The translations under genes and the position numbers were made by a program. Shown here piece after piece: positions 1 to 39,870 of a stretch of 39,870 nt of DNA. Every line of letters begins with the position of its first letter. Positions within the stretch are counted from its first letter, which is position 1. The DNA is taken from contig JAZDPB010000147.1 of assembly GCA_043797985.1 (NCBI GenBank), forward strand, positions 1 through 39,870, in the 5' to 3' direction. The notes under the pieces are model-generated. The model was not told the origin of the DNA. It made no database searches and was given only the letters and a program-made list of their open reading frames with translations. Source of the DNA: Chloroflexota bacterium. GTDB lineage: Bacteria > Chloroflexota > Dehalococcoidia > Dehalococcoidales > UBA2162.

Positions 1-294
1 TTCTCGGTAAAGCCACGTGAAGAATCCCTTGATGGCTCTCGTGTAGGTGTTGACAGTGGTGGCGCTTACCTTTTGCCCCCGTGCCTGCGGCAAACCGGCC
101 CACTTTTCTTTCTCCTGGGTGGCCAGAATGAAGTTCCTGAGGTCGTCGTCCTGCAGCAGGTTGACGTCAGTAATACCACCCATGAATTCGTCGAAGTATC
201 CGACAATCCGGATGGTATGTTTGATTGTCCATGGGCTCTCTCCCTGGGCTCGTGCGGCGAGAGCGTATCGGTCGAGCAGGTACTTGATACTCAT
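1..294 (-). CDS. Tyrosine recombinase/integrase, N-terminal core-binding (SAM-like) domain; partial, runs off the window
   Basis: Manual translation from ATG at 294: MSIKYLLDRYALAARAQGESPWTIKHTIRIVGYFDEF...DDLRNFILA...KVSATTVNTYTRAIKGFFTWLYRE, open to base 1. The S-x-T-V-N-x-Y-x-R-A-I-K-x-F-F-x-W-L pattern is typical of XerD/phage-integrase N-domains. It lies next to a tRNA 3' end. The catalytic domain is outside the window. Confidence 0.75.
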   Translation of the reverse strand, partial: MSIKYLLDRYALAARAQGESPWTIKHTIRIVGYFDEFMGGITDVNLLQDDDLRNFILATQEKEKWAGLPQARGQKVSATTVNTYTRAIKGFFTWLYRE

Positions 295-325
295 ATTTGG
301 TAAGCAAGCCCCCTCCCTGAGCGTA

Positions 326-400
326 TGGAGCGGGTGATGGGATTCGAACCCACGACGTCTTGCTTGGGAAGCAAGCACTCTTCCGCTGAGTTACACCCGC
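326..400 (-). tRNA. tRNA-Gly (anticodon CCC)
   Basis: Reverse complement GCGGGTGTAACTCAGCGGAAGAGTGCTTGCTTCCCAAGCAAGACGTCGTGGGTTCGAATCCCATCACCCGCTCCA: acceptor stem GCGGGTG/CACCCGC, anticodon arm CTTGC-TTCCCAA-GCAAG, T-loop GGTTCGAATCC, encoded CCA. Confidence 0.97.
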
Positions 401-414
401 ACCAAATCGTGTCT

Positions 415-443
415 ATTTTAGTCCCAAAACTCGTATTTGTAAA
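415..443 (-). promoter_or_regulatory. sigma70-type promoter of tRNA-Gly
   Basis: Minus strand TTTACA-17 bp-TAAAAT ending 14 nt before the tRNA 5' end. Confidence 0.65.
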
Positions 444-472
444 GGAGGAGCACTTCCTGCGCTTATTATGTA

Positions 473-498
473 AAGGGCTTCTCAACCGAGAAGCCCTT
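473..498 (-). terminator. Intrinsic terminator-like hairpin after the HAD gene
   Basis: Perfect 11-bp inverted repeat AAGGGCTTCTC-aacc-GAGAAGCCCTT between the HAD stop and the tRNA promoter; U-tract is short. Confidence 0.55.
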
Positions 499-536
499 AG
501 TAAAATACTCCTTCTGGTGACACCTGTTTGTGAAAG

Positions 537-1217
537 CTAGCCAATAATCTTGAGGACTTTTTTATAGTCTTTCAAGTTATCAAATACATAGTCTGCTCCT
601 GCAGTTTTGAGTTGTATTTTGGAATGGAACCCTGTAGCCACAGCAATTGTCAAAGCATGGACTTGATTGCCACACTCAACATCACGTATTGAATCCCCGA
701 TAATTACTATGTCTTTATCTTTGAACTCATGTCCGGTGTGTTTCGCTGCCCTATCAATAGCCAGCCTCACCATGTCAACCCGGTTTTTTACTTCTGTGCC
801 GTAGAAACAAAATCTGAAATATTTCTCAAGACTGGTAGAACATAATACTTGATTGACGATTTCCGAAGAATTACCAGTATATAGCATCAGGATATGGTCT
901 GTATTTGATAATTCGCTTAAGAGTTCCTTAGCTCCGGGCAATACATGGTTCACAGCATCATTTGGCAAGCTTTCGCTAAACATGGTCTCGTAATTCTTCA
1001 GTAACTGGTGGCTCTTGTTCTGGAATATTTCTTCGGGAATCCCCTTCAACATGGCTAATTCATGAATATTGTCAGTTAGGCTTTTACCAGCAAAATCAAT
1101 ATCGCTAAGTCTGACATCTACGTTGAACAGTTTCTTAAACAGTCGCCGCGTTGTCTCATCGTGCACCGGTAGAAAATCTACCAACGTTTGGTCCAGGTCA
1201 AAAATTATCAGTTTCAT
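537..1217 (-). CDS. HAD-superfamily hydrolase (phosphoglycolate-phosphatase-like)
   Basis: Motif I IIFDLDQTLVD, motif II YTGN, motif IV IIGDSIRDVECG. Confidence 0.9.
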   Translation of the reverse strand: MKLIIFDLDQTLVDFLPVHDETTRRLFKKLFNVDVRLSDIDFAGKSLTDNIHELAMLKGIPEEIFQNKSHQLLKNYETMFSESLPNDAVNHVLPGAKELLSELSNTDHILMLYTGNSSEIVNQVLCSTSLEKYFRFCFYGTEVKNRVDMVRLAIDRAAKHTGHEFKDKDIVIIGDSIRDVECGNQVHALTIAVATGFHSKIQLKTAGADYVFDNLKDYKKVLKIIG

Positions 1218-1271
1218 TTTTTGAATTAGATTTGTGAGATTTTATATTGTTGCTATTGTAAATAATTCCTA

Positions 1272-1319
1272 TGGAAAAGTCATAAAATGCGGATGGGAAA
1301 AGTAACAAAATTATAACAT
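1272..1319 (-). promoter_or_regulatory. 48-bp motif copy 1, facing the HAD gene
   Basis: tggaaaagtcataaaatgcggatgggaaaagtaacaaaattataacat; aligns ungapped with copies 2-4; TACAAT on minus strand at 1260-1255. Confidence 0.65.
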
Positions 1320-1346
1320 TCTCACTTTGCGATACCTATTCTTCAA

Positions 1347-1394
1347 ATGTCATAGTTTTGTAACTTTTTTGCTTATTATTTTATGACTTTTCCA
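1347..1394 (+). promoter_or_regulatory. 48-bp motif copy 2, facing hrb
   Basis: atgtcatagttttgtaacttttttgcttattattttatgacttttcca; inverted relative to copy 1; TAAGAT at 1407-1412. Confidence 0.65.
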
Positions 1395-1538
1395 CGATTT
1401 TGCTTCTAAGATAACTCATAGATTCTAGCAGATTTATTCGTGTGATGATAAAATGTGCAGCAGAAAATCCTATGTAAGCTTCCAAAACTAGCCAAAGTAT
1501 CCGAAGGAATCTTAAATTAAATTTTCGAGAGAGGAAAT

Positions 1539-2222
1539 ATGAATTTAAAAGCTCTATATAAATTAGGTTACGGCATGTATGTAATAGGCTCCGGTATGGG
1601 AGACAAGCTCAACGGTCAAATTGCAAACACGGTATTTCAAATAACATCCGACCCGCCGACTATTGCGGTTAGTATTAACAAAAGTAATTTAACGCACCAG
1701 CTTATAAAAGAAAACAAAGTCTTTACGGCTTCTGTTCTCTGTCAGGATACGCCTTTGTCTTTTATCGGTCTCTTTGGATTCAAATCAGGCCGAGATATCA
1801 ACAAACTTGAGGGGATTGATTATAAAATAGGCGAGACCGATGCTCCGGTGATTATCGAAAATACTGTTTCATACATAGAAGCTAAGGTGCTTAAAGAGAT
1901 AGACGTGGGTAGTCATACCATCTTCATCGGCAATATTGTCGCTGCTGACGTTCTCAATGAAAAACCGTGTATGAGTTACGACTATTATCATCAGGTAAAG
2001 CGTGGCAGCACTCCCAAAACTGCCCCGAGTTATATAGCAGAGAAGGTGGAAGGTGCCAATGGGACAAAATATAGATGTACTGTTTGTGGCTATATATACG
2101 ACCCGGACAGTGGGGACCCCGACAATGGCATAAACCCAGGTACCTCCTTCACAGACCTGCCCAATGATTGGGTCTGTCCTGTCTGCGGGGTAAGTAAGAG
2201 TGCGTTTGAAAGAATAGACTGA
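1539..2222 (+). CDS. hrb: High-molecular-weight rubredoxin (flavin reductase domain plus C-terminal rubredoxin)
   Basis: Flavin reductase motifs ([21 protein letters not shown]) plus rubredoxin [12 protein letters not shown]...WVCPVCG. Confidence 0.9.
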
Positions 2223-2311
2223 ACATAAGTCACAACAGGAATACTTCGACTACGACAGAAATAGAAAAGCGTCCGCGCTCATTATTAAAGTCCATATAAA
2301 GGAGCGTAGTT

Positions 2312-2851
2312 ATGAAAGTAAAGATAGTCTTCTACAGCATGTATGGGCATATCTACAGGATGGCTGAGGCTGTGGCGCAGGGCGTCCGTGATGTAGAAGG
2401 AGCCAAGGTAGAACTGCTTCAAGACCTGCCGCCACCCAGAGTATCCCAGCAAGATAGAGTGGTAAATAGCTTACTCAGTCCGGGTTGTGTGATTAAAGGT
2501 CGCGTGGAGAACTCTATCCCGTCGCCAGGTGTCTGGGTCGATGAGCAAGCAGAGGTACGCAATTCGGTGTTGATGCCGAATGTTTTTGTTGGCTACCCCA
2601 GTGTGGTGGATACATGTATCATTGACGAGGGAGTGAATATAGGCAAACTGTGTTACATCGGCTTCGGGAAGTCTCTCCTACCAGGAAATTCCGATATTAC
2701 TATATTAGGGAGAGAAGTTACTGTACCACCTCACACTGCTATAAGGCGTAACTGTACGGTATCTCCTCATGTGGACTCTTCGAGTTTCAGAGACAGTTTA
2801 ATCACCTCGGGTTCCATATCGTACGATATGTGGAATACGTGCCAGAAATAA
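2312..2851 (+). pseudogene. Chimeric ORF: WrbA N-terminus (~37 aa) fused in frame to a GlgC-type C-terminal left-handed beta-helix
   Basis: MKVKIVFYSMYGHIYRMAEAVAQG...VELLQ is the WrbA start. After ~2422, DLPPPRV...VVNSLLSPGCVIKGRVENS..SPGVWVDEQAEVRNSVLM...VVDTCIIDE is the ADP-glucose pyrophosphorylase C-domain. Both catalytic cores are missing. Confidence 0.8.
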
Positions 2852-2913
2852 CGAAGCATCCCGATTACGATAAGGCTATTCAGACGCTGAAAGATTTAGC
2901 GTCTAACGAATAA
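2818..2913 (+). pseudogene. tpx: Thiol peroxidase (Tpx) C-terminal remnant
   Basis: Manual translation in another frame: IVRYVEYVPEITKHPDYDKAIQTLKDLASNE*, matching the Tpx C-terminal signature Y-x-E-x-V-x-E-I-T-x-(H/E)-P-D-Y-D-x-A. No start codon; not in the ORF track. Confidence 0.75.
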
Positions 2914-2929
2914 GAAAGGAGAAGAAAAA

Positions 2930-3403
2930 ATGTACGGAAAAGTCTTGGTGCCATTGGATGGGTCGGAATTAGCGGAGTGCGTGCTTCCTCATGTGGAATC
3001 TATTGCTAAGGGGTGTGGTGCAGGTAGTGTCACGTTTGTTCGTGTGGCTGAGCTGGTTCGTGTACCGGTTGGTGCCGAAGATGGTGGTTTTTATAGTGCC
3101 AAGATATGGCAGCAAATGGAATCAGATTCTAAAAATGCTGCCAGACAGTATATCAACCAGTTGGTGAAAAGAGTCAAATATGATGGCATAAAAGTCCAAT
3201 CAAAGGTTTTGAGTGGCGGGCAAGCGGCCGATATGATTGCTGATTATGCTACAAAAAATGGGGTTGACCTCATCGTCATCGCAACACACGGGCGCTCTGG
3301 AGTAAGCCGGTGGGTTTGGGGAAGCGTAGCCGATAAAATTCTCCGCTCTGCCTGTGTACCTGTTCTAATGGTAAGAGCACCAGGTTGTGAGTGCGGTATT
3401 TAG
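2930..3403 (+). CDS. Universal stress protein (UspA family)
   Basis: KVLVPLDGSELAE; DLIVIATHGRSGVSRWVWGSVADKILR...PVLMV. Confidence 0.93.
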   Translation: MYGKVLVPLDGSELAECVLPHVESIAKGCGAGSVTFVRVAELVRVPVGAEDGGFYSAKIWQQMESDSKNAARQYINQLVKRVKYDGIKVQSKVLSGGQAADMIADYATKNGVDLIVIATHGRSGVSRWVWGSVADKILRSACVPVLMVRAPGCECGI

Positions 3404-3511
3404 GCAGAAAGTAAGTAACCAACGCAGAAATCTAGGTATAATAAAAAGGGGCTGCCCAAAGTAGCCCATAGATAATAATGACAAACGAGGAAACTCGGAA
3501 AGGAGGATGAC

Positions 3512-3907
3512 ATGAAACAATTTGGAGAGCTTTTCCAGAGCGCAGACTGGAAGATAGAGAAGCATATTCCAGTAATAGAATGCGCCAACCAGGTAAAAGC
3601 TGGCGAGTTCTTTCCAGTGAAGGTCACCCTGGGTAAAGAGGTGGTTCATCCCAATACAACCGAACACCATATCCGATGGATTTCAGTGTACTTCCAACCG
3701 GAGGGTGATAAATTCCCCTACCAGATAGGCCACTGTGAGTTTACCGCCCACGGAGAATCGGTGGAAGGACCGAATAAAGGCTCGGTATACACTCACCATG
3801 AAGTCAGCTTGTCTATGAAAACAAGCAAGCCCGGGATTATCTACTCGGTGGCTTTATGCAATATCCATGGGCTCTGGCAATCGGAGAAAGAAATCAAGGT
3901 GTCATAG
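3512..3907 (+). CDS. Class II superoxide reductase (neelaredoxin-like)
   Basis: EKHIP, HPNTTEHHIRWI and CNIHGLW iron-ligand motifs; RBS AAGGAGG. Confidence 0.9.
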   Translation: MKQFGELFQSADWKIEKHIPVIECANQVKAGEFFPVKVTLGKEVVHPNTTEHHIRWISVYFQPEGDKFPYQIGHCEFTAHGESVEGPNKGSVYTHHEVSLSMKTSKPGIIYSVALCNIHGLWQSEKEIKVS

Positions 3908-3938
3908 CGAGGAGAAGGTGGTAGTAGAGTAGGTTGAA

Positions 3939-4187
3939 ATGAACGTATTCGACCCGCTGCTAGTAACCAGGCTGATAGTTATTCTGGGCATCATTAATTT
4001 AGTGACCGGAATGCTAATCTTCTTCTCCTGCCGCTGTCTCCCCGGTTCGAAACTGGGCGGCAGACTGATGAAAAACAAGGCTTATCAACGCTATTACAAA
4101 TACCACTGCTATATCTGGAGGGTCTTCTGGCCCTCGGTGATGATACATGCCATTCTGGCGATAATAATTTTTGGCTGGCCAAGATAA
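3939..4187 (+). CDS. Small two-helix membrane protein
   Basis: Two hydrophobic segments, CRC motif, His residues in YHCYIW and MIHAIL; fits the operon spacing. Confidence 0.7.
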   Translation: MNVFDPLLVTRLIVILGIINLVTGMLIFFSCRCLPGSKLGGRLMKNKAYQRYYKYHCYIWRVFWPSVMIHAILAIIIFGWPR

Positions 4188-4211
4188 ACCTTAGGGTGAA
4201 GGAGGTGAGCG

Positions 4212-5639
4212 ATGTCCGTTGATTTCAATTTTATGGTAGGAGGAGAAGCCGGACAGGGAGTACAATCAGTCGGCTTCTTGTTGGCAAAAGTCTTCGCCCG
4301 CAATGGCTATAGTATCTTCGCCGACCAGGACTATGAGTCAAGAATAAGGGGTGGACACAACTTTTTCCGTGTCAGGGTGAAAGATAGCCGGGTGAGTGCG
4401 ATTGCTGAACCAGTGAACATATTGGTTGCGCTGAACAAGGAGAGTATAGACCTGCACCACAAAGAACTGACTGTAGATGGTATAGCTATCTTCGATGTCG
4501 ATAAGATAAAAGATATTTCTGCCGAAGACAAAATTTTGGGTATACCTTTAGAGAGACTTGCTGAAGAAAAGGCAGGCAACAAGGTTATGACCAATACTGT
4601 AGCTCTTGGTGCCGCTTTAGCACTCGTAGATTGTGACCTGGTAATGGTTCACGCCGAGGATGAAATCGCCGCCGTCAATATGGCTATCGGGGCTGCTTAC
4701 GCCGGTACCAGAGCTATGACTGCTACCTCAGGTAGCGGCTTTTGTCTCATGGTCGAGGGTATAGGACTGGCAGGTATTACCGAGACACCAATAGTAGTGA
4801 TTGATGGACAGCGCCCTGGTCCTGCTGTCGGTCTACCCACCAGAACAGAACAGGGCAACCTTCAGTTTGTGCTTCATGCCCACCACGGCGAATTCCCCAG
4901 GGCTGTCCTTGCCCCAGCTACCATTGAAGATGCTTTCTGGTTAACCGTCAAAGCCTTTAACCTGGCAGAGAAATACCAATTACCGGTAATAATCCTTACT
5001 GACCACCATTTGGCTAGCTCGTATGCTACCGTTGACCCATTCGACATATCTGAGGTAAAGGTTGACCGCGGCCTCTTGTTTCCAGAGAAAGAGGATGACC
5101 CTTCAGAATACAAGAGGCATAAAATAACCCAATCCGGCATTTCGCCACGGGCTTTCCCTGGAATGAGTAAGGCACTGGTAGTCACCGACTGCGATGAGCA
5201 CGATGAAGCCGGACATCTCATTGAGGATGCCGAGACGAGAATGGCACAAGTAGAGAAAAGGATGCGCAAGCTATTTAGCCTCAAGCAAGAGATTAGTCTC
5301 CCCAGCTTATATGGATCCAAAAAAGCTAACACAACCTTGATTGGCTGGGGGAGCACCTATGGAGCTATTCACGAGGCAGTGGATATGCTGCGCCATGATG
5401 GTGCTAGCGTCAACATGCTTCATCTCAATGAACTATGGCCCTTCCCAACCGAGGCTGTTACCGATGCTGTCAGTAAGGCTAATAACAGCTACGTCATCGA
5501 AAACAACGCTACAGGACAACTTGCTCGCCTCATCAAAGCAGAAACGGGATGCGATGTGAGCGGGAAAATTCTAAAATTCGATGGCCGACCTTTCACCCCG
5601 GCTTACATTGCTGAAGCGATGAGAAAGGAGGGATGCTAA
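4212..5639 (+). pseudogene. korA: 2-oxoacid:ferredoxin oxidoreductase alpha(-gamma) subunit with in-frame internal deletion
   Basis: Gamma domain GGEAGQG/DYESRIRGGHN, then ALGAALALVDCDL runs directly into VMVHAEDEIAA...ATSGSGF...QRPGPAVGLPT. The usual GNEA and YPxTP segment is absent. Length 475 aa versus ~570-600 typical. Confidence 0.75.
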
Positions 5640-5640
5640 C

Positions 5641-6426
5641 ATGGTTGAAATATCCGATTATGCCGGATTGAAGCCGACGTGGTGCCCGGGCTGCGGTAAT
5701 TTCGGTATCCTGAGAGCATTAAACCAAGCTCTGGTTGAACTGAAAATCGAGCCTTACAGGGTCTTGCTGGTCTCTGGTATCGGTCAGGCGGGAAAGCTAC
5801 CCCATTACACGAGAGGCAACATATTCAACTCTCTTCATGGAAGACCGATTCCACCGGCCATCGGTGCTAAGATTGCTAATCACGAGCTAGTGGTTATTGC
5901 TATTAGCGGTGATGGGGATGCTTATGGTGAAGGAGGCAACCACTTCCTCCACGCCACACGGCACAATCTTGATATTACTTATCTCGTTCACAATAACCAG
6001 GTATATGGACTCACTAAAGGGCAGGCATCACCCACCAGCGATTTTGGTTTTGTCACCAAGACCACGCCTTATGGGGCAGCTAACCCCATTAACCCCATAG
6101 CTCTGGCGATAATCAGTGGTGCCAGCTTCGTCGCCAGAAGCTTCGCCGGGGATATTAACCACCTCTCTGACATTATAAAAAAAGGCATTACTAATAAGGG
6201 ATTTTCCCTAATTGATATCCTGCAACCCTGCGTTTCATTTAACCATCAAAATACCTTCCAGTGGTATCGCGAACGGGTCTATAAGCTGGAGAGTGAAGAC
6301 GGCTACGACTCCAGTGATAGAAACTACCCTTTTGCCGATGCTTGCCGGTGTGGGTCTGTCTTCTGTCTTTGTAGATATCTTGCGGCACGAAAACAGGCGA
6401 GCTGTGCGTTTGGTAAAAATCTTTAA
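5641..6426 (+). pseudogene. korB: 2-oxoacid:ferredoxin oxidoreductase beta subunit, native C-terminus replaced after ~6320
   Basis: WCPGCGNF, SLHGR, GDGDAYGEGGNH, NNQVYGLTKGQASPT, DILQPCVSF. After GYDSSDR the sequence is unrelated and lacks the typical IP(I/T)GVIY tail. Confidence 0.72.
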
Positions 6427-6466
6427 CAACGAAGTAGTATAATCAGATGGCGAATTAGAGGAATAG
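6317..6466 (+). pseudogene. Possible C-terminal remnant of an AcsE/MetH pterin-binding methyltransferase
   Basis: Frame of ORF 6212..6442 reads IETTLLPMLAGVGLSSVFVDILRHENRRAVRLVKIFNNEVV*SDGELEE*. This resembles the T(F/Y)LxMxxxxGLxxxIxD...xYxD tail of AcsE-like proteins with one nonsense codon. Recognition by eye only. Confidence 0.4.
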
Positions 6467-6537
6467 GTTCCTGCAAAATTAGTATAATAGCATAGGTCGC
6501 TACATTTAAAAATCTTGAATATGCTGAAAGGAGTGAA

Positions 6538-7725
6538 ATGATAATCGAATTAACAAAAGGAGTCTACTGGGTAGGAGTTGTGGACTGGGCACTGAGACAT
6601 TTTCATGGCTATGAACTGACCACACACCGCGGGTCTTCATACAATGCCTATCTTATCACTGATGATAAGACCGTGCTCGTGGATACGGTATGGAGCCCCT
6701 TCCAGGAGCAGCTTATGGCAAATATCCGTGAAATTATCGACCCGGCTAAGATTGATATCGTTGTTGCCAATCATTCGGAAATTGACCATTCTGGTGCTCT
6801 TCCTACAGTGATGCGCCATGCCACCAAGGCTACTGTAATCGTCTCCAAACGGGGCAGAGAGAGTGTGGAGGGACATTTTCACCAGCCCTGGAATTTCCAG
6901 GCAGTCCAGACGGGAGATAAGGTCAGCATTGGTAAGAGAGAGCTTATCTTTGTCGAGGCACCCATGCTACACTGGCCAGATAGCATGTTCACCTACCTGA
7001 CCGGTGATAATATCCTCATGCCGAATGACGCCTTCGGGCAGCACTATGCCAATGCCTTCCGCTTTAATGACGAAGTAAACCAGGAGGAGCTTTATGAGGA
7101 AGCATTGAAGTACTATGCCAATATCCTGACGCCATTCAGCAGTATGGTCTCAAAGAAGATAGATGATGTCCTGGCGCTGAACCTGCCGGTAAATATTATC
7201 GCGCCCAGTCACGGCATCATCTGGAGGAAGGACCCAATCCAGATTGTTAAGAAATATCAGGAGTGGGCGGCTCAAGTGCCGGAGAAAACGGCGGTCATTG
7301 CCTACGACTCCATGTGGGATGGAACCAGACACATGGCAGAGGCTATCGGTGAGGGACTGGCAGCAGAGAATATCCCTTACAAGGCTTTCTTTATGCCGAC
7401 TACGGATAGGAATGATGTCATAACCGAAATATTTAAGACCAAAGCTATTATTATAGGTTCGCCAACCTTCAACAACGGACTGCTACCCACCATAATGCCG
7501 ATACTCGAGGATATTAAGGGGCTTAAATTCCAGAATAAGATAGGAGCCGCCTTTGGCTGCTACGGCTGGAGCGGGGAATCAGTGAAAATCATAGAAGAGC
7601 ATCTGACCCAGAGCAAGATACCTATAACTGTTGAAGGTATCCGTGCCAAGTGGCAGCCGAAATCCGATGACCTGACTAAATGTCGCGAGTTTGGCAGTGC
7701 CATAGCCCGCGCCATTAAAAAGTAA
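6538..7725 (+). CDS. fprA: Flavodiiron protein (class A; O2/NO reductase)
   Basis: GSSYNAY, NHSEIDHSG, PMLHWPDSM, NDAFGQH, APSHG diiron ligands, plus flavodoxin domain YDSMWDGT...AFGCYGWSG. Confidence 0.95.
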   Translation: MIIELTKGVYWVGVVDWALRHFHGYELTTHRGSSYNAYLITDDKTVLVDTVWSPFQEQLMANIREIIDPAKIDIVVANHSEIDHSGALPTVMRHATKATVIVSKRGRESVEGHFHQPWNFQAVQTGDKVSIGKRELIFVEAPMLHWPDSMFTYLTGDNILMPNDAFGQHYANAFRFNDEVNQEELYEEALKYYANILTPFSSMVSKKIDDVLALNLPVNIIAPSHGIIWRKDPIQIVKKYQEWAAQVPEKTAVIAYDSMWDGTRHMAEAIGEGLAAENIPYKAFFMPTTDRNDVITEIFKTKAIIIGSPTFNNGLLPTIMPILEDIKGLKFQNKIGAAFGCYGWSGESVKIIEEHLTQSKIPITVEGIRAKWQPKSDDLTKCREFGSAIARAIKK

Positions 7726-7752
7726 CCCAATAAGGTCATAGTGTGAAAAAGC

Positions 7753-8049
7753 GTGTTCTCTGGTGAGAACCGTCCGGGCATCTATAATCTTCTTGCTATC
7801 TACGAACTGGTCACCGGTCTCAAGCGGTTAGAAATCGAGGCTAAGTTTGCAGATAAAGGGTACGCTTATTCCAAAAAAGAACTGGGTGAAGTAGTCATCG
7901 ATGGACTACGCACCCTACAAACCCGCTGTCAAGAGCTTGCCGCAGACACGGGGTATATTGATTCCTTGCTAGCCGAAGGAGCAGCTAGAGTCAGACCAAT
8001 TGCCGAAAAGACCCTAAACACAGTTAAGGAGTCCGTAGGATTGGGGTGA
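7753..8049 (+). pseudogene. trpS: Tryptophanyl-tRNA synthetase C-terminal (anticodon-binding) fragment
   Basis: ENRPGIYNLLAIY...GYAYSKKELGEVV...YIDSLLAEGAARVRPIAEKTL..VKESVGL matches the TrpRS C-terminus. HIGH/KMSKS domain absent, with only 27 nt after the fprA stop. Confidence 0.8.
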
Positions 8050-8108
8050 TGGCTAACCGAGTTGAATTCTGCTAAACTTGCTTACAGAAATGTTTTAAGG
8101 AGAATGAT

Positions 8109-10550
8109 ATGGATATCAAGAAATATGAGGTGCCAGTTGATAAACTTCACTGGGAATGCGACCCCAAACTGTTCGACTTCGAATGTACCAAAGACTTGGC
8201 CCCACTTCGCGAGTTTATTGGTCAGGAACGGGCGACACGAGCCGTAGAGTTTGGTCTAAATATGGTCAACGCCGGGTATAACATCTATGTTGCCGGACTG
8301 ACTGGGACAGGAAAGACATCCATGGTGAAGTCCTATATTGAAAGGGTTATCAAGGAAAGAGGACAGCGAGGAGAAACCTTTGTTCTGGACGACTGGTGTT
8401 ACCTCTACAATTTTAAGGAGCCTGACAGTCCTCAAATAGCCAGCCTGCCACAGGGAAAGGGCAAAGCCTTTCGAGACGAGATTGCCGACCTCCTTAATAA
8501 AATACGCCAGGCGCTGGGGCAAGCTTTCTCCAGCGAGGAGTATAAAAACCAGAGACAGAAGACGGTTGAAGAAGCACAAACTGAGCAGCAGAAGTTGTTT
8601 GAAGAAATATCACGTGATGCCCATCGTCAAGGCTTTACTCTTCAGATTACCCCTGTCGGGCCGGTCTTGATTCCCCTGAAAGATGACCGCCCCATGCAGG
8701 AACAAGAATATCTTGACTTGGACGAAGATGCCAGGAAAAAGCTTGAGTCGAAGCAAAATGAGCTGCGCAAGAAACTGAAAGCAAATTTTGAGGCTGCCGG
8801 CAACGTGCAAGCAAAGACTATGGAGCGATTACAGAAGACAGATAAAGACATCGGCGAATACACCGTCTCCGGCCTATTCGGCTCGTTGCTTGAGCAATAT
8901 TCTCAATGGTCGAAGATAAGTCAGTATCTTGTTGACCTCAAAGCCTATGTACTCGATAACCTCGAACTCTTCAAGGGCACCGAAGAACCGATAAATCCGG
9001 TGTTCGGGGTTCCGGCCAGTCAGGTTATGGGGGGGAGAAATCCGTTTCTTCCGTTTCAGGTCAATGTTTTTGTGGATAACAGTGAAGCCAAAGGACCTCC
9101 GGTGGTTGTCGAGAGCAATCCCAACTTTGGCAATATGTTCGGCAAAATTGAACGGCGGTTCCTCTTTGGCGGCTACCTCAGCGACCATACTATGTTAAAG
9201 GCAGGCTCTCTGGGTAAGGCTAACGGAGGCTATCTGCTGGTCAGCGCAAATGATGTGCTGATAAATCCTGGCGTCTGGCCGGCGCTTAAGCGGGCGATTA
9301 AAAACAAGGAGGTCCGGATAGAAGACCCCTTTGAGCAGTTCGGGCTTATTGCGCCACAGGGATTGAGGCCGGAACCAATGCCGATAAATGTCAAGGTCGT
9401 TCTTACCGGTGATGCTATGCTCTACCAGCTATTGTCGATGTATGACGAAGACTTCTGGGAGATTTTTAAGGTCAAAGCCGACTTTAATTTTGAGATTGAG
9501 AAAACTAAAGATAATATGCTGGCATACGCCGCCTTTCTCTCTGGGTGTTGTGAGGAATGCGAAGCCAGACATTTTGACCCCAGCGGTGTTGCCAAGGTCA
9601 TCGAGTATTCTGTCAGGATAGTAGCCGACCAGGAGCGGCTGTCCTCAAGATTTGCCCAGGTCAAGGACTGGATTGAGGAAGCCAACTACTGGGCCAATCA
9701 GGAAAACGCCAAGTACATCTCCGCCAGTCATGTGCAGAAAGCTATCGATGAGAGGCTATTCAGACATAACCTTCTTGACGAACGAATCCAGGATATGATA
9801 AATCGCGGCACTATCATGATAGACGCTGAGGGCACCGTAATCGGTCAGATAAATGGATTGAGCGTTTACACCCTCGGCGACATTACATTTGGCAAGCCGT
9901 CAAGAATTACTGCCAAGACCTTTCTGGGACGTGGTGGCGTTATCAACATCGAACGAGAGTCGCAACTGAGCGGTCCGATTCATAATAAGGGAGTCATGAT
10001 TTTAAGTGGCTACCTTGGCTGGAAATACGCCCAGGATAAACCTCTTTCGCTCTCCGCTAGCCTGTGTTTTGAGCAGTCTTACGAAGGCGTAGAAGGCGAT
10101 AGTGCCTCCTCTACCGAGCTGTATGCCATCCTATCCAGTCTGTCGGACATACCTGTAAAGCAAAACATAGCTGTAACTGGCTCGGTTAACCAGACCGGTG
10201 AGATTCAACCGATAGGTGGCGTAAACCAGAAAATAGAAGGCTTCTTTAAGGTATGCCAGGCTAAAGGACTAACGGGTGACCAGGGAGTGCTAATACCACA
10301 TCAGAACCTGAAAAATCTCATGCTGCGTGAGGACGTGGTTGAAGCCGTCCGTAAAGGTCAGTTTCATATTTACTCTGCCAAGACCATTGATGGGGGTATT
10401 GAGATACTGACCGGCGTCCCGGCAGGCGAAAGGCAGAAAAGTGGCACCTATCCCAAGGAAACGGTCAATTATCTAGTTGATAAGAAACTCAAGGAAATGG
10501 CAGATCGGCTAAAGGGCTTTTACGCTGAGGAGAAAAAGGAAGCAAAATAG
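8109..10550 (+). CDS. Lon-family ATP-dependent protease-like protein (LonB/LonC type)
   Basis: IGQERA, Walker A GLTGTGKT, KANGGYL, FKVKADF, Lon_C domain GQINGL...FEQSYEGVEGDSAS...IGGVNQKIEGF (Ser-Lys dyad). Confidence 0.92.
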   Translation: MDIKKYEVPVDKLHWECDPKLFDFECTKDLAPLREFIGQERATRAVEFGLNMVNAGYNIYVAGLTGTGKTSMVKSYIERVIKERGQRGETFVLDDWCYLYNFKEPDSPQIASLPQGKGKAFRDEIADLLNKIRQALGQAFSSEEYKNQRQKTVEEAQTEQQKLFEEISRDAHRQGFTLQITPVGPVLIPLKDDRPMQEQEYLDLDEDARKKLESKQNELRKKLKANFEAAGNVQAKTMERLQKTDKDIGEYTVSGLFGSLLEQYSQWSKISQYLVDLKAYVLDNLELFKGTEEPINPVFGVPASQVMGGRNPFLPFQVNVFVDNSEAKGPPVVVESNPNFGNMFGKIERRFLFGGYLSDHTMLKAGSLGKANGGYLLVSANDVLINPGVWPALKRAIKNKEVRIEDPFEQFGLIAPQGLRPEPMPINVKVVLTGDAMLYQLLSMYDEDFWEIFKVKADFNFEIEKTKDNMLAYAAFLSGCCEECEARHFDPSGVAKVIEYSVRIVADQERLSSRFAQVKDWIEEANYWANQENAKYISASHVQKAIDERLFRHNLLDERIQDMINRGTIMIDAEGTVIGQINGLSVYTLGDITFGKPSRITAKTFLGRGGVINIERESQLSGPIHNKGVMILSGYLGWKYAQDKPLSLSASLCFEQSYEGVEGDSASSTELYAILSSLSDIPVKQNIAVTGSVNQTGEIQPIGGVNQKIEGFFKVCQAKGLTGDQGVLIPHQNLKNLMLREDVVEAVRKGQFHIYSAKTIDGGIEILTGVPAGERQKSGTYPKETVNYLVDKKLKEMADRLKGFYAEEKKEAK

Positions 10551-10582
10551 CAATCCACTATAGTCACTGTGTCGCAAAAGAT

Positions 10583-11254
10583 ATGACCGTAAAGCCTGAA
10601 GTACTAAAGAATGCGTGCTATTTCACCAAACTAGATCTCCAAATTTTGGAGGATATAGGCTCTCATGCAACTGAAACAAAGTACTCCTCTGGCGACGTTA
10701 TCCTTTGGCAGGGTGACGAGCATGAAATGTTCTACTTCGTAATGTCTGGCACGGTAAAGCTCTTTGCCAGTTCTGCCGAGGGTCGGGAATTCATTGTCCG
10801 ACTTGCCTACGGAGGGGACTCCTTCAATGATGACAACATCTTCGATAAGGGACCAAATGCGCTGAGTGCCATGGCCATGAGCCCCGTAATGCTATATGGA
10901 TTGAGCTGGCGCGATTTAAGCCAGGTGCTAAACTCCTATCCGCAGGTCCATTCGAGGATTGCTAAAGTTTTTGCTGCCCGTCAGCGTTACTTACTCAGGC
11001 TAGCTGCTGAACTGGTATTCAAGAATGTCACCGGAAGGCTGGCAGGCTTGCTACTGGAGAGGGAAAAGCTAGCGCGTGCAGGTGGTGAACAAGTAAAGAT
11101 TACACAGCAAGAGATGGCTTTTATGATAGGGACTGTGCGCGAAATAGTCAGCCGGTCTCTCCGAGAATTAGAAGCAATGGGCACTATCAGTCTAAAACAC
11201 AATCAGATAGTAATTACTGATAGAAACAAGCTATCCGAATTGAGCGAGTTATGA
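10583..11254 (+). CDS. Crp/Fnr-family transcriptional regulator
   Basis: cNMP-binding fold (FYFVMSGTVK...GREF) and HTH ITQQEMAFMIGTVREIVSRSL; no FNR Cys cluster. Confidence 0.93.
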   Translation: MTVKPEVLKNACYFTKLDLQILEDIGSHATETKYSSGDVILWQGDEHEMFYFVMSGTVKLFASSAEGREFIVRLAYGGDSFNDDNIFDKGPNALSAMAMSPVMLYGLSWRDLSQVLNSYPQVHSRIAKVFAARQRYLLRLAAELVFKNVTGRLAGLLLEREKLARAGGEQVKITQQEMAFMIGTVREIVSRSLRELEAMGTISLKHNQIVITDRNKLSELSEL

Positions 11255-11260
11255 AAACTC

Positions 11261-11303
11261 CGTGACAAATATCACGGACTTATCTGGATGGTCAGAATAG
11301 AAT
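11261..11303 (+). promoter_or_regulatory. Crp-type class II promoter for the ferredoxin
   Basis: cGTGA-caaata-TCACg centred at 11268.5; TAGAAT at 11298-11303 places the site at -41.5. Confidence 0.75.
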
Positions 11304-11344
11304 AATAGTATATTATAAGGTTTTAACGTGGGAGGGGCATTTAA

Positions 11345-11557
11345 ATGACAATAATGCCAGACTTAGATTCCGAGTTGTGTAATGGCTGCGGCTTGTGTTT
11401 AGTTGTCTGTCATGGTGGTGGTATTACTGAATACGGAGACAAAGTCAGAATATCAGAAACCCCAAATTGCGATTATTGTAGCATCTGTGAGGCAGTATGT
11501 CCCCAGGGAGCTATCAGATGCGGTTACATCATAGTGTCGGGTGAAGAGCAACAATAA
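11345..11557 (+). CDS. 2x[4Fe-4S] ferredoxin
   Basis: CNGCGLCLVVC and CDYCSICEAVCP; RBS GGGAGG. Confidence 0.88.
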   Translation: MTIMPDLDSELCNGCGLCLVVCHGGGITEYGDKVRISETPNCDYCSICEAVCPQGAIRCGYIIVSGEEQQ

Positions 11558-11582
11558 TTATTTTTCCTGCCCTCCAAGAAAG

Positions 11583-11626
11583 TGTGATAAAAGTCGTATA
11601 CCTCCCGGTTCGAAACGCAGTATATT
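11583..11626 (+). promoter_or_regulatory. Degenerate Crp-type site and -10 upstream of Hsp20
   Basis: TGTGA-taaaag-TCGTA centred at 11590.5; TATATT at 11621-11626 (site at about -42.5). Confidence 0.5.
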
Positions 11627-11658
11627 TTTATGATAGTCAATAGAAAGGAGGTACTACG

Positions 11659-12123
11659 ATGGCTGCAATTACTATCAGAAGAAGTCCAAGCCTAGCTTTG
11701 ACTTGTGTAGAACCTACTTCAATGAGCCTTCTTGATGAAATTGAGAGGCTCGCCAGTGATATCTGGGAATCCGAGACACCGGTAGTTTATACTCATATGC
11801 ATCCTCGTCTGGACATGTTTGAAGAGAACGACGAACTCGTAATGAGAGCAGAACTACCCGGTATGCGGAAGGAAGATATCGATATCAGTCTTGAGAATGA
11901 TTGCTTATCTATCAAGGCTGAAAAGAAGCAAGAAGAAGTATCTGAGAACGCTACTTATTATTCTTGTGAGCGCTGCTTTGGTACTTACTCCCGTTCGGTA
12001 TCGCTTCCATTCCCGGTCAATGGCGACAAAATCTCAGCTACCTACGAGAATGGCTTGCTGGAGATAAGGCTCCCCAAGGCTGAAGAAGCCAAAGCCAAGC
12101 ACATCGAAGTCAAGGTAAAATAA
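11659..12123 (+). CDS. Hsp20/alpha-crystallin small heat-shock protein
   Basis: AELPGMRKEDIDI, ERCFGTYSRSVSLP, ATYENGLLEIRLPK. Confidence 0.94.
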   Translation: MAAITIRRSPSLALTCVEPTSMSLLDEIERLASDIWESETPVVYTHMHPRLDMFEENDELVMRAELPGMRKEDIDISLENDCLSIKAEKKQEEVSENATYYSCERCFGTYSRSVSLPFPVNGDKISATYENGLLEIRLPKAEEAKAKHIEVKVK

Positions 12124-12132
12124 GGACCGAGG

Positions 12133-12168
12133 AACAAAAGGGACGGGATTCATCCCGTCCCTTTTGTT
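12133..12168. terminator. Bidirectional intrinsic terminator between convergent hsp20 and rtcB
   Basis: Perfect 17-bp inverted repeat AACAAAAGGGACGGGAT-tc-ATCCCGTCCCTTTTGTT with T-tracts on both strands. Confidence 0.88.
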
Positions 12169-12199
12169 TTTATTAAACCTTCATCTATAACGATACGAG

Positions 12200-13657
12200 C
12201 TAACCCTTGATGACACCAATTGGTCTGGTCCTGGCAACTATCTTGGAGATGCCCGTGCTATGGGCGACACCAACCACTGAGGTCACATCCTTATAGGCTT
12301 CAGAAGCCTCCTCAGCAAGACCTGACAGACTGCCAGCCCGAACGGTTATGCCACGTGATTCGAGTGCTTCGAGCACGTCTTTTCCCTTTAGCAAACGCTT
12401 GGCGGCAGCACGGCTTCTTACCCTACCCGCTCCATGGCAGGTAGAGCCAAAGGTCTCCTTCATAGCCAGTTCCGTACCTACCAGCAGATAGGATACACGC
12501 CCCATATCGCCGGGGATGAGGACGGGCTGTCCAATCTTCGAATACTTTGCCGGCACATCGGGATGGCCGGGCAGGAATGCCCTGGTAGCACCCTTACGAT
12601 GCACGCAGAGCATCTCTTTATGACCACTCACCTCGTGCTCTTCAATCTTGGCTATGTTGTGCGCTACATCATAGATTAGCTCCAACCCAACGTCTTCTTC
12701 ACACTTACCCAATACGTTACAAAAGGTCTCTCTGACCCAATGCATTATGCACTGGCGATTTGCCCAGGCATAATTGGCAGCGCACTTCATGGCAGAGAGG
12801 TAAGCCTTGCCCTCTGGGGAGGACAGCGGGGCACAGGCAAGCTGCCGGTCAGGTACCTCAATACCGTAACGCCTCATAGCGCTCACCATCTCCTTGATAT
12901 AGTCGTCAGCAGTCTGATGTCCCAGGCCGCGAGAACCACAATGGATGAGCAACATTACCTGTCCGACTTGCTCCACGCCCATAACTTTAGCTATTTCCTG
13001 CTCATAGATATTGTCGACTAAAGCCACCTCAAGAAAGTGATTACCCGAGCCTAACGTACCCAATTGCGGTATGCCACGTTCCTTCGCTCTGCCGCTTACT
13101 TTGGCAGGGTCGGCTCCAGACATCTCTCCCCTTTCCTCCGTAGTCTCCAGGTCCTCATGCCTTCCGTACCCGCGCCCAACTGCCCAGCGCGAGCCTTTGA
13201 CCAGGACTTCATCGATTTCCCCCGAACGAAGCTTTATTCTACCCTGGGAGCCTAAACCCGAAGGCACACTCTTATACAGAGCATCCATAAGCTGTTTTAT
13301 CTTCGGGCGGACTTCTTCTTGAGTCAAATTTGTGCGCAGGAGCCTCACCCCACAGTTGATATCAAAACCAACACCACCAGGAGAAACCACGCCGTCCTCC
13401 ATCCGCATGGCAGCCACACCGCCTATGGGGAAGCCATATCCCCAGTGGATATCTGGCATAGCCAGAGAGTAACGAACTATCCCGGGCAGAAATGCCACAT
13501 TGGCAACCTGTTCGGGAGCCTGCTCACTCAGAATGTTTTCGAGCATATCCCGGCTGGCATAAATCAGACCCGGCACCCGCATGCCAGTTTTATAGCTCGC
13601 GGGAATTCGCCAGTGATATTCATCAACCTTTTCTAGGGGACCATTCCACCTCGCCAT
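12200..13657 (-). CDS. rtcB: RNA-splicing/repair ligase RtcB (archaeal/eukaryote-like long type)
   Basis: MPDIHWGYGFPIGG, VGFDINCG, GSGNHF, HCGSRG, HNIAK, HRKGAT, HGAGR. Confidence 0.96.
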   Translation of the reverse strand: MARWNGPLEKVDEYHWRIPASYKTGMRVPGLIYASRDMLENILSEQAPEQVANVAFLPGIVRYSLAMPDIHWGYGFPIGGVAAMRMEDGVVSPGGVGFDINCGVRLLRTNLTQEEVRPKIKQLMDALYKSVPSGLGSQGRIKLRSGEIDEVLVKGSRWAVGRGYGRHEDLETTEERGEMSGADPAKVSGRAKERGIPQLGTLGSGNHFLEVALVDNIYEQEIAKVMGVEQVGQVMLLIHCGSRGLGHQTADDYIKEMVSAMRRYGIEVPDRQLACAPLSSPEGKAYLSAMKCAANYAWANRQCIMHWVRETFCNVLGKCEEDVGLELIYDVAHNIAKIEEHEVSGHKEMLCVHRKGATRAFLPGHPDVPAKYSKIGQPVLIPGDMGRVSYLLVGTELAMKETFGSTCHGAGRVRSRAAAKRLLKGKDVLEALESRGITVRAGSLSGLAEEASEAYKDVTSVVGVAHSTGISKIVARTRPIGVIKG

Positions 13658-13674
13658 AGTATCCTCCCAATCAA

Positions 13675-14085
13675 TTATATATCAAAGATAACCTGTACCT
13701 GGTTTTTCTCCTTGTCTACCTTGAGCATATGATAGGTAGCAGATTTGATACCTATCTTCAGGTGATGCCGCGACGAGTCATATTTTTCACCATGACATAT
13801 TGCCTTCAGATTGTAGCCGTCAAATTCGCTGATATCAAACCTTTTGAGAAGAAGCATTTCTACATCAAAAAGGTAAATAAGACGGTTAAGCCATTCGAAT
13901 AATAGCGCCTCTGAGTCTCCTTCGCTGACCTCTATAACACGATTCTCCACCCCCCTCACCGTTCTAAGGTCGGCAATGATAGAGAACATACCATAGGCCG
14001 CATTGGCAAATGCTTCAGCCAGCGTGCTCCCATAGGCAACCAGACCGGTATCGGCTGTGTGTTCTATAAGCTTAAATCTTTTCAC
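13675..14085 (-). CDS. Archease (RtcB cofactor)
   Basis: EHTAD, LLFEWLNRLIY, IKSATYH, C-terminal VIFDI; adjacent to rtcB. Confidence 0.93.
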   Translation of the reverse strand: MKRFKLIEHTADTGLVAYGSTLAEAFANAAYGMFSIIADLRTVRGVENRVIEVSEGDSEALLFEWLNRLIYLFDVEMLLLKRFDISEFDGYNLKAICHGEKYDSSRHHLKIGIKSATYHMLKVDKEKNQVQVIFDI

Positions 14086-14516
14086 ATGTACTCTTTCTTC
14101 AGCTTTTTGAAGTCCCTTTCAAACCTTTCCCTTGCTTTAGGAAAGCGCATCGCCGCAGCCGGATGATAGGTCTCTATATACTTAATAGCCTCCAGCCTGG
14201 GTGTTTTCCAGGCAATCTTACCCATCAAAACCACGATTTTAGGTTTCACTCGTCTAATCTCTTCGAGCAAATAAGGCATCCAATCACTGAGTTCTTGTGC
14301 AGTCGGCTGCCTGTTCCCATGAGTTGTTTCTTTGATGACACTGGTTATGTACAATTCGCCCCGGTCAATTTCATTTTTCTTTAGCATCGCATCAAGATAT
14401 TTCCCCGATTTTCCCACGAATGGCCTGCCTTGTTTAGCTTCTTCACTACCCGGATTTTGCCCAACCAACATAATTCTTGCGTTTGAAAGCCCTTCTCCAG
14501 CAACGAATACACCCAT
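14082..14516 (-). CDS. Uracil-DNA glycosylase superfamily protein (short, family 4-like, no FeS cysteines)
   Basis: GEG..NARIMLVGQNPG..E...GRPFVGKSG, YITSVIK, TYHPAAA; contains no Cys; GTGA overlap with archease. Confidence 0.85.
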   Translation of the reverse strand: MGVFVAGEGLSNARIMLVGQNPGSEEAKQGRPFVGKSGKYLDAMLKKNEIDRGELYITSVIKETTHGNRQPTAQELSDWMPYLLEEIRRVKPKIVVLMGKIAWKTPRLEAIKYIETYHPAAAMRFPKARERFERDFKKLKKEYM

Positions 14517-14563
14517 TCGCTTTAACTCCGGTTTCTGTGGTTTTTGAGTTCTGCTACAGGTAG

Positions 14564-15496
14564 CTAAGCAGTCCCACCTGTTGTGGTATCGTGTCGGCCC
14601 ATTTGGCAGATGGTACAGATGTTACCGGAAGGACAGGTTTCACATTCAATCTGTAGTGTAGTGTGGTTGATGTTGTAGCGTTGGGCTAGCTCTTGTCTGA
14701 CCAACTGTAAAATTCCAACGCCTTCGCTTACCATCTGGTTATCAATCACAAGGTGAGCACTCAAGGCATAAATATTCGAAGTGATTGTCCATATATGGAT
14801 ATCGTGTACTGCATTCACGCCGGGAATGCTCCTGATTATGTCAATTACCTTGGCTATCTCGATATGGCTGGGTACTGCCTCCAGTAGAACATCCGCCGAC
14901 TCGCTGACAATCCTCACTGCTCCCCACAATATGATTACACCGATAGCAATAGCCACGATGGTATCGGCAAAATACCATCCGGTCAACATAATGACTATGC
15001 CGGTAATAATCACCCCGACAGAAGATATGGTATCGCCCATTATATGCCAGAAAGCCGCTTTTACATTCAGGCTTCGATGGCTGGCTTTATTGAGCAATAT
15101 CACTCCGCCAAGGTTGGCAACTAAACCGATTATCGCTATCGTTAGCATTATCGGAGCTTTTACTGGTGACGGCTCAAGAAATCGCTGGTAAGCTTCATAG
15201 AAGATAAAAATGGATACCAAGACCAGGATAGTGCCATTGGCTAAAGCAGCAAGTATTTCGAAACGGTGATAGCCGAAGGTCTTGGTCGCTGTTGCTGGTC
15301 GGCGAGCCAGTGTCATCGCAAACAAGCTAAGTCCGAGAGCAAGCGAATCGACAAACATGTGCCCCGCGTCGCTAAGCAGAGCCAGACTTCCACTTAAGAT
15401 ACTGCCAACAATCTCCGCCACCATGATTACCAGGACGATGGCAAGAGTAACCTCCATGCGGCGGTAATCTGTGAAAGCCTCGTGATGATTATCCAT
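14564..15496 (-). CDS. czcD: Cation diffusion facilitator (Zn/Co/Cd efflux)
   Basis: SLALLSDAGHMFVD, TFGYHRFEILAA, AFWHIMGD, VHDIHIWTI, HTTLQIE. Confidence 0.92.
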   Translation of the reverse strand: MDNHHEAFTDYRRMEVTLAIVLVIMVAEIVGSILSGSLALLSDAGHMFVDSLALGLSLFAMTLARRPATATKTFGYHRFEILAALANGTILVLVSIFIFYEAYQRFLEPSPVKAPIMLTIAIIGLVANLGGVILLNKASHRSLNVKAAFWHIMGDTISSVGVIITGIVIMLTGWYFADTIVAIAIGVIILWGAVRIVSESADVLLEAVPSHIEIAKVIDIIRSIPGVNAVHDIHIWTITSNIYALSAHLVIDNQMVSEGVGILQLVRQELAQRYNINHTTLQIECETCPSGNICTICQMGRHDTTTGGTA

Positions 15497-15552
15497 ATTT
15501 TCTGCGTGTACTTCTCTTCAACTGATGCTACTTCAAAAAGGTGAGATTCAAT

Positions 15553-16921
15553 TTATGGATTCGCTAAGTTGCTCAACGTCCTCACTATTAATTCAGGGAG
15601 TGCAGGATGAATGTGCAGGCCAGCCTGTATCTGGTCAATATTTCCGCCGGATGCCATGGCGTTTATCACCTCTTGTATCAGGGTGGGCGTGTAAGGACCG
15701 ATGATGTGAAAATCCAATATCTTCTGGCTCTTTGCCTCTACAACCGCTTTGGCGAAACCGTTTTCTTCCATCATTGCTTCGCCTTTGGCGACATCCATAT
15801 ACTTTGCCTTGCCTACCAGAACCTTGTGCGTTTTTTTAGCAGTTTCCTCTGTCAACCCAACGGAGGCGATTTGCGGATGGGAATAGACAGCATGTGGAAT
15901 AGCACTGTAGTCCATTTTGACTTTGCTGCCATGTATTGCGTTATGCACTGCCAGCACTGACTCTCTGTTAGCAACGTGGGTAAACATCTGCTGGCCATTG
16001 ACATCTCCTACAGCATATATGTTGTTTTTAGTAGTCTCAAGATACTCATTAACCTTGATAAAATCTCTTTTGTCAAGCTCGACACCCGTCTTTTCCACTT
16101 TCAGTAAGTCGGCATTAGACCTACGCCCCACTGCGACCAGGATTCTCTGCGCCGTGAATTCCTTTCTTTCGTTTGCTTTTAAGTCATTGACTCCGACGGT
16201 AATACCACGGCCGTTACCCTTCACTTCTTCAACCTGAACATTAGTGTAAACATCCATACACTGACTCAACTCTTTCTTTAAAAGCTCCGATATTTCAGGC
16301 TCCTCGGCAAGAACAAGCCGGTCAGCCATTTCCAAGATAGTAACCTTTGTACCCATGGCAGCAAAAAAGTGACCATACTCCACGGCAATATAACCACCAC
16401 CGATAATGAGGAGGCTTTCCGGCTTTTCCTTCAGTTGGAGAAGGGTTTCATTAGTCAGGAAGTCCACTCCATCAAGACCTTTTATTGCTGGTATCAGAGG
16501 GCGTGAACCGGAAGCGATAAAAATCTTATCGCCTTTTATTCTATCACTGTTAACCTCAATCGTATAGTCATCAACAAAGCGACCCTCGCTCTCAAAGAAG
16601 TCCAGGGTCTTGGCGTGCGAAAGCCCGTGTCTCATCTGTTGCTGGTTTTCGTGCACGGACCTTCTCATTCGCTCCATGATGGAGTTGAAGTCAATGTTCC
16701 GTATATCGGCTTCGATGCCCAGCTTTTTGGCTTCCTGTATTTCAGCTATCCTGTCAGCAGCGAATATAAGCATCTTGGATGGTATGCAGCCCAGATTGGG
16801 GCAGGTAACCCCCGAGCGGACCTTTATCCACCAAAGCAACATCCATACCGTGGACCAGAGCTTCTTCAACGATATTCATCCCGCAGCCTGAACCAATGAC
16901 AATGACATCATATTCCTTCAT
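15553..16921 (-). pseudogene. Dihydrolipoamide dehydrogenase-like disulfide reductase, +1 frameshift at ~16807-16813
   Basis: Likely start ATG 16921 (or 16927): MKEYDVIVIGSGCG...VALVDKGPLGG, then one extra base (GGG GGT T ACC TGC) before TCPNLGCIPSK. The rest (IIGGGYIA, AVGD, HIHPALPE) is in ORF 15553..16869. Confidence 0.85.
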
Positions 16922-16951
16922 ATTCATACCTCTCTCTGTTTACTACGGAAT

Positions 16952-18326
16952 TTAATCAGTTGTGACTGGAAACCCAGCAGCCACCCACGCCTTTACACTA
17001 CCGAGGACATTATAAACCCTGGGATAACCAGCCCGGAGCAATATGCTGGCGCCAAGCCCGGCCCGATGTCCCACATTGCAGATTACTGCTACCGGCCTGT
17101 TTTTGGGGACTTCTCCTAGCCTCTGTTCGAGGTATCCAATATAGATGTGAAGCGAACCTGCTATGTGTCCTGACTCCCACTCGTCCTGCCCCCGGGTATC
17201 CAGTACAAGTAAATCTTCGTTGCGGTCGAGCATAGCTTTAAGCTGGTGAACCGAGAGTAGTAGCAGATTCTCGGTGGGAAAGCCAGCATTATACCAGCCC
17301 TCGGTGCCATCCCTGAAATAGCCAATAATCCGGTCATAGCCGGCATGTATCAGGTAACGTACCGCTCTTTACAGGTGAGATTGGTCTTCTAAAACGAGAA
17401 GGACGGGTTTATCATAGGGCAGTACCCAGCCTCCGAAGACAGGGAGCCCTTCCAGCCAGATACTGTAGGCGCCCTTAATGTGAGCGCCCCCCGAAAGCGG
17501 CCGGCTCACTTGTATCAACCACTATCACCCCGCCGTCTATTTCTTTCCTAAACTCGGTTGGAGTGAGCGGATTTGGAAGTGGCAGGCACCCGAGCAGTGG
17601 CGGACCTTCCAGGTTGAGCTTTTCCATTTGCTGGAAGTAATATGGTTTCTCTGGCTGTTCTGCTACCTTGTATTTAACAAATTCTTTTTTATTCTTCATC
17701 TGAAGCACGGGGTTCTGCCTCCGTTCTATTCCGATGGTACTTTCGTCCCTGTTGGCAATATGCATGCCGCACACTGAGCCAACACCATGAGCCGGGCAAA
17801 TGATGACGCCATCGCCCAGCGGTAGAAGCCTATTGAAAATACTACCGTAGAGGTTCGATGCCAGCCTTGATACTTCTTCAGTTCCGTAGAGGTCGGTTCG
17901 CCCCACATCATTCACAAATAGCGTATCGCCGGTGAATATCATTACCGTGGCTTTACCGGTAGCTAAATCCTCCACAGCGTAGGAAACACTCTCGTCGGTG
18001 TGCCCCGGCGTGCTGATAGCCGTCAGCTTGAGGTAGCCGATGTGGAATTGCTGCCCATCCCCAAATGTATTACCATACTTCCAATTAATTCCCGAACCAT
18101 GGTAGATTTCAGCTCTGGTAATGCTGCTCAACTCGATAGAGCCGATTACGTAGTCTTCATTACGGTGAGTTTCAAAGATATATCTGATTTTCAGTCTTTT
18201 TTCTTGTGCTGAGTCCACATAAATCTGGCAGTCACGTCGTAGGTCAATCACGGCAGCATCACTACCAGAGCCAAGCAGGTAAGAATTATGAGCGATACCT
18301 GCTGACTTAATCCGCTCGAATATCAT
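16952..18326 (-). pseudogene. MBL-fold hydrolase / tandem rhodanese fusion (persulfide dioxygenase-sulfurtransferase-like), frameshift plus nonsense
   Basis: FETHRNED, TPGHT, FTGD, PAHG. Removing one G from the G6 run (17487-17492) restores FGGAHIKGAYSIWLEG...; in-frame TAA at 17371-17369; the frame then continues into ORF 16952..17233 (GHIAGS...ICNVGHRA). Confidence 0.85.
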
Positions 18327-18341
18327 ACAATTCCCTCAGGC

Positions 18342-18599
18342 CTAACTGCGTTTACTTTTTATTTTGTCAGCAAACTCTTTTACCTGGTATTCCCACTCAC
18401 GGGTTTCCAGGTCTACCGAGGTCTCTTTGTCATCAGTGCAGGTAACAATATTGACATCACCACCACTTCCTACGAAATTAGCACAGCTGTCGGTCTGCTG
18501 AGTCACTTCCATCCCATAGCCACTAGGACCGAATACCTCAATGGCTTTTTTCACCACATCCTCCAGTTTACTCTTCGTTCTGACATTCAATCTTAGCAT
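18342..18599 (-). CDS. Hypothetical protein (~85 aa)
   Basis: RBS AAGGAGG precedes ATG at 18599; first gene of the leftward operon; C-terminal TREWEYQVKEF; no family recognised. Confidence 0.7.
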   Translation of the reverse strand: MLRLNVRTKSKLEDVVKKAIEVFGPSGYGMEVTQQTDSCANFVGSGGDVNIVTCTDDKETSVDLETREWEYQVKEFADKIKSKRS

Positions 18600-18700
18600 C
18601 TGTCCCTCCTTCATCCAGTCTTTAACAGACTCTACCTTTGAACAAATCTACTGTGCACGAATTAATAACACAGCCCGACTATATGATAGTTTGCCTGCTA

Positions 18701-18748
18701 TAGAGAAGTCATAAAATATCGATAGGAAAAATTACAATAATATGACAT
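18701..18748 (-). promoter_or_regulatory. 48-bp motif copy 3, facing the leftward operon
   Basis: tagagaagtcataaaatatcgataggaaaaattacaataatatgacat; TATCAT on minus strand at 18688-18683. Confidence 0.6.
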
Positions 18749-18765
18749 TTTTACGCCTATTCATA

Positions 18766-18808
18766 AGTGAGAAAAGTCACAGACGCAGGCTACCTATAGA
18801 TTTATAAT
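18766..18808 (+). promoter_or_regulatory. Crp-type class II promoter
   Basis: aGTGA-gaaaag-TCACa centred at 18773.5; perfect TATAAT at 18803-18808 places it at -41.5. Confidence 0.72.
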
Positions 18809-18814
18809 TTAAAG

Positions 18815-18913
18815 ATGGAGGTGAATCGACTGAAGTTCTTTAAGAAAATGAATGTTCCCGAGTTCCTCGATTGCAAAAGGCTCTTAGTTAAGTGGAGCAT
18901 CTGGCGAGGGTAA
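18815..18913 (+). CDS. Putative small peptide (27-32 aa) or sRNA
   Basis: MEVNRLKFFKKMNVPEFLDCKRLLVKWSIWRG*. ATG at the predicted +1, or GGAGGTGA RBS with CTG start at 18830. Promoter upstream and hairpin downstream. Confidence 0.4.
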   Translation: MEVNRLKFFKKMNVPEFLDCKRLLVKWSIWRG

Positions 18914-18943
18914 CCAGAAGGGAGGAATAGTGGAACGAAATCA

Positions 18944-18994
18944 GGGAGCAGACCTCACTAGCTTTTTATCTTAAGAGGTTTGCTCTCCTTTTTT
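18944..18994 (+). terminator. Intrinsic terminator of the small transcript
   Basis: GGGAGCAGACCTC pairs with GAGGTTTGCTCTC (13 bp, two G-U pairs valid only on the + strand), followed by C-T6; loop is long (18 nt). Confidence 0.6.
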
Positions 18995-19018
18995 ATTCCA
19001 ACCATAGCTGATAGCAAA

Positions 19019-19066
19019 ATGACATAGTTTTGTAACTTTTATTGCTGCCATTTTATGACTTTTCCA
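19019..19066 (+). promoter_or_regulatory. 48-bp motif copy 4, facing the nrdJ remnant
   Basis: atgacatagttttgtaacttttattgctgccattttatgacttttcca; TAAACT at 19079-19084. Confidence 0.65.
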
Positions 19067-19140
19067 TTATTCGGTAATTAAACTAATGAGTAATTAGCAA
19101 GGCAAGATTTCTGTTAGAACTCCTAACCACCGTAAACAGA

Positions 19141-19911
19141 ATGGCAGGGTCTGATATGAATAAACCTGAAATTCTACAAATCCGTAAACGAGATGGCTCC
19201 ATAGTCCCTTTTAATCCCGATAAGATTCAACAAGCGCTATACAAGGCACTGGTGGCAACTGGAATGGATGAGGCAGGGTTGGCTGATGAACTGGCGACTC
19301 AGGTGGTAAAGCTCGTTGAGGCGCGGCTCAGCCAGACCACCCCCACAGTAGAACAGGTGCAGGATATTGTGGAAGAAGTGCTGATGAAACGAGGTCACCC
19401 CAATGTAGCCAAGGCTTACATCCTCTATCGCCAGCAAAGGGCAGATGTGCGCAGACTGAAGGGGACCATTGGAGTGCGCGATGATTTGAAGCTCGGTATC
19501 AATACCATCAAAGTGCTGGAACGCCGGTATCTGCTAAAGGATGAAGATGGCAATATCATCGAAACTCCGACAGGACTGTTCCGGAGAGTAGCTCACACCC
19601 TTGCTTCCGCAGAGACCAACTTCAACCCGGTAGCAGACATCGAAAGCCTGGAGCGTACTTTTTTTGAAATGATGAGTAACCTTGAGTTTCTCCCGAATAC
19701 GCCGACACTTACACAAAATATTCACCGGATTTACAGGCTGGCTTACGAACTTAAGTGTAAGGGCATAACCGTATATCGCTATGGCAGCAAGAAAAAACAA
19801 GTCTTGAACCTTGCTGGTCACATACCGGAGATAGCAGCCGAGCCAACGCCATACGTTACCGCTGAATCAGAATATGCTGGAGGTTGCCCTTACGGAACTT
19901 GCCCCTTCTAG
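19141..19911 (+). pseudogene. nrdJ: Class II (B12) ribonucleotide reductase with ATP-cone; large in-frame internal deletion
   Basis: ATP-cone IRKRDG..VPFNPDKI...VEQVQDIVE...VAKAYILYR, VLERRYL, FLPNTPTL joined at ~19710 directly to C-terminal AYELKCKGITVYRYGS...CPYGTC. The NPCGE catalytic core is absent. Confidence 0.88.
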
Positions 19912-19956
19912 AGTGTCTTGAAAAGCTATTTGATGTAGAATAGAAGCCGTACATTA

Positions 19957-19986
19957 TTGAGAATGATGAGGAAAATCGGTTATACT
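19957..19986 (+). promoter_or_regulatory. sigma70-type promoter of the iscS operon
   Basis: TTGAGA-18 bp-TATACT, followed by AAGGAGGTGA RBS and GTG start at 20022. Confidence 0.5.
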
Positions 19987-20021
19987 CTTAACTCGGGGAT
20001 GCTAGATTAAGGAGGTGACAC

Positions 20022-21305
20022 GTGAGGAAGGTTTATTTAGACAATGCAGCAACCACACCGCTTCTTCCTGAAGTCCGTGAGGCTATGATACCTTATCTGG
20101 GTGACATCTTTGGCAACCCGTCCTCACTTCACGACTGGGGAGACGGGGCCCGAGAGGCTATAGATGAGGCACGTACTCAAGTAGCCCAGCTTATCGGTGC
20201 TAATCCTGATGAGATATTATTTACTGGTAGCGGCACAGAAAGCAATAATTTTGCCGTCAAAGGGCTGGCAATGGCACAACAAAATAAGGGTAAGCACGTG
20301 GTCGTTTCCGCTATCGAACATTTCTCCGTACTGTACTCAGCCAGAACACTGGCAAAGTGGGGCTTCGAGGTCAGCGAAATCCCGGTGGACAAATATGGTG
20401 TGGTTAACCCGGATGACGTACAACGTAGCTTGAGAAAAGACACTGTACTGGTGTCCATCATGCATGCTAATGGTGAGGTAGGCACTATCGAACCCATAAA
20501 GGAGATAGCCGAAATAACCAGAGAGCGTAAGATTTCTTTCCATACCGATGCTGTGGCTACAGCAGGGACGATACCCGTTAACGTGGCAGACCTGGGCGTT
20601 GATGCCCTGAGCCTGGCGGGAAACCAGTTTTACGGCCCTAAAGGTGTTGGAGCACTGTGGCTCAGAAAAGGGACACGAATTATGCCGCTACTCGATGGTG
20701 GCATCCAGGAAGGGGGACGGCGCGCCGGTACCGAAGACGTTCCGGCAATTGTCGGGCTGGGCAAGGCAGCAGAACTGAGCAATAATCACATGACAGAACG
20801 GATGAAGCAATTGACCCCTTTGCGTGACCGCTTGCTCAAGGAGCTTTCGGGAAAGATTGAACATACTATTATTACTGGCCACCCGCAAAACCGCTTGCCA
20901 GGACACGCTAGCTTCTGCATAGAGTTTATCGAAGGTGAGTCCATGCTCATGCTGCTAAATAGCAAGGGAGTGGCTGTTTCCAGTGGTTCGGCGTGCACTT
21001 CCCGGGCACTGAAAGCGTCCCATGTGCTCATCGCCATGGGACTGTCTCACGAAATAGCCCAGGGTTCTATCCTCTTTACTCTTGGAATAGATAACACCGC
21101 TGAGGATATAGATTATGTCTTGGAGGCTCTGCCGCCTATCGTTGACCGGCTGCGGCAGATGTCACCGCTTTATGCCAAATTCACTAAAGCCAGTAAAGGA
21201 GGCAAACAAAATGCCAATATACAGCGAAAAGGTAATGGAACACTTCATGAATCCCCGCAATGTCGGGGAAATCGAAAATCCCGACGGTATCGGCGAGGAA
21301 GGTAA
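20022..21305 (+). CDS. iscS: Cysteine desulfurase IscS/NifS with C-terminal read-through tail
   Basis: [44 protein letters not shown]. The PLP loop reads [10 protein letters not shown] rather than SxHKxxGPKG. Confidence 0.92.
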
Positions 21306-21597
21306 TCCTATATGCGGTGATATGATGACCTTCTACATAAAGGTCAAAGCCAACCACCTCGAAGATGTTAAGTTTAAGACTTTCGGTTGCGGGGCTGCCA
21401 TTGCCGTCTCCAGTATGGTTAGCGAGATGGCTAAAGGCAAGACGCTGGACGAAGCGATGAAAATTACTCCACAATCGGTTGCCACCGAACTAGAAGGTCT
21501 GCCCAAGAATAAGTTTCACTGTTCCAACCTGGGCGCTCAAGCCCTGCACAAAGCCATACAGGATTATCGAGAGAAACTGAAAAAGGGAGGTAAATAA
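21211..21597 (+). CDS. iscU: Fe-S scaffold protein IscU/NifU N-domain
   Basis: Start ATG 21211 after AAGGAGG; [35 protein letters not shown]. Confidence 0.93.
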
Positions 21598-21598
21598 G

Positions 21599-21805
21599 AT
21601 GAGCAAAAAGCGTGAACCGGTAAAGGAACCCCGTTACTGCCCTTATTGCGCTACGGAGATAGCTGAAGCGGCTTTCCCTTACTGTGAGGCGTGTGATGTA
21701 GAGATTTTTTATTGTCCTAAATGTCATCAACCAGTACCACGGGATAAAAAAACATGTCCCCATTGTGGGGCTGAGATAAAAGGAGAAGTGACTGCGGGAG
21801 GTTAA
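21599..21805 (+). CDS. Double zinc-ribbon small protein
   Basis: Four CxxC pairs (CPYC, CEAC, CPKC, CPHC); RBS GGAGG. Confidence 0.8.
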   Translation: MSKKREPVKEPRYCPYCATEIAEAAFPYCEACDVEIFYCPKCHQPVPRDKKTCPHCGAEIKGEVTAGG

Positions 21806-21809
21806 ACCA

Positions 21810-22292
21810 ATGGCAGAGAAGCAAAAGTTAACCCTCGTTGTCTTCAGCGGCGAGCTGGACAAGGCGCTGGCGGCTTTTATACTGGCGACCACTGGCGCCA
21901 GCATGGGGATGGAAGTCAGCATGTTCTTTACCTTTTGGGGACTAAATATCATCAAGAAGAACGAAGGCAGTATCAAAAGCAAAGGGTTGATGAGGAAAAT
22001 GCTTAATGTCATGAACCGGGGTGGCTCCAGGAGGTTGAAGCTTTCCCGGTTCAATATGCTTGGCTTGGGGACCTGGATGATGAAAAAATTGATGAAGGAG
22101 TCTAACTACCCGACCATAGACGAGTTTATCACTATGGCACAGCAGATGGGGGTAAAAATGATTCCCTGTTCCACATCATGCGGTATTATGGGCCTAGCCG
22201 AAGATGCCTTTCGCAGCGAAGTTGGAAGTCTGGCCGGCGCAGCATATTTCTTGAACGAGGCACGACAATCACAAGTAACATTTTTTATCTAA
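21810..22292 (+). CDS. DsrE/DrsH-like (DsrE2) sulfur-relay/peroxiredoxin-family protein
   Basis: VFSGELDKALAAFILA...MFFTFWGL, IPCSTSCGIMG. Confidence 0.88.
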   Translation: MAEKQKLTLVVFSGELDKALAAFILATTGASMGMEVSMFFTFWGLNIIKKNEGSIKSKGLMRKMLNVMNRGGSRRLKLSRFNMLGLGTWMMKKLMKESNYPTIDEFITMAQQMGVKMIPCSTSCGIMGLAEDAFRSEVGSLAGAAYFLNEARQSQVTFFI

Positions 22293-22325
22293 CCAGCTTC
22301 GTTTCCAACTCAAGGAGGGATAGGT

Positions 22326-22556
22326 ATGAAAGCGGATAAAACCCTGGACTGCGTCGGATTATATTGTCCGATGCCTATTGTCAAAACCGCCCAAAAAATA
22401 AAGGAGCTAAAAACCGGTGAGATACTGGAAGTGGTGGCTGATGATAAGGGCATCAAACAGGATATGCCTGCCTGGTGCCAGTCCACGGGACACGAGTGCC
22501 TGGGAATCGAGGAGGACAGTGGCGAAATCAAGGTCTATGTTAAGAAGACACATTAA
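22326..22556 (+). CDS. tusA: TusA/SirA-family sulfurtransferase
   Basis: LDCVGLYCPMP, EVVADD, DMPAWC. Confidence 0.92.
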   Translation: MKADKTLDCVGLYCPMPIVKTAQKIKELKTGEILEVVADDKGIKQDMPAWCQSTGHECLGIEEDSGEIKVYVKKTH

Positions 22557-22613
22557 TGAACACTCTTTGGGTATAGCATCATCTCTGAAAGGAATGGACT
22601 GAGAATAGAGAAA

Positions 22614-24530
22614 ATGCCAGCATATAAAGTGACCTTTCTACCTGAGAATAAGGAGATTGAGGTAGAGAAAGGTACGACACTGCTCGAGGCGGCCGAGAAA
22701 GCTGGAGTCTTTATTAACAGTGTCTGCGGTGGTGAGGGATTATGTGGTGAATGCCGTGTCCAGGTAGTTAGCGGTAACGCCAAGGCAGATAAACACGCTA
22801 TCGGCTTCTTTTCCAAGGAGGAGATAGTCAGCGGTTATGTCTTAGCCTGCCAGACCGGGGTGGAAGATAATCTGGAAGTACTAATTCCGGCCAAATCCCG
22901 TCTGGAAATGGAAAAGATTATCACTGGAGAGGCACCTATAACCTACTGCGAGCCCGGAAAAGCATCATTACATAGGCTGCCTTGTGACCCGGCTTCTCTG
23001 TTTGAGCCACTGGTTACCAAAGTGTATCTCCAGCTTCCCCAGCCATCCCTCAACGATAATATCTCTGACATAGACCGGATAATCCGGGAGCTGAGGAAGA
23101 AGTTAAACTATTCTTCTTACGAAATATCGCTCGCTTGCCTGCAGGGCTTGGCTGACAAGCTGCGACAGTGCAACTGGAAGGTCACCGCCACTATAGCCAG
23201 GCATAATAATATAGGGCGTGTGATTCAGATAGAAGAAGGTGAAACAACTGATAAGAACTACGGCCTGGCCGTTGACGTAGGGACAACCACAGTGGTCGTC
23301 CAGATGATCGACCTCAAAAACGGCGATGTTATCGGCGTAGAAGCCAACCATAACCTGCAGGCACGCTACGGAGAGGATGTCATTTCCAGGATGATATTCG
23401 CATGTGGACGGGGTTCACTCGACCAACTTCACCAGGCTATAACTATCAACATTAATGCCCTGACCCGAGCGCTAGCTAAGGAAAAGGGTATTAACGCTAA
23501 AGATATTAACTGCGTTGTTGCCGCCGGTAATACCACCATGTCCCATTTTCTATTGGGGCTGATGCCGTGCGCTATACGCCTGGAACCTTATGTCCCCACG
23601 GCTACTGTTTACCCCCAGATACTGGCAAAAGAAATCGGGCTTGATGTCAACCCCAATGCCGTAGTGGAAGTGTTACCCAGTGTCGCCAGCTATATCGGAG
23701 GCGACACTGTCGCCGGTATCCTCGCCTGCGGGCTGGCCGACAGACCAGAAAACAGCTGCCTTATCGATGTCGGCACCAATGGGGAAATCGCCATTGGCAA
23801 TAATGAGTGGATTGTTTGCTGTTCCGCCTCGGCAGGTCCAGCGTTTGAGGGTGGAGGCATCAAGTGGGGCATGCATGCCACCAAAGGTGCCATCGAAAAG
23901 ATACAGGTGAAAGACGGACACGTCAATTATGAGACTATAGGCAAAGCAAAGCCCAGAGGCATCTGTGGTTCCGGGCTTATCGATTGTCTCTACGAGCTGG
24001 TGCGTAACAGAATAATAGGTCAGGACGGTAAATTCAATCCTAATGTCGAAGATAAGCGTATAGTCGTTGGCAATGACGGACCTCAGTATATACTCGCCTT
24101 TCCCGATGAAACGGAAACTGGGCAGCCGGTAACTATCACTGAAACAGATATTAGCAATCTCATCAAGTCCAAGGGTGCCGTCTTTGCTGCTTTCAAGTCT
24201 TTAACTGATTATGTAGGGTTGAGCTTCGACAAGCTGGAAATGGTCTATCTGGCAGGTGGGTTTGGCAGTTCTCTTAATGTTTACAAAGCCATCAATATAG
24301 GACTATTACCTGATATAGATATCAACCGGATTCAATTTATCGGCAACAGTTCAGTCATGGGAGCACGGATGGCTCTTCTTTCTGGCCCCGCCTTTGAAAA
24401 AGCGATAACTATTTCAAAGAAGATGACGAATATCGAGTTGTCCCGATACGTCCCTTTTATGAGTGAGTTTGTGGCAGCACTTTTTTTGCCGCACACAGAT
24501 AGTAAGCTCTTCCCGTCTGTCAGATACTAA
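22614..24530 (+). CDS. ASKHA-domain [2Fe-2S] protein, RACE/RamA-type reductive activator of corrinoid proteins
   Basis: N-terminal CGGEGLCGEC...LACQ, DVGTTTV, YGEDVISR, AGNTTM, DVGTNGE, SAGPAFEG, GICGSG, LAGGFG. Confidence 0.9.
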   Translation: MPAYKVTFLPENKEIEVEKGTTLLEAAEKAGVFINSVCGGEGLCGECRVQVVSGNAKADKHAIGFFSKEEIVSGYVLACQTGVEDNLEVLIPAKSRLEMEKIITGEAPITYCEPGKASLHRLPCDPASLFEPLVTKVYLQLPQPSLNDNISDIDRIIRELRKKLNYSSYEISLACLQGLADKLRQCNWKVTATIARHNNIGRVIQIEEGETTDKNYGLAVDVGTTTVVVQMIDLKNGDVIGVEANHNLQARYGEDVISRMIFACGRGSLDQLHQAITININALTRALAKEKGINAKDINCVVAAGNTTMSHFLLGLMPCAIRLEPYVPTATVYPQILAKEIGLDVNPNAVVEVLPSVASYIGGDTVAGILACGLADRPENSCLIDVGTNGEIAIGNNEWIVCCSASAGPAFEGGGIKWGMHATKGAIEKIQVKDGHVNYETIGKAKPRGICGSGLIDCLYELVRNRIIGQDGKFNPNVEDKRIVVGNDGPQYILAFPDETETGQPVTITETDISNLIKSKGAVFAAFKSLTDYVGLSFDKLEMVYLAGGFGSSLNVYKAINIGLLPDIDINRIQFIGNSSVMGARMALLSGPAFEKAITISKKMTNIELSRYVPFMSEFVAALFLPHTDSKLFPSVRY

Positions 24531-24605
24531 AAATTGCCCGTAAAGAAGGTTACATTATGTCAAATGCTTCGCATGAGAAATACAAGATTGCTCAAACACT
24601 CAACT

Positions 24606-26642
24606 CTACTTAAACAATACTTCAGCTACCAATTCACTGATATCCCTGATATGTAAAGTTTCTTCCGCCCCCTTAGCCTTTACCCCATCTTCAAACATTA
24701 TCAAACAGTAAGGACAGGCAGTTGCCATCAGGTCTACTTTGGCTTCAATCATCTCAGCGACCCTGCGTTCATTGACACGCTGGCTAGGTTCTTCCTCCAT
24801 CCACATGTGACCACCGCCCCCGCCACAACAAAAGCTTCTTGTGCCATGTCGACTGAGTTCCACTCGCTTAAGCCCGCCAATAGCCTTCAAAATATTCCTG
24901 GGCGCTTCGTAAATTGCATTATAGCGCCCCAAGTAGCACGAATCGTGGTAAGCTATCCTCTTATCATTCAATGCCCCGAGTTTCACCTTGGCATCACGAA
25001 TCAAGTCAGCGATAAACTCGGTATGATGAACGACCTCAAAGCTGCCACCAAATTGTGGATATTCGTTTTTAAGAGTATTAAAACAATGGGGACAAGTAGT
25101 TAAGATTTTCTTAACGTTATACGATTTAAAAAGCTCGATATTACTTTCGCAGATGGTCTTAAACAGGTATTCATCACCCATTCGGCGGGCTGGGTCACCA
25201 CAGCAACTTTCTTCATTACCCAGTACCCCAAAGTTAACTCCCGCTGCCTGTAGAATCTTAACCACGGACTTAGCCACATTGGTATTCCGCTCGTCAAGAG
25301 CCGCGGTGCAACCTACCCAATACAGGATATCAATGTCCTTATTCTCCGCAAGCACCTTCAAATTCAAACCATCAAACCAAGTAGTCCTTGTCGCTGTGGT
25401 CCCTCTCCATGGATGTCCCCTGTCTCCCAGGCTCTTGAGCGCATCCTGGGCAGATTCAGGGAATTTGACTCTTACCATAGCCAGATTGCGACGCATATCT
25501 ATTATCTTGTCAACATGCTCGATGTAAACGGGACACGCTTGCTGGCAAGCGCGACAGGTAGTACAGTCCCAGATTACCTCCTCCGAAATTACTTCAGATA
25601 TCATATCTTTCCGTGACTCAACGGGTTTTTTCAGCAGAGGCACCGGGTAAACTTCATAAAGATGGTCTTTTAAGTTCAAGATGACCTGTTTGGGATTGAG
25701 CTTCTTACCACTAAAATAGGCAGGACAATCATCCTGACAACGCCCACAGCGAGTACAGGCATCAAGGTCTAGGAGTTGCTTCCAGGTAAATTCCTCAATG
25801 TTGGATACACCATATAGCTCTGTTTTCTCAAAATCTATAGGATTCAAAGCCCCTTTGGGCTTTAGCGAACGAAAGTATATGTTTAACGGTGACAATAGTA
25901 TATGTTGCAACCTGGAGTGGTTTACCCAAATATAGCCAAGAAGAATAAACGCCGGTATGGTGTGGATTATCGCACGGTGCCATACCAAGATTTCATTCTT
26001 AGCTTCAATCATAAAAGTAGGGAAGATGTGTGAAAGAAGGTAACCTACCGGCGACCACATCGCCCAATCGGTGGGATTAACGTCACTAACAGCAATACGA
26101 TAACCTTTTACCATGAGACCAGTTAATACAATCAATAATACCCAGACATAAACCAAGCTGTCTTCCGGTTTGTTATCCAGACGAGGCGGTCGGACAACAT
26201 ACCTGCGATATACTGCCATACCTCCGCCAATGAGAAGCAGCACCGCACCGACCTCAGAGACCAGAGAAGCATACAGGTATACACTCTGCGGGGGATTGGT
26301 TATACCAGTCAGATATGAAAACAGCCTGACTATCTTACCCAGGATAAGAACTGTGGCTCCACCAAAAATAAGAGCGTGCATTATACCCGGGTAAAGTTCT
26401 TTTACTCTAATAATCCGGATGCTAGCCACCGCTACTGCCATGGTGGTCGCAAGTCTCTTCCACCAATCACCGGAACGGTTATCTGGCTGTCCCAGCTTCC
26501 ACAGTCGGTAGTGACGGCTAAAACCGAAGGCAAAAAGTAGAGCCAGTAAAGGGACAAACACTAAAAAGGCAATTATGACCGGCAGGAAAACTTCTGTTAT
26601 ATAGACTTCCTGACCCGCCCAGAACAGTTCACGCAAAGACAT
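24606..26642 (-). CDS. Membrane FeS oxidoreductase (NarI-like TM + 2x[4Fe-4S] + 2 CCG domains; HdrD/FadF/ETF:quinone-oxidoreductase-like)
   Basis: N-terminal TM helices with His (MHALIF, WHRAIIH, LQH), CTRCGRCQDDCP, CTTCRACQQACP, ESCCGDP, CPHC, YHDSC, FCCGGG, ACPYC. Confidence 0.9.
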   Translation of the reverse strand: MSLRELFWAGQEVYITEVFLPVIIAFLVFVPLLALLFAFGFSRHYRLWKLGQPDNRSGDWWKRLATTMAVAVASIRIIRVKELYPGIMHALIFGGATVLILGKIVRLFSYLTGITNPPQSVYLYASLVSEVGAVLLLIGGGMAVYRRYVVRPPRLDNKPEDSLVYVWVLLIVLTGLMVKGYRIAVSDVNPTDWAMWSPVGYLLSHIFPTFMIEAKNEILVWHRAIIHTIPAFILLGYIWVNHSRLQHILLSPLNIYFRSLKPKGALNPIDFEKTELYGVSNIEEFTWKQLLDLDACTRCGRCQDDCPAYFSGKKLNPKQVILNLKDHLYEVYPVPLLKKPVESRKDMISEVISEEVIWDCTTCRACQQACPVYIEHVDKIIDMRRNLAMVRVKFPESAQDALKSLGDRGHPWRGTTATRTTWFDGLNLKVLAENKDIDILYWVGCTAALDERNTNVAKSVVKILQAAGVNFGVLGNEESCCGDPARRMGDEYLFKTICESNIELFKSYNVKKILTTCPHCFNTLKNEYPQFGGSFEVVHHTEFIADLIRDAKVKLGALNDKRIAYHDSCYLGRYNAIYEAPRNILKAIGGLKRVELSRHGTRSFCCGGGGGHMWMEEEPSQRVNERRVAEMIEAKVDLMATACPYCLIMFEDGVKAKGAEETLHIRDISELVAEVLFK

Positions 26643-26676
26643 TATAATATTCCTTCAACTGTTATTACTTTTCTAT

Positions 26677-26892
26677 TCATGCTGCCGGATAAAACGTAGT
26701 CAAATGGGCGATGAAAAAGACGACAATTATAAGGCCTACTGCCGAAAGCGCCATGACTATAGCTTTGCTATATTTCGGTCCAATTCCCAGGTCGAAAACA
26801 GCGAGTCTAACCCCATTCAATATAGAATAGACTATCGCTGCCAGTATAAGCACTTCAACAATAATGGCAATAGTTCTAATTAATATATCCAT
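26677..26892 (-). CDS. Small two-helix membrane protein
   Basis: 71 aa, two hydrophobic segments, start overlaps the upstream stop (TAATG). Confidence 0.72.
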   Translation of the reverse strand: MDILIRTIAIIVEVLILAAIVYSILNGVRLAVFDLGIGPKYSKAIVMALSAVGLIIVVFFIAHLTTFYPAA

Positions 26893-27368
26893 TATTTAGT
26901 CCTCAACTGATTGAACTGCGCCTGGACCTTACAGGCAGGACAGAGTTCTGCCTGGGAAGAAAAAGAATGACCGACAGCCATTACCCGAGACTGTAATTTA
27001 GCTATCATTGACCTGGGACCGATAGGGCTACCACAACCCGAGCACCTGACAATCGTATCCTCAAAAAGAACCGATTGGCTATCCGTTTTCTCCAACTCCA
27101 GGACATGCTCCATGTGCAAGCACTTCTCCGGGCAGATTTCTACGCACTGGCTACATGCCACACAACGGCTTTGTCTGAAGAACAGTTGAAAGCCACCGCT
27201 CTCATCAATCGTCGAAATCGTCAGCGCACCAGTAGAGCACTCCGTAACACAAAGGCAACAACCGGTACACTTCGCAGCATCTAATTCCACCTTACCAAAA
27301 GGAGAAAGTCGCTCAAGCAATTCCCGGCGACTGAGTCCATCATTATGAGTTGCTTTGATTTCACTCAT
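26892..27368 (-). CDS. 4Fe-4S dicluster protein with extra CxxC pairs
   Basis: CTGCCLCVTEC, CVACSQCVEICP, CSGC...CPAC; SRRELL near the N-terminus without a hydrophobic h-region. Confidence 0.85.
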   Translation of the reverse strand: MSEIKATHNDGLSRRELLERLSPFGKVELDAAKCTGCCLCVTECSTGALTISTIDESGGFQLFFRQSRCVACSQCVEICPEKCLHMEHVLELEKTDSQSVLFEDTIVRCSGCGSPIGPRSMIAKLQSRVMAVGHSFSSQAELCPACKVQAQFNQLRTK

Positions 27369-27377
27369 ATTGTCATA

Positions 27378-28607
27378 CTATCCCTTACTAGCGGCAACGG
27401 AGGCTTTCTCCGTTGTTTCTTTGCCTTCTCCGGTAGTCACTTCGGTCTTTTCTTTAGCTGGTAGTAACTCCAGGTACTTCAGACCCAAGATAAAAATTAG
27501 GGATAGAAAACCAACTACCCCAATCGAGAGGACTATTTCGGCAGGAGCAAAGGCAAAAGAACCAACTGCTCCCCAAACACCCTCTATTTTCCCAGGATAA
27601 AATTGCAGAGGATAAGCTGCCCCAGGAATCACCAGATAAAATCTCTTTACAAAGATACCAATCACTATTAAAGCGGAAGCAATGACAACACCGCGGACAC
27701 TATTCTTCGCTTTGGGATGAAACAATATTATGAGAGGCACGATTACCCCCATGCCAATTAGAAAAACCCAGAAAAGCCAACTGAAAGGACCTGTAAGCAT
27801 AAACATTGCTGCCTCACGAGCCGGAGAATAGACACTGGTCAATTCACCAATTACCATTAACAGGAGCATACCAAGAAGAAGGCCCTTTACCAAGCTTCCT
27901 AAGGAGGCAATCAGGTCTTTACTGAGTTCACGTCCCGTGACCTTATAGATAAGAACCAGAACGAGTATCAACAGTGCAAGAGACGAGGTGAGCGCAGCAA
28001 AAATAAATTCGAAAGGACTCAACGGCGAGTACCATGGCTCGCGGGCAGCAATAAAGCCAAATATTGCTCCCGTGCCACCATGTGTAAGCATTGCCCAACC
28101 AAACGCTACCATTCCCATTATCATGCTAAACTTTTTCATATTGCGAAGCAGGGATATCAGATATATGAGGGCACTGATAAAGTAGGATGTGTAGAAGATT
28201 GCATTGATGGCAAACATCGACGCCATATTATTCATAAAGAACAACATAAAAAGCCGCCAGAATTTCTCTGGCCTGCCCAAATCTAAGGCGATAAATAGCA
28301 TAGCCCCGAAAATGAGCACTATCGCCATAAAAACTGCTGCCCTGATTACCTCACGGTATCTCTCTTGGTGTGCTATGTAGATAAGAAAAGCAAGAACATG
28401 AAGCCCGGCGCTGAGTCCTATCAGGTATATGGCCATGACGATAGGCATACCCCAGGGAATAACATTATTGCTACCAAACATCTGGTGGCCTTCGATGTAG
28501 CTGATAACAAAGGCAATCATTCCGCTGAGCGCCAGCACCCCCAGGACCACTACCACAGTTCGGTAGCCCCTAGACTTCCCCTCAAGAGTGACAAAATTCG
28601 AACTCAC
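27378..28607 (-). CDS. NrfD/PsrC-family membrane anchor subunit
   Basis: PWGMPI..AIYLIGLSAG, DLGRPEKFW, GTGAIFG, KRFYLVIPG; ~10 TM helices. Start moved to GTG 28607 (AAGGAG RBS, no overlap with upstream gene). Confidence 0.9.
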   Translation of the reverse strand: MSSNFVTLEGKSRGYRTVVVVLGVLALSGMIAFVISYIEGHQMFGSNNVIPWGMPIVMAIYLIGLSAGLHVLAFLIYIAHQERYREVIRAAVFMAIVLIFGAMLFIALDLGRPEKFWRLFMLFFMNNMASMFAINAIFYTSYFISALIYLISLLRNMKKFSMIMGMVAFGWAMLTHGGTGAIFGFIAAREPWYSPLSPFEFIFAALTSSLALLILVLVLIYKVTGRELSKDLIASLGSLVKGLLLGMLLLMVIGELTSVYSPAREAAMFMLTGPFSWLFWVFLIGMGVIVPLIILFHPKAKNSVRGVVIASALIVIGIFVKRFYLVIPGAAYPLQFYPGKIEGVWGAVGSFAFAPAEIVLSIGVVGFLSLIFILGLKYLELLPAKEKTEVTTGEGKETTEKASVAASKG

Positions 28608-28615
28608 TTCGCTCC

Positions 28616-29302
28616 TTACTTTGGCAAATAAAATACCTTCGGGCTGGTACCCTTCTCTTCCTGGAGTCTTAACCACTGCCGGGATGCTAGCAAATATGAT
28701 ACAGAGCTATCAGGGTCATCTAAATCTCCAAAGCTTATAGCACGTGCCGGGCAGGCTTCAGCACATGCGGGCACTACCTCTTCACCCACCTTCTTACCCT
28801 CTCTCATCGCCTGGTCTATACGGTGGAAGCAGAACGTGCACTTCTCGACTACGCCATGAACCCGATGAGGGAAGGGCCAAATGGTCATATCAGCACGCTG
28901 GAAAGGAAGGTCAGGACGGTCGTACTCATTTTCCTCCGGTTCCTTATAGTTAAAATTCCTGACACCATAGGGGCAGGCAACAATACAGTACTTGCAACCG
29001 ATGCAACGCCTGAAGTTCTGTATCACAATCCCGTCCTCGCGGCGATAGGTTGCCCTGGCCGGGCATACCGTTACACACGGAGCGTTATCGCAGTGCATGC
29101 ATGGCATCGGTATCAGGTCAATCCTCAATGTCGGGTATTCCCCATGACTAACTGCAATTACCTTATGCCAGAAAGGAGTCAATCTCCTTTTGTGTTCCTC
29201 CGGCGACCCATGGGGTACATTGTTTTCAGTCTTACAGGCTATAGAACAAGACTGACAGCCAGTACATTTGTCCAGGTCAATAACCATTCCCCATCTTGCC
29301 AT
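28616..29302 (-). CDS. 4x[4Fe-4S] subunit of a complex iron-sulfur molybdoenzyme (NrfC/PsrB/ArrB type)
   Basis: RWGMVIDLDKCTGCQSCSIAC, PCMHCDNAPCVTVCP, CIGCKYCIVACP, KCTFC, PACAEACP, FGDLDDP. Confidence 0.93.
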   Translation of the reverse strand: MARWGMVIDLDKCTGCQSCSIACKTENNVPHGSPEEHKRRLTPFWHKVIAVSHGEYPTLRIDLIPMPCMHCDNAPCVTVCPARATYRREDGIVIQNFRRCIGCKYCIVACPYGVRNFNYKEPEENEYDRPDLPFQRADMTIWPFPHRVHGVVEKCTFCFHRIDQAMREGKKVGEEVVPACAEACPARAISFGDLDDPDSSVSYLLASRQWLRLQEEKGTSPKVFYLPK

Positions 29303-29315
29303 TGCTTACCTTACC

Positions 29316-31676
29316 TCACGCCTTGTAGACCCTGACCCTCGTGTTGAAGCAAGCTGACTGTCCACTCAGGCGGTCATAGTCTACGCCGATAATTTCATTA
29401 GGATTGACGCCAATGCCCCTTGCCCATTTACCATAGGCATAGTGGCCCTGGCCCCTGGCTATGCTCACCACTTGGGGGTGAATGCCCTCAAAGACCCTGG
29501 CCCGTACCTTGATTTTGCCGAACGGAGATTCTATCCAAACCGTATCACCGTCGTTAATTCCTAGAGTGCGGGCTGTCTTGCTATTTATTTCAACGAAATT
29601 GGTCCAACCCCGGCCATGCATCACCAGGAATATCTCCTGAGCCCAGGGATAGTTCTGGCTCCCATTATCAATATTCAATAATGGCTGGTAGGTTGATAAC
29701 ATTAGGGGATAACTGTTACTGTCACCCAAAAATTCGACTTTCTCATAGTGCGGCAGGTATGTCAGCTTATCAATTGTCTGCCCTGTCTTTTTAAGCAGGG
29801 CTTCAAGATTGCCCGAACGGAATTCAAATTTCCTTGACGGCGTATTGAATACGCGGTCATATTTATAATATTTATAAGGTGACCCCACCCAGACACCTTG
29901 CGCAAGGAACTCCTCCCATGGTATAAGTACCTCCGTGCGGTATCTGACAAACCCCTGAGTATTATCACCAATGCCAGCAAAGGATTGCTCAACCGTACCC
30001 CCCACCCGTTTTGCCAATTCAAAAATGATGTCGACGCTACTCTTAGTGTTGTACAAGGGTTCTACCACCGGCTGCTTTATCCTTATCTCGGCGAAGCCCG
30101 AACCTGGTGGCGAGTGGTCGTAAGCCCATTCTTCCATAAATGTATTTGCTGGTAGTAGAATGTCGGCATACTCCGCCATTTCACTGACAAAGGGAGCAAC
30201 ATGGACATAATAGGGCACCTTCTGAAGCGCTTCATCCCAGCGCCATGCTCCCGGAGCAGACATATTGCAGTTACTGTTAAAACCTATAGCCATCCCGACC
30301 GGGTATGGCTTATTTTCTAATATAGAATCTGCTACCTGATTGGTGACTACTTCCGCAGCCGGGAACTGGTTTGTTTTCCGCAAATCTAACGTAGGTTTAG
30401 CCTTGCCTTCTTTGGCTATAGCATCTTCAACTGTTTCAGGTATAACTCGATATGCCGGACTCTCTTGATAAATTACCCCTCCCGGAACATCTATACTGCC
30501 GACGAGGGCGTTAAGACAGAATATGGCGTAGCTGCTGTAAGAGCCATTAGGCCAACTGGTGGCACCCCGCCCCCTCCAGGCTATCGCCGGTTTTGCCGTG
30601 GCGAATTCTCTGGCTATTTGTCGAATCATTTCGGAGGGAATACCCGTTGTGACCGCTACCTGTTCCGGACTGTAATAATTAAGTACCAGGTCTTTATAAT
30701 CATCGAAGCCCGCTGCCCAATTCTTGATGAAATCAACATCGTAAAGAGCTTCGCTTATTATTACATTAGCTATTGCCATAGCCAGAGCACCATCAGTACC
30801 GGGATTGATAGGTAGCCACTGGTCAGCCCTGAGGGCGGTAACCGAATAGCGTGGGTCGATAACTACCACCTTCGCCCGGTTAGGTCTTTCCCGGCGAATC
30901 TTACCCCACATCCTTAAACTTCTGGCTAGCGGCGTATATGATTCCAGAATACTTGCACCGAAGGACAGAATATAATTGGTTCTGGGAAGGTCGTAGGCAC
31001 TCTGGGTATAGTTGCCGTCTGCCATCCACTCGCCAGCTTTATCGGCTTCATTATTAAATCCGCCTGCGCTAACGATATTGGGTGTGCCGTAAGCATCGGC
31101 AAAGCGATAAATTATGTCCTCAGCACTGACACTGTTTAAACCACTAAGTAGCAATAACTGGTGAGGTCGCCCCTCTCCCCGGAGCACTTTTAGATGCTTA
31201 CTCACCTCGTCCAGAGCTTGTATCCAGGATATAGGAGCCCATCCGGGGTCTATCCCTCGGCCTTTCGCCGGATTAGTTCGCTTTAAGGGAGTAGCTAGTC
31301 GGTCCGGGTCATACAATACTTGAAGACCAACATGAGCACGGGCACAGTTTTCTCCCTCGGATACTTGGGATAAGGAGTTACCGGCTATCTTTACCGCTCT
31401 ACCATTGACCACTCTTACTCTGGTAGCACAACGGGTAGCACAGTTCAGACAAGACGTTGGGAGCCACTTTTCAGTGATGACACCTTCGTCAGGCAGTTTA
31501 GGAGAGGAAATGATAGAACCCAACACGGAGTGATTAAAAAAACGGCTGGCGGCAACCGCTACGCCGGCAAGTCCCGATAATTTGAGAAAGGTCCTCCGGC
31601 TTATGCCAAAGCGACCTCGGATTTCTGTCTTCGTAGCGTTCGACTCCTGTCTCCCTGTTGATGAATCAGTTACCAT
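29316..31676 (-). CDS. Tat-exported molybdopterin oxidoreductase-family large subunit (ArrA/ArxA/PsrA-like scaffold)
   Basis: SRRTFLK Tat motif; FS0 CLNCATRC...C; YDPDRL..PLKRTNP.KGRG.DP...PISW; VIDPR, PGTDGALA, EYADILLP, VEINS. Confidence 0.92.
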   Translation of the reverse strand: MVTDSSTGRQESNATKTEIRGRFGISRRTFLKLSGLAGVAVAASRFFNHSVLGSIISSPKLPDEGVITEKWLPTSCLNCATRCATRVRVVNGRAVKIAGNSLSQVSEGENCARAHVGLQVLYDPDRLATPLKRTNPAKGRGIDPGWAPISWIQALDEVSKHLKVLRGEGRPHQLLLLSGLNSVSAEDIIYRFADAYGTPNIVSAGGFNNEADKAGEWMADGNYTQSAYDLPRTNYILSFGASILESYTPLARSLRMWGKIRRERPNRAKVVVIDPRYSVTALRADQWLPINPGTDGALAMAIANVIISEALYDVDFIKNWAAGFDDYKDLVLNYYSPEQVAVTTGIPSEMIRQIAREFATAKPAIAWRGRGATSWPNGSYSSYAIFCLNALVGSIDVPGGVIYQESPAYRVIPETVEDAIAKEGKAKPTLDLRKTNQFPAAEVVTNQVADSILENKPYPVGMAIGFNSNCNMSAPGAWRWDEALQKVPYYVHVAPFVSEMAEYADILLPANTFMEEWAYDHSPPGSGFAEIRIKQPVVEPLYNTKSSVDIIFELAKRVGGTVEQSFAGIGDNTQGFVRYRTEVLIPWEEFLAQGVWVGSPYKYYKYDRVFNTPSRKFEFRSGNLEALLKKTGQTIDKLTYLPHYEKVEFLGDSNSYPLMLSTYQPLLNIDNGSQNYPWAQEIFLVMHGRGWTNFVEINSKTARTLGINDGDTVWIESPFGKIKVRARVFEGIHPQVVSIARGQGHYAYGKWARGIGVNPNEIIGVDYDRLSGQSACFNTRVRVYKA

Positions 31677-31718
31677 CAGCAGGTTAGTAGTTATTAGCTA
31701 ATTGCGCACGTTCATTGT

Positions 31719-32678
31719 CTATGCCGTGTTTTTCTTAATTTTCTCCGTGAGCTTGGGTACCACCTGATAAAGGTCGGCAACTATCCCATAATCAGCTATC
31801 TTGAATATAGGAGCATTTTTATCTTTATTGACGGCGGCGATAATCTTGGAGTTGCGAATTCCCACCGTATGTTGAATTTGCCCCGAAATCCCGATAGAAA
31901 TACACAGACGCGGTTTACACTTCTTGCCTGAGAGCCCAACCTCTCTCTCTTCAGAAAACCACTGCCAATCATGTGCCAACGGCCGGGTACAGCCAATGCT
32001 GGCTTTCAAGACCTGGGACAGTTCTTCAATTAGCGCCAGGTCTTTCTTCTCGCTTATACCTCTTCCCACACAGATTAGAGTTTCGGCTTCCTCTATCTGT
32101 GCTGAATCGGATTTCTTTTCTTGCTTTTCCACAATCTTGGTACGCGGCTCCCGCACTTTAAGGTCAACATGAACAATTTCACCCTGCCTTGATTCCTTTT
32201 CACCCGGCTCAAAGGCTTTAGGCATTACTGAAATTACTTTCTTGGCAGTCCCAATGGATTGTGTTAATACCGTATTCCCTCCCAGAGCATACCTATCTGT
32301 TACCAGTTCCTCGTTTTGCAGCCTGATATCAATTGCATCGGTAATACATCCAGCACCCAGCTTTTGTGCCACTCTGGGTGCTAACTCTTTGCCTCTTTTA
32401 GTGGAACCGATTAGAAGAAGGTCGGCTCCATAATTATTAGCTATTTGACAGATGGCTTCAGTATAAACATCGGCATGAAAATCTTCCATCGAAGCTAAAT
32501 TGTTCCAATATACTATGTCGGCGCCGTAGGCAAAATAATCGTCTATCTTTGCCTCAGCATTCTTCCCCAGCTTTACGGCCGCCAAATTAACTTTCAAACT
32601 ATCTTTCAGCTCTTTACCTTTGGACAGGAGCTCGAAGGCAATTTCGTCTCGCTCGCAAAACACCAAAATCTCGGACAT
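31719..32678 (-). CDS. fixB: Electron transfer flavoprotein alpha subunit (FixB/YdiR-like)
   Basis: VGRG, CTRP, VGLSG, GISGQIQH, NKDKNAPIF..ADYGIVADL. Confidence 0.92.
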   Translation of the reverse strand: MSEILVFCERDEIAFELLSKGKELKDSLKVNLAAVKLGKNAEAKIDDYFAYGADIVYWNNLASMEDFHADVYTEAICQIANNYGADLLLIGSTKRGKELAPRVAQKLGAGCITDAIDIRLQNEELVTDRYALGGNTVLTQSIGTAKKVISVMPKAFEPGEKESRQGEIVHVDLKVREPRTKIVEKQEKKSDSAQIEEAETLICVGRGISEKKDLALIEELSQVLKASIGCTRPLAHDWQWFSEEREVGLSGKKCKPRLCISIGISGQIQHTVGIRNSKIIAAVNKDKNAPIFKIADYGIVADLYQVVPKLTEKIKKNTA

Positions 32679-32680
32679 AA

Positions 32681-33463
32681 TCAGCCCCCTAATACTCCTT
32701 CCTTTAAGAGTGAGTTAACCAGACTATCTATATTCTGGTCGGAGTCTCCTTCGAGGATGACCAGCTTCCTCTGCTCCACTGGTGCCAAATTACTTAGCAT
32801 TTTGATTTGTTGTCCCCCCACCTCATCAGCCGTGACACCAATGTTCGAGCTTTTCCACTCCTGCAGCGGCTTCCTTGAAGCGCGTAAAATCTGAGTCAGA
32901 GATGGTATCCGAGGCTCGTTTATGCCGCTGGTGATGGTAATTACAGCCGGCAGTTGGGCTTCAACTACCTCAAAACATTCCTCTACGCTTCTCACTGCTT
33001 TTACTTTGTTGTCAGCAAACTCTATTTGCTTAACATAGGTTATTACTGGTAAATCAAGAAGTTCAGCCAGTCTCGGTCCTGTCTGTCCCGAGTAACTATC
33101 GGCTGAGCCTTCTCCCAGGAGTATGAGGTCATATTTACCGATTTTCTGTATTGCCTTCATCAAAACCTGGGCTTTCCCCATAGAATCGAGATTATCAAAT
33201 AAGGGGTCGATAAGAATGACAGCCTCATCGGCACCTACAGCGAGAGCATCTTTTATGGTGTCTCTGAGTTTTGGTGAGCCTAAGGATAGGGCAATTACCT
33301 TTCCGCCTGACTTTTCCTTGATTTTGACAGCTTCTTCCAGGGCATTTCTATCCATGTCACCAAATAAGAAGGGCAATCCCTCCGTTACCGGCTCTCTGGT
33401 ATCTTTCTTAATCCTGACCTGTTGCAGGTCGACTACCTGCTTCAAACATACGATTATGTCCAT
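32681..33463 (-). CDS. fixA: Electron transfer flavoprotein beta subunit (FixA/YdiQ-like)
   Basis: IIVCLKQV, DRNALEEA, ALAVGAD, GEGSADSYSGQTG, NEPRIPS. Confidence 0.92.
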   Translation of the reverse strand: MDIIVCLKQVVDLQQVRIKKDTREPVTEGLPFLFGDMDRNALEEAVKIKEKSGGKVIALSLGSPKLRDTIKDALAVGADEAVILIDPLFDNLDSMGKAQVLMKAIQKIGKYDLILLGEGSADSYSGQTGPRLAELLDLPVITYVKQIEFADNKVKAVRSVEECFEVVEAQLPAVITITSGINEPRIPSLTQILRASRKPLQEWKSSNIGVTADEVGGQQIKMLSNLAPVEQRKLVILEGDSDQNIDSLVNSLLKEGVLGG

Positions 33464-33475
33464 TTAGTTGTCCTT

Positions 33476-33757
33476 TCAGCCGAATTTTAGCTGTATACCA
33501 AACCCTCCGCGAGGATAATTCCAAATCAAAGCATTCCGCTGACAGGCAATTTTACAGGTGCCACACTCCAGACAGCCATCAAGGTCCAGCTCGATTACGC
33601 CCTCCTTATTCAAAGTATAAACCTGTGCCGGACATACATAAAGACAATATCGTTCACGGCAGTCCTGACATATCTCCTGGTTGACAGTAATATGCTTAAC
33701 GGTATCAACCTTGATAGTATCCGTGCCTAACTTAGCTTTTACATTTGTCTTCGTCAT
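33476..33757 (-). CDS. fixX: FixX ferredoxin-like protein
   Basis: HI...CQDC...CLYVCPA.VY...GCLECGTC..AC...W.YPRGGFG; start ATG 33757 overlaps the fixC stop (ATGA). Confidence 0.9.
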   Translation of the reverse strand: MTKTNVKAKLGTDTIKVDTVKHITVNQEICQDCRERYCLYVCPAQVYTLNKEGVIELDLDGCLECGTCKIACQRNALIWNYPRGGFGIQLKFG

Positions 33758-35037
33758 ATCTTGAAAGCTCCCCAGATATCTTTGAGTAACGAGGGACAAA
33801 GTCGCCTGACTTGTCCAAACACTGTGCTCGATAATTTTTTCTTCGGCTCATCCCCGATAAACATGAGCTTCTCCATAGTATCACCGAAAAACTGAGGATA
33901 TAATGTGAATAGATTACGGTTGTTAAGGAAGCGCGGCGCCCCCTTGAAGGTATTTAAATCCTTCATTATGAAGCTATCCCTCAGTAAAAGTTCATAATAC
34001 GAGAGGGATTGTTTGGAAAAATCCTTCTTCTCCACAGCTCTCTTTATGGCCTTAGCTGCCAAAACACCGGAAGCTAAGGCAAATTCCATACCCCTCACTG
34101 TAAGGCCGGTATTGAGTGTGAAGCCAGCAGCATCCCCAGCCACGAGAATGCCATCCGAATACAGGCGAGGCATAGTGTTAATCCCGCCCTCAGAAATAGT
34201 ATGGGCAGAGTACTCGACTGTCTCTCCACCTTTGATTAGGCTGGCTACCTCGGGACGCTCCTTAAATTCATCTATGAGTTGAGGTGCTTCAATGGTGGGC
34301 TGTCTCTCCATTAAGTCTTTTATTCCTACTACTATCCCCAGGGAGATACTTCCCAGATTAGTATATAAAAATCCACCCCCGAACATCCCTCTGGTTAGCG
34401 AACCAACGTAGAGTTGGGCGGCACCCTCACCATTTTCCAGATTGAAGCGCTCTTCTATCGTCTGGGATGGCATTTCGATGATTTCCTTGATGCCGACAGC
34501 AAAATCTTTTGGCTGGTGGTTCCCCCTCAGTCCTGCCTTCTGGGTAATCAAGGAGATAGCCCCATCGGCAACGAGCACTACATTGGCATAGATTTTATCC
34601 TCTCCAGCAACTATCCCCTGGACTTTCCCGCTTTCCTGGATTAAATCATCCACCTTTTGTTTCGTGACTACCATGCCACCAGCCTCAGCTACCTTTTCCG
34701 AAAACCACTTGTCGAACTTAGCTCTGAGGATAGTAAAGCTATGATAGGGCTTCTCTCTGAACCTTTCACTGGATAACCGAATAGAGGTAGAAGATTTTTC
34801 ACCCATAAGGGTTATTATCTCCTGACACACATATCTTTCCAGCGGGGCTTCGTCCCAGATATCAGGCAAGAGATGCCTTACGGGATTGAGGTAGAGCCTG
34901 CCTCCGGTAACATTCTTAGCCCCGGAGTAATCTCCTCTTTCTACTACCAGAACCTCAATCCCATCTTTCGCTAAGCAATAAGCAGCCGCCAAGCCCGCCA
35001 GACCACCACCAACTACGATAACTTCAAACTTCTCCAT
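33754..35037 (-). CDS. fixC: FixC flavoprotein (ETF:quinone oxidoreductase-like)
   Basis: VVGGGLAG, ERG.YSGAKNVTGG, APLER, GGGFLYTN, EYSAH.I.EGG, AGDAAG, RGM. Confidence 0.93.
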   Translation of the reverse strand: MEKFEVIVVGGGLAGLAAAYCLAKDGIEVLVVERGDYSGAKNVTGGRLYLNPVRHLLPDIWDEAPLERYVCQEIITLMGEKSSTSIRLSSERFREKPYHSFTILRAKFDKWFSEKVAEAGGMVVTKQKVDDLIQESGKVQGIVAGEDKIYANVVLVADGAISLITQKAGLRGNHQPKDFAVGIKEIIEMPSQTIEERFNLENGEGAAQLYVGSLTRGMFGGGFLYTNLGSISLGIVVGIKDLMERQPTIEAPQLIDEFKERPEVASLIKGGETVEYSAHTISEGGINTMPRLYSDGILVAGDAAGFTLNTGLTVRGMEFALASGVLAAKAIKRAVEKKDFSKQSLSYYELLLRDSFIMKDLNTFKGAPRFLNNRNLFTLYPQFFGDTMEKLMFIGDEPKKKLSSTVFGQVRRLCPSLLKDIWGAFKI

Positions 35038-35073
35038 TCTTTCCCTTATTGACTCTGGTGGTTCAGGGCAGCC

Positions 35074-36294
35074 TTATGTTGTTATAAAGTCACTGCCAAA
35101 AGCATCTCTGCCGATGATAATTTTCATTATATTGGCAGCACCCTCGGCTCCAGCGACATAGGACATGACTCCTCTCATAGCCATCTCTAGAGGCGAATCC
35201 TTGGTATAGCCAAAAGCGCCCAGTACCATGATGGCATGCTTGGCAACATCCACTGCCAGGAGCGGTGCCAGCCATTTGCATTGAGCGATTACGATGTTTA
35301 TATCTTTCTGCGTGAAGCTACCAGGTTCAGAGTAATACTTGTCTATCATCCAGCATCCCTTCTGAAGCAGAAGTTTCAACATTTCCAGCCTGGTATAGTC
35401 TTCAGCCAATTCAAACGTTATTCCCTGGAACCTGCTTAAAGTCCGACCAAACGCTGTCCTTTGCTTGGCATAATCGAGAGCTATTTCCAAACACTTCTCG
35501 GAAGCTCCTAAGCAGGCAGAAGATACTACAGCCCTAGCTACGTTAAAGCCCTCCATACAGTGGTAAAAGCCCCTTCCTTCTTCACCTAACACATACTTCT
35601 CCAAAACTTCCGTGTTCTTGTAGGTGAATCCACCCGTGGAAAGACCCATACGCCCCATGTCCTTATAGGTGGTACTACTCATACCATTAACCTTACTGGG
35701 CATGATTGCCAGCAAAGTCATCCCACCTCGGAGACCCTTGGCTGGGTCGGTGACAATAAGGGTACAATGGCCACCTCCCCTTACCTGAGACTCAGTCACC
35801 TGACTGATATAGGCTTTCTCGCCATTTAATATATATTTACCATTCTTCTTGGTAGCCGTAGTCTTAATAGCCGCTACGTCAGAGCCACCGCCTGGTTCGG
35901 TGACGGCGATGCCCCAGCACCATTCGCCAGAAGCTAACTTGGGTAAAATCTCTCTCTTTACTTCCTCTTTAGCGTAGAGTCTCAGGAACTGTCCGCCCCA
36001 ACCAACAGTCAGTAAGGTATACACTGGAAGTGACATACTTAACTCTGCCCGGGCCAACTCATGGACTACAACGTTAGCGTATTGCATTTCCTCACCTGGC
36101 ATAGCTGAACCGCCATACTCTTCGGGAACAACACACCCGAAGACTCCTATCTCAGCGAGTCCCTTCAACATTTCATCGGGAATGCCTGCTTCCTTTTCAT
36201 CTATTTCTCTTGCCCTCGGTTCAACATTCTTCTGGCAATACTCTCTCACCGCTCTTTTGAAAAGTTCTTGCTCATGGGACATTCTAAATTCCAA
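35074..36294 (-). CDS. Acyl-CoA dehydrogenase family protein
   Basis: VPEEYGG, VTEPGGGSD, LNGEK.YIS, LGEEGRGF, R.AFGR.L..FQ, LGAFGY, GAEG (catalytic Glu position). Start uncertain (TTG 36294 or ATG 36282). Confidence 0.93.
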   Translation of the reverse strand: MEFRMSHEQELFKRAVREYCQKNVEPRAREIDEKEAGIPDEMLKGLAEIGVFGCVVPEEYGGSAMPGEEMQYANVVVHELARAELSMSLPVYTLLTVGWGGQFLRLYAKEEVKREILPKLASGEWCWGIAVTEPGGGSDVAAIKTTATKKNGKYILNGEKAYISQVTESQVRGGGHCTLIVTDPAKGLRGGMTLLAIMPSKVNGMSSTTYKDMGRMGLSTGGFTYKNTEVLEKYVLGEEGRGFYHCMEGFNVARAVVSSACLGASEKCLEIALDYAKQRTAFGRTLSRFQGITFELAEDYTRLEMLKLLLQKGCWMIDKYYSEPGSFTQKDINIVIAQCKWLAPLLAVDVAKHAIMVLGAFGYTKDSPLEMAMRGVMSYVAGAEGAANIMKIIIGRDAFGSDFITT

Positions 36295-36453
36295 ATCTAC
36301 GATACCTCCTCAATTATTTTATCTTATGGATTTATAATCAAAGACTAACTATAAAATAGTACGTAAAACTACTACATTCTCAAATCACCCAAACTCAAGT
36401 TTGTACCACTTTCAGTTTGCTGTCAACACCTCCTTCCACCTGGTATATCAGTA

Positions 36454-38307
36454 TTAACCTCTGGGATAAAGGTCTTTAGCAACATCGTCCAATCCTAATT
36501 CCTGTAGCTTTTTCTTACTTGGTTTGGTGGTTTTAGTGTCCCAGTCCATTGTCATCATATACTCATCAACCATTGTTTTCTCATCAACGGTCACACCAGC
36601 CAGAGGACCCGCTTTCTGTGGTGGAATACCCACTAATCTGTCCGGCACCTTAAACTTTAATGGGTTCAAACCCTCGCGCAGATTAAAGGCATGACGCATA
36701 TTGGCAATCCTCTCACCAGTTTTAAGCATATCGTTAAGAGTTACGTTCCATCCGGTGATAGCACTCATGAACTCAGGGACAGCTTGAGCGGTAGGTAGAG
36801 TAACATACATAAACATACACATCCCGGCGGAGTTCATAATGTGGGTTAGGTTGCTACCCCTCTTATGGCCTTCACCACGACCGCTGAAGGACTTGGGATT
36901 GAATTTGTCGACTAAGCCTGGCGGGACAAATCCTTCCGAACCCTGAGTATGGCGAGCCGGCGTTGCATCCATTCGGTAGGTTGTAGCATAGTGATATCCC
37001 AGCTTGGAGTCATGAGCCGGAAGTTCTTCCCCTTGAATATGCATCGCATATTTTTCTGACCCTTTCCCGATTTTCTCTGCCGCCTTCTTGACACCATCAG
37101 CAATAACAGCACCAAAGCCTTCTCTCCTGGCGAGTTTCTCCGTCATGGCAATAATCGATTGGTGATTACCCCAGGTCATCTCGATACCACCGGTATCCTC
37201 TTTCGTAATAAGCCCATTCTCATAGCATTCGATAGTAAAAGCGATGCTTGCTCCGGCTGAGATAGTATCGATGCCGGCGCGATTACAAATATCGTTGGCT
37301 TTAATTATCGATTCGACATTATTATTAAGGCAGTTGCTGCCGAACATACAGAGTGTTTCATATTCTGGCTTATGGGCTCCAGCCTCATATTCATATTCCT
37401 TGCCTTCTTTCATGAGGCCACCGCACCCAAAGGGACACCGGAAACAGGCATATTTCTTCGACTGCCGCTCCATGATTGGATCAAGCCCAATCGGAGCAGG
37501 ATTCGGGAAATCGACAACGCCAACACCACCCCAGTTCTTGACTGGCGAATCGCCATTGAGAGCAGATTGCGCAGTAATGGCTGGAGTACCAAAATCACGG
37601 AACATCTTGGCAAATGGCTCTCTCAGTTCAGTTATATATTTCCTTCGTAGCTCATTGGCTTTTGTTTCATCAGCCATCGGAATCTTCATATTGCCGATAA
37701 CTGCCACAGCCTTGACCTTCTTTGCTCCCATAACAGCACCTAAACCAGAGCGGCCTGCAGCTCTGCCTTTATTGTTCATGACTGCAGCGATGAGCGAAAG
37801 TTTCTCTCCGGCTGGACCAATACTGCATGAGTGAATATCCTTACCCAATTCGGCTTCGAGCGCATCCTCAGTTTCAAAGGTGTCCTTACCCCACAGGTGA
37901 GCTGCGTCTCTCAACTCAGCTTTGCCATTATTAATAAAAACATAGACCGGCTTTGGCGATATTCCGGTGAAGAAGACCCCATCGTAACCAGCGTATTTCA
38001 GAAAGGGGCCAAAATCCCCACCCGAGTTAGCATCCCCCCAGGTTCCGGTTAATGGCGATTTACCCACGACCACGTATCTGGTGCCTGATAGAGCAGGAGT
38101 GCCCGTAAATGGTCCCGTAAGAATCCCCAAGATAGCATCCGGGCCTAACGGGTCAACGCCACCCTTTTGGCGGGAATAGATAATTTTGGCACCCAACCCA
38201 TAGCCACCAATGAAATCCCGACAGAGCTTCTCATCCAGTGCTTCATCCTTTAGCTTCCCTTTGGAAAGGTCAACCCATAGTATCTTACCCATATAACCTC
38301 TGGACAT
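36454..38307 (-). CDS. aor: Aldehyde:ferredoxin oxidoreductase (tungstopterin family)
   Basis: KSPLTG, SIGPAGE, AAGRSGLGAVMGAKKVKA, CFRCPFGC, PEYET, GIDTIS, GMCMF. Confidence 0.93.
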   Translation of the reverse strand: MSRGYMGKILWVDLSKGKLKDEALDEKLCRDFIGGYGLGAKIIYSRQKGGVDPLGPDAILGILTGPFTGTPALSGTRYVVVGKSPLTGTWGDANSGGDFGPFLKYAGYDGVFFTGISPKPVYVFINNGKAELRDAAHLWGKDTFETEDALEAELGKDIHSCSIGPAGEKLSLIAAVMNNKGRAAGRSGLGAVMGAKKVKAVAVIGNMKIPMADETKANELRRKYITELREPFAKMFRDFGTPAITAQSALNGDSPVKNWGGVGVVDFPNPAPIGLDPIMERQSKKYACFRCPFGCGGLMKEGKEYEYEAGAHKPEYETLCMFGSNCLNNNVESIIKANDICNRAGIDTISAGASIAFTIECYENGLITKEDTGGIEMTWGNHQSIIAMTEKLARREGFGAVIADGVKKAAEKIGKGSEKYAMHIQGEELPAHDSKLGYHYATTYRMDATPARHTQGSEGFVPPGLVDKFNPKSFSGRGEGHKRGSNLTHIMNSAGMCMFMYVTLPTAQAVPEFMSAITGWNVTLNDMLKTGERIANMRHAFNLREGLNPLKFKVPDRLVGIPPQKAGPLAGVTVDEKTMVDEYMMTMDWDTKTTKPSKKKLQELGLDDVAKDLYPRG

Positions 38308-38343
38308 ATGAAACCTCCTCTCTTGCAGAATTCCTCGGTAGAG

Positions 38344-38373
38344 ACTATAGCATATCTTTCACCACACAGACAA
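38344..38373 (-). promoter_or_regulatory. sigma70-type promoter of aor
   Basis: Minus strand TTGTCT-18 bp-TATAGT with extended -10 TG; GAGGAGG RBS downstream. Confidence 0.45.
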
Positions 38374-38508
38374 TATGCTTGTTTACATGCAGCACCACTT
38401 ATCTAGGGAAATCCCACGGATGTGTGAAATAGATACACCGAGCTAGTAGCGGAAAAGGATGGTAAAAGCCAACATAGATAGAATATCGACGACTATGTTG
38501 AGCAAATT

Positions 38509-39345
38509 TTAGGTCCTATTGGGTTGCCACCAGACGTAAGCCCCACACATTCCGTCTGGCCAGACATAGGAGCCATCCTTAAACGTGAGACGGCGGGTAA
38601 GGACACTGCGAATATGCTTATCGTGTTCATTAGTTGACTTAAGATAAAGATGCCGTTTTGCCATCTCTAGGGCACTCTCTATGTCGGAGCTTGTCCAGTG
38701 GAAGACATCTTCCTCGACCAGAACGCTGGCGAAGATTCCCATGGAATAAAGGGCATTATAGGCGATGATGAAATTCGGGCTATCATTTGGATTGCCGTAG
38801 ATGTCACGGGATATTTCTGCCATGATGCCCGTCGGTGTAATGAGCCGCAGCGATAGGTAGCACCTTCTTCGGGCAGACTTCTCCATTTTTCGGACAAACC
38901 CCGCGAAATCCGTACTGCCGTACATGGCATGGGCGCAGATAGCAATGTCGTGGGGTACAACTTCTGCTTCTTCCCAGATCTTTTGGATGATTCTTATGTT
39001 CTTTAAACCTTCCACATGGGATTTTTCTAAAAGAATATCCGACATTGCTTTTGCAGGCTCGACCACTGTAACCTCCCTAGCAACCTTAGCCAGTGGAATG
39101 GCGAGCCTTCCAGTGCCGCCGCCAATATCAAGCACCGTCTCATGAGGCTTCAGGTCCTTTTGAAGCAGTTCGAGGAAGACCTGTCTCTTTTCCCGACTTT
39201 TTCTTCTTGAGCCAGCCTCAAATTCTTGAGCCCGCTCCTTACTCGCAAATGAGCCACCGGCTTCTCCCTGGCTATGTTGAGCATTGGCCAAACCCCACCA
39301 GAGCGAAAGCCAATCTGTTTCTCCTGGAAGCTGCCCCGATAACAT
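38509..39345 (-). CDS. Class I SAM-dependent methyltransferase
   Basis: VLDIGGGTG, VTVVEP..AM, WEE, DIAICAH; ATG 39345 follows AAGGAGG (the ORF track starts at 39390). Confidence 0.87.
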   Translation of the reverse strand: MLSGQLPGETDWLSLWWGLANAQHSQGEAGGSFASKERAQEFEAGSRRKSREKRQVFLELLQKDLKPHETVLDIGGGTGRLAIPLAKVAREVTVVEPAKAMSDILLEKSHVEGLKNIRIIQKIWEEAEVVPHDIAICAHAMYGSTDFAGFVRKMEKSARRRCYLSLRLITPTGIMAEISRDIYGNPNDSPNFIIAYNALYSMGIFASVLVEEDVFHWTSSDIESALEMAKRHLYLKSTNEHDKHIRSVLTRRLTFKDGSYVWPDGMCGAYVWWQPNRT

Positions 39346-39393
39346 TTTCCCCTCCTTTACCTTTATCATGCCCGGAAGAGATAAGCCCATACC

Positions 39394-39582
39394 CTAGGCT
39401 TTATGAGGCTTTCCGAAAAGACCGAGCTGACAGTCAGAGACCCGGATGCCGAGTTTATCTACGGCCTGACCGACCTCTTTCAGTTCGAGATTTAAATCCT
39501 TTGCGATTGTAAAGGCAGCCGGGCAGGGTAAGCGTCCGTTAATTAAAGCTAATTTTATTCTTGTTTCCAGCTGATTATTCAT
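39394..39582 (-). CDS. Small conserved-looking protein with LPC and CQLGLF motifs
   Basis: GRLPCPAAF.IA......EVG...DKLGIR.SDCQLGLFG, a pattern I recall from small proteins of anaerobes; function unknown. Confidence 0.75.
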   Translation of the reverse strand: MNNQLETRIKLALINGRLPCPAAFTIAKDLNLELKEVGQAVDKLGIRVSDCQLGLFGKPHKA

Positions 39583-39614
39583 TATTATGCCCTTCTTAAC
39601 TATTTTAATTTAAT

Positions 39615-39870
39615 CTAAACTCTCATGGGCAGGGTACGGTTATGAAGTTTCACGGCGATAATCCAGGAAACCACAGTAAAGAGCGCAATAGCACCGAGGT
39701 TTACTGGAGCCGGATACAAATTCTGACCACCGGTAGCATAGCGGGCAAGGTCGGTAAAGTAAGTAAGGGGAGAAATATTAGCGATGATTCTGGCGACGGT
39801 GGGGAGTTGGCTTAAAGGAACAAAGACACCGCTGATGAACATGAGTGGGAACTTGACTAGCGTGCCAAGC
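39615..39870 (-). CDS. ABC-2 type transporter permease, C-terminal part (runs off the window)
   Basis: FPLMFISGVFVPLSQLP...ISPLTYFTDLAR; frame is open to the window end. Confidence 0.85.
   Translation of the reverse strand, partial: LGTLVKFPLMFISGVFVPLSQLPTVARIIANISPLTYFTDLARYATGGQNLYPAPVNLGAIALFTVVSWIIAVKLHNRTLPMRV

Follow-up and report, generated by a model that had tools for sequence, protein, structure and literature searches.

A predicted 48-bp promoter module precedes genes devoted to oxygen and stress defence in many uncultured Dehalococcoidia. According to the explanation that best accounts for the observations as a whole, and that we consider rather probable, the module would associate half of a sigma-70-type promoter with the binding sites of a single response regulator of the OmpR/PhoB family, acting as an activator. 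Four copies occur in the window, i.e., the whole stretch of 39,870 nucleotides of Chloroflexota DNA that was analysed, and 13 sites were counted in the corresponding 1.73-Mb genome (G000). Dehalococcoidia are anaerobes that abound in aquifers and sediments, most of them uncultured, and the class possesses very few sigma factors. To our knowledge, nothing is known about the control of stress defences in these organisms.

The Four Motif Copies of the Window

The four 48-bp copies align without gaps, in agreement with the positions and strands given in an earlier note on this DNA, and 32 of the 88 aligned columns (the 48 motif columns plus flanks) are invariant in all four, the flanks being unconserved. 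A search with the degenerate 14-mer TTTTRTRACTTTTC, allowing up to 2 mismatches, gave 10 matches in the window, compared to a mean of 1.17 and a maximum of 4 in 100 shuffled sequences, none of which (0/100) reached 10 matches.

Copy c1 (1272..1319, minus strand), recovered by both the alignment and the scan with a position weight matrix (PWM), points to a HAD-family hydrolase gene and is followed, 11 nt past the motif, by the -10 hexamer TACAAT (1255..1260, minus strand). It diverges from copy c2 (1347..1394, plus strand), their distal boxes being separated by 27 bp. Copy c2, which faces a flavin reductase-rubredoxin gene, consists of a distal box (1347-1368), a spacer and a proximal box (1378-1394), with a score of 67.8 bits in the PWM scan and 56.7 bits in the scan that also covered relatives; its hexamer TAAGAT (1407..1412, plus strand) occurs 12 nt past the motif, which would place transcription start at about 1419. 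Copy c3 (18701..18748, minus strand) faces a cluster starting with a 90-aa ORF and genes for a metallo-beta-lactamase-fold (MBL) protein, a rhodanese and a pyridine-nucleotide-disulfide oxidoreductase. The hexamer TATCAT (18683..18688, minus strand) lies 12 nt past this copy, and the arrangement ATGACT-18-TATCAT was called independently by a consensus promoter scan. Finally, copy c4 (19019..19066, plus strand) points to an nrdJ-like gene and precedes TAAACT (19079..19084, plus strand), again by 12 nt. The TAnnnT hexamer previously proposed for each copy is thus present in all four cases, 11-12 nt past the motif end. An Rfam search of the whole window yielded no match at the motif, the sole match being a tRNA at 329-400, and a search of the 18700-19160 spacer gave one chance-level match only (E 0.6).

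Genes Located behind the Motif Copies

The first gene past c1 encodes the HAD-family hydrolase (537..1217, minus strand); a HAD gene also adjoins the candidate regulator gene in the relative G020. Past c2, a cluster of genes on the plus strand (1539..12123) successively encodes the flavin reductase-rubredoxin, a hexapeptide protein, a universal stress protein (Usp), a desulfoferrodoxin-type superoxide reductase and an 82-aa ORF, then the alpha and beta chains of a 2-oxoacid:ferredoxin oxidoreductase, a flavodiiron protein and a 98-aa ORF, and finally a LonB/LonC-like protease, a Crp/Fnr regulator, a ferredoxin and Hsp20. These genes share one strand, and their grouping is a predicted one rather than a mapped transcript. 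In relatives, the Lon-like, Hsp20, Usp and PFOR-like genes each possess their own motif copy.

The cluster past c3 (12200..18614, minus strand) comprises the 90-aa ORF, the metallo-beta-lactamase-fold protein, the rhodanese, the Pyr_redox_2 oxidoreductase, a CDF transporter, UDG, archease and, at its end, RtcB. Co-transcription of its distal genes is uncertain because of a 242-nt gap at 17234-17474. In G011 (locus L038), a Pyr_redox_2 gene similarly occurs behind a motif and diverges from nrdJ. The nrdJ-like gene past c4 (19141..19911, plus strand) is truncated, with 256 aa comprising an ATP-cone and the all-alpha N-domain of ribonucleotide reductase (RNR), and full-length RNR genes stand behind the motif in G011, G052 and G021.

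Distribution of the Sites and Content of the Regulon

All 13 sites detected in G000 by a PWM of the 48-mer point to a gene start and are followed by a -10-like hexamer, so that the copies outside the window keep the hexamer and the orientation. Distal and proximal boxes are always paired in this genome, the 13 distal-box matches of at least 24 bits all belonging to composite sites (13/13). Three matches to the proximal box only (on contigs C32, C68 and C139) were inspected and treated as chance, because they possess neither a distal box nor a -10 hexamer. Among 60 relatives, the motif was found in 33, with up to 44 copies per genome, and 27 were motif-negative. The sequencing runs listed as sharing words with the DNA of the window comprised five groundwater DNA runs, with word shares of at most 0.21, and no RNA run.

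The downstream genes encode rubredoxins, superoxide reductase, flavodiiron protein, rubrerythrin and ferritin, together with Usp, Hsp20, DJ-1, DUF1540, nrdJ, proteases and single-domain receivers. This content is coherent from genome to genome and, as read from the predicted functions, represents an oxidative or general stress set. The idea of a multi-site, regulator-dependent promoter defining an unrecognised regulon is supported by the 13 sites of G000 and the 33 motif-positive relatives. The regulon had been thought to cover the four transcription units of the window; these units are included in what is a much wider, general or oxidative stress set. In literature searches on stress and two-component regulation in Dehalococcoidia, the titles and opening parts of abstracts that were listed contained no description of the motif or the regulon.

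Structure of the Element and Promoter Geometry

Each of the 13 sites of G000 consists of a distal box ATGTCATAGTTTTGTAACTTTT, a variable spacer of 9-10 nt and a proximal box ATTTTATGACTTTTCCA. In a profile built from 99 sites, TGTCAT (positions 2-7) and TGTAAC (positions 13-18) are near invariant, direct repeats show an 11-bp period, and the AT of positions 37-38 recurs at 48-49. Both the 11-bp pair TGTCAT/TGTAAC and the 23-bp repeat TTTTGTAACTTTT/TTTTATGACTTTT, announced from the four window copies, are visible in this profile. The flanks are devoid of information, which therefore indicates a short regulatory signal rather than a mobile repeat. The assignment of half-sites is ambiguous because the first half-site, in inverted form, can equally be recognized in the proximal box, GTCATA (positions 3-8) and TATGAC (36-41) forming an inverted repeat.

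Among 116 non-redundant sites from about 35 genomes, TAnnnT begins exactly 12 nt past the motif in 94, the next-best offset accounting for 12; in relatives this count is partly selected for, because the model used for their scan (R1) contained the -10 columns, and the 13 sites of G000 were found without those columns. TGTAAC and TGAC are 19 nt apart, followed by a TAnAAT hexamer at a fixed offset, an arrangement on which a promoter for an ECF sigma factor was rejected. ECF promoters display a -35 element with AAC, a CGT-type -10 element some 16-17 nt downstream, and no housekeeping -10 hexamer.

Taken together, the 48-bp element would represent the upstream half of a promoter for the housekeeping (sigma-70-type) factor. 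With the hexamer TAnAAT set at -12 to -7, the half-sites TGTCAT and TGTAAC of the distal box, 11 bp apart, would extend from about -71 to -55, and their centre near -62 corresponds to the position of a class-I activator. The -35 region would be spanned by the proximal box TTTTATGACTTTT (about -40 to -28), whose ATGACT lies 18 bp from the -10 hexamer, and the AT of TATGAC would recur 11 bp further downstream as an invariant A and a T at -25/-24.

Candidate Regulator and Partner Kinase

The sites most probably serve for the docking of a two-component response regulator whose gene resides outside the window. The candidate, P0001, lies between two motif sites on another contig (G000 contig C150, 25977-26687, corresponding to L002:8975-9688 on the minus strand of that locus). 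It comprises the Pfam domains Response_reg and Trans_reg_C, and its receiver, as read from the alignment, exhibits the usual acidic pocket, Asp54, Ser81 and Lys103. Orthologs, defined by at least 57% identity (paralogs reach at most 49%), occur in 24 of the 60 relatives, all 24 motif-positive, and in none of the 27 motif-negative ones; co-occurrence among related genomes does not, however, constitute independent evidence. In a class-wide sample of 150 genomes, the motif (E ≤ 1e-6) was found in 8 of the 12 ortholog-bearing genomes as opposed to 1 of the 138 others.

The regulator gene is moreover associated with the motif by position. In relatives, 23 of the 26 ortholog genes are followed on their 3' side, at about 25-120 nt, by a motif on the same strand, as is the gene in G000; the motif was missing 3' of the remaining genes G013:C168, G011:C16 and G026:C99 and, in the class sample, of G111:C77, G115 and G208. 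Similarly, it occurs 3' of the regulator at all three named MAG loci, compared to none of nine paralog loci. Among the matches listed in a homology search with P0001, three were close loci, and the remaining 77 represented paralogs distributed over many phyla. In nine motif-positive relatives no ortholog was detected (G002 with 10 sites, G010 with 7, G016 with 4, G014 with 3 and five genomes with 1); most of these genomes are 69-82% complete, G008 and G025 being 91-93% complete.

According to the preferred explanation, a histidine kinase of the PAS or MASE3-PAS type would phosphorylate the regulator, which would bind both the distal pair and the proximal box as dimers arranged head to tail and recruit RNA polymerase, thus switching on the 13 promoters of G000 and up to 44 in relatives. 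These promoters would control oxygen detoxification as well as thiol and iron-sulfur repair, together with Usp, Hsp20, proteases, ribosome hibernation and the B12-type ribonucleotide reductase. The motif, its geometry, the gene content of the regulon and the link with the regulator by phyletic pattern and position are observed; binding, phosphorylation dependence and activation by P0001 are what we infer, and the signal is probably oxygen or redox stress.

With respect to the kinase, a MASE3-PAS kinase gene diverges from the regulator gene in G023. Its homologs were found in 23 of the 60 relatives, each of which carries the motif, whereas the 27 motif-negative relatives gave none; in 10 genomes they reside at most 3.5 kb from the regulator. 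The regulator of G000 is an orphan; no close homolog of this kinase was found in that genome, which is 76% complete, the best match (C54:11677-12381) being 49% identical across the kinase core (E 1e-58).

Alternative Interpretations

The same regulator and sites could also serve repression, an interpretation that we hold to be unlikely, in which ATGACT-18-TAnAAT would be a self-sufficient sigma-70 promoter whose -35 region is occluded by cooperative binding at the distal and proximal boxes until stress frees it. The proximal box does overlap the -35 region, TGAC is common to ATGACT and TTGACA, the -10 hexamer is near consensus, and RpaB sites close to the transcription start repress (PMC6525291). 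Against this, the spacing is strict, with one exact offset (an 18-bp spacer) in 94 of the 116 sites, and the distal pair has its centre near -62, two features that are typical of stereospecific activation; 14 nearly invariant positions are more than a plain -35 element would need, and the single-domain receivers of the regulon fit a negative feedback on an activator. None of these points is decisive. Of the "activator-dependent" promoter proposed in the earlier note, the dependence on a regulator is supported by comparative evidence, and the activator role is a reading of geometry only.

P0001 could in principle be a co-located neighbour within the regulon instead of the binder. That another factor reads the element, be it an alternative sigma factor with an extended -35, the Crp/Fnr protein of the window or some other protein, with the response regulator a mere neighbour, seems to us quite improbable. 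A 285-aa sigma-70-family gene is itself located behind the motif in G030 and G032, the Crp gene lies inside the c2 cluster, and the nine ortholog-less motif-positive genomes would be accounted for. However, G000 shows only two Sigma70_r2 genes (477 aa and 194 aa), the -10 hexamer is the housekeeping TAnAAT rather than an ECF-type one, and a sigma factor is unable to reach -72. As for Crp, only 4 of the 60 relatives possess a close ortholog (identity of 59% or more), a tier at 34-44% identity is present in motif-negative genomes too, and the distal box is a direct repeat without dyad, not a Crp-type palindrome. Crp was rejected as the binder on this phyletic pattern, devoid of co-distribution with the motif, and the remark that the Crp protein does not match the site holds. 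We grant hardly any credibility to the reading in which the repeats, instead of a protein-binding module, represent a structured nucleic-acid element (a hairpin or a leader RNA) or what is left of a mobile repeat. This reading is suggested by the inverted repeat GTCATA/TATGAC, whose variable pair 5/39 shows no compensatory change (2 T-A cells versus 21 C-A and 12 T-G); the hairpin was rejected on this absence of covariation. In addition, the motif lies upstream of the -10 hexamer, its flanks are unconserved, it has no Rfam match, and all copies face a gene start.

Significance

The element provides a readable promoter code, predicting a stress/oxygen-defence regulon of 13 to 44 promoters in any such Dehalococcoidia genome. 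The analysis names one regulator and one kinase family, which are amenable to in vitro testing without culture, and assigns a stress context to proteins of unknown function, e.g., DUF1540, a small four-cysteine protein and the 90-99-aa ORFs. A bolder and distinctly tentative proposal, which we rate as possible at best, is that a single pair, consisting of the PAS/MASE3 kinase and the OmpR-type regulator, forms a class-wide master switch of a general-stress, dormancy-like programme, with an unusual three-half-site promoter of rigid 18-bp geometry. If true, this programme would extend from oxygen detoxification, Usp and Hsp20 to proteases, ribosome hibernation and the B12-type RNR. A copy of the target promoter would be physically coupled to the 3' end of the regulator gene and likewise of the kinase gene, and such a conserved regulator-operator cassette may hold the regulator beside the first of its targets or may propagate as a whole.

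Comparison with Known Regulator Systems

A two-component regulator acting on direct repeats is a familiar kind of mechanism. The nearest NCBIfam families of P0001 are RpaB, MtrA, YycF/WalR and PhoB, and the family fits because all four read direct repeats of the TGTNAN type. The recognition helix of P0001 reads LRTWVSRLR, as compared to VNVHVQRLR in MtrA. The Pho box of Escherichia coli PhoB consists of directly repeated half-sites of the TGTCA type, with a period of 11 bp, located in the -35 region at a fixed distance from a good -10 hexamer. The present element shares the regulator family, the repeat type, the period and the location, whereas it possesses an extra distal pair near -62 and a proximal box with one strong half-site only. 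A Pho regulon was rejected, P0001 scoring 172 bits against a cut-off of 296 for the PhoB equivalog (TIGR02154) and phosphate genes (pst, pho) being absent among the downstream genes examined.

WalR/VicR (YycF) reads TGTWAH-N5-TGTWAH (PMC4168254), and the distal box TGTCAT-N5-TGTAAC fits 11 of its 12 specified positions with the same 11-bp period. YycF is the third-best NCBIfam match of P0001, at 198 bits against the equivalog cut-off of 340 (NF040534), so that this identity was rejected; moreover, the present regulon is devoted to stress and redox functions, that of WalR to cell-wall metabolism. RpaB, the best NCBIfam match, was likewise rejected as an equivalog (NF045944, 222 bits against a cut-off of 330, and an 11-bp period). 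Its regulon responds to redox and light stress, and its GTTACA-type direct repeats correspond to the present distal box on the other strand. Cyanobacterial RpaB reads HLR1 direct repeats and activates or represses according to where the site lies, activation being exerted from sites located some 50 nt upstream (PMC6525291). HLR1 consists of 8-nt repeats 2 nt apart, i.e., a 10-bp period, whereas the present element has an 11-bp period and combines two boxes at a single fixed position.

CosR of Campylobacter jejuni, which we set beside P0001 by description, is an orphan OmpR-type regulator of oxidative-stress genes, without adjacent kinase as in G000 (PMC3139631). It belongs to an unrelated lineage, and in 10 relatives the present kinase adjoins the regulator. 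The DosR/DevR regulon was rejected as an identity, P0001 carrying Trans_reg_C, the OmpR family domain, rather than a NarL/LuxR one. DosR/DevR of Mycobacterium tuberculosis is a NarL-family regulator that recognizes a palindromic box, and its dormancy regulon contains several Usp, Hsp20/alpha-crystallin, a B12-type ribonucleotide reductase, ferredoxin, CBS-domain proteins and a hibernation factor. Such gene content is common to both regulons, all under one two-component regulator (predicted in the present case). Unlike DosR, the present candidate belongs to the OmpR family, its sites are direct repeats, and its regulon includes oxygen-detoxifying enzymes, the hosts of the element being strict anaerobes.

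Structural Organization of the Putative Promoter Element

The four 48-bp copies pointed out in the earlier note, at 1272-1319(-), 1347-1394(+), 18701-18748(-) and 19019-19066(+), were confirmed by reading the two intergenic regions and by alignment, in which they are ungapped. Their conserved blocks, ATGTCATAGTTTTGTAACTTTT and ATTTTATGACTTTTCCA, are separated by a variable 9-nt spacer, and the alignment displays no conservation in the flanks. A degenerate 14-mer of the repeated unit, with at most 2 mismatches, gives 10 matches in the window vs 1.17 expected, a count reached in 0/100 shuffles. Every copy faces its nearest gene, with TACAAT, TAAGAT, TATCAT or TAAACT located 11-12 nt beyond the motif, and the gene-facing orientation with TAnnnT hexamers claimed from the sequence thus holds; at the third copy, ATGACT-18-TATCAT was reported independently by a consensus promoter scan.

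The divergent copies are 270 bp apart in one region (18749-19018) vs 27 bp in the other (1320-1346). The longer spacer contains a TATAAT at ~18803-18808 and a possible ORF of 32 codons, as well as a short GC-poor stem with a T-run behind it. It yielded neither an Rfam match (E 0.6 only) nor a terminator call. An additional TGTGACTTTTC half-site occurs at 18771-18784(-); the first half-site of the third copy lies 34 bp further downstream. A tRNA gene at 329-400 (-) of the window (Rfam, 67 bits) is unconnected to the motif.

Altogether, 116 non-redundant composite sites were collected from the window, five other loci of the studied genome (G000) and 108 loci of its relatives. TAnnnT starts exactly 12 nt past the motif in 94 of them, each other offset being found in at most 12, a distribution to be read with the fact that the model used to scan the relatives (R1) held the -10 columns, so that their sites were partly selected for the -10, the 13 sites of G000 having been found without these columns. 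The column profile built from the 99 sites with a 9-nt spacer consists of AAAATGTCATA (positions -2 to 8), TTTTGTAAYTTTTT (10-23), a pyrimidine-rich variable stretch (24-31), ATTTTATGACTTTT (32-45), an invariant A48 with T49, and TAnAAT (61-66); outside the conserved blocks, information is close to zero. With the -10 hexamer placed at -12 to -7, the TGTCAT/TGTAAC distal pair (11-bp period) spans roughly -71 to -55 and is centred near -62, and the proximal TATGAC occupies -37 to -32, ATGACT lying 18 bp from the -10. Two readings of the proximal box are possible: it repeats either the second half-site in direct orientation, 23 bp downstream of it, or the first half-site in inverted orientation. 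Start codons lie at a median of 86 nt from the motif end.

Motif Sites and Downstream Genes in the Genome

The G000 assembly comprises 1.73 Mb in 186 contigs (48% G+C, 76% complete), the window being its contig C93. The matrix scan proposed in the earlier note was run with a weight matrix derived from the four 48-mers, the distal and proximal boxes being also scanned by separate matrices, and identified 13 sites in G000, two of them with a 10-nt spacer. All 13 strong distal-box matches (at least 24 bits) belong to composite sites, and three inspected proximal-box-only matches have neither a distal box nor a -10. All 13 sites are aimed at a gene start and followed by a TAnnAT-like hexamer 11-14 nt past the motif.

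One site precedes genes for a flavin reductase-rubredoxin, Usp, superoxide reductase, 2-oxoacid:ferredoxin oxidoreductase, flavodiiron protein, Lon-like protease, Crp, ferredoxin and Hsp20; a HAD hydrolase gene and an nrdJ-like gene each come first after a site. The other sites are followed by a 90-aa ORF with an MBL-fold protein, rhodanese and disulfide oxidoreductase; by rubredoxin, DUF2231, glutaredoxin-PDZ, MsrB and MsrA; by a tandem Usp; by DUF1540; by a dienelactone-hydrolase fragment and flavodoxin; by a cupredoxin and a thioredoxin-reductase-like protein; by a metallothionein-like protein and ferritin; by a rhodanese; by a 99-aa ORF and a hibernation-factor/cold-shock-domain protein; and by an O-methyltransferase.

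The nrdJ-like ORF (19141-19911 (+)) encodes only 256 aa, an ATP-cone plus an all-alpha N-domain; a class-V aminotransferase gene comes next, and no catalytic barrel is encoded in the window. A full-length ribonucleotide reductase (861-aa frame) resides on contig C107, where no motif site was found. Three readings of the window copy are conceivable: a duplicate that was truncated, a regulatory fragment standing on its own, or an assembly join. At L002:8352-8853 (contig C150), the motif linked to the regulator gene is followed by a 28-codon ORF and the dienelactone-hydrolase fragment, which matches only profile positions 92-194 of 217; this gene looks decayed or rearranged. At L005:9883-11324 (C173), a Fur-family regulator, probably Zur, followed by ZnuA, is divergent from the motif-driven O-methyltransferase, so that two regulatory systems meet in one intergenic region.

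Distribution and Regulon in Related Genomes

Searched with a sequence-only model of the 13 G000 sites (A2, R1), 33 of 60 related genomes contain the motif, 25/36 in the same family and 8/24 in other families of the order, with up to 44 copies (G031). In an evenly drawn sample of the class, 9/150 genomes matched at E <= 1e-6, and six complete genomes of family f10 gave no match. Among named records, the closest are MAGs carrying the titles Dehalococcoidales, Dehalococcoidia or Chloroflexota.

A Pfam scan of the first ORFs after the sites (96 in the main set, plus others) revealed recurrent Usp, Hsp20, DUF1540, rubrerythrin, ferritin, DJ-1/PfpI, rubredoxin and Rieske proteins, together with a nucleotidyl-transferase-hexapeptide protein, trypsin-like and Lon-like proteases, CBS proteins, glyoxalase-fold proteins and single-domain receivers. 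In G011, G052 and G021, a B12-type ribonucleotide reductase gene of full length is motif-driven; in G011 a Pyr_redox_2 gene is oriented divergently from it, an arrangement shared with the window. Motif-driven in G030 and G032 is a sigma-70-family gene of 285 aa. The regulon is a general and oxidative stress set, not a pathway-specific one.

A small protein of ~72-84 aa with four cysteines (CPxCK ... HDCGS..PCRLYR), belonging to no Pfam family, is encoded first after the motif in six loci (L127:6182-6412, L129:5650-5886, L121:7814-8032, L124:5163-5390, L019:1274-1489, L031:1233-1487) and directly adjoins the response regulator in three of them. Single-domain, CheY-like receivers (L119:4305-4682, L125:7892-8281, L132:1750-2127, L141:1618-2010) are motif-driven in four genomes and adjoin the regulator in three. 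A role as phosphate sink or phosphorelay partner is conceivable for them.

The Candidate Regulator and its Putative Partners

P0001, an OmpR/PhoB-type response regulator of 237 aa (C150 25977-26687, i.e., L002:8975-9688(-)), is located between two motif sites on C150; the assembly has seven Trans_reg_C genes, its own included. Among the 60 relatives, a clean gap separates its orthologs (57-84% identity, at least 289 bits) from paralogs (at most 49%, at most 233 bits). Orthologs occur in 24/60 relatives, all 24 motif-positive, and in 0/27 motif-less relatives, these being related genomes and not independent observations. Nine motif-positive relatives have no ortholog; most are 69-82% complete, but G008 and G025 reach 91-93%. 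In the class sample, 12 genomes possess an ortholog (at least 56% identity), and the motif occurs at E <= 1e-6 in 8/12 of these vs 1/138 others.

In G000, and for 23/26 ortholog genes among the relatives, a same-strand motif follows the regulator stop codon by ~25-120 nt; the genes that come after it vary. The motif is similarly 3' of the regulator in 9/12 assessable genes of the class sample (three weak or partial, one 295 nt away), and in 3/3 named loci vs 0/9 paralog loci. Upstream of the regulator gene, L002:9780-10040 (C150) is G+C-rich with long pairable C-/G-runs (cccccccctgcccccttccc ... gggaagggggcg); the gene's own promoter looks like TTGACA-N18-TATTCT.

Concerning a putative partner kinase, G023 encodes a MASE3-PAS histidine kinase divergently from the regulator, and in G018 a triple-PAS kinase precedes it. 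Homologs of the G023 kinase (E <= 1e-60) occur in 23/60 relatives, all motif-positive, and in 0/27 motif-less ones; in 10 genomes the distance to the regulator is no more than 3.5 kb, and the motif also comes after several of these kinase genes. The best homolog in G000, on C54, is weaker (kinase core at 49% identity, E 1e-58). The Crp protein of the window, considered as binder, was rejected: close orthologs exist in only 4/60 relatives, and the 34-44% tier is also present in motif-less genomes.

Proposed Mode of Action and Relationship to Known Regulators

The element is probably a regulator-dependent sigma-70 promoter. One regulator dimer would occupy the distal pair, in a class-I position, and another the proximal box, replacing the canonical -35; RNA polymerase contact would set the rigid 18-bp geometry. 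In Pho-box promoters, the regulator site likewise stands in for the canonical -35. Repression by the same regulator represents the main rival, with a minor but appreciable chance of being correct; in the RpaB system, according to PMC6525291, sites ~50 nt upstream activate and sites at the TSS repress. A search of sequencing runs listed no RNA run containing this DNA.

A different binder, or a reading by a sigma factor alone, is unlikely, considering that just two Sigma70_r2 genes are seen in G000, that the -10 has the housekeeping form and that -72 lies out of sigma-factor reach. The motif is very unlikely to be structural or mobile in nature; a hairpin is disfavoured by the lack of compensatory change at the variable pair 5/39. 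As far as titles and abstract beginnings tell, no published description was found in the full-text literature. The finding is useful for annotation and directly testable, its mechanism in itself being unsurprising.

The best curated families of P0001 are RpaB (222 bits, cut-off 330), MtrA, YycF/WalR and PhoB, no curated family cut-off being reached. Among solved structures, MtrA, RegX3 and mycobacterial PhoP are its best relatives. The receiver possesses the acidic pair, Asp54, Ser81 and Lys103. The nearest families read TGTNAN-type direct repeats, RpaB recognizing (G/T)TTACA(T/A)(T/A) repeats (PMC6525291) and WalR the site TGTWAH-N5-TGTWAH (PMC4168254). The distal box agrees with the WalR consensus at 11/12 positions. 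The recognition helices of P0001 (LRTWVSRLR) and MtrA (VNVHVQRLR) diverge at exposed positions, so that P0001 constitutes a distinct subfamily.

Follow-up and report, generated by a model that had tools for sequence, protein, structure and literature searches.

A scheme that passes electrons from an acyl-CoA dehydrogenase (ACAD) via ETF, EMO and methylmenaquinone to a periplasmic Mo enzyme is already in print for Syntrophus, where the outer enzyme of the loop is formate dehydrogenase (available sections of PMC8805022). Other systems comparable to parts of the locus studied here are the transmembrane complexes DsrMKJOP and Hmc, and EMO/EtfD of M. smegmatis, for which a structure exists (9ojn). 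NrfD proteins with ten helices are described, in the available sections of PMC6303296, as the type that is paired with non-standard 'catalytic' subunits.

In the window (the whole stretch of 39,870 nt that was analysed), which derives from an uncultured member of the Dehalococcoidales, an operon for acyl-CoA electron transfer lies directly ahead of a six-gene membrane module that is conserved in two phyla. While the preliminary description had read these 11 genes as one apparent operon, the string consists of two independently conserved units that are joined end to end in this lineage only (Table 1). Literature searches returned no prior description of the complex encoded by the second unit.

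Organization of the locus

Recomputed coordinates and gaps place 11 co-oriented ORFs on the minus strand at 24606-36294, each overlapping the next or at most 42 nt from it, and Pfam and NCBIfam searches bore out every domain call made earlier for the string. Unit 1 consists of ACAD, FixC, FixX, EtfB and EtfA (successive distances 36, -46, 12 and 2 nt), and unit 2 of MoA, NrfC, NrfD, a ferredoxin, a two-helix His protein and an EMO/EtfD-family NarI-FeS-CCG protein, hereafter the CCG protein (13, -61, 9, -1 and 34 nt). The large overlaps of FixC with FixX and of NrfC with NrfD are probably start-calling effects, as the ORF lister opens each frame at its earliest possible start: an in-frame ATG would leave FixX with an ATGA start/stop overlap with FixC, and a GTG with AGGAG in front would start NrfD 8 nt after NrfC. 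A CxxCH motif was found in no protein of the string. The AOR gene, correctly placed just upstream by the preliminary description (same strand, 159-nt gap), is an upstream neighbour whose membership in the unit is only putative; five of the 80 module loci (L087, L093, L094, L101 and L107) have AOR-like genes nearby.

Table 1 Features of the locus and the matches or residues that identify them
Feature	Position	Strand	Remarks
AOR family gene (aldehyde:ferredoxin oxidoreductase)	36454..38307	-	Pfam AFOR_N E 2.7e-75, AFOR_C E 2.5e-101
Acyl-CoA dehydrogenase (ACAD), first gene of unit 1	35074..36294	-	three ACAD Pfam domains
FixC / EtfC-like FAD protein (ETF-QO family)	33754..35037	-	Pfam ETFQO_UQ-bd 6.4e-8
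FixX-like 2x[4Fe-4S] ferredoxin	33476..33799, likely true start ATG 33757	-	Pfam Fer4_ETF_QO
ETF beta subunit EtfB (FixA-like)	32681..33463	-	Pfam ETF 5.5e-41
ETF alpha subunit EtfA (FixB-like), last gene of unit 1	31719..32678	-	Pfam ETF and ETF_alpha
Junction of unit 1 and unit 2	31677..31718	-	42 nt between EtfA and MoA
MoA, Tat-exported Mo/W-bisPGD-family subunit, first gene of unit 2	29316..31676	-	ArrA-like; SRRTFLK at residues 26-32
NrfC/DsrO/QrcC/ArrB-like four-cluster FeS subunit	28616..29302	-	16 Cys in four motifs
NrfD-family membrane subunit	27378..28676, likely true start GTG 28607	-	Pfam NrfD 1.6e-42
Cytoplasmic 2x[4Fe-4S] ferredoxin	26892..27368	-	Pfam Fer4 families; optional module member
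71-aa two-helix membrane protein	26677..26892	-	His63 in 56/56 copies
EMO/EtfD-family CCG protein, 678 aa, last gene of unit 2	24606..26642	-	PDB 9ojn E 9.9e-110

The junction between the units is real rather than a product of misassembly in this MAG, since a DNA contig from an independent run of another study bridges it, covering 31533-31801 (269 bases, 10 differences). Terminator-like sites were not called in the junction. In relatives, 100-260 nt separate MoA from the gene ahead of it, which is unrelated and often divergent. Among contigs of RNA runs, those that match the window exactly were confined to AOR, ACAD and the border of ACAD with FixC, MoA was met only as diverged contig pieces, and no RNA-run contig spanned the junction, although contigs as such cannot demonstrate a transcript.

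Conservation of the two units

Unit 1 recurs without the Mo module. A relative (G008) carries all five genes at 66-77% identity, metagenome contigs L134 and L136 likewise have the whole set with no MoA after it, and contigs L131 and L132, which start within FixC, continue through FixX, EtfB and EtfA with MoA not next. Among seven ACAD-Fix or EtfA contigs with at least 1.3 kb past EtfA, none had a Mo subunit after EtfA, nor did G008; the contigs that lack it there include L131, L132, L135 and L136. ACAD itself is 77% identical to that of G008 and 74-76% to those of metagenome contigs, always with FixC downstream. Its best NCBIfam matches, glutaryl-CoA, acryloyl-CoA and cyclohexanecarboxyl-CoA dehydrogenases, are all far under cut-off (e.g. 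216 vs 470 bits), and its substrate is not assignable. FixC reaches 392 bits for PRK10015 (cut-off 466) and 385 bits for FixC PRK10157 (cut-off 610), FixX 63 bits (1.7e-17, cut-off 166), and EtfB matches EftB, PRK12342 and FixA, all under cut-off.

Unit 2 is conserved in Dehalococcoidia and Thermodesulfobacteriota. Completeness was judged on the 43 of 80 module loci with at least 6.5 kb after MoA, and in 41 of these NrfC, NrfD, the small membrane protein and the CCG protein are encoded in the same order: 21 of 22 long loci from Dehalococcoidia/Chloroflexota and 20 of 21 from Thermodesulfobacteriota or unassigned records, the taxon being taken from record titles. One locus (L064) has MoA-NrfC-small protein-CCG with no space for NrfD.

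Conservation of the whole block, as expected for a single operon, was not found: none of the 80 module loci has FixC, none of the 48 from Dehalococcoidia has ETF genes, and FixX appears only as cross-matches inside NrfC. ACAD, FixC, FixX and EtfB are absent from ten stretches of nine relatives whose MoA orthologue is 57-72% identical, the sole exception to the lack of unit 1 genes being an EtfA-like match (39%) 5.3 kb upstream in L033. An intergenic gap precedes MoA in L025, L026, L027, L030 and L033, and in the four of these that were scanned the upstream genes encode unrelated proteins (peptide-binding protein, DAG kinase, TatA) or, in the case of two short ORFs, match no family. A close FixC (>50% identity) and the module occur together only in G000 among 41 related genomes. 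Given this single genome and the lack of ETF in the 48 Dehalococcoidia loci, the adjacency in the window may be functionally meaningless. The module would then be a general respiratory or redox-balancing complex, with ACAD-FixABCX independent of it, as in relatives, and, instead of ETF, its cytoplasmic partner would be a ferredoxin, a protein of the MvhD/Hdr type, or a thiol/disulfide substrate that, as for HdrD or DsrK, reacts at the double-CCG domain. The occurrence of the units apart in relatives and metagenomes speaks for this explanation, which we nevertheless regard as improbable. ETF genes lie within the fetched flanks of 10 of 32 non-Chloroflexota (Thermodesulfobacteriota or unassigned) module loci, with a co-oriented EtfB-EtfA pair immediately ahead of MoA in six (L084, L090, L097, L099, L103 and L106) and an EtfB-EtfA pair immediately after the CCG gene in L082 and L094. 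A complete separation of the two halves in other genomes, raised in the preliminary description, therefore does not hold for ETF, because EtfB-EtfA adjoins the Mo subunit elsewhere, and the proposed link of ETF to the Mo-NrfCD part recurs. The ETF of the window, however, is only 30-43% identical to these module-adjacent ETFs and is of the FixAB type with its own FixCX partner, which counts against its entry into the module.

The Mo-family subunit and its partners

MoA retains the Cys of an FS0 cluster (C76/C79/C83/C111) and matches the structures of ArrA (6cz7, E 2e-121) and PsrA (2vpw, 8e-53); its NCBIfam ArrA score is 480 bits vs a cut-off of 1600. The metal-ligand column holds Cys in 0 of 81 copies (Asp 43, Glu 26, Asn 6, Gly 4, His 1, other 1), and the MoA of the window has Asn208 at this position. 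Thus, MoA is neither ArrA nor Psr, as Asp, Glu or Asn mostly stand where both would carry the ligand Cys. In addition, of the five residues checked that contact the substrate in ArrA, taken from the list in the available sections of PMC10654088, four are replaced. The pterin cofactor and the substrate of MoA are putative only, as is the part of this CISM subunit in a catalytic redox loop of the Psr/Arr type.

NrfC passes the NCBIfam cut-off for DsrO (200.2 bits, cut-off 200), scores 217 for QrcC (cut-off 400) and matches ArrB (1.4e-47) and ActB of ACIII (1.6e-43) in the PDB. It has no signal peptide and is therefore presumably co-exported with MoA. NrfD has DsrP and QrcD as its best NCBIfam matches, both under cut-off, and ActC (1.6e-10) in the PDB; ten hydrophobic peaks in the alignment-averaged profile suggest about ten helices, as in the NrfD type that goes with non-standard 'catalytic' subunits, which favours the reading of unit 2 given below.

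The CCG protein and the small membrane protein

The CCG protein combines a five-helix NarI-like haem b domain, an HdrC-like 2x[4Fe-4S] domain and an HdrB-like double-CCG domain (non-cubane cluster). Over 50 aligned copies, His89, His227, His247 and His519 are invariant, His222 is kept in 49, and 8+10 cluster Cys are conserved. Comparison with the SaEMO ligands in the available sections of the preprint 10.64898/2026.08.18.745454 aligns His519 with H534 of SaEMO and H583 of MsEMO, each of which fills the substrate site of the proximal non-cubane cluster, an argument against a partner other than ETF. All ten HdrB-pattern Cys are retained here (C480 50/50, C520 43/50), whereas SaEMO and MsEMO, the two characterised EMOs, each lack the equivalent of C480 or C520, a difference that favours such a partner. 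A quick tree places module CCG proteins and ETF-adjacent copies of Syntrophales-type genomes in one clade (SH-aLRT 97), again in favour of ETF; the monophyly of the module proteins has an SH-aLRT of 77 in this unfinished tree. Structure match, ligands and tree agree with the earlier assignment and place the protein in the EMO/EtfD family, whose members are membrane oxidoreductases linked to ETF.

The further proposal of a second, independent ETF link is not supported. The CCG gene always accompanies the module, and five loci (L088, L091, L099, L103 and L106) have an in-frame fusion of the 71-aa protein with the CCG protein, so that, judged by gene content, the CCG protein belongs to the Mo module. 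The 71-aa protein, which weakly resembles SdhC cytochrome b556 over the C-terminal half of the latter (NCBIfam 2.4e-7, under cut-off), is its predicted subunit. The suggested structure prediction of NrfD with CCG(1-285) and the small protein gave a median ipSAE of 0.59 (runs 0.53, 0.59 and 0.62; at least 84% of contacts common, partner pLDDT at least 71), while the best of three controls gave 0.00. Of 80 solved complexes 58 reach the mark used, against 2 of 110 mismatched pairs, but passing values of 0.60 or less comprise only 7 of the 80 solved complexes together with both passing mismatches, and the predicted contact may be read as a faint indication of one complex rather than two.

Proposed electron flow and possible role of quinone

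We moderately favour two joined conserved operons, in which unit 2 would form a Dsr/Hmc-like transmembrane complex with EMO-type entry of ETF and would probably carry acyl-CoA-derived electrons over the membrane to an outer-face Mo-type protein. Unit 1 would exchange electrons with the acyl-CoA/enoyl-CoA couple via its FixAB-type ETF. In unit 2, the Tat-exported, ArrA-like MoA that has lost its Cys ligand and its four-cluster FeS partner would stand at the outer face, the ten-helix NrfD and a haem b protein (the 71-aa His subunit plus the NarI-like domain) in the membrane, and the HdrC/HdrB-like FeS domains of the CCG protein, an EMO/EtfD paralogue, in the cytoplasm. Reduced ETF could dock at the non-cubane-cluster domain, as with EMO, and electrons would cross via the FeS clusters and haems b to reach NrfC and MoA, either directly or via a quinone held at NrfD. 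MoA would then reduce an outer-face acceptor or hand electrons to another outer-face protein; alternatively, the chain may run in reverse and reduce enoyl-CoA. We infer that all parts assemble, that ETF docks and that both units are co-transcribed, and likewise the substrate and the direction of flow. In the chain from acyl-CoA to the outside that was first proposed, gene identities, EMO family and ETF recurrence stand, but the separate operons tell against it, as do the results on the quinone loop and the catalytic CISM.

Taken literally, that proposal describes three separate quinone-reactive enzymes whose only coupling is through a pool of free menaquinone. MoA-NrfC-NrfD would be a catalytic reductase or oxidase of the Psr/Arr type at the outer face, the CCG protein would act as ETF:menaquinone oxidoreductase, and FixCX would provide a second ETF-quinone link, in a redox loop akin to the published EMO/formate dehydrogenase loop of Syntrophus. 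This arrangement, unlikely though somewhat less so than an incidental adjacency, is in line with the presence of every EMO hallmark in the CCG protein, the quinone-reactive NrfD of characterised complexes (available sections of PMC6303296) and the ETF-QO quinone-binding domain matched by FixC. More generally, FixC, the 544-567-aa frames called FixC/ETF-QO-like by length alone, NrfD and the five invariant membrane His suggest quinone and haem chemistry. The loss of the Cys ligand and ArrA contact residues of MoA, however, stands against a pool-coupled catalytic enzyme, and a search for the men/mqn pathway found none of MqnA/D, MqnC, MenA, MenB or MenD over cut-off in five genomes of 76-96% completeness, while the controls, TatC and Moco biosynthesis, were present in all five. 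The quinone loop therefore stays putative here. UbiA-family MenA-like frames with 63-70 bits (cut-off 102) in three of the five genomes favour the pool; ALAD was found in one of the five. Quinone and haem are likewise putative parts of the favoured complex. The tight co-inheritance of the six genes, the fused forms of the small protein and L064, which lacks NrfD, fit one complex better than two enzymes sharing a pool.

Other cytoplasmic partners of this complex are hinted at by the module ferredoxin gene, present in 26 of the 43 long loci, and by an MvhD+Fer4 gene inside the module in L027 and L029; both favour an incidental adjacency, as does a gene for an FAD-oxidase-FeS-CCG fusion 3' of the module in several Thermodesulfobacteriota loci. 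The ferredoxin matches HyfH/HycF, NuoI and NapF-like families, all under cut-off. It carries a C-terminal CxxC...CxxC pair and an S/T-R-R-E/D-L/F-L motif; most of 31 aligned copies keep this motif, which is internal in the MvhD-fused forms.

Organisation of the gene string

The window corresponds to contig C93, one of 186 contigs in a metagenome-assembled genome of 1.73 Mb and 76% completeness. The proteins closest to those it encodes come from sources named Dehalococcoidales, Dehalococcoidia or Chloroflexota. The eleven co-oriented and tightly spaced minus-strand genes of the preliminary description are all present as ORFs, and Pfam and NCBIfam agree with the domain calls made for them. In order these are an acyl-CoA dehydrogenase (ACAD), FixC, FixX, EtfB, EtfA, an exported ArrA-like subunit of the Mo/W-bisPGD family (MoA), NrfC (16 Cys), NrfD, a ferredoxin, a small transmembrane (TM) protein of 71 aa and a membrane-anchored CCG protein of 678 aa. 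Intergenic distances range from -61 to 42 nt, and two large overlaps, of FixX with FixC and of NrfD with NrfC, vanish with likelier start codons (table). No protein of the block contains a CxxCH motif.

The remainder of the contig includes genes of an ordinary anaerobe context as well as a plus-strand cluster that runs convergently towards the end of the string. The ORF directly before the nifS gene of this cluster has an ATP-cone and, of the ribonucleotide reductase domains, just the N-terminal all-alpha one, and it is much shorter than the large subunit of that enzyme.

Coordinates of features in the window and, where a locus or genome is named, in related sequences
Feature	Position	Strand	Remark
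2-Oxoacid:ferredoxin oxidoreductase (two subunits), then flavodiiron-type protein	4212-7725	+	ordinary anaerobe context
RtcB ligase with archease	12200-14085	-	ordinary anaerobe context
ATP-cone ORF	19141-19911	+	256 aa
NifS, NifU-N, DsrE/DrsE_2-like protein, RACo-type corrinoid reductive activase	20022-24530	+	RACo stop (24530) faces CCG gene stop (24606)
11-gene string	24606-36294	-	ACAD to CCG protein
Ferredoxin	26892-27368	-	158 aa
NrfD, likelier start	28607	-	GTG after AGGAG
Contig of another study's run	31533-31801		269 bases, 10 differences
EtfA/MoA junction	31677-31718		42 nt
FixX, likelier start	33757	-	ATG; ATGA overlap with FixC stop
Aldehyde:ferredoxin oxidoreductase (AOR)	36454-38307	-	159 nt upstream of string
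MoA of closed genome G023 (L109 = L031)	C1:743928-745916		stops at about residue 681
Second MoA piece of G023	435109-435486		C-terminal part matches, 300 kb away
MoA of L033 (genome G020)	9522-11830		split into two overlapping frames
MvhD/FlpD + 2x[4Fe-4S] insert, L027	4706-5950		between NrfD and ferredoxin (Pfam)
MvhD/FlpD + 2x[4Fe-4S] insert, L029	4048-4884		between NrfD and ferredoxin (Pfam)
FAD-linked oxidase (GlcD-like)-FeS-CCG fusion, L069	17208-19784		858 aa, after module (Pfam)

Two conserved units joined in one lineage

The string had been read as one operon carrying a complete redox chain. The gene identities and the kinship of the CCG protein with the EMO/EtfD family hold, but the single operon does not: the string consists of two conserved units that are joined in this lineage only, ACAD-FixC-FixX-EtfB-EtfA (unit 1) and the six-gene module that runs from MoA to the CCG protein. 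Conservation of the whole block was not found in the neighbourhood comparison, in which the units stand apart in relatives, in genome G008 and in metagenome contigs. When 40 related genomes and the window's own genome (G000) were searched with MoA, and up to 20 kb was fetched around each orthologue and around a paralogue in genome G014 (42-47% identity), orthologues were found in nine related genomes at 57-72% identity. The module is complete in four of their loci (L025, L027, L029, L033) and lacks the ferredoxin in a fifth (L030), and in the remaining four it is interrupted by a contig end or broken. Neither ACAD, FixC, FixX nor EtfB occurs in the relatives' fetched loci (up to 20 kb each), and the sole match of unit 1 type is an EtfA-like protein of 39% identity, 5.3 kb from the module in L033. 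MoA is the first gene of the operon in these relatives, with 100-260 nt preceding it, and the genes further upstream are unrelated where they can be named (peptide-binding protein, DAG kinase, one TatA); the other short ORFs there have no family match.

FixC of unit 1 has a patchy distribution. A match to it at E <=1e-30 occurs in 10 of the 41 genomes and exceeds 50% identity in G008 (71%) and G006 (54%) only. G008 carries all five genes in the same order at 66-77% identity, followed by other genes, and contains no MoA orthologue. Scanning metagenome contigs with EtfA retrieved all five genes of unit 1 as a block in L134 and L136 and FixC-FixX-EtfB-EtfA in L131 and L132, both of which start within FixC, and MoA follows EtfA in none of the seven metagenome contigs that extend 1.3-8 kb beyond it.

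The junction itself is real, as it is spanned by a contig from the run of a different study. Promoter-like and terminator-like sites between 24000 and 39000 (29 against 22.5 +/- 5.4 in shuffles, and 18 against 13.0 +/- 3.8) carry no weight either way, and the same consensus scan, which does not outperform shuffles, placed no such site within the junction. Four sequencing runs were compared with the window, all of them short assembled contigs that can neither prove nor exclude co-transcription. In the RNA run, assembled contigs identical to the window cover AOR, the 5' end of ACAD and the ACAD/FixC border only; MoA is met by diverged pieces only, and the missing identical cover on the module carries no evidential weight.

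Distribution of the six-gene module

The six-gene module is of more interest than the 11-gene string. An alignment of 62 MoA orthologues searched against one genome per species gave 80 loci, of which 48 are from Dehalococcoidia/Chloroflexota by source name and 32 from Thermodesulfobacteriota or unassigned sources, including Syntrophaceae, Syntrophus, Syntrophorhabdus and 'delta proteobacterium'. In 43 loci the sequence extends 6.5 kb or more beyond MoA; 41 of these have the genes for NrfC, NrfD, small TM protein and CCG protein in unchanged order, and 26 have a ferredoxin gene. One of the two exceptions, L064, reads MoA-NrfC-small TM-CCG and has no room for NrfD, since only about 60 nt separate NrfC from the small ORF. 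The other lies in the one-contig closed genome G023, where MoA is truncated and the module genes are absent after it; a second, C-terminal MoA piece of that genome and the split MoA of L033 are listed in the table. In five loci (L088, L091, L099, L103, L106; two verified by translation) the small TM and CCG proteins form a single in-frame fusion. Such variants form a natural test series for the cooperation of NarI-type and NrfD-type proteins, with or without NrfD, with the small subunit fused or separate, and with or without ferredoxin or MvhD.

A molybdenum-family subunit without the cysteine ligand

Four sequence features of a CISM complex are seen, namely a twin-arginine signal (SRRTFLK) and an FS0 cluster pattern (C76/C79/C83/C111, with Arg113) in MoA, the 16-Cys NrfC and the NrfD anchor. 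The nearest solved structures of MoA are ArrA (6cz7, E 2e-121) and PsrA (2vpw, 8e-53), and chains A/B of the same two entries are the closest for MoA and NrfC. The Tat motif, the FS0 cluster and the DPR and PGTD stretches of ArrA and PsrA are kept in MoA. In contrast, the Mo-ligand Cys of ArrA, which we take to be Cys193 in Shewanella ANA-3 (the position was checked on the alignment), is replaced by Asn208 in the window. None of the 81 copies has Cys in this column: 69 carry Asp (43) or Glu (26), six Asn, four Gly, one His and one a different residue. The G014 paralogue, 42-47% identical to MoA, retains the ligand Cys. Substrate-contact residues of ArrA are reported as Tyr166, His189, Ser190, Lys198 and Tyr210 (PMC10654088); the window has Asn181, Ala204, Gly205, Lys213 and Gln225 at these sites, and Lys alone is kept.

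As the ligand Cys is absent and the contact residues are changed, MoA is not an arsenate or polysulfide reductase. ArrA (0/81 Cys, four of five contact residues changed) is also rejected by its NCBIfam score of 480 bits against a cut-off of 1600, and PsrA/PhsA by the missing Cys, a PhsA score of 309 against 694 and a partner NrfD of about ten helices, where PsrC is an 8-helix anchor. QrcB is likewise rejected, with a score of 262 against 440 and no CxxCH motif in the block. The module poses the question what role a Cys-less relative of ArrA plays.

As regards a putative bound Mo/W-bisPGD cofactor, MoA has R276 and G293 in 81/81 copies and D295 in 66/81, and its ligand column is mostly acidic or amide in place of Cys. 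Among Chloroflexota, 48 of the 49 copies retain the Asp of the DPR stretch (column 274), which is replaced in 30 of 32 others, by Asn, Gln or His in 29 of the 32 and by Ser in one more, a phylum-specific change in a stretch that is otherwise conserved and common to ArrA and PsrA.

Iron-sulfur and small membrane proteins

NrfC reaches the DsrO cut-off (200.2 bits against 200), stays below that of QrcC, and matches ArrB and ActB in the PDB. NrfD has about ten hydrophobic helices, its best matches being DsrP (the best in NCBIfam), QrcD and ActC. NrfD family members with ten helices have been described as partners of non-standard 'catalytic' subunits, one of them QrcB, which has no cofactor (Duarte et al., PMC6303296).

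The ferredoxin contains a conserved S/T-R-R-E/D-L/F-L motif that resembles the twin-arginine consensus. This motif (SRRELL in the window) is not an export signal because it is internal in the forms fused to an MvhD-like domain (L050, L059, L095, L112), and no hydrophobic stretch follows it; a NapF-like role is a possible analogy. The 71-aa protein matched no family above cut-off in NCBIfam or Pfam, and its His63 is invariant (56/56 copies). Judging from the fused forms and from the EMO N-terminus, which is reported to lie outside, His63 would lie near the outer face and the distal haem site.

The CCG protein and its kinship with EMO/EtfD

The best PDB match of the CCG protein is 9ojn (E 9.9e-110), the ETF:(methyl)menaquinone oxidoreductase (EMO) of M. 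smegmatis (MsEMO; 10.64898/2026.08.18.745454), an enzyme called EtfD there and in M. tuberculosis. The EMO of Syntrophus aciditrophicus (SaEMO; SYN_02638) is reported to have five TM helices, three haems b (ligands H87/H251 proximal, H233 distal), two cubane and two non-cubane clusters, and an H534 that fills the site binding substrate in heterodisulfide reductase (10.64898/2026.08.18.745454). The module protein has the same single chain, with a NarI-like domain (five hydrophobic peaks), an HdrC-like 2x[4Fe-4S] part and a double-CCG non-cubane domain, and it conserves the three haem-ligand His and the His of the proximal non-cubane cluster. His89, His227 and His247 occur in 50/50 copies and His222 in 49/50, their matching to H87, H233 and H251 of SaEMO being by chain position rather than direct alignment. 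The eight cubane-cluster Cys (296-306, 360-370) and His519, which aligns with the 'CPHC' of MsEMO (9ojn), are likewise found in 50/50 copies. All ten CCG-domain Cys are kept in most module copies, including the two of which SaEMO (G535) and MsEMO (T539) have each lost one.

Unlike EMO, the module protein has a gene that invariably comes last in a Mo-NrfC-NrfD operon. It is accompanied by a two-helix subunit bearing an invariant His, either as a separate protein or as a fusion, which the EMO-like copies adjacent to ETF genes lack. In a quick tree of 25 of the 49 module sequences (G000 and every second of the other 48), the module proteins fall into one clade (SH-aLRT 97) with EMO-like proteins encoded next to ETF genes in four Thermodesulfobacteriota/unassigned loci, and within this clade the two sets are split with a value of only 77. 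This weakly suggests that the module CCG proteins are a paralogous group within EMO/EtfD.

Association with electron transfer flavoprotein

ETF genes stand by the module in 10 of the 32 non-Chloroflexota loci and in 0 of the 48 Chloroflexota loci, the window besides. Six of the ten (L084, L090, L097, L099, L103, L106) have EtfB-EtfA immediately before MoA in the same orientation, four of them with a second, EMO-like CCG gene upstream of the pair. In two others (L082, L094) EtfB-EtfA directly follows the module, and in two more (L064, L088) it is located nearby. The window is the sole Chloroflexota case found, and its ETF is of a different, FixAB type. Such independent recruitment of ETF in two phyla favours a functional link between ETF and module, short of proving one.

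By Pfam, unit 1 holds the FixABCX gene set, with ETF beta, ETF alpha, an ETF-QO-like FAD protein and a small 2x[4Fe-4S] ferredoxin adjacent, and, by its family names, it may carry out electron bifurcation from NADH to quinone and ferredoxin. Among ACAD-plus-Fix gene sets we count caiA-fixABCX and ydiO-ydiQRST of E. coli, in which the same five genes are likewise adjacent, and E. coli-named NCBIfam models are among the best matches. However, every match of unit 1 to these models is below the equivalog or subfamily cut-off, its order after ACAD is C-X-B-A, and it abuts a Mo module in this lineage only.

In S. aciditrophicus strain SB the gene adjoining the ETF genes is SYN_02635, which reportedly appears in a paper on acetyl-CoA-dependent ATP formation and which we take to encode acetyl-CoA synthetase; EMO of strain SB therefore probably does not have the module as a neighbour. 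EtfB-EtfA-MoA is present in L097, from a metagenome-assembled genome titled S. aciditrophicus.

A proposed single complex and the question of quinone

That the six proteins form one complex is favoured by their invariant co-inheritance, by the variants in which the small protein is fused or NrfD is missing, and by structure prediction. The prediction of NrfD with the CCG protein and the 71-aa protein, a check proposed in the preliminary description, lends weak support to contact of NrfD with the CCG membrane domain and the small protein. The median ipSAE was 0.59 (best control 0.00), and the runs had at least 84% of contacts in common and a partner pLDDT of at least 71. Of 80 solved complexes, 58 attain the ipSAE mark, as do 2 of 110 mismatched pairs, and values up to 0.60 comprise only seven of the 80 and both passing mismatches.

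The availability of quinone and haem was considered in five module-bearing genomes (G000, G013, G015, G017, G020; 76-96% complete), each of which has genes for NrfD and for EMO-like proteins that keep the haem-ligand His. No MqnA/D, MqnC, MenA, MenB or MenD scored over cut-off in any of the five, and the controls, TatC and Moco-biosynthesis domains, were found in 5/5. ALAD was detected in G013 alone, yet the module has five invariant membrane His. This sharpens a puzzle, as several 'quinone' and 'haem' proteins occur together with no recognisable menaquinone pathway and with a tetrapyrrole marker in one genome of five.

Perhaps the module is a previously unrecognised 'ETF:outer-face acceptor oxidoreductase' that operates in Dehalococcoidales without a free quinone pool, although we regard this as unlikely. 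The EMO paralogue would have gained an extra His-bearing two-helix subunit, and its distal haem(s) would pass electrons straight to the four-cluster NrfC and then to the ArrA-derived subunit, in whose metal site Asp, Glu, Asn or no protein ligand would replace Cys. The 10-helix NrfD would then serve energy coupling and not quinone binding, and the module would be to beta-oxidation what the quinone-independent dehalogenase complex is to organohalide respiration in Dehalococcoides. Against such a quinone-free complex stand the match of FixC to the ETF-QO quinone-binding domain, MenA-like prenyltransferase frames of 63-70 bits, and FixC-like frames of 544-567 aa (31-38% identity) in five genomes (G000, G013, G017, G014, G023), which by their length may be full-length ETF-QO.

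Comparison with characterised complexes

The architecture resembles DsrMKJOP or Hmc with a Mo-family subunit in place of the cytochrome, or Qrc/ACIII with an EMO unit added. DsrMKJOP and HmcABCDEF of sulfate reducers follow the same logic, with an outer four-cluster FeS protein (DsrO/HmcB), a 10-helix NrfD (DsrP/HmcC), a NarI-like cytochrome b (DsrM/HmcE) and a cytoplasmic CCG protein (DsrK/HmcF); Hmc includes a small TM protein as well, HmcD. However, the module has no c-type cytochrome and a Mo-family subunit at the place of DsrJ/HmcA, its NarI and CCG parts are a single chain, and the DsrP, DsrK, HmcB and HmcF models fall far under cut-off. DsrMKJOP itself is rejected by the missing cytochrome c motif and by scores of 77 against 400 (DsrK) and 78 against 350 (DsrP), and no dsr gene was found among the window ORFs scanned.

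Qrc and ACIII are alike in having an outer Mo-family-like subunit without the usual ligand, a four-cluster FeS protein and a 10-helix NrfD, and ActB and ActC of ACIII are among the best PDB matches of NrfC and NrfD. This pattern of a ligand-less outer subunit with FeS protein and 10-helix NrfD has been described (PMC6303296). The module differs in having no multihaem cytochrome, in keeping the FS0 Cys and the adjacent Arg, and in its EMO-type subunit. QrcABCD is excluded by the missing CxxCH and by scores below cut-off for QrcC (217 against 400) and QrcD (72 against 570) as for QrcB.

In the same order, Dehalococcoides mccartyi is reported to have no quinones or cytochromes, and its organohalide respiration complex, composed of a hydrogenase, three QrcBCD-like subunits and RdhAB, to work without quinones (PMC6303296). 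A Mo-family/FeS/NrfD trio and the absence of men/mqn matches over cut-off are shared with the module genomes. In contrast, the block contains neither hydrogenase nor dehalogenase, the module includes a membrane subunit of haem type whose His are conserved, and MoA is at most about 30% identical to Mo-family frames of the order's small complete genomes searched.

How anaerobes dispose of the fairly high-potential electrons of acyl-CoA oxidation, or use enoyl-CoA as an acceptor, is an old problem in syntrophy and subsurface metabolism. To our knowledge EMO/EtfD is the only characterised membrane link for these electrons, its biochemistry reportedly dating from 2021-22 and its structure from 2026. 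An EMO paralogue with an outer Mo-family/FeS pair and a Qrc/Dsr-type NrfD would be a second, distinct exit or entry for acyl-CoA electrons, and the module occurs in two abundant groups, the Dehalococcoidia and Syntrophales-type Thermodesulfobacteriota. For Syntrophus, the scheme reported runs from ACAD through ETF, EMO and methylmenaquinone to an outer-face formate dehydrogenase (PMC8805022). A Mo-NrfCD-EMO operon is undescribed in the literature searched outside subscription journals and supplements, and the CCG phylogeny of the EMO preprint could include such paralogues.

Accessory genes of the module

In L027 and L029 an extra MvhD/FlpD and 2x[4Fe-4S] gene or domain is inserted in the module (table), and similar gaps of more than 1 kb between NrfD and ferredoxin are present, by spacing, in L057, L059, L062, L095, L108, L112 and L113. 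In these Dehalococcoidia modules, the insert hints at a cytoplasmic partner of the Hdr/Mvh type. The FAD-linked oxidase-FeS-CCG fusion that follows the module in L069 is a possible further cytoplasmic electron donor, and CCG-like matches occur at similar offsets after the module in eight Thermodesulfobacteriota loci (L072, L078, L079, L080, L092, L096, L098, L110).

Follow-up and report, generated by a model that had tools for sequence, protein, structure and literature searches.

A cysteine-less MopB-like protein of the arsenate reductase clade encoded with an EMO-type membrane module

A 39,870-nucleotide stretch of Chloroflexota DNA, referred to below as the window, encodes a MopB-like protein that falls in the clade of the respiratory arsenate reductase ArrA and belongs to a family from which the molybdenum-ligating cysteine is absent. 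We propose, with middling confidence, that it is the outer head of an EMO-coupled electron conduit of the Dsr/Hmc/Qrc kind, dead at the Mo site and still bearing the FS0 cluster. This role is preferred over that of an arsenate reductase because the cysteine and the arsenate pocket have been lost and because membrane electron-transfer partners are always encoded alongside. In the literature searched we found no description of the Cys-less family or of an EMO-MopB-NrfD gene cluster.

The gene and its alignment to ArrA

The sequence-only reading that drew attention to the gene had centred on positions 30990–31160, which lie inside the minus-strand open reading frame of the MopB-like subunit (Table 1); translated from that strand they contain LLLLSGLNSVSAEDIIYRFADAYGTPNIVSAGGFNNEADKA. 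Read on the plus strand, the same positions give nonsense, and this option was rejected. The product contains the Pfam domains Molybdop_Fe4S4, Molybdopterin and Molydop_binding, and scores 19.9 bits, under the 22.7 cut-off, with Pfam TAT_signal. Its top match by phmmer among PDB chains is ArrA of Shewanella sp. ANA-3 (PDB 6CZ7, chain 6cz7_A, E 2e-121), our ArrA reference throughout, and the AF2 model (pLDDT 91.8) retrieves the same chain first in Foldseek, with a TM score of 0.86. The protein resembles ArrA in fold, in sequence (about 33–40% identity), in its Tat signal and FS0 motif and in having an ArrB-like partner. An ESM Atlas search returned only generic molybdopterin-oxidoreductase clusters. 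Six public DNA sequencing runs from three studies match the gene partly (at most 0.34 of sampled words), and none of the public runs listed as containing it is an RNA run.

In the alignment to ArrA, GTPNIVSAGGFNNEADK pairs with GSPNNISHSSVCAEAHK without gaps and at top posterior probability, which places N208 at the position of the Mo ligand Cys193. Similarly, LLSGLNS pairs with ArrA LLRGRYS (SGLN for RGRY), YQPLLNIDNGSQNYPW pairs with QKSRLNKEGRTANSPW, and DNGSQN stands for EGRTAN. The published active-site numbering assigns RGRY to residues 163–166 and adds residues 189, 193, 198 and 210 (PMC13685797); of these, only Gly164 and Lys198 are kept in the window protein, with H189 replaced by A204 and Y210 by Q225. 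Unlike in ArrA, Cys193, RGRY, H189, Y210 and the EGR Arg are all replaced. The codons TTT AAT AAT GAA encode F207-N208-N209-E210, and selenocysteine at the ligand position was rejected, since the codon is AAT and the frame contains no TGA. What the sequence-only reading had said of the letters themselves stands throughout: the missing Cys and arsenate motif, the altered C-terminal motif, the four codons without an in-frame TGA, and the intact FS0 cysteines and Tat signal.

ArrA is the top NCBIfam, PDB-sequence and fold match and an ArrB-like FeS gene lies next door, as would be expected if the protein still functioned as a respiratory arsenate reductase (ArrA) or as an arsenite oxidase (ArxA). 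We nevertheless judge such an activity very improbable: the NCBIfam ArrA model (NF041714) gives 480.4 bits against a cut-off of 1600, Cys193, R165, Y166, H189 and Y210 are replaced, and true ArrA-type genes with all motifs occur separately in the same class. In the gene cluster, moreover, the ArrB-like gene was found and arrD, of TorD type, was not. ArrA is the top match of the window protein in every library, and members of its family occur in Chloroflexota and Thermodesulfobacteriota of groundwater, wetlands and sediments. Annotation that relies on loose HMMs or on best hits could score them as arrA and so overstate the potential for arsenic respiration; a check for Cys193, RGRY and arrD tells them apart from genuine ArrA-type genes, which the same class also has.

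Conservation and origin of the Cys-less family

A MAFFT alignment of 184 family rows from Dehalococcoidia/Chloroflexota and Syntrophia-type Thermodesulfobacteriota has Cys at the ligand column in no row; the loss is therefore neither chance nor a sequencing error, and the homologues retaining Cys that would have counted against the sequence-only reading were not found. Position 208 is Asp in 81 rows, Glu in 75, Asn in 18, Gly in eight, Val in one and Thr in one. Asn, its codon AAT one base from Asp GAT, is thus a minority state, and Asp and Glu dominate; among the residues that reading had named for homologues here, Asn and Asp do occur and Ser does not. The position has undergone at least 35 state changes on the family tree, which puts it at the 73rd percentile of 725 positions (median 15), and positions 204 to 209 changed 39, 39, 26, 9, 35 and 39 times, respectively. 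Close by, E210 is kept in 182 of 184 rows and K213 in 165. The minority state of Asn208, a single base from Asp, is what one would cite for a pseudo-enzyme in decay, or for a loss of function confined to one genome, an explanation already refuted by 184 intact members in two phyla, by 139 of 725 positions that are nearly invariant (entropy <0.1 bit) and by a gene order kept in 37 of 37 loci.

Other parts of the protein are strongly constrained. The four FS0 cysteines are present in 184/184 rows, and R27 and R28 of the Tat motif are 99% conserved (74 rows). The replacements themselves are family-wide and remove basic residues that bind anions: R165 to L180 (184/184), Y166 to N181 (181/184), H189 to Gly or Ala, and the EGR Arg to G672 (181/184), in whose column 10 of 10 representatives of the Arr-like clade have Arg. 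G179 is kept in 182 rows, Q674 and Y676 in all 184 and N675 in 181; across the family the C-terminal motif takes the form E-N-G-S-Q-N-Y. Cys387 occurs in 74 of 74 family rows, and all other MopB groups have Ala or Ser there. Instead of decaying, the pocket has become invariant in a new form (L180, N181, Q674, Y676, C387), which suggests that it meets a particular ligand or contact. In the DPR motif, Asp has become Asn, His, Gln or Ser in 13 of the 14 rows of the Thermodesulfobacteriota branch.

The invariance of Cys387 also raises the question of whether another residue has become the metal ligand, as in a Cys-, Asp- or Ser-ligated molybdoenzyme, with position 205 (Asp or Glu in 160/184 rows) and Ser203 as further candidates. 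We regard this as improbable. Residue 387 lies in a helix of the model (378–391) and, being Ala or Ser elsewhere in MopB, looks like a packing position; positions 205 and 203 changed 39 and 19 times on the tree; and Ser203, part of the IVS that the sequence-only reading had flagged as a possible ligand, pairs with a Ser that ArrA has beside its Cys and does not use as a ligand, so that by homology it is no substitute.

A quick LG+G4 tree search, with SH-aLRT support only, recovers the Cys-less family as monophyletic (100), with Cys-bearing RGRY/HSALC proteins as its sister, nested in a 30-row Arr-like clade (100) that is otherwise Cys-bearing, and apart from the QrcB-like clade. The MopB fold, the FS0 domain and this placement in the Arr/Arx clade agree with the derivation put forward in the sequence-only reading and support the view that the protein descends from an arsenate-reductase-type enzyme; the loss of Cys is independent of that in QrcB-like proteins. 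The family keeps 86 of the 104 columns conserved to 80% or more in 26 Cys-bearing representatives, against 61 in QrcB-like proteins and 53 in other Cys-less representatives, and at the nine columns separating Cys-bearing from Cys-less representatives it keeps D123, D274, D295 and G371. This high retention may reflect closer kinship to the Arr-like clade.

A metagenome scan for loci of the sister-clade proteins P0123 and P0124 found none, and a second scan yielded three loci, all of them Cys-less family members; nor did a search with P0123 of the 17 genomes listed for the window's order, among them 11 assembled into a single contig and about 99% complete, give a match at E <= 1e-100. Cys-bearing ArrA-type genes of Dehalococcoidia genomes, 52–53% identical to P0123 and outside the sequence set of the tree, were used as a substitute for the sister clade's gene context. 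In two genomes of this class such RGRY/HSALC genes are followed by an ArrB-like gene and a PF02613 protein, with MobB in one, and neither NrfD nor EMO stands beside them. In this family the catalytic subunit of a molybdoenzyme would have become, for a second time, independently and comparatively recently, the Cys-less head of an NrfD-type complex. Its roughly 50% identity to intact enzymes, together with the retained FS0 motif, makes it a good system for studying how catalytic subunits become electron-transfer scaffolds.

The membrane module and its neighbourhood

Genes for the FeS, NrfD and EMO-type proteins lie downstream of the MopB gene in 37 of 37 loci, these being the loci with at least 7.3 kb of sequence downstream of it. 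The FeS subunit scores 217 bits with NCBIfam QrcC (cut-off 400), 200.2 with DsrO (200) and 177 with ArrB (450), and its top PDB match is ArrB (6cz7_B, 1.4e-47). For the NrfD subunit the top NCBIfam matches are DsrP and QrcD, both under their cut-offs; its AF2 model has 10 long helices, and Foldseek places ActC chains of alternative complex III (ACIII) at the top with a TM score of 0.73, against only 0.40 for PsrC. The EMO-type protein comprises the Pfam domains Nitrate_red_gam, Fer4 and two copies of CCG, has five hydrophobic segments and matches PDB 9ojn_A at E 9.9e-110, an entry that represents MsEMO (preprint 10.64898/2026.08.18.745454). His residues 89, 222, 227 and 247 are invariant in 45 sequences. 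A complex prediction of NrfD with the EMO membrane domain scored 0.00, which counts neither way.

Table 1. Features of the locus, in window coordinates
Feature	Position	Strand	Remarks
EMO-type protein, 678 aa	24606..26642	minus	NarI-like 5-TM cytochrome b + 2x[4Fe-4S] + two CCG domains
Accessory 2x[4Fe-4S] ferredoxin, 158 aa	26892..27368	minus	C-terminal CxxC...CxxC; in 24/37 long loci
NrfD-family membrane subunit	27378..28676	minus	About 10 TM helices; Pfam NrfD; start codon uncertain
Four-cluster FeS subunit, 228 aa	28616..29302	minus	16 Cys forming four motifs; neither signal peptide nor TM segment by hydropathy
Cys-less ArrA-clade MopB-like subunit, 786 aa	29316..31676	minus	P0001; no internal stop
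D-N-G-S-Q-N-Y, aa 670-676	29649..29669	minus	In place of ArrA E-G-R-T-A-N-S, by alignment
Ex-active-site loop GTPNIVSAGGFNNEADK, aa 197-213	31038..31088	minus	N208 codon AAT at 31053-31055
G179-L180-N181	31134..31142	minus	In place of ArrA G164-R165-Y166, by alignment
FS0 [4Fe-4S] motif	31344..31451	minus	C76-x2-C79-x3-C83...C111; all four Cys present
Twin-arginine motif SRRTFLK, aa 26-32	31581..31601	minus	Read from translation
Upstream block	31719..38307	minus	The six genes below
EtfA	31719-32678	minus	Upstream of MopB gene
EtfB	32681-33463	minus	Upstream of MopB gene
FixX	33476-33799	minus	Upstream of MopB gene
FixC	33754-35037	minus	Upstream of MopB gene
Acyl-CoA dehydrogenase	35074-36294	minus	Upstream of MopB gene
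AOR-family oxidoreductase	36454-38307	minus	Upstream of MopB gene

Upstream, etfA ends 42 nt from the MopB gene. ETF genes occur within only 5 of the 37 related loci, so they do not belong to what is conserved in the module. In three loci a second EMO paralogue stands beside etfBA, and the copy linked to the module may therefore have another cytoplasmic partner. No member of a cytochrome c family, multiheme QrcA and ActA included, was found among the 33 window ORFs scanned, no hydrogenase or dehalogenase gene in the window, and no dsr gene among the window ORFs near the MopB locus. The EMO-type linkage, the most informative feature of the locus, had not figured in the sequence-only reading.

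That reading had also remarked that the operon lacks a TorD chaperone, and this extends further: PF02613 is absent from all 33 window ORFs in a Pfam scan, and a search of five carrier genomes, the window's own (G000, 76% complete) and four others of 88–97% completeness, found it in none. By tblastn, two ArrD-like queries reached a best E of 0.011 against the window and 78 family loci, and 1e-33 in the cross-control. The genome does carry MoeA, a MobA-like gene and other MopB genes, including TGA-containing ones.

Proposed role and likeness to known complexes

In the mechanism we favour, the MopB-like protein would be the Tat-exported outer head of a four-gene module comprising itself, the four-cluster FeS protein, the 10-helix NrfD protein and the EMO-type protein. 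The former Mo site, having lost the Cys, the arsenate-binding Arg, Tyr and His and the EGR Arg, and with a ligand loop that drifts freely, would no longer ligate a metal or catalyse, presumably holding no Mo/W-bisPGD, and the head would retain its fold and FS0 cluster. As the FS0 cysteines are invariant, electrons probably still enter the MopB-like subunit. The EMO-type protein would exchange electrons with ETF or another soluble carrier of the cytoplasm; these would cross the membrane through hemes b, be handed by quinone or direct contact to the NrfD/FeS pair and finish at FS0 of the head, although flow in the reverse direction is possible. The head may serve for docking, or as the point where electrons leave (or enter), towards some presumed outer partner, in the manner of QrcB, ActB or DsrJ/HmcA.

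Several known complexes offer parallels. Like QrcB and the B1 domain of ActB, the protein is a MopB-like outer subunit without the canonical ligand that is encoded with a four-cluster FeS protein and a 10-helix NrfD protein. According to Duarte et al. 2018 (PMC6303296), the ActC/DsrP/QrcD type of 10-helix NrfD pairs with non-standard 'catalytic' subunits, including the cofactor-less QrcB and ActB, and a further paper describes QrcB as lacking redox cofactors (PMC13059093). Unlike QrcB, the family keeps the FS0 cysteines at the sequence level (184/184) and forms a separate clade of independent origin; the window protein scores 261.9 bits with the QrcB model NF041783 (cut-off 440), and the window ORFs include no QrcA multiheme cytochrome c. 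Unlike in ActB, MopB and FeS are on separate genes, although the partner fold is ActC-like as in alternative complex III. From ArrA the module differs in its lack of ArrD, its 10-helix ActC-like NrfD partner and its adjacent EMO-type gene.

As in DsrMKJOP and HmcABCDEF, a DsrO/HmcB-like FeS protein, a DsrP/HmcC-like NrfD protein, a NarI-like cytochrome b and an HdrD-like CCG protein are encoded together, a set of domains found in the window as in each of the 37 long loci. This four-part architecture parallels DsrMK plus DsrOP and HmcEF plus HmcBC; it differs in the outer head, which is MopB-like and not a cytochrome c as in DsrJ/HmcA, and in the fusion of cytochrome b and CCG in one EMO-type protein, separate in DsrMK/HmcEF. 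Scores are far from those of the named families for DsrP (78 of 350), DsrK (77 of 400), HmcB (76 of 420) and HmcF (54 of 750), and at the cut-off for DsrO (200.2 of 200). The EMO-type protein itself resembles EMO, the ETF:(methyl)menaquinone oxidoreductase of Syntrophus aciditrophicus and Mycobacterium smegmatis, in combining heme b, a cubane FeS domain and two CCG domains in one chain and, in the window, in having etfBA upstream. In the accessible text of the EMO preprint (10.64898/2026.08.18.745454), EMO works with a separate formate dehydrogenase, no MopB or NrfD neighbours are mentioned, and the words 'molybdopterin' and 'NrfD' occur 0 times each. Finally, OmeA/OmeB/HupX of the Dehalococcoides organohalide-respiration complex is likewise a trio of MopB-like, FeS and NrfD-like proteins in the same class, portrayed as an electron conduit and not a known molybdoenzyme (PMC10772276, PMC6303296). 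The family would differ from OmeA, which is described as formate-dehydrogenase-like and as having Ser for its ligand residue (PMC5736913); the 17 genomes of the window's order also gave no match at the threshold stated above, and the window has no hydrogenase or dehalogenase gene.

The invariant FS0 motif would also fit a working redox site and counts against a dead site. The protein might be a Mo- or W-bisPGD enzyme without a protein ligand, with a new reaction outside the membrane whose substrate is neutral or cationic and no oxyanion. Together with the EMO-type protein it would complete a redox loop for disposing of electrons from ETF-linked acyl-CoA metabolism, or for taking them up. Among Mo-bisPGD enzymes a TorD-type chaperone is not universal, nor is a protein ligand, which arsenite oxidase (AioA) lacks. 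Consistent with such an enzyme are the retained MopB columns, including D123, D274 and D295, which Cys-less representatives lack, the newly invariant L180, N181, E210, Q674, N675 and Y676, the cofactor and MopB genes of the genome and the retained Tat export. The module also lies beside the EMO-type protein, just where the Syntrophus reverse-loop model of the preprint (10.64898/2026.08.18.745454) puts a periplasm-facing Mo/W formate dehydrogenase. We consider this reading a serious possibility and on balance unlikely, as the ligand position and the whole loop vary freely, even to Gly, Val and Thr; the TorD-type chaperone adjacent in Cys-bearing relatives was not found; the EGR Arg and, in one branch, the DPR Asp are lost; and the NrfD subunit is of the kind that accompanies heads lacking cofactors (PMC6303296). 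Of the two outcomes offered by the sequence-only reading, a scaffold or a Mo/W enzyme, the scaffold is the likelier in view of the free ligand position, the missing TorD and the ActC/DsrP-like partner.

Its constant linkage to an EMO-type protein makes the family a candidate to take part in membrane electron transfer linked to ETF, in syntrophs as well as in non-dehalogenating Dehalococcoidia, organisms in which the exit of electrons from acyl-CoA oxidation is still debated. A bolder version of the enzymatic alternative strikes us as distinctly doubtful: an active Mo/W-bisPGD enzyme without a protein ligand and with a remodelled, non-cationic pocket, hard-wired to an EMO-type protein, would form a self-contained (reverse) redox loop that passes the electrons of acyl-CoA oxidation to an outside acceptor, or takes them up from an outside donor, in Dehalococcoidia and syntrophic Thermodesulfobacteriota. 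If true, a new respiratory or syntrophic output enzyme would have evolved from an arsenate reductase. As for the quinone genes of the five genomes, MqnA and, over its cut-off, MenD were detected in 0/5, MenA over cut-off in 1/5 (G033) and a UbiA-family gene in 5/5.

Replacement of active-site motifs in an ArrA-like subunit

P0001, the MopB-like protein encoded in the window, has the three-part domain make-up of a Mo/W-bisPGD catalytic subunit (Pfam Molybdop_Fe4S4, Molybdopterin and Molydop_binding), and the cysteines of its [4Fe-4S] cluster, FS0, can be read from the sequence as C76-x2-C79-x3-C83...C111. An SRRTFLK motif is visible, with the Tat signal scoring below the Pfam threshold. The ArrA model ranks first in NCBIfam with 480 bits (curated cut-off 1600), followed by PhsA (309, cut-off 694) and QrcB (262, cut-off 440), and a phmmer search of all PDB chains returned 6cz7_A, ArrA of Shewanella ANA-3, as the top match (E 2e-121). 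Over the questioned region, for which a plus-strand reading gives nonsense, the alignment with this chain is ungapped and of top posterior probability: P0001 GTPNIVSAGGFNNEADK is paired with ArrA GSPNNISHSSVCAEAHK, LLSGLNS with LLRGRYS, and YQPLLNIDNGSQNYPW with QKSRLNKEGRTANSPW. The sequence-only reading had claimed the loss of the Mo-ligating Cys and a change of RGRY to SGLN; the alignment bears out both, with Asn208 opposite Cys193 of ArrA, and the codons TTT AAT AAT GAA are as given there. Because the 6cz7_A chain index plus 40 matches the ArrA numbering quoted in PMC13685797 (RGRY 163-166; residues 189, 193, 198 and 210), the replacements can be expressed as C193 to N208, R165 to L180, Y166 to N181, H189 to A204 and Y210 to Q225, with only G164 and K198 kept among the numbered residues. 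A confident AlphaFold2 model (pLDDT 91.8, from a 70-sequence alignment) has 6cz7_A as its closest structure (TM 0.86). With these residues exchanged, P0001 is not an ArrA, and that it works as one is barely conceivable.

Descent and conservation of the Cys-less family

A word-indexed search found 1637 proteins at E <= 1e-30, the best 120 of which are 66-94% identical, the named ones coming from Chloroflexota/Dehalococcoidia MAGs. A scan of species genomes gave 73 loci in Dehalococcoidia/Chloroflexota and in Thermodesulfobacteriota, the latter labelled Syntrophaceae, Syntrophus, Syntrophorhabdus or 'delta proteobacterium'. At the ligand position, pattern matching found E in 43, D in 42, N in 13, G in 4 and V in 1 of the 103 proteins (of 121) that match the pattern, 18 not matching it. 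Of 63 full-length proteins from the genome loci, 60 fit the pattern, with D35, E16, N5 and G4. A single alignment of all full-length members reads D81, E75, N18, G8, V1 and T1. That close homologues might all retain the Cys, making this a private loss, had been envisaged at the outset; none of the 184 members has it, and the loss is a trait of the family and not private to the window's genome. The Asn208 of the window is a minority state that differs from Asp by a single transition.

In a FastTree of the 184 rows, built with column 208 left out, position 208 underwent at least 35 state changes (73rd percentile of 725 positions; median 15), and the neighbouring positions 204, 205, 206 and 209 underwent 39, 39, 26 and 39. 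Other pocket residues are fixed or almost so: L180 (184/184), N181 (181/184), E210 (182/184), G672 (181/184), Q674 (184/184), N675 (181/184) and Y676 (184/184). Each of the four FS0 cysteines is kept in all 184 rows, and entropy is below 0.1 bit at 139 of the 725 positions. The former ligand loop has come to vary freely, the remaining pocket walls having been exchanged for a new fixed set of residues. Given an open frame and this conservation, we attach almost no credence to the gene being a pseudogene. Residue 387 is Cys in all 74 family rows, and the column holds Ala or Ser in the Arr-like, other Cys-bearing and Cys-less groups.

To place the family, an exhaustive search of 50%-identity representatives was used, of which the best 150 were taken and 138 are full length. 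Cys occupies the aligned ligand column in 26 of the 136 full-length representatives outside the family (27 in a first alignment). The closest Cys-bearing proteins, P0123 and P0124, are 50-52% identical to P0001 and carry LRGRYT, HSALC(A/D)EG.K and EGRS, which are canonical ArrA signatures. In a quick IQ-TREE search (LG+G4, 69 rows, SH-aLRT support only, built from rows other than named references), the 20 sampled family members form one clade (support 100) with P0123/P0124 as its sister (92), both being nested in a 30-row clade (100) otherwise made up of Cys-bearing Arr-like proteins. The proposed descent from the Arr clade is upheld by this position; a QrcB-like Cys-less clade falls elsewhere (100). 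Within the family, a Thermodesulfobacteriota-type branch (8 rows, 100) separates from a Chloroflexota branch (12 rows, 99). A subunit of the arsenate-reductase type has here been converted independently and recently, and the converted form is widespread.

The ligand-column Cys is missing in the remaining 110 of those 136 nearest representatives (P0122-P0271 set), about 96-100% of which have the first three FS0 cysteines, with an uncertain loop alignment for the distant ones (49% gaps). None of the 58 representatives of this set scanned against NCBIfam came up to any curated cut-off. MopB-like proteins that bear FS0 but no ligand Cys would seem to abound, for the most part without names.

Genomic context of the family and of true ArrA-type genes

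The gene order MopB, FeS, NrfD, EMO-type (EMO, ETF:(methyl)menaquinone oxidoreductase) was found by tblastn with the window's proteins in each of the 37 loci that extend 7.3 kb or more beyond the MopB gene on its downstream side, whereas the ferredoxin accompanies it in 24 of the 37, ETF genes in 5 and an acyl-CoA dehydrogenase in 4; the four genes therefore constitute a conserved unit. The AOR, acyl-CoA dehydrogenase, FixCX and EtfBA genes upstream in the window, 42 nt away, are a local addition. Against NCBIfam, the FeS protein scores 200.2 with DsrO (cut-off 200) and 217 with QrcC (cut-off 400). Ten long helices are seen in the model of the NrfD protein; ActC of alternative complex III is its best match (TM 0.73), and the eight-helix PsrC matches only in part (TM 0.40). 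The EMO-type protein matches PDB 9ojn_A (E 9.9e-110), which a preprint (10.64898/2026.08.18.745454) describes as MsEMO, an ETF:menaquinone oxidoreductase; it has five hydrophobic segments, and four His are invariant among 45 sequences. Three loci (L062, L064, L073) have two EMO paralogues each: one, 41-42% identical to the window's EMO, lies right next to etfBA on the upstream side of the MopB gene, and the other closes the MopB-FeS-NrfD module. The two paralogues of L073 are similar to 9ojn_A to about the same degree, at 344 and 386 bits. A third EMO-like gene, 27-32% identical, occurs a few kb downstream in several loci.

Positions of the genes and sites discussed (window unless a locus is named)
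Feature	Position	Strand	Remarks
P0001 ORF	29316-31676	minus	786 aa; no internal stop; spans the questioned region
Codon of residue 387	30516-30518	minus	
FeS protein		same as P0001	First gene 3' of P0001; 228 aa, four clusters, 16 Cys; best PDB match ArrB
FeS/NrfD overlap	28616-28676	minus	61 nt
NrfD-family protein		same as P0001	Second gene 3' of P0001
Ferredoxin	26892-27368	minus	Third gene, between NrfD and EMO-type genes; di-cluster, 158 aa
EMO-type protein		same as P0001	Fourth gene 3' of P0001; 678 aa; NarI-like domain, two cubane motifs, two CCG domains
Corrinoid reductive activase	22614-24530	plus	RACo/AcsV type
Ribonucleotide reductase-like ORF	19141-19911	plus	256 aa
RtcB RNA ligase, archease, uracil-DNA glycosylase family gene	12200-14085	minus	RtcB and archease genes form a pair, which the glycosylase family gene follows
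Stress and oxidoreductase genes	1539-7725	plus	
ArrA-type cluster, canonical-looking	L087 (genome G051) 7309-13362		RGRY/HSALC MopB, ArrB-like FeS, TorD-type chaperone, 386-aa poly-ferredoxin, MobB
ArrA-type cluster, canonical-looking	L088 (genome G033) 7743-11439		RGRY/HSALC MopB, ArrB-like FeS, TorD-type chaperone

The ferredoxin begins with ...LSRRELLERL..., twin-arginine-like with no hydrophobic stretch behind it, ends in CxxC...CxxC, and has weak NCBIfam matches that include NapF (30.9 bits, cut-off 102). NapF is a cytoplasmic FeS protein that acts on NapA before export, and the ferredoxin might serve in maturation or carry electrons in the cytoplasm. The listed NrfD ORF has a GTG start that lies within the end of the FeS gene; its homologues mostly match from about residue 20-27 on, the model shows disorder as far as residue 25, and the true start is probably further downstream.

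When P0123 was used as query against 301 Dehalococcoidia genomes, two kinds of gene appeared, Cys-less family members (L081-L084) and, in contrast, genes reading FRGRY...HSALC (L077, L078, L080, L085). The two genes of the latter kind that were taken with their flanks are each followed by an ArrB-like FeS protein and then a PF02613 (TorD/NarJ-type) chaperone, with MobB in one of the two loci, and NrfD and EMO-type genes are present in neither. A small ORF upstream in L087 has a weak cytochrome c7 match (23.2 bits, below cut-off). PF02613 has a match in G033, adjoining its ArrA-type gene, and none in the window's genome, which is 76% complete, nor in four further genomes (88-97% complete) with members of the Cys-less family. 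Two ArrD-like proteins gave a best tblastn E of 0.011 against the window and 78 family loci, while matching each other at 1e-33.

Possible roles of the converted subunit

There is perhaps an even chance that P0001 serves as a scaffold or electron-exit head subunit, its former Mo site having ceased to function as such. This reading is favoured by the lack of constraint on the ligand loop, by the loss of the basic residues that bind oxyanions, by the absence of the chaperone that the sister enzymes have, by the ActC/DsrP-type NrfD partner and by the Dsr/Hmc-like four-part architecture, in which a redox-protein head sits on an FeS/NrfD pair beside a cytochrome b/HdrD-like unit. According to Duarte et al. 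2018 (PMC6303296), NrfD subunits of this type pair with non-standard heads such as the cofactor-less QrcB and ActB. The system would work in a manner analogous to QrcB/ActB-type heads and to Dsr/Hmc conduits, but by curated scores or defining features it is a member of neither.

A Mo/W-bisPGD enzyme site devoid of a protein ligand, which we hold to be rather unlikely, is nonetheless a serious rival, since FS0 is invariant, unlike in QrcB (described as cofactor-free in PMC13059093), the replaced pocket is newly fixed and not decayed, and most conserved MopB columns are kept, all of which speaks against a pure scaffold. The 26 Cys-bearing representatives have 104 columns conserved at >=80%, of which 86 are retained in the family, 61 in the nine QrcB-like representatives and 53 in the 101 other Cys-less ones; this retention is weak evidence, being in part what relatedness to the Arr-like clade would predict. 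Cys-bearing and Cys-less representatives can be told apart at nine columns, of which D123, D274 (DPR), D295 (PGTD) and G371 survive in the family, while K128, H204, C208, T336 and R672 are lost. D274 is replaced by N, H, Q or S in 13 of 14 Thermodesulfobacteriota-branch rows. Cofactor supply is not limiting, as the genome has genes for MoeA and a MobA-like protein and further MopB genes, of which two contain an in-frame TGA. That another residue, for example the family-specific invariant C387, has taken over as metal ligand seems distinctly improbable.

Within the literature that our search covered, there is no account of the family or of the EMO-MopB-NrfD module. The converted subunit is tied to an enzyme family, EMO, recently shown to bring ETF electrons into the membrane, and the family is a likely source of false arrA calls.

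Among the other genes of the window, the corrinoid reductive activase, which scores 655 bits with the NCBIfam AcsV model (cut-off 800), is encoded just past the EMO-type gene on the opposite strand. In the ribonucleotide reductase-like ORF the ATP-cone is accompanied only by the N-terminal all-alpha domain; a class-V aminotransferase gene comes next, and the ORF may be a truncated or split gene. A further cluster unites oxidoreductase genes with genes for oxygen and redox stress, and encodes a flavin reductase-rubredoxin fusion, a universal stress protein, desulfoferrodoxin, a two-subunit 2-oxoacid:ferredoxin oxidoreductase and a flavodiiron-type protein.
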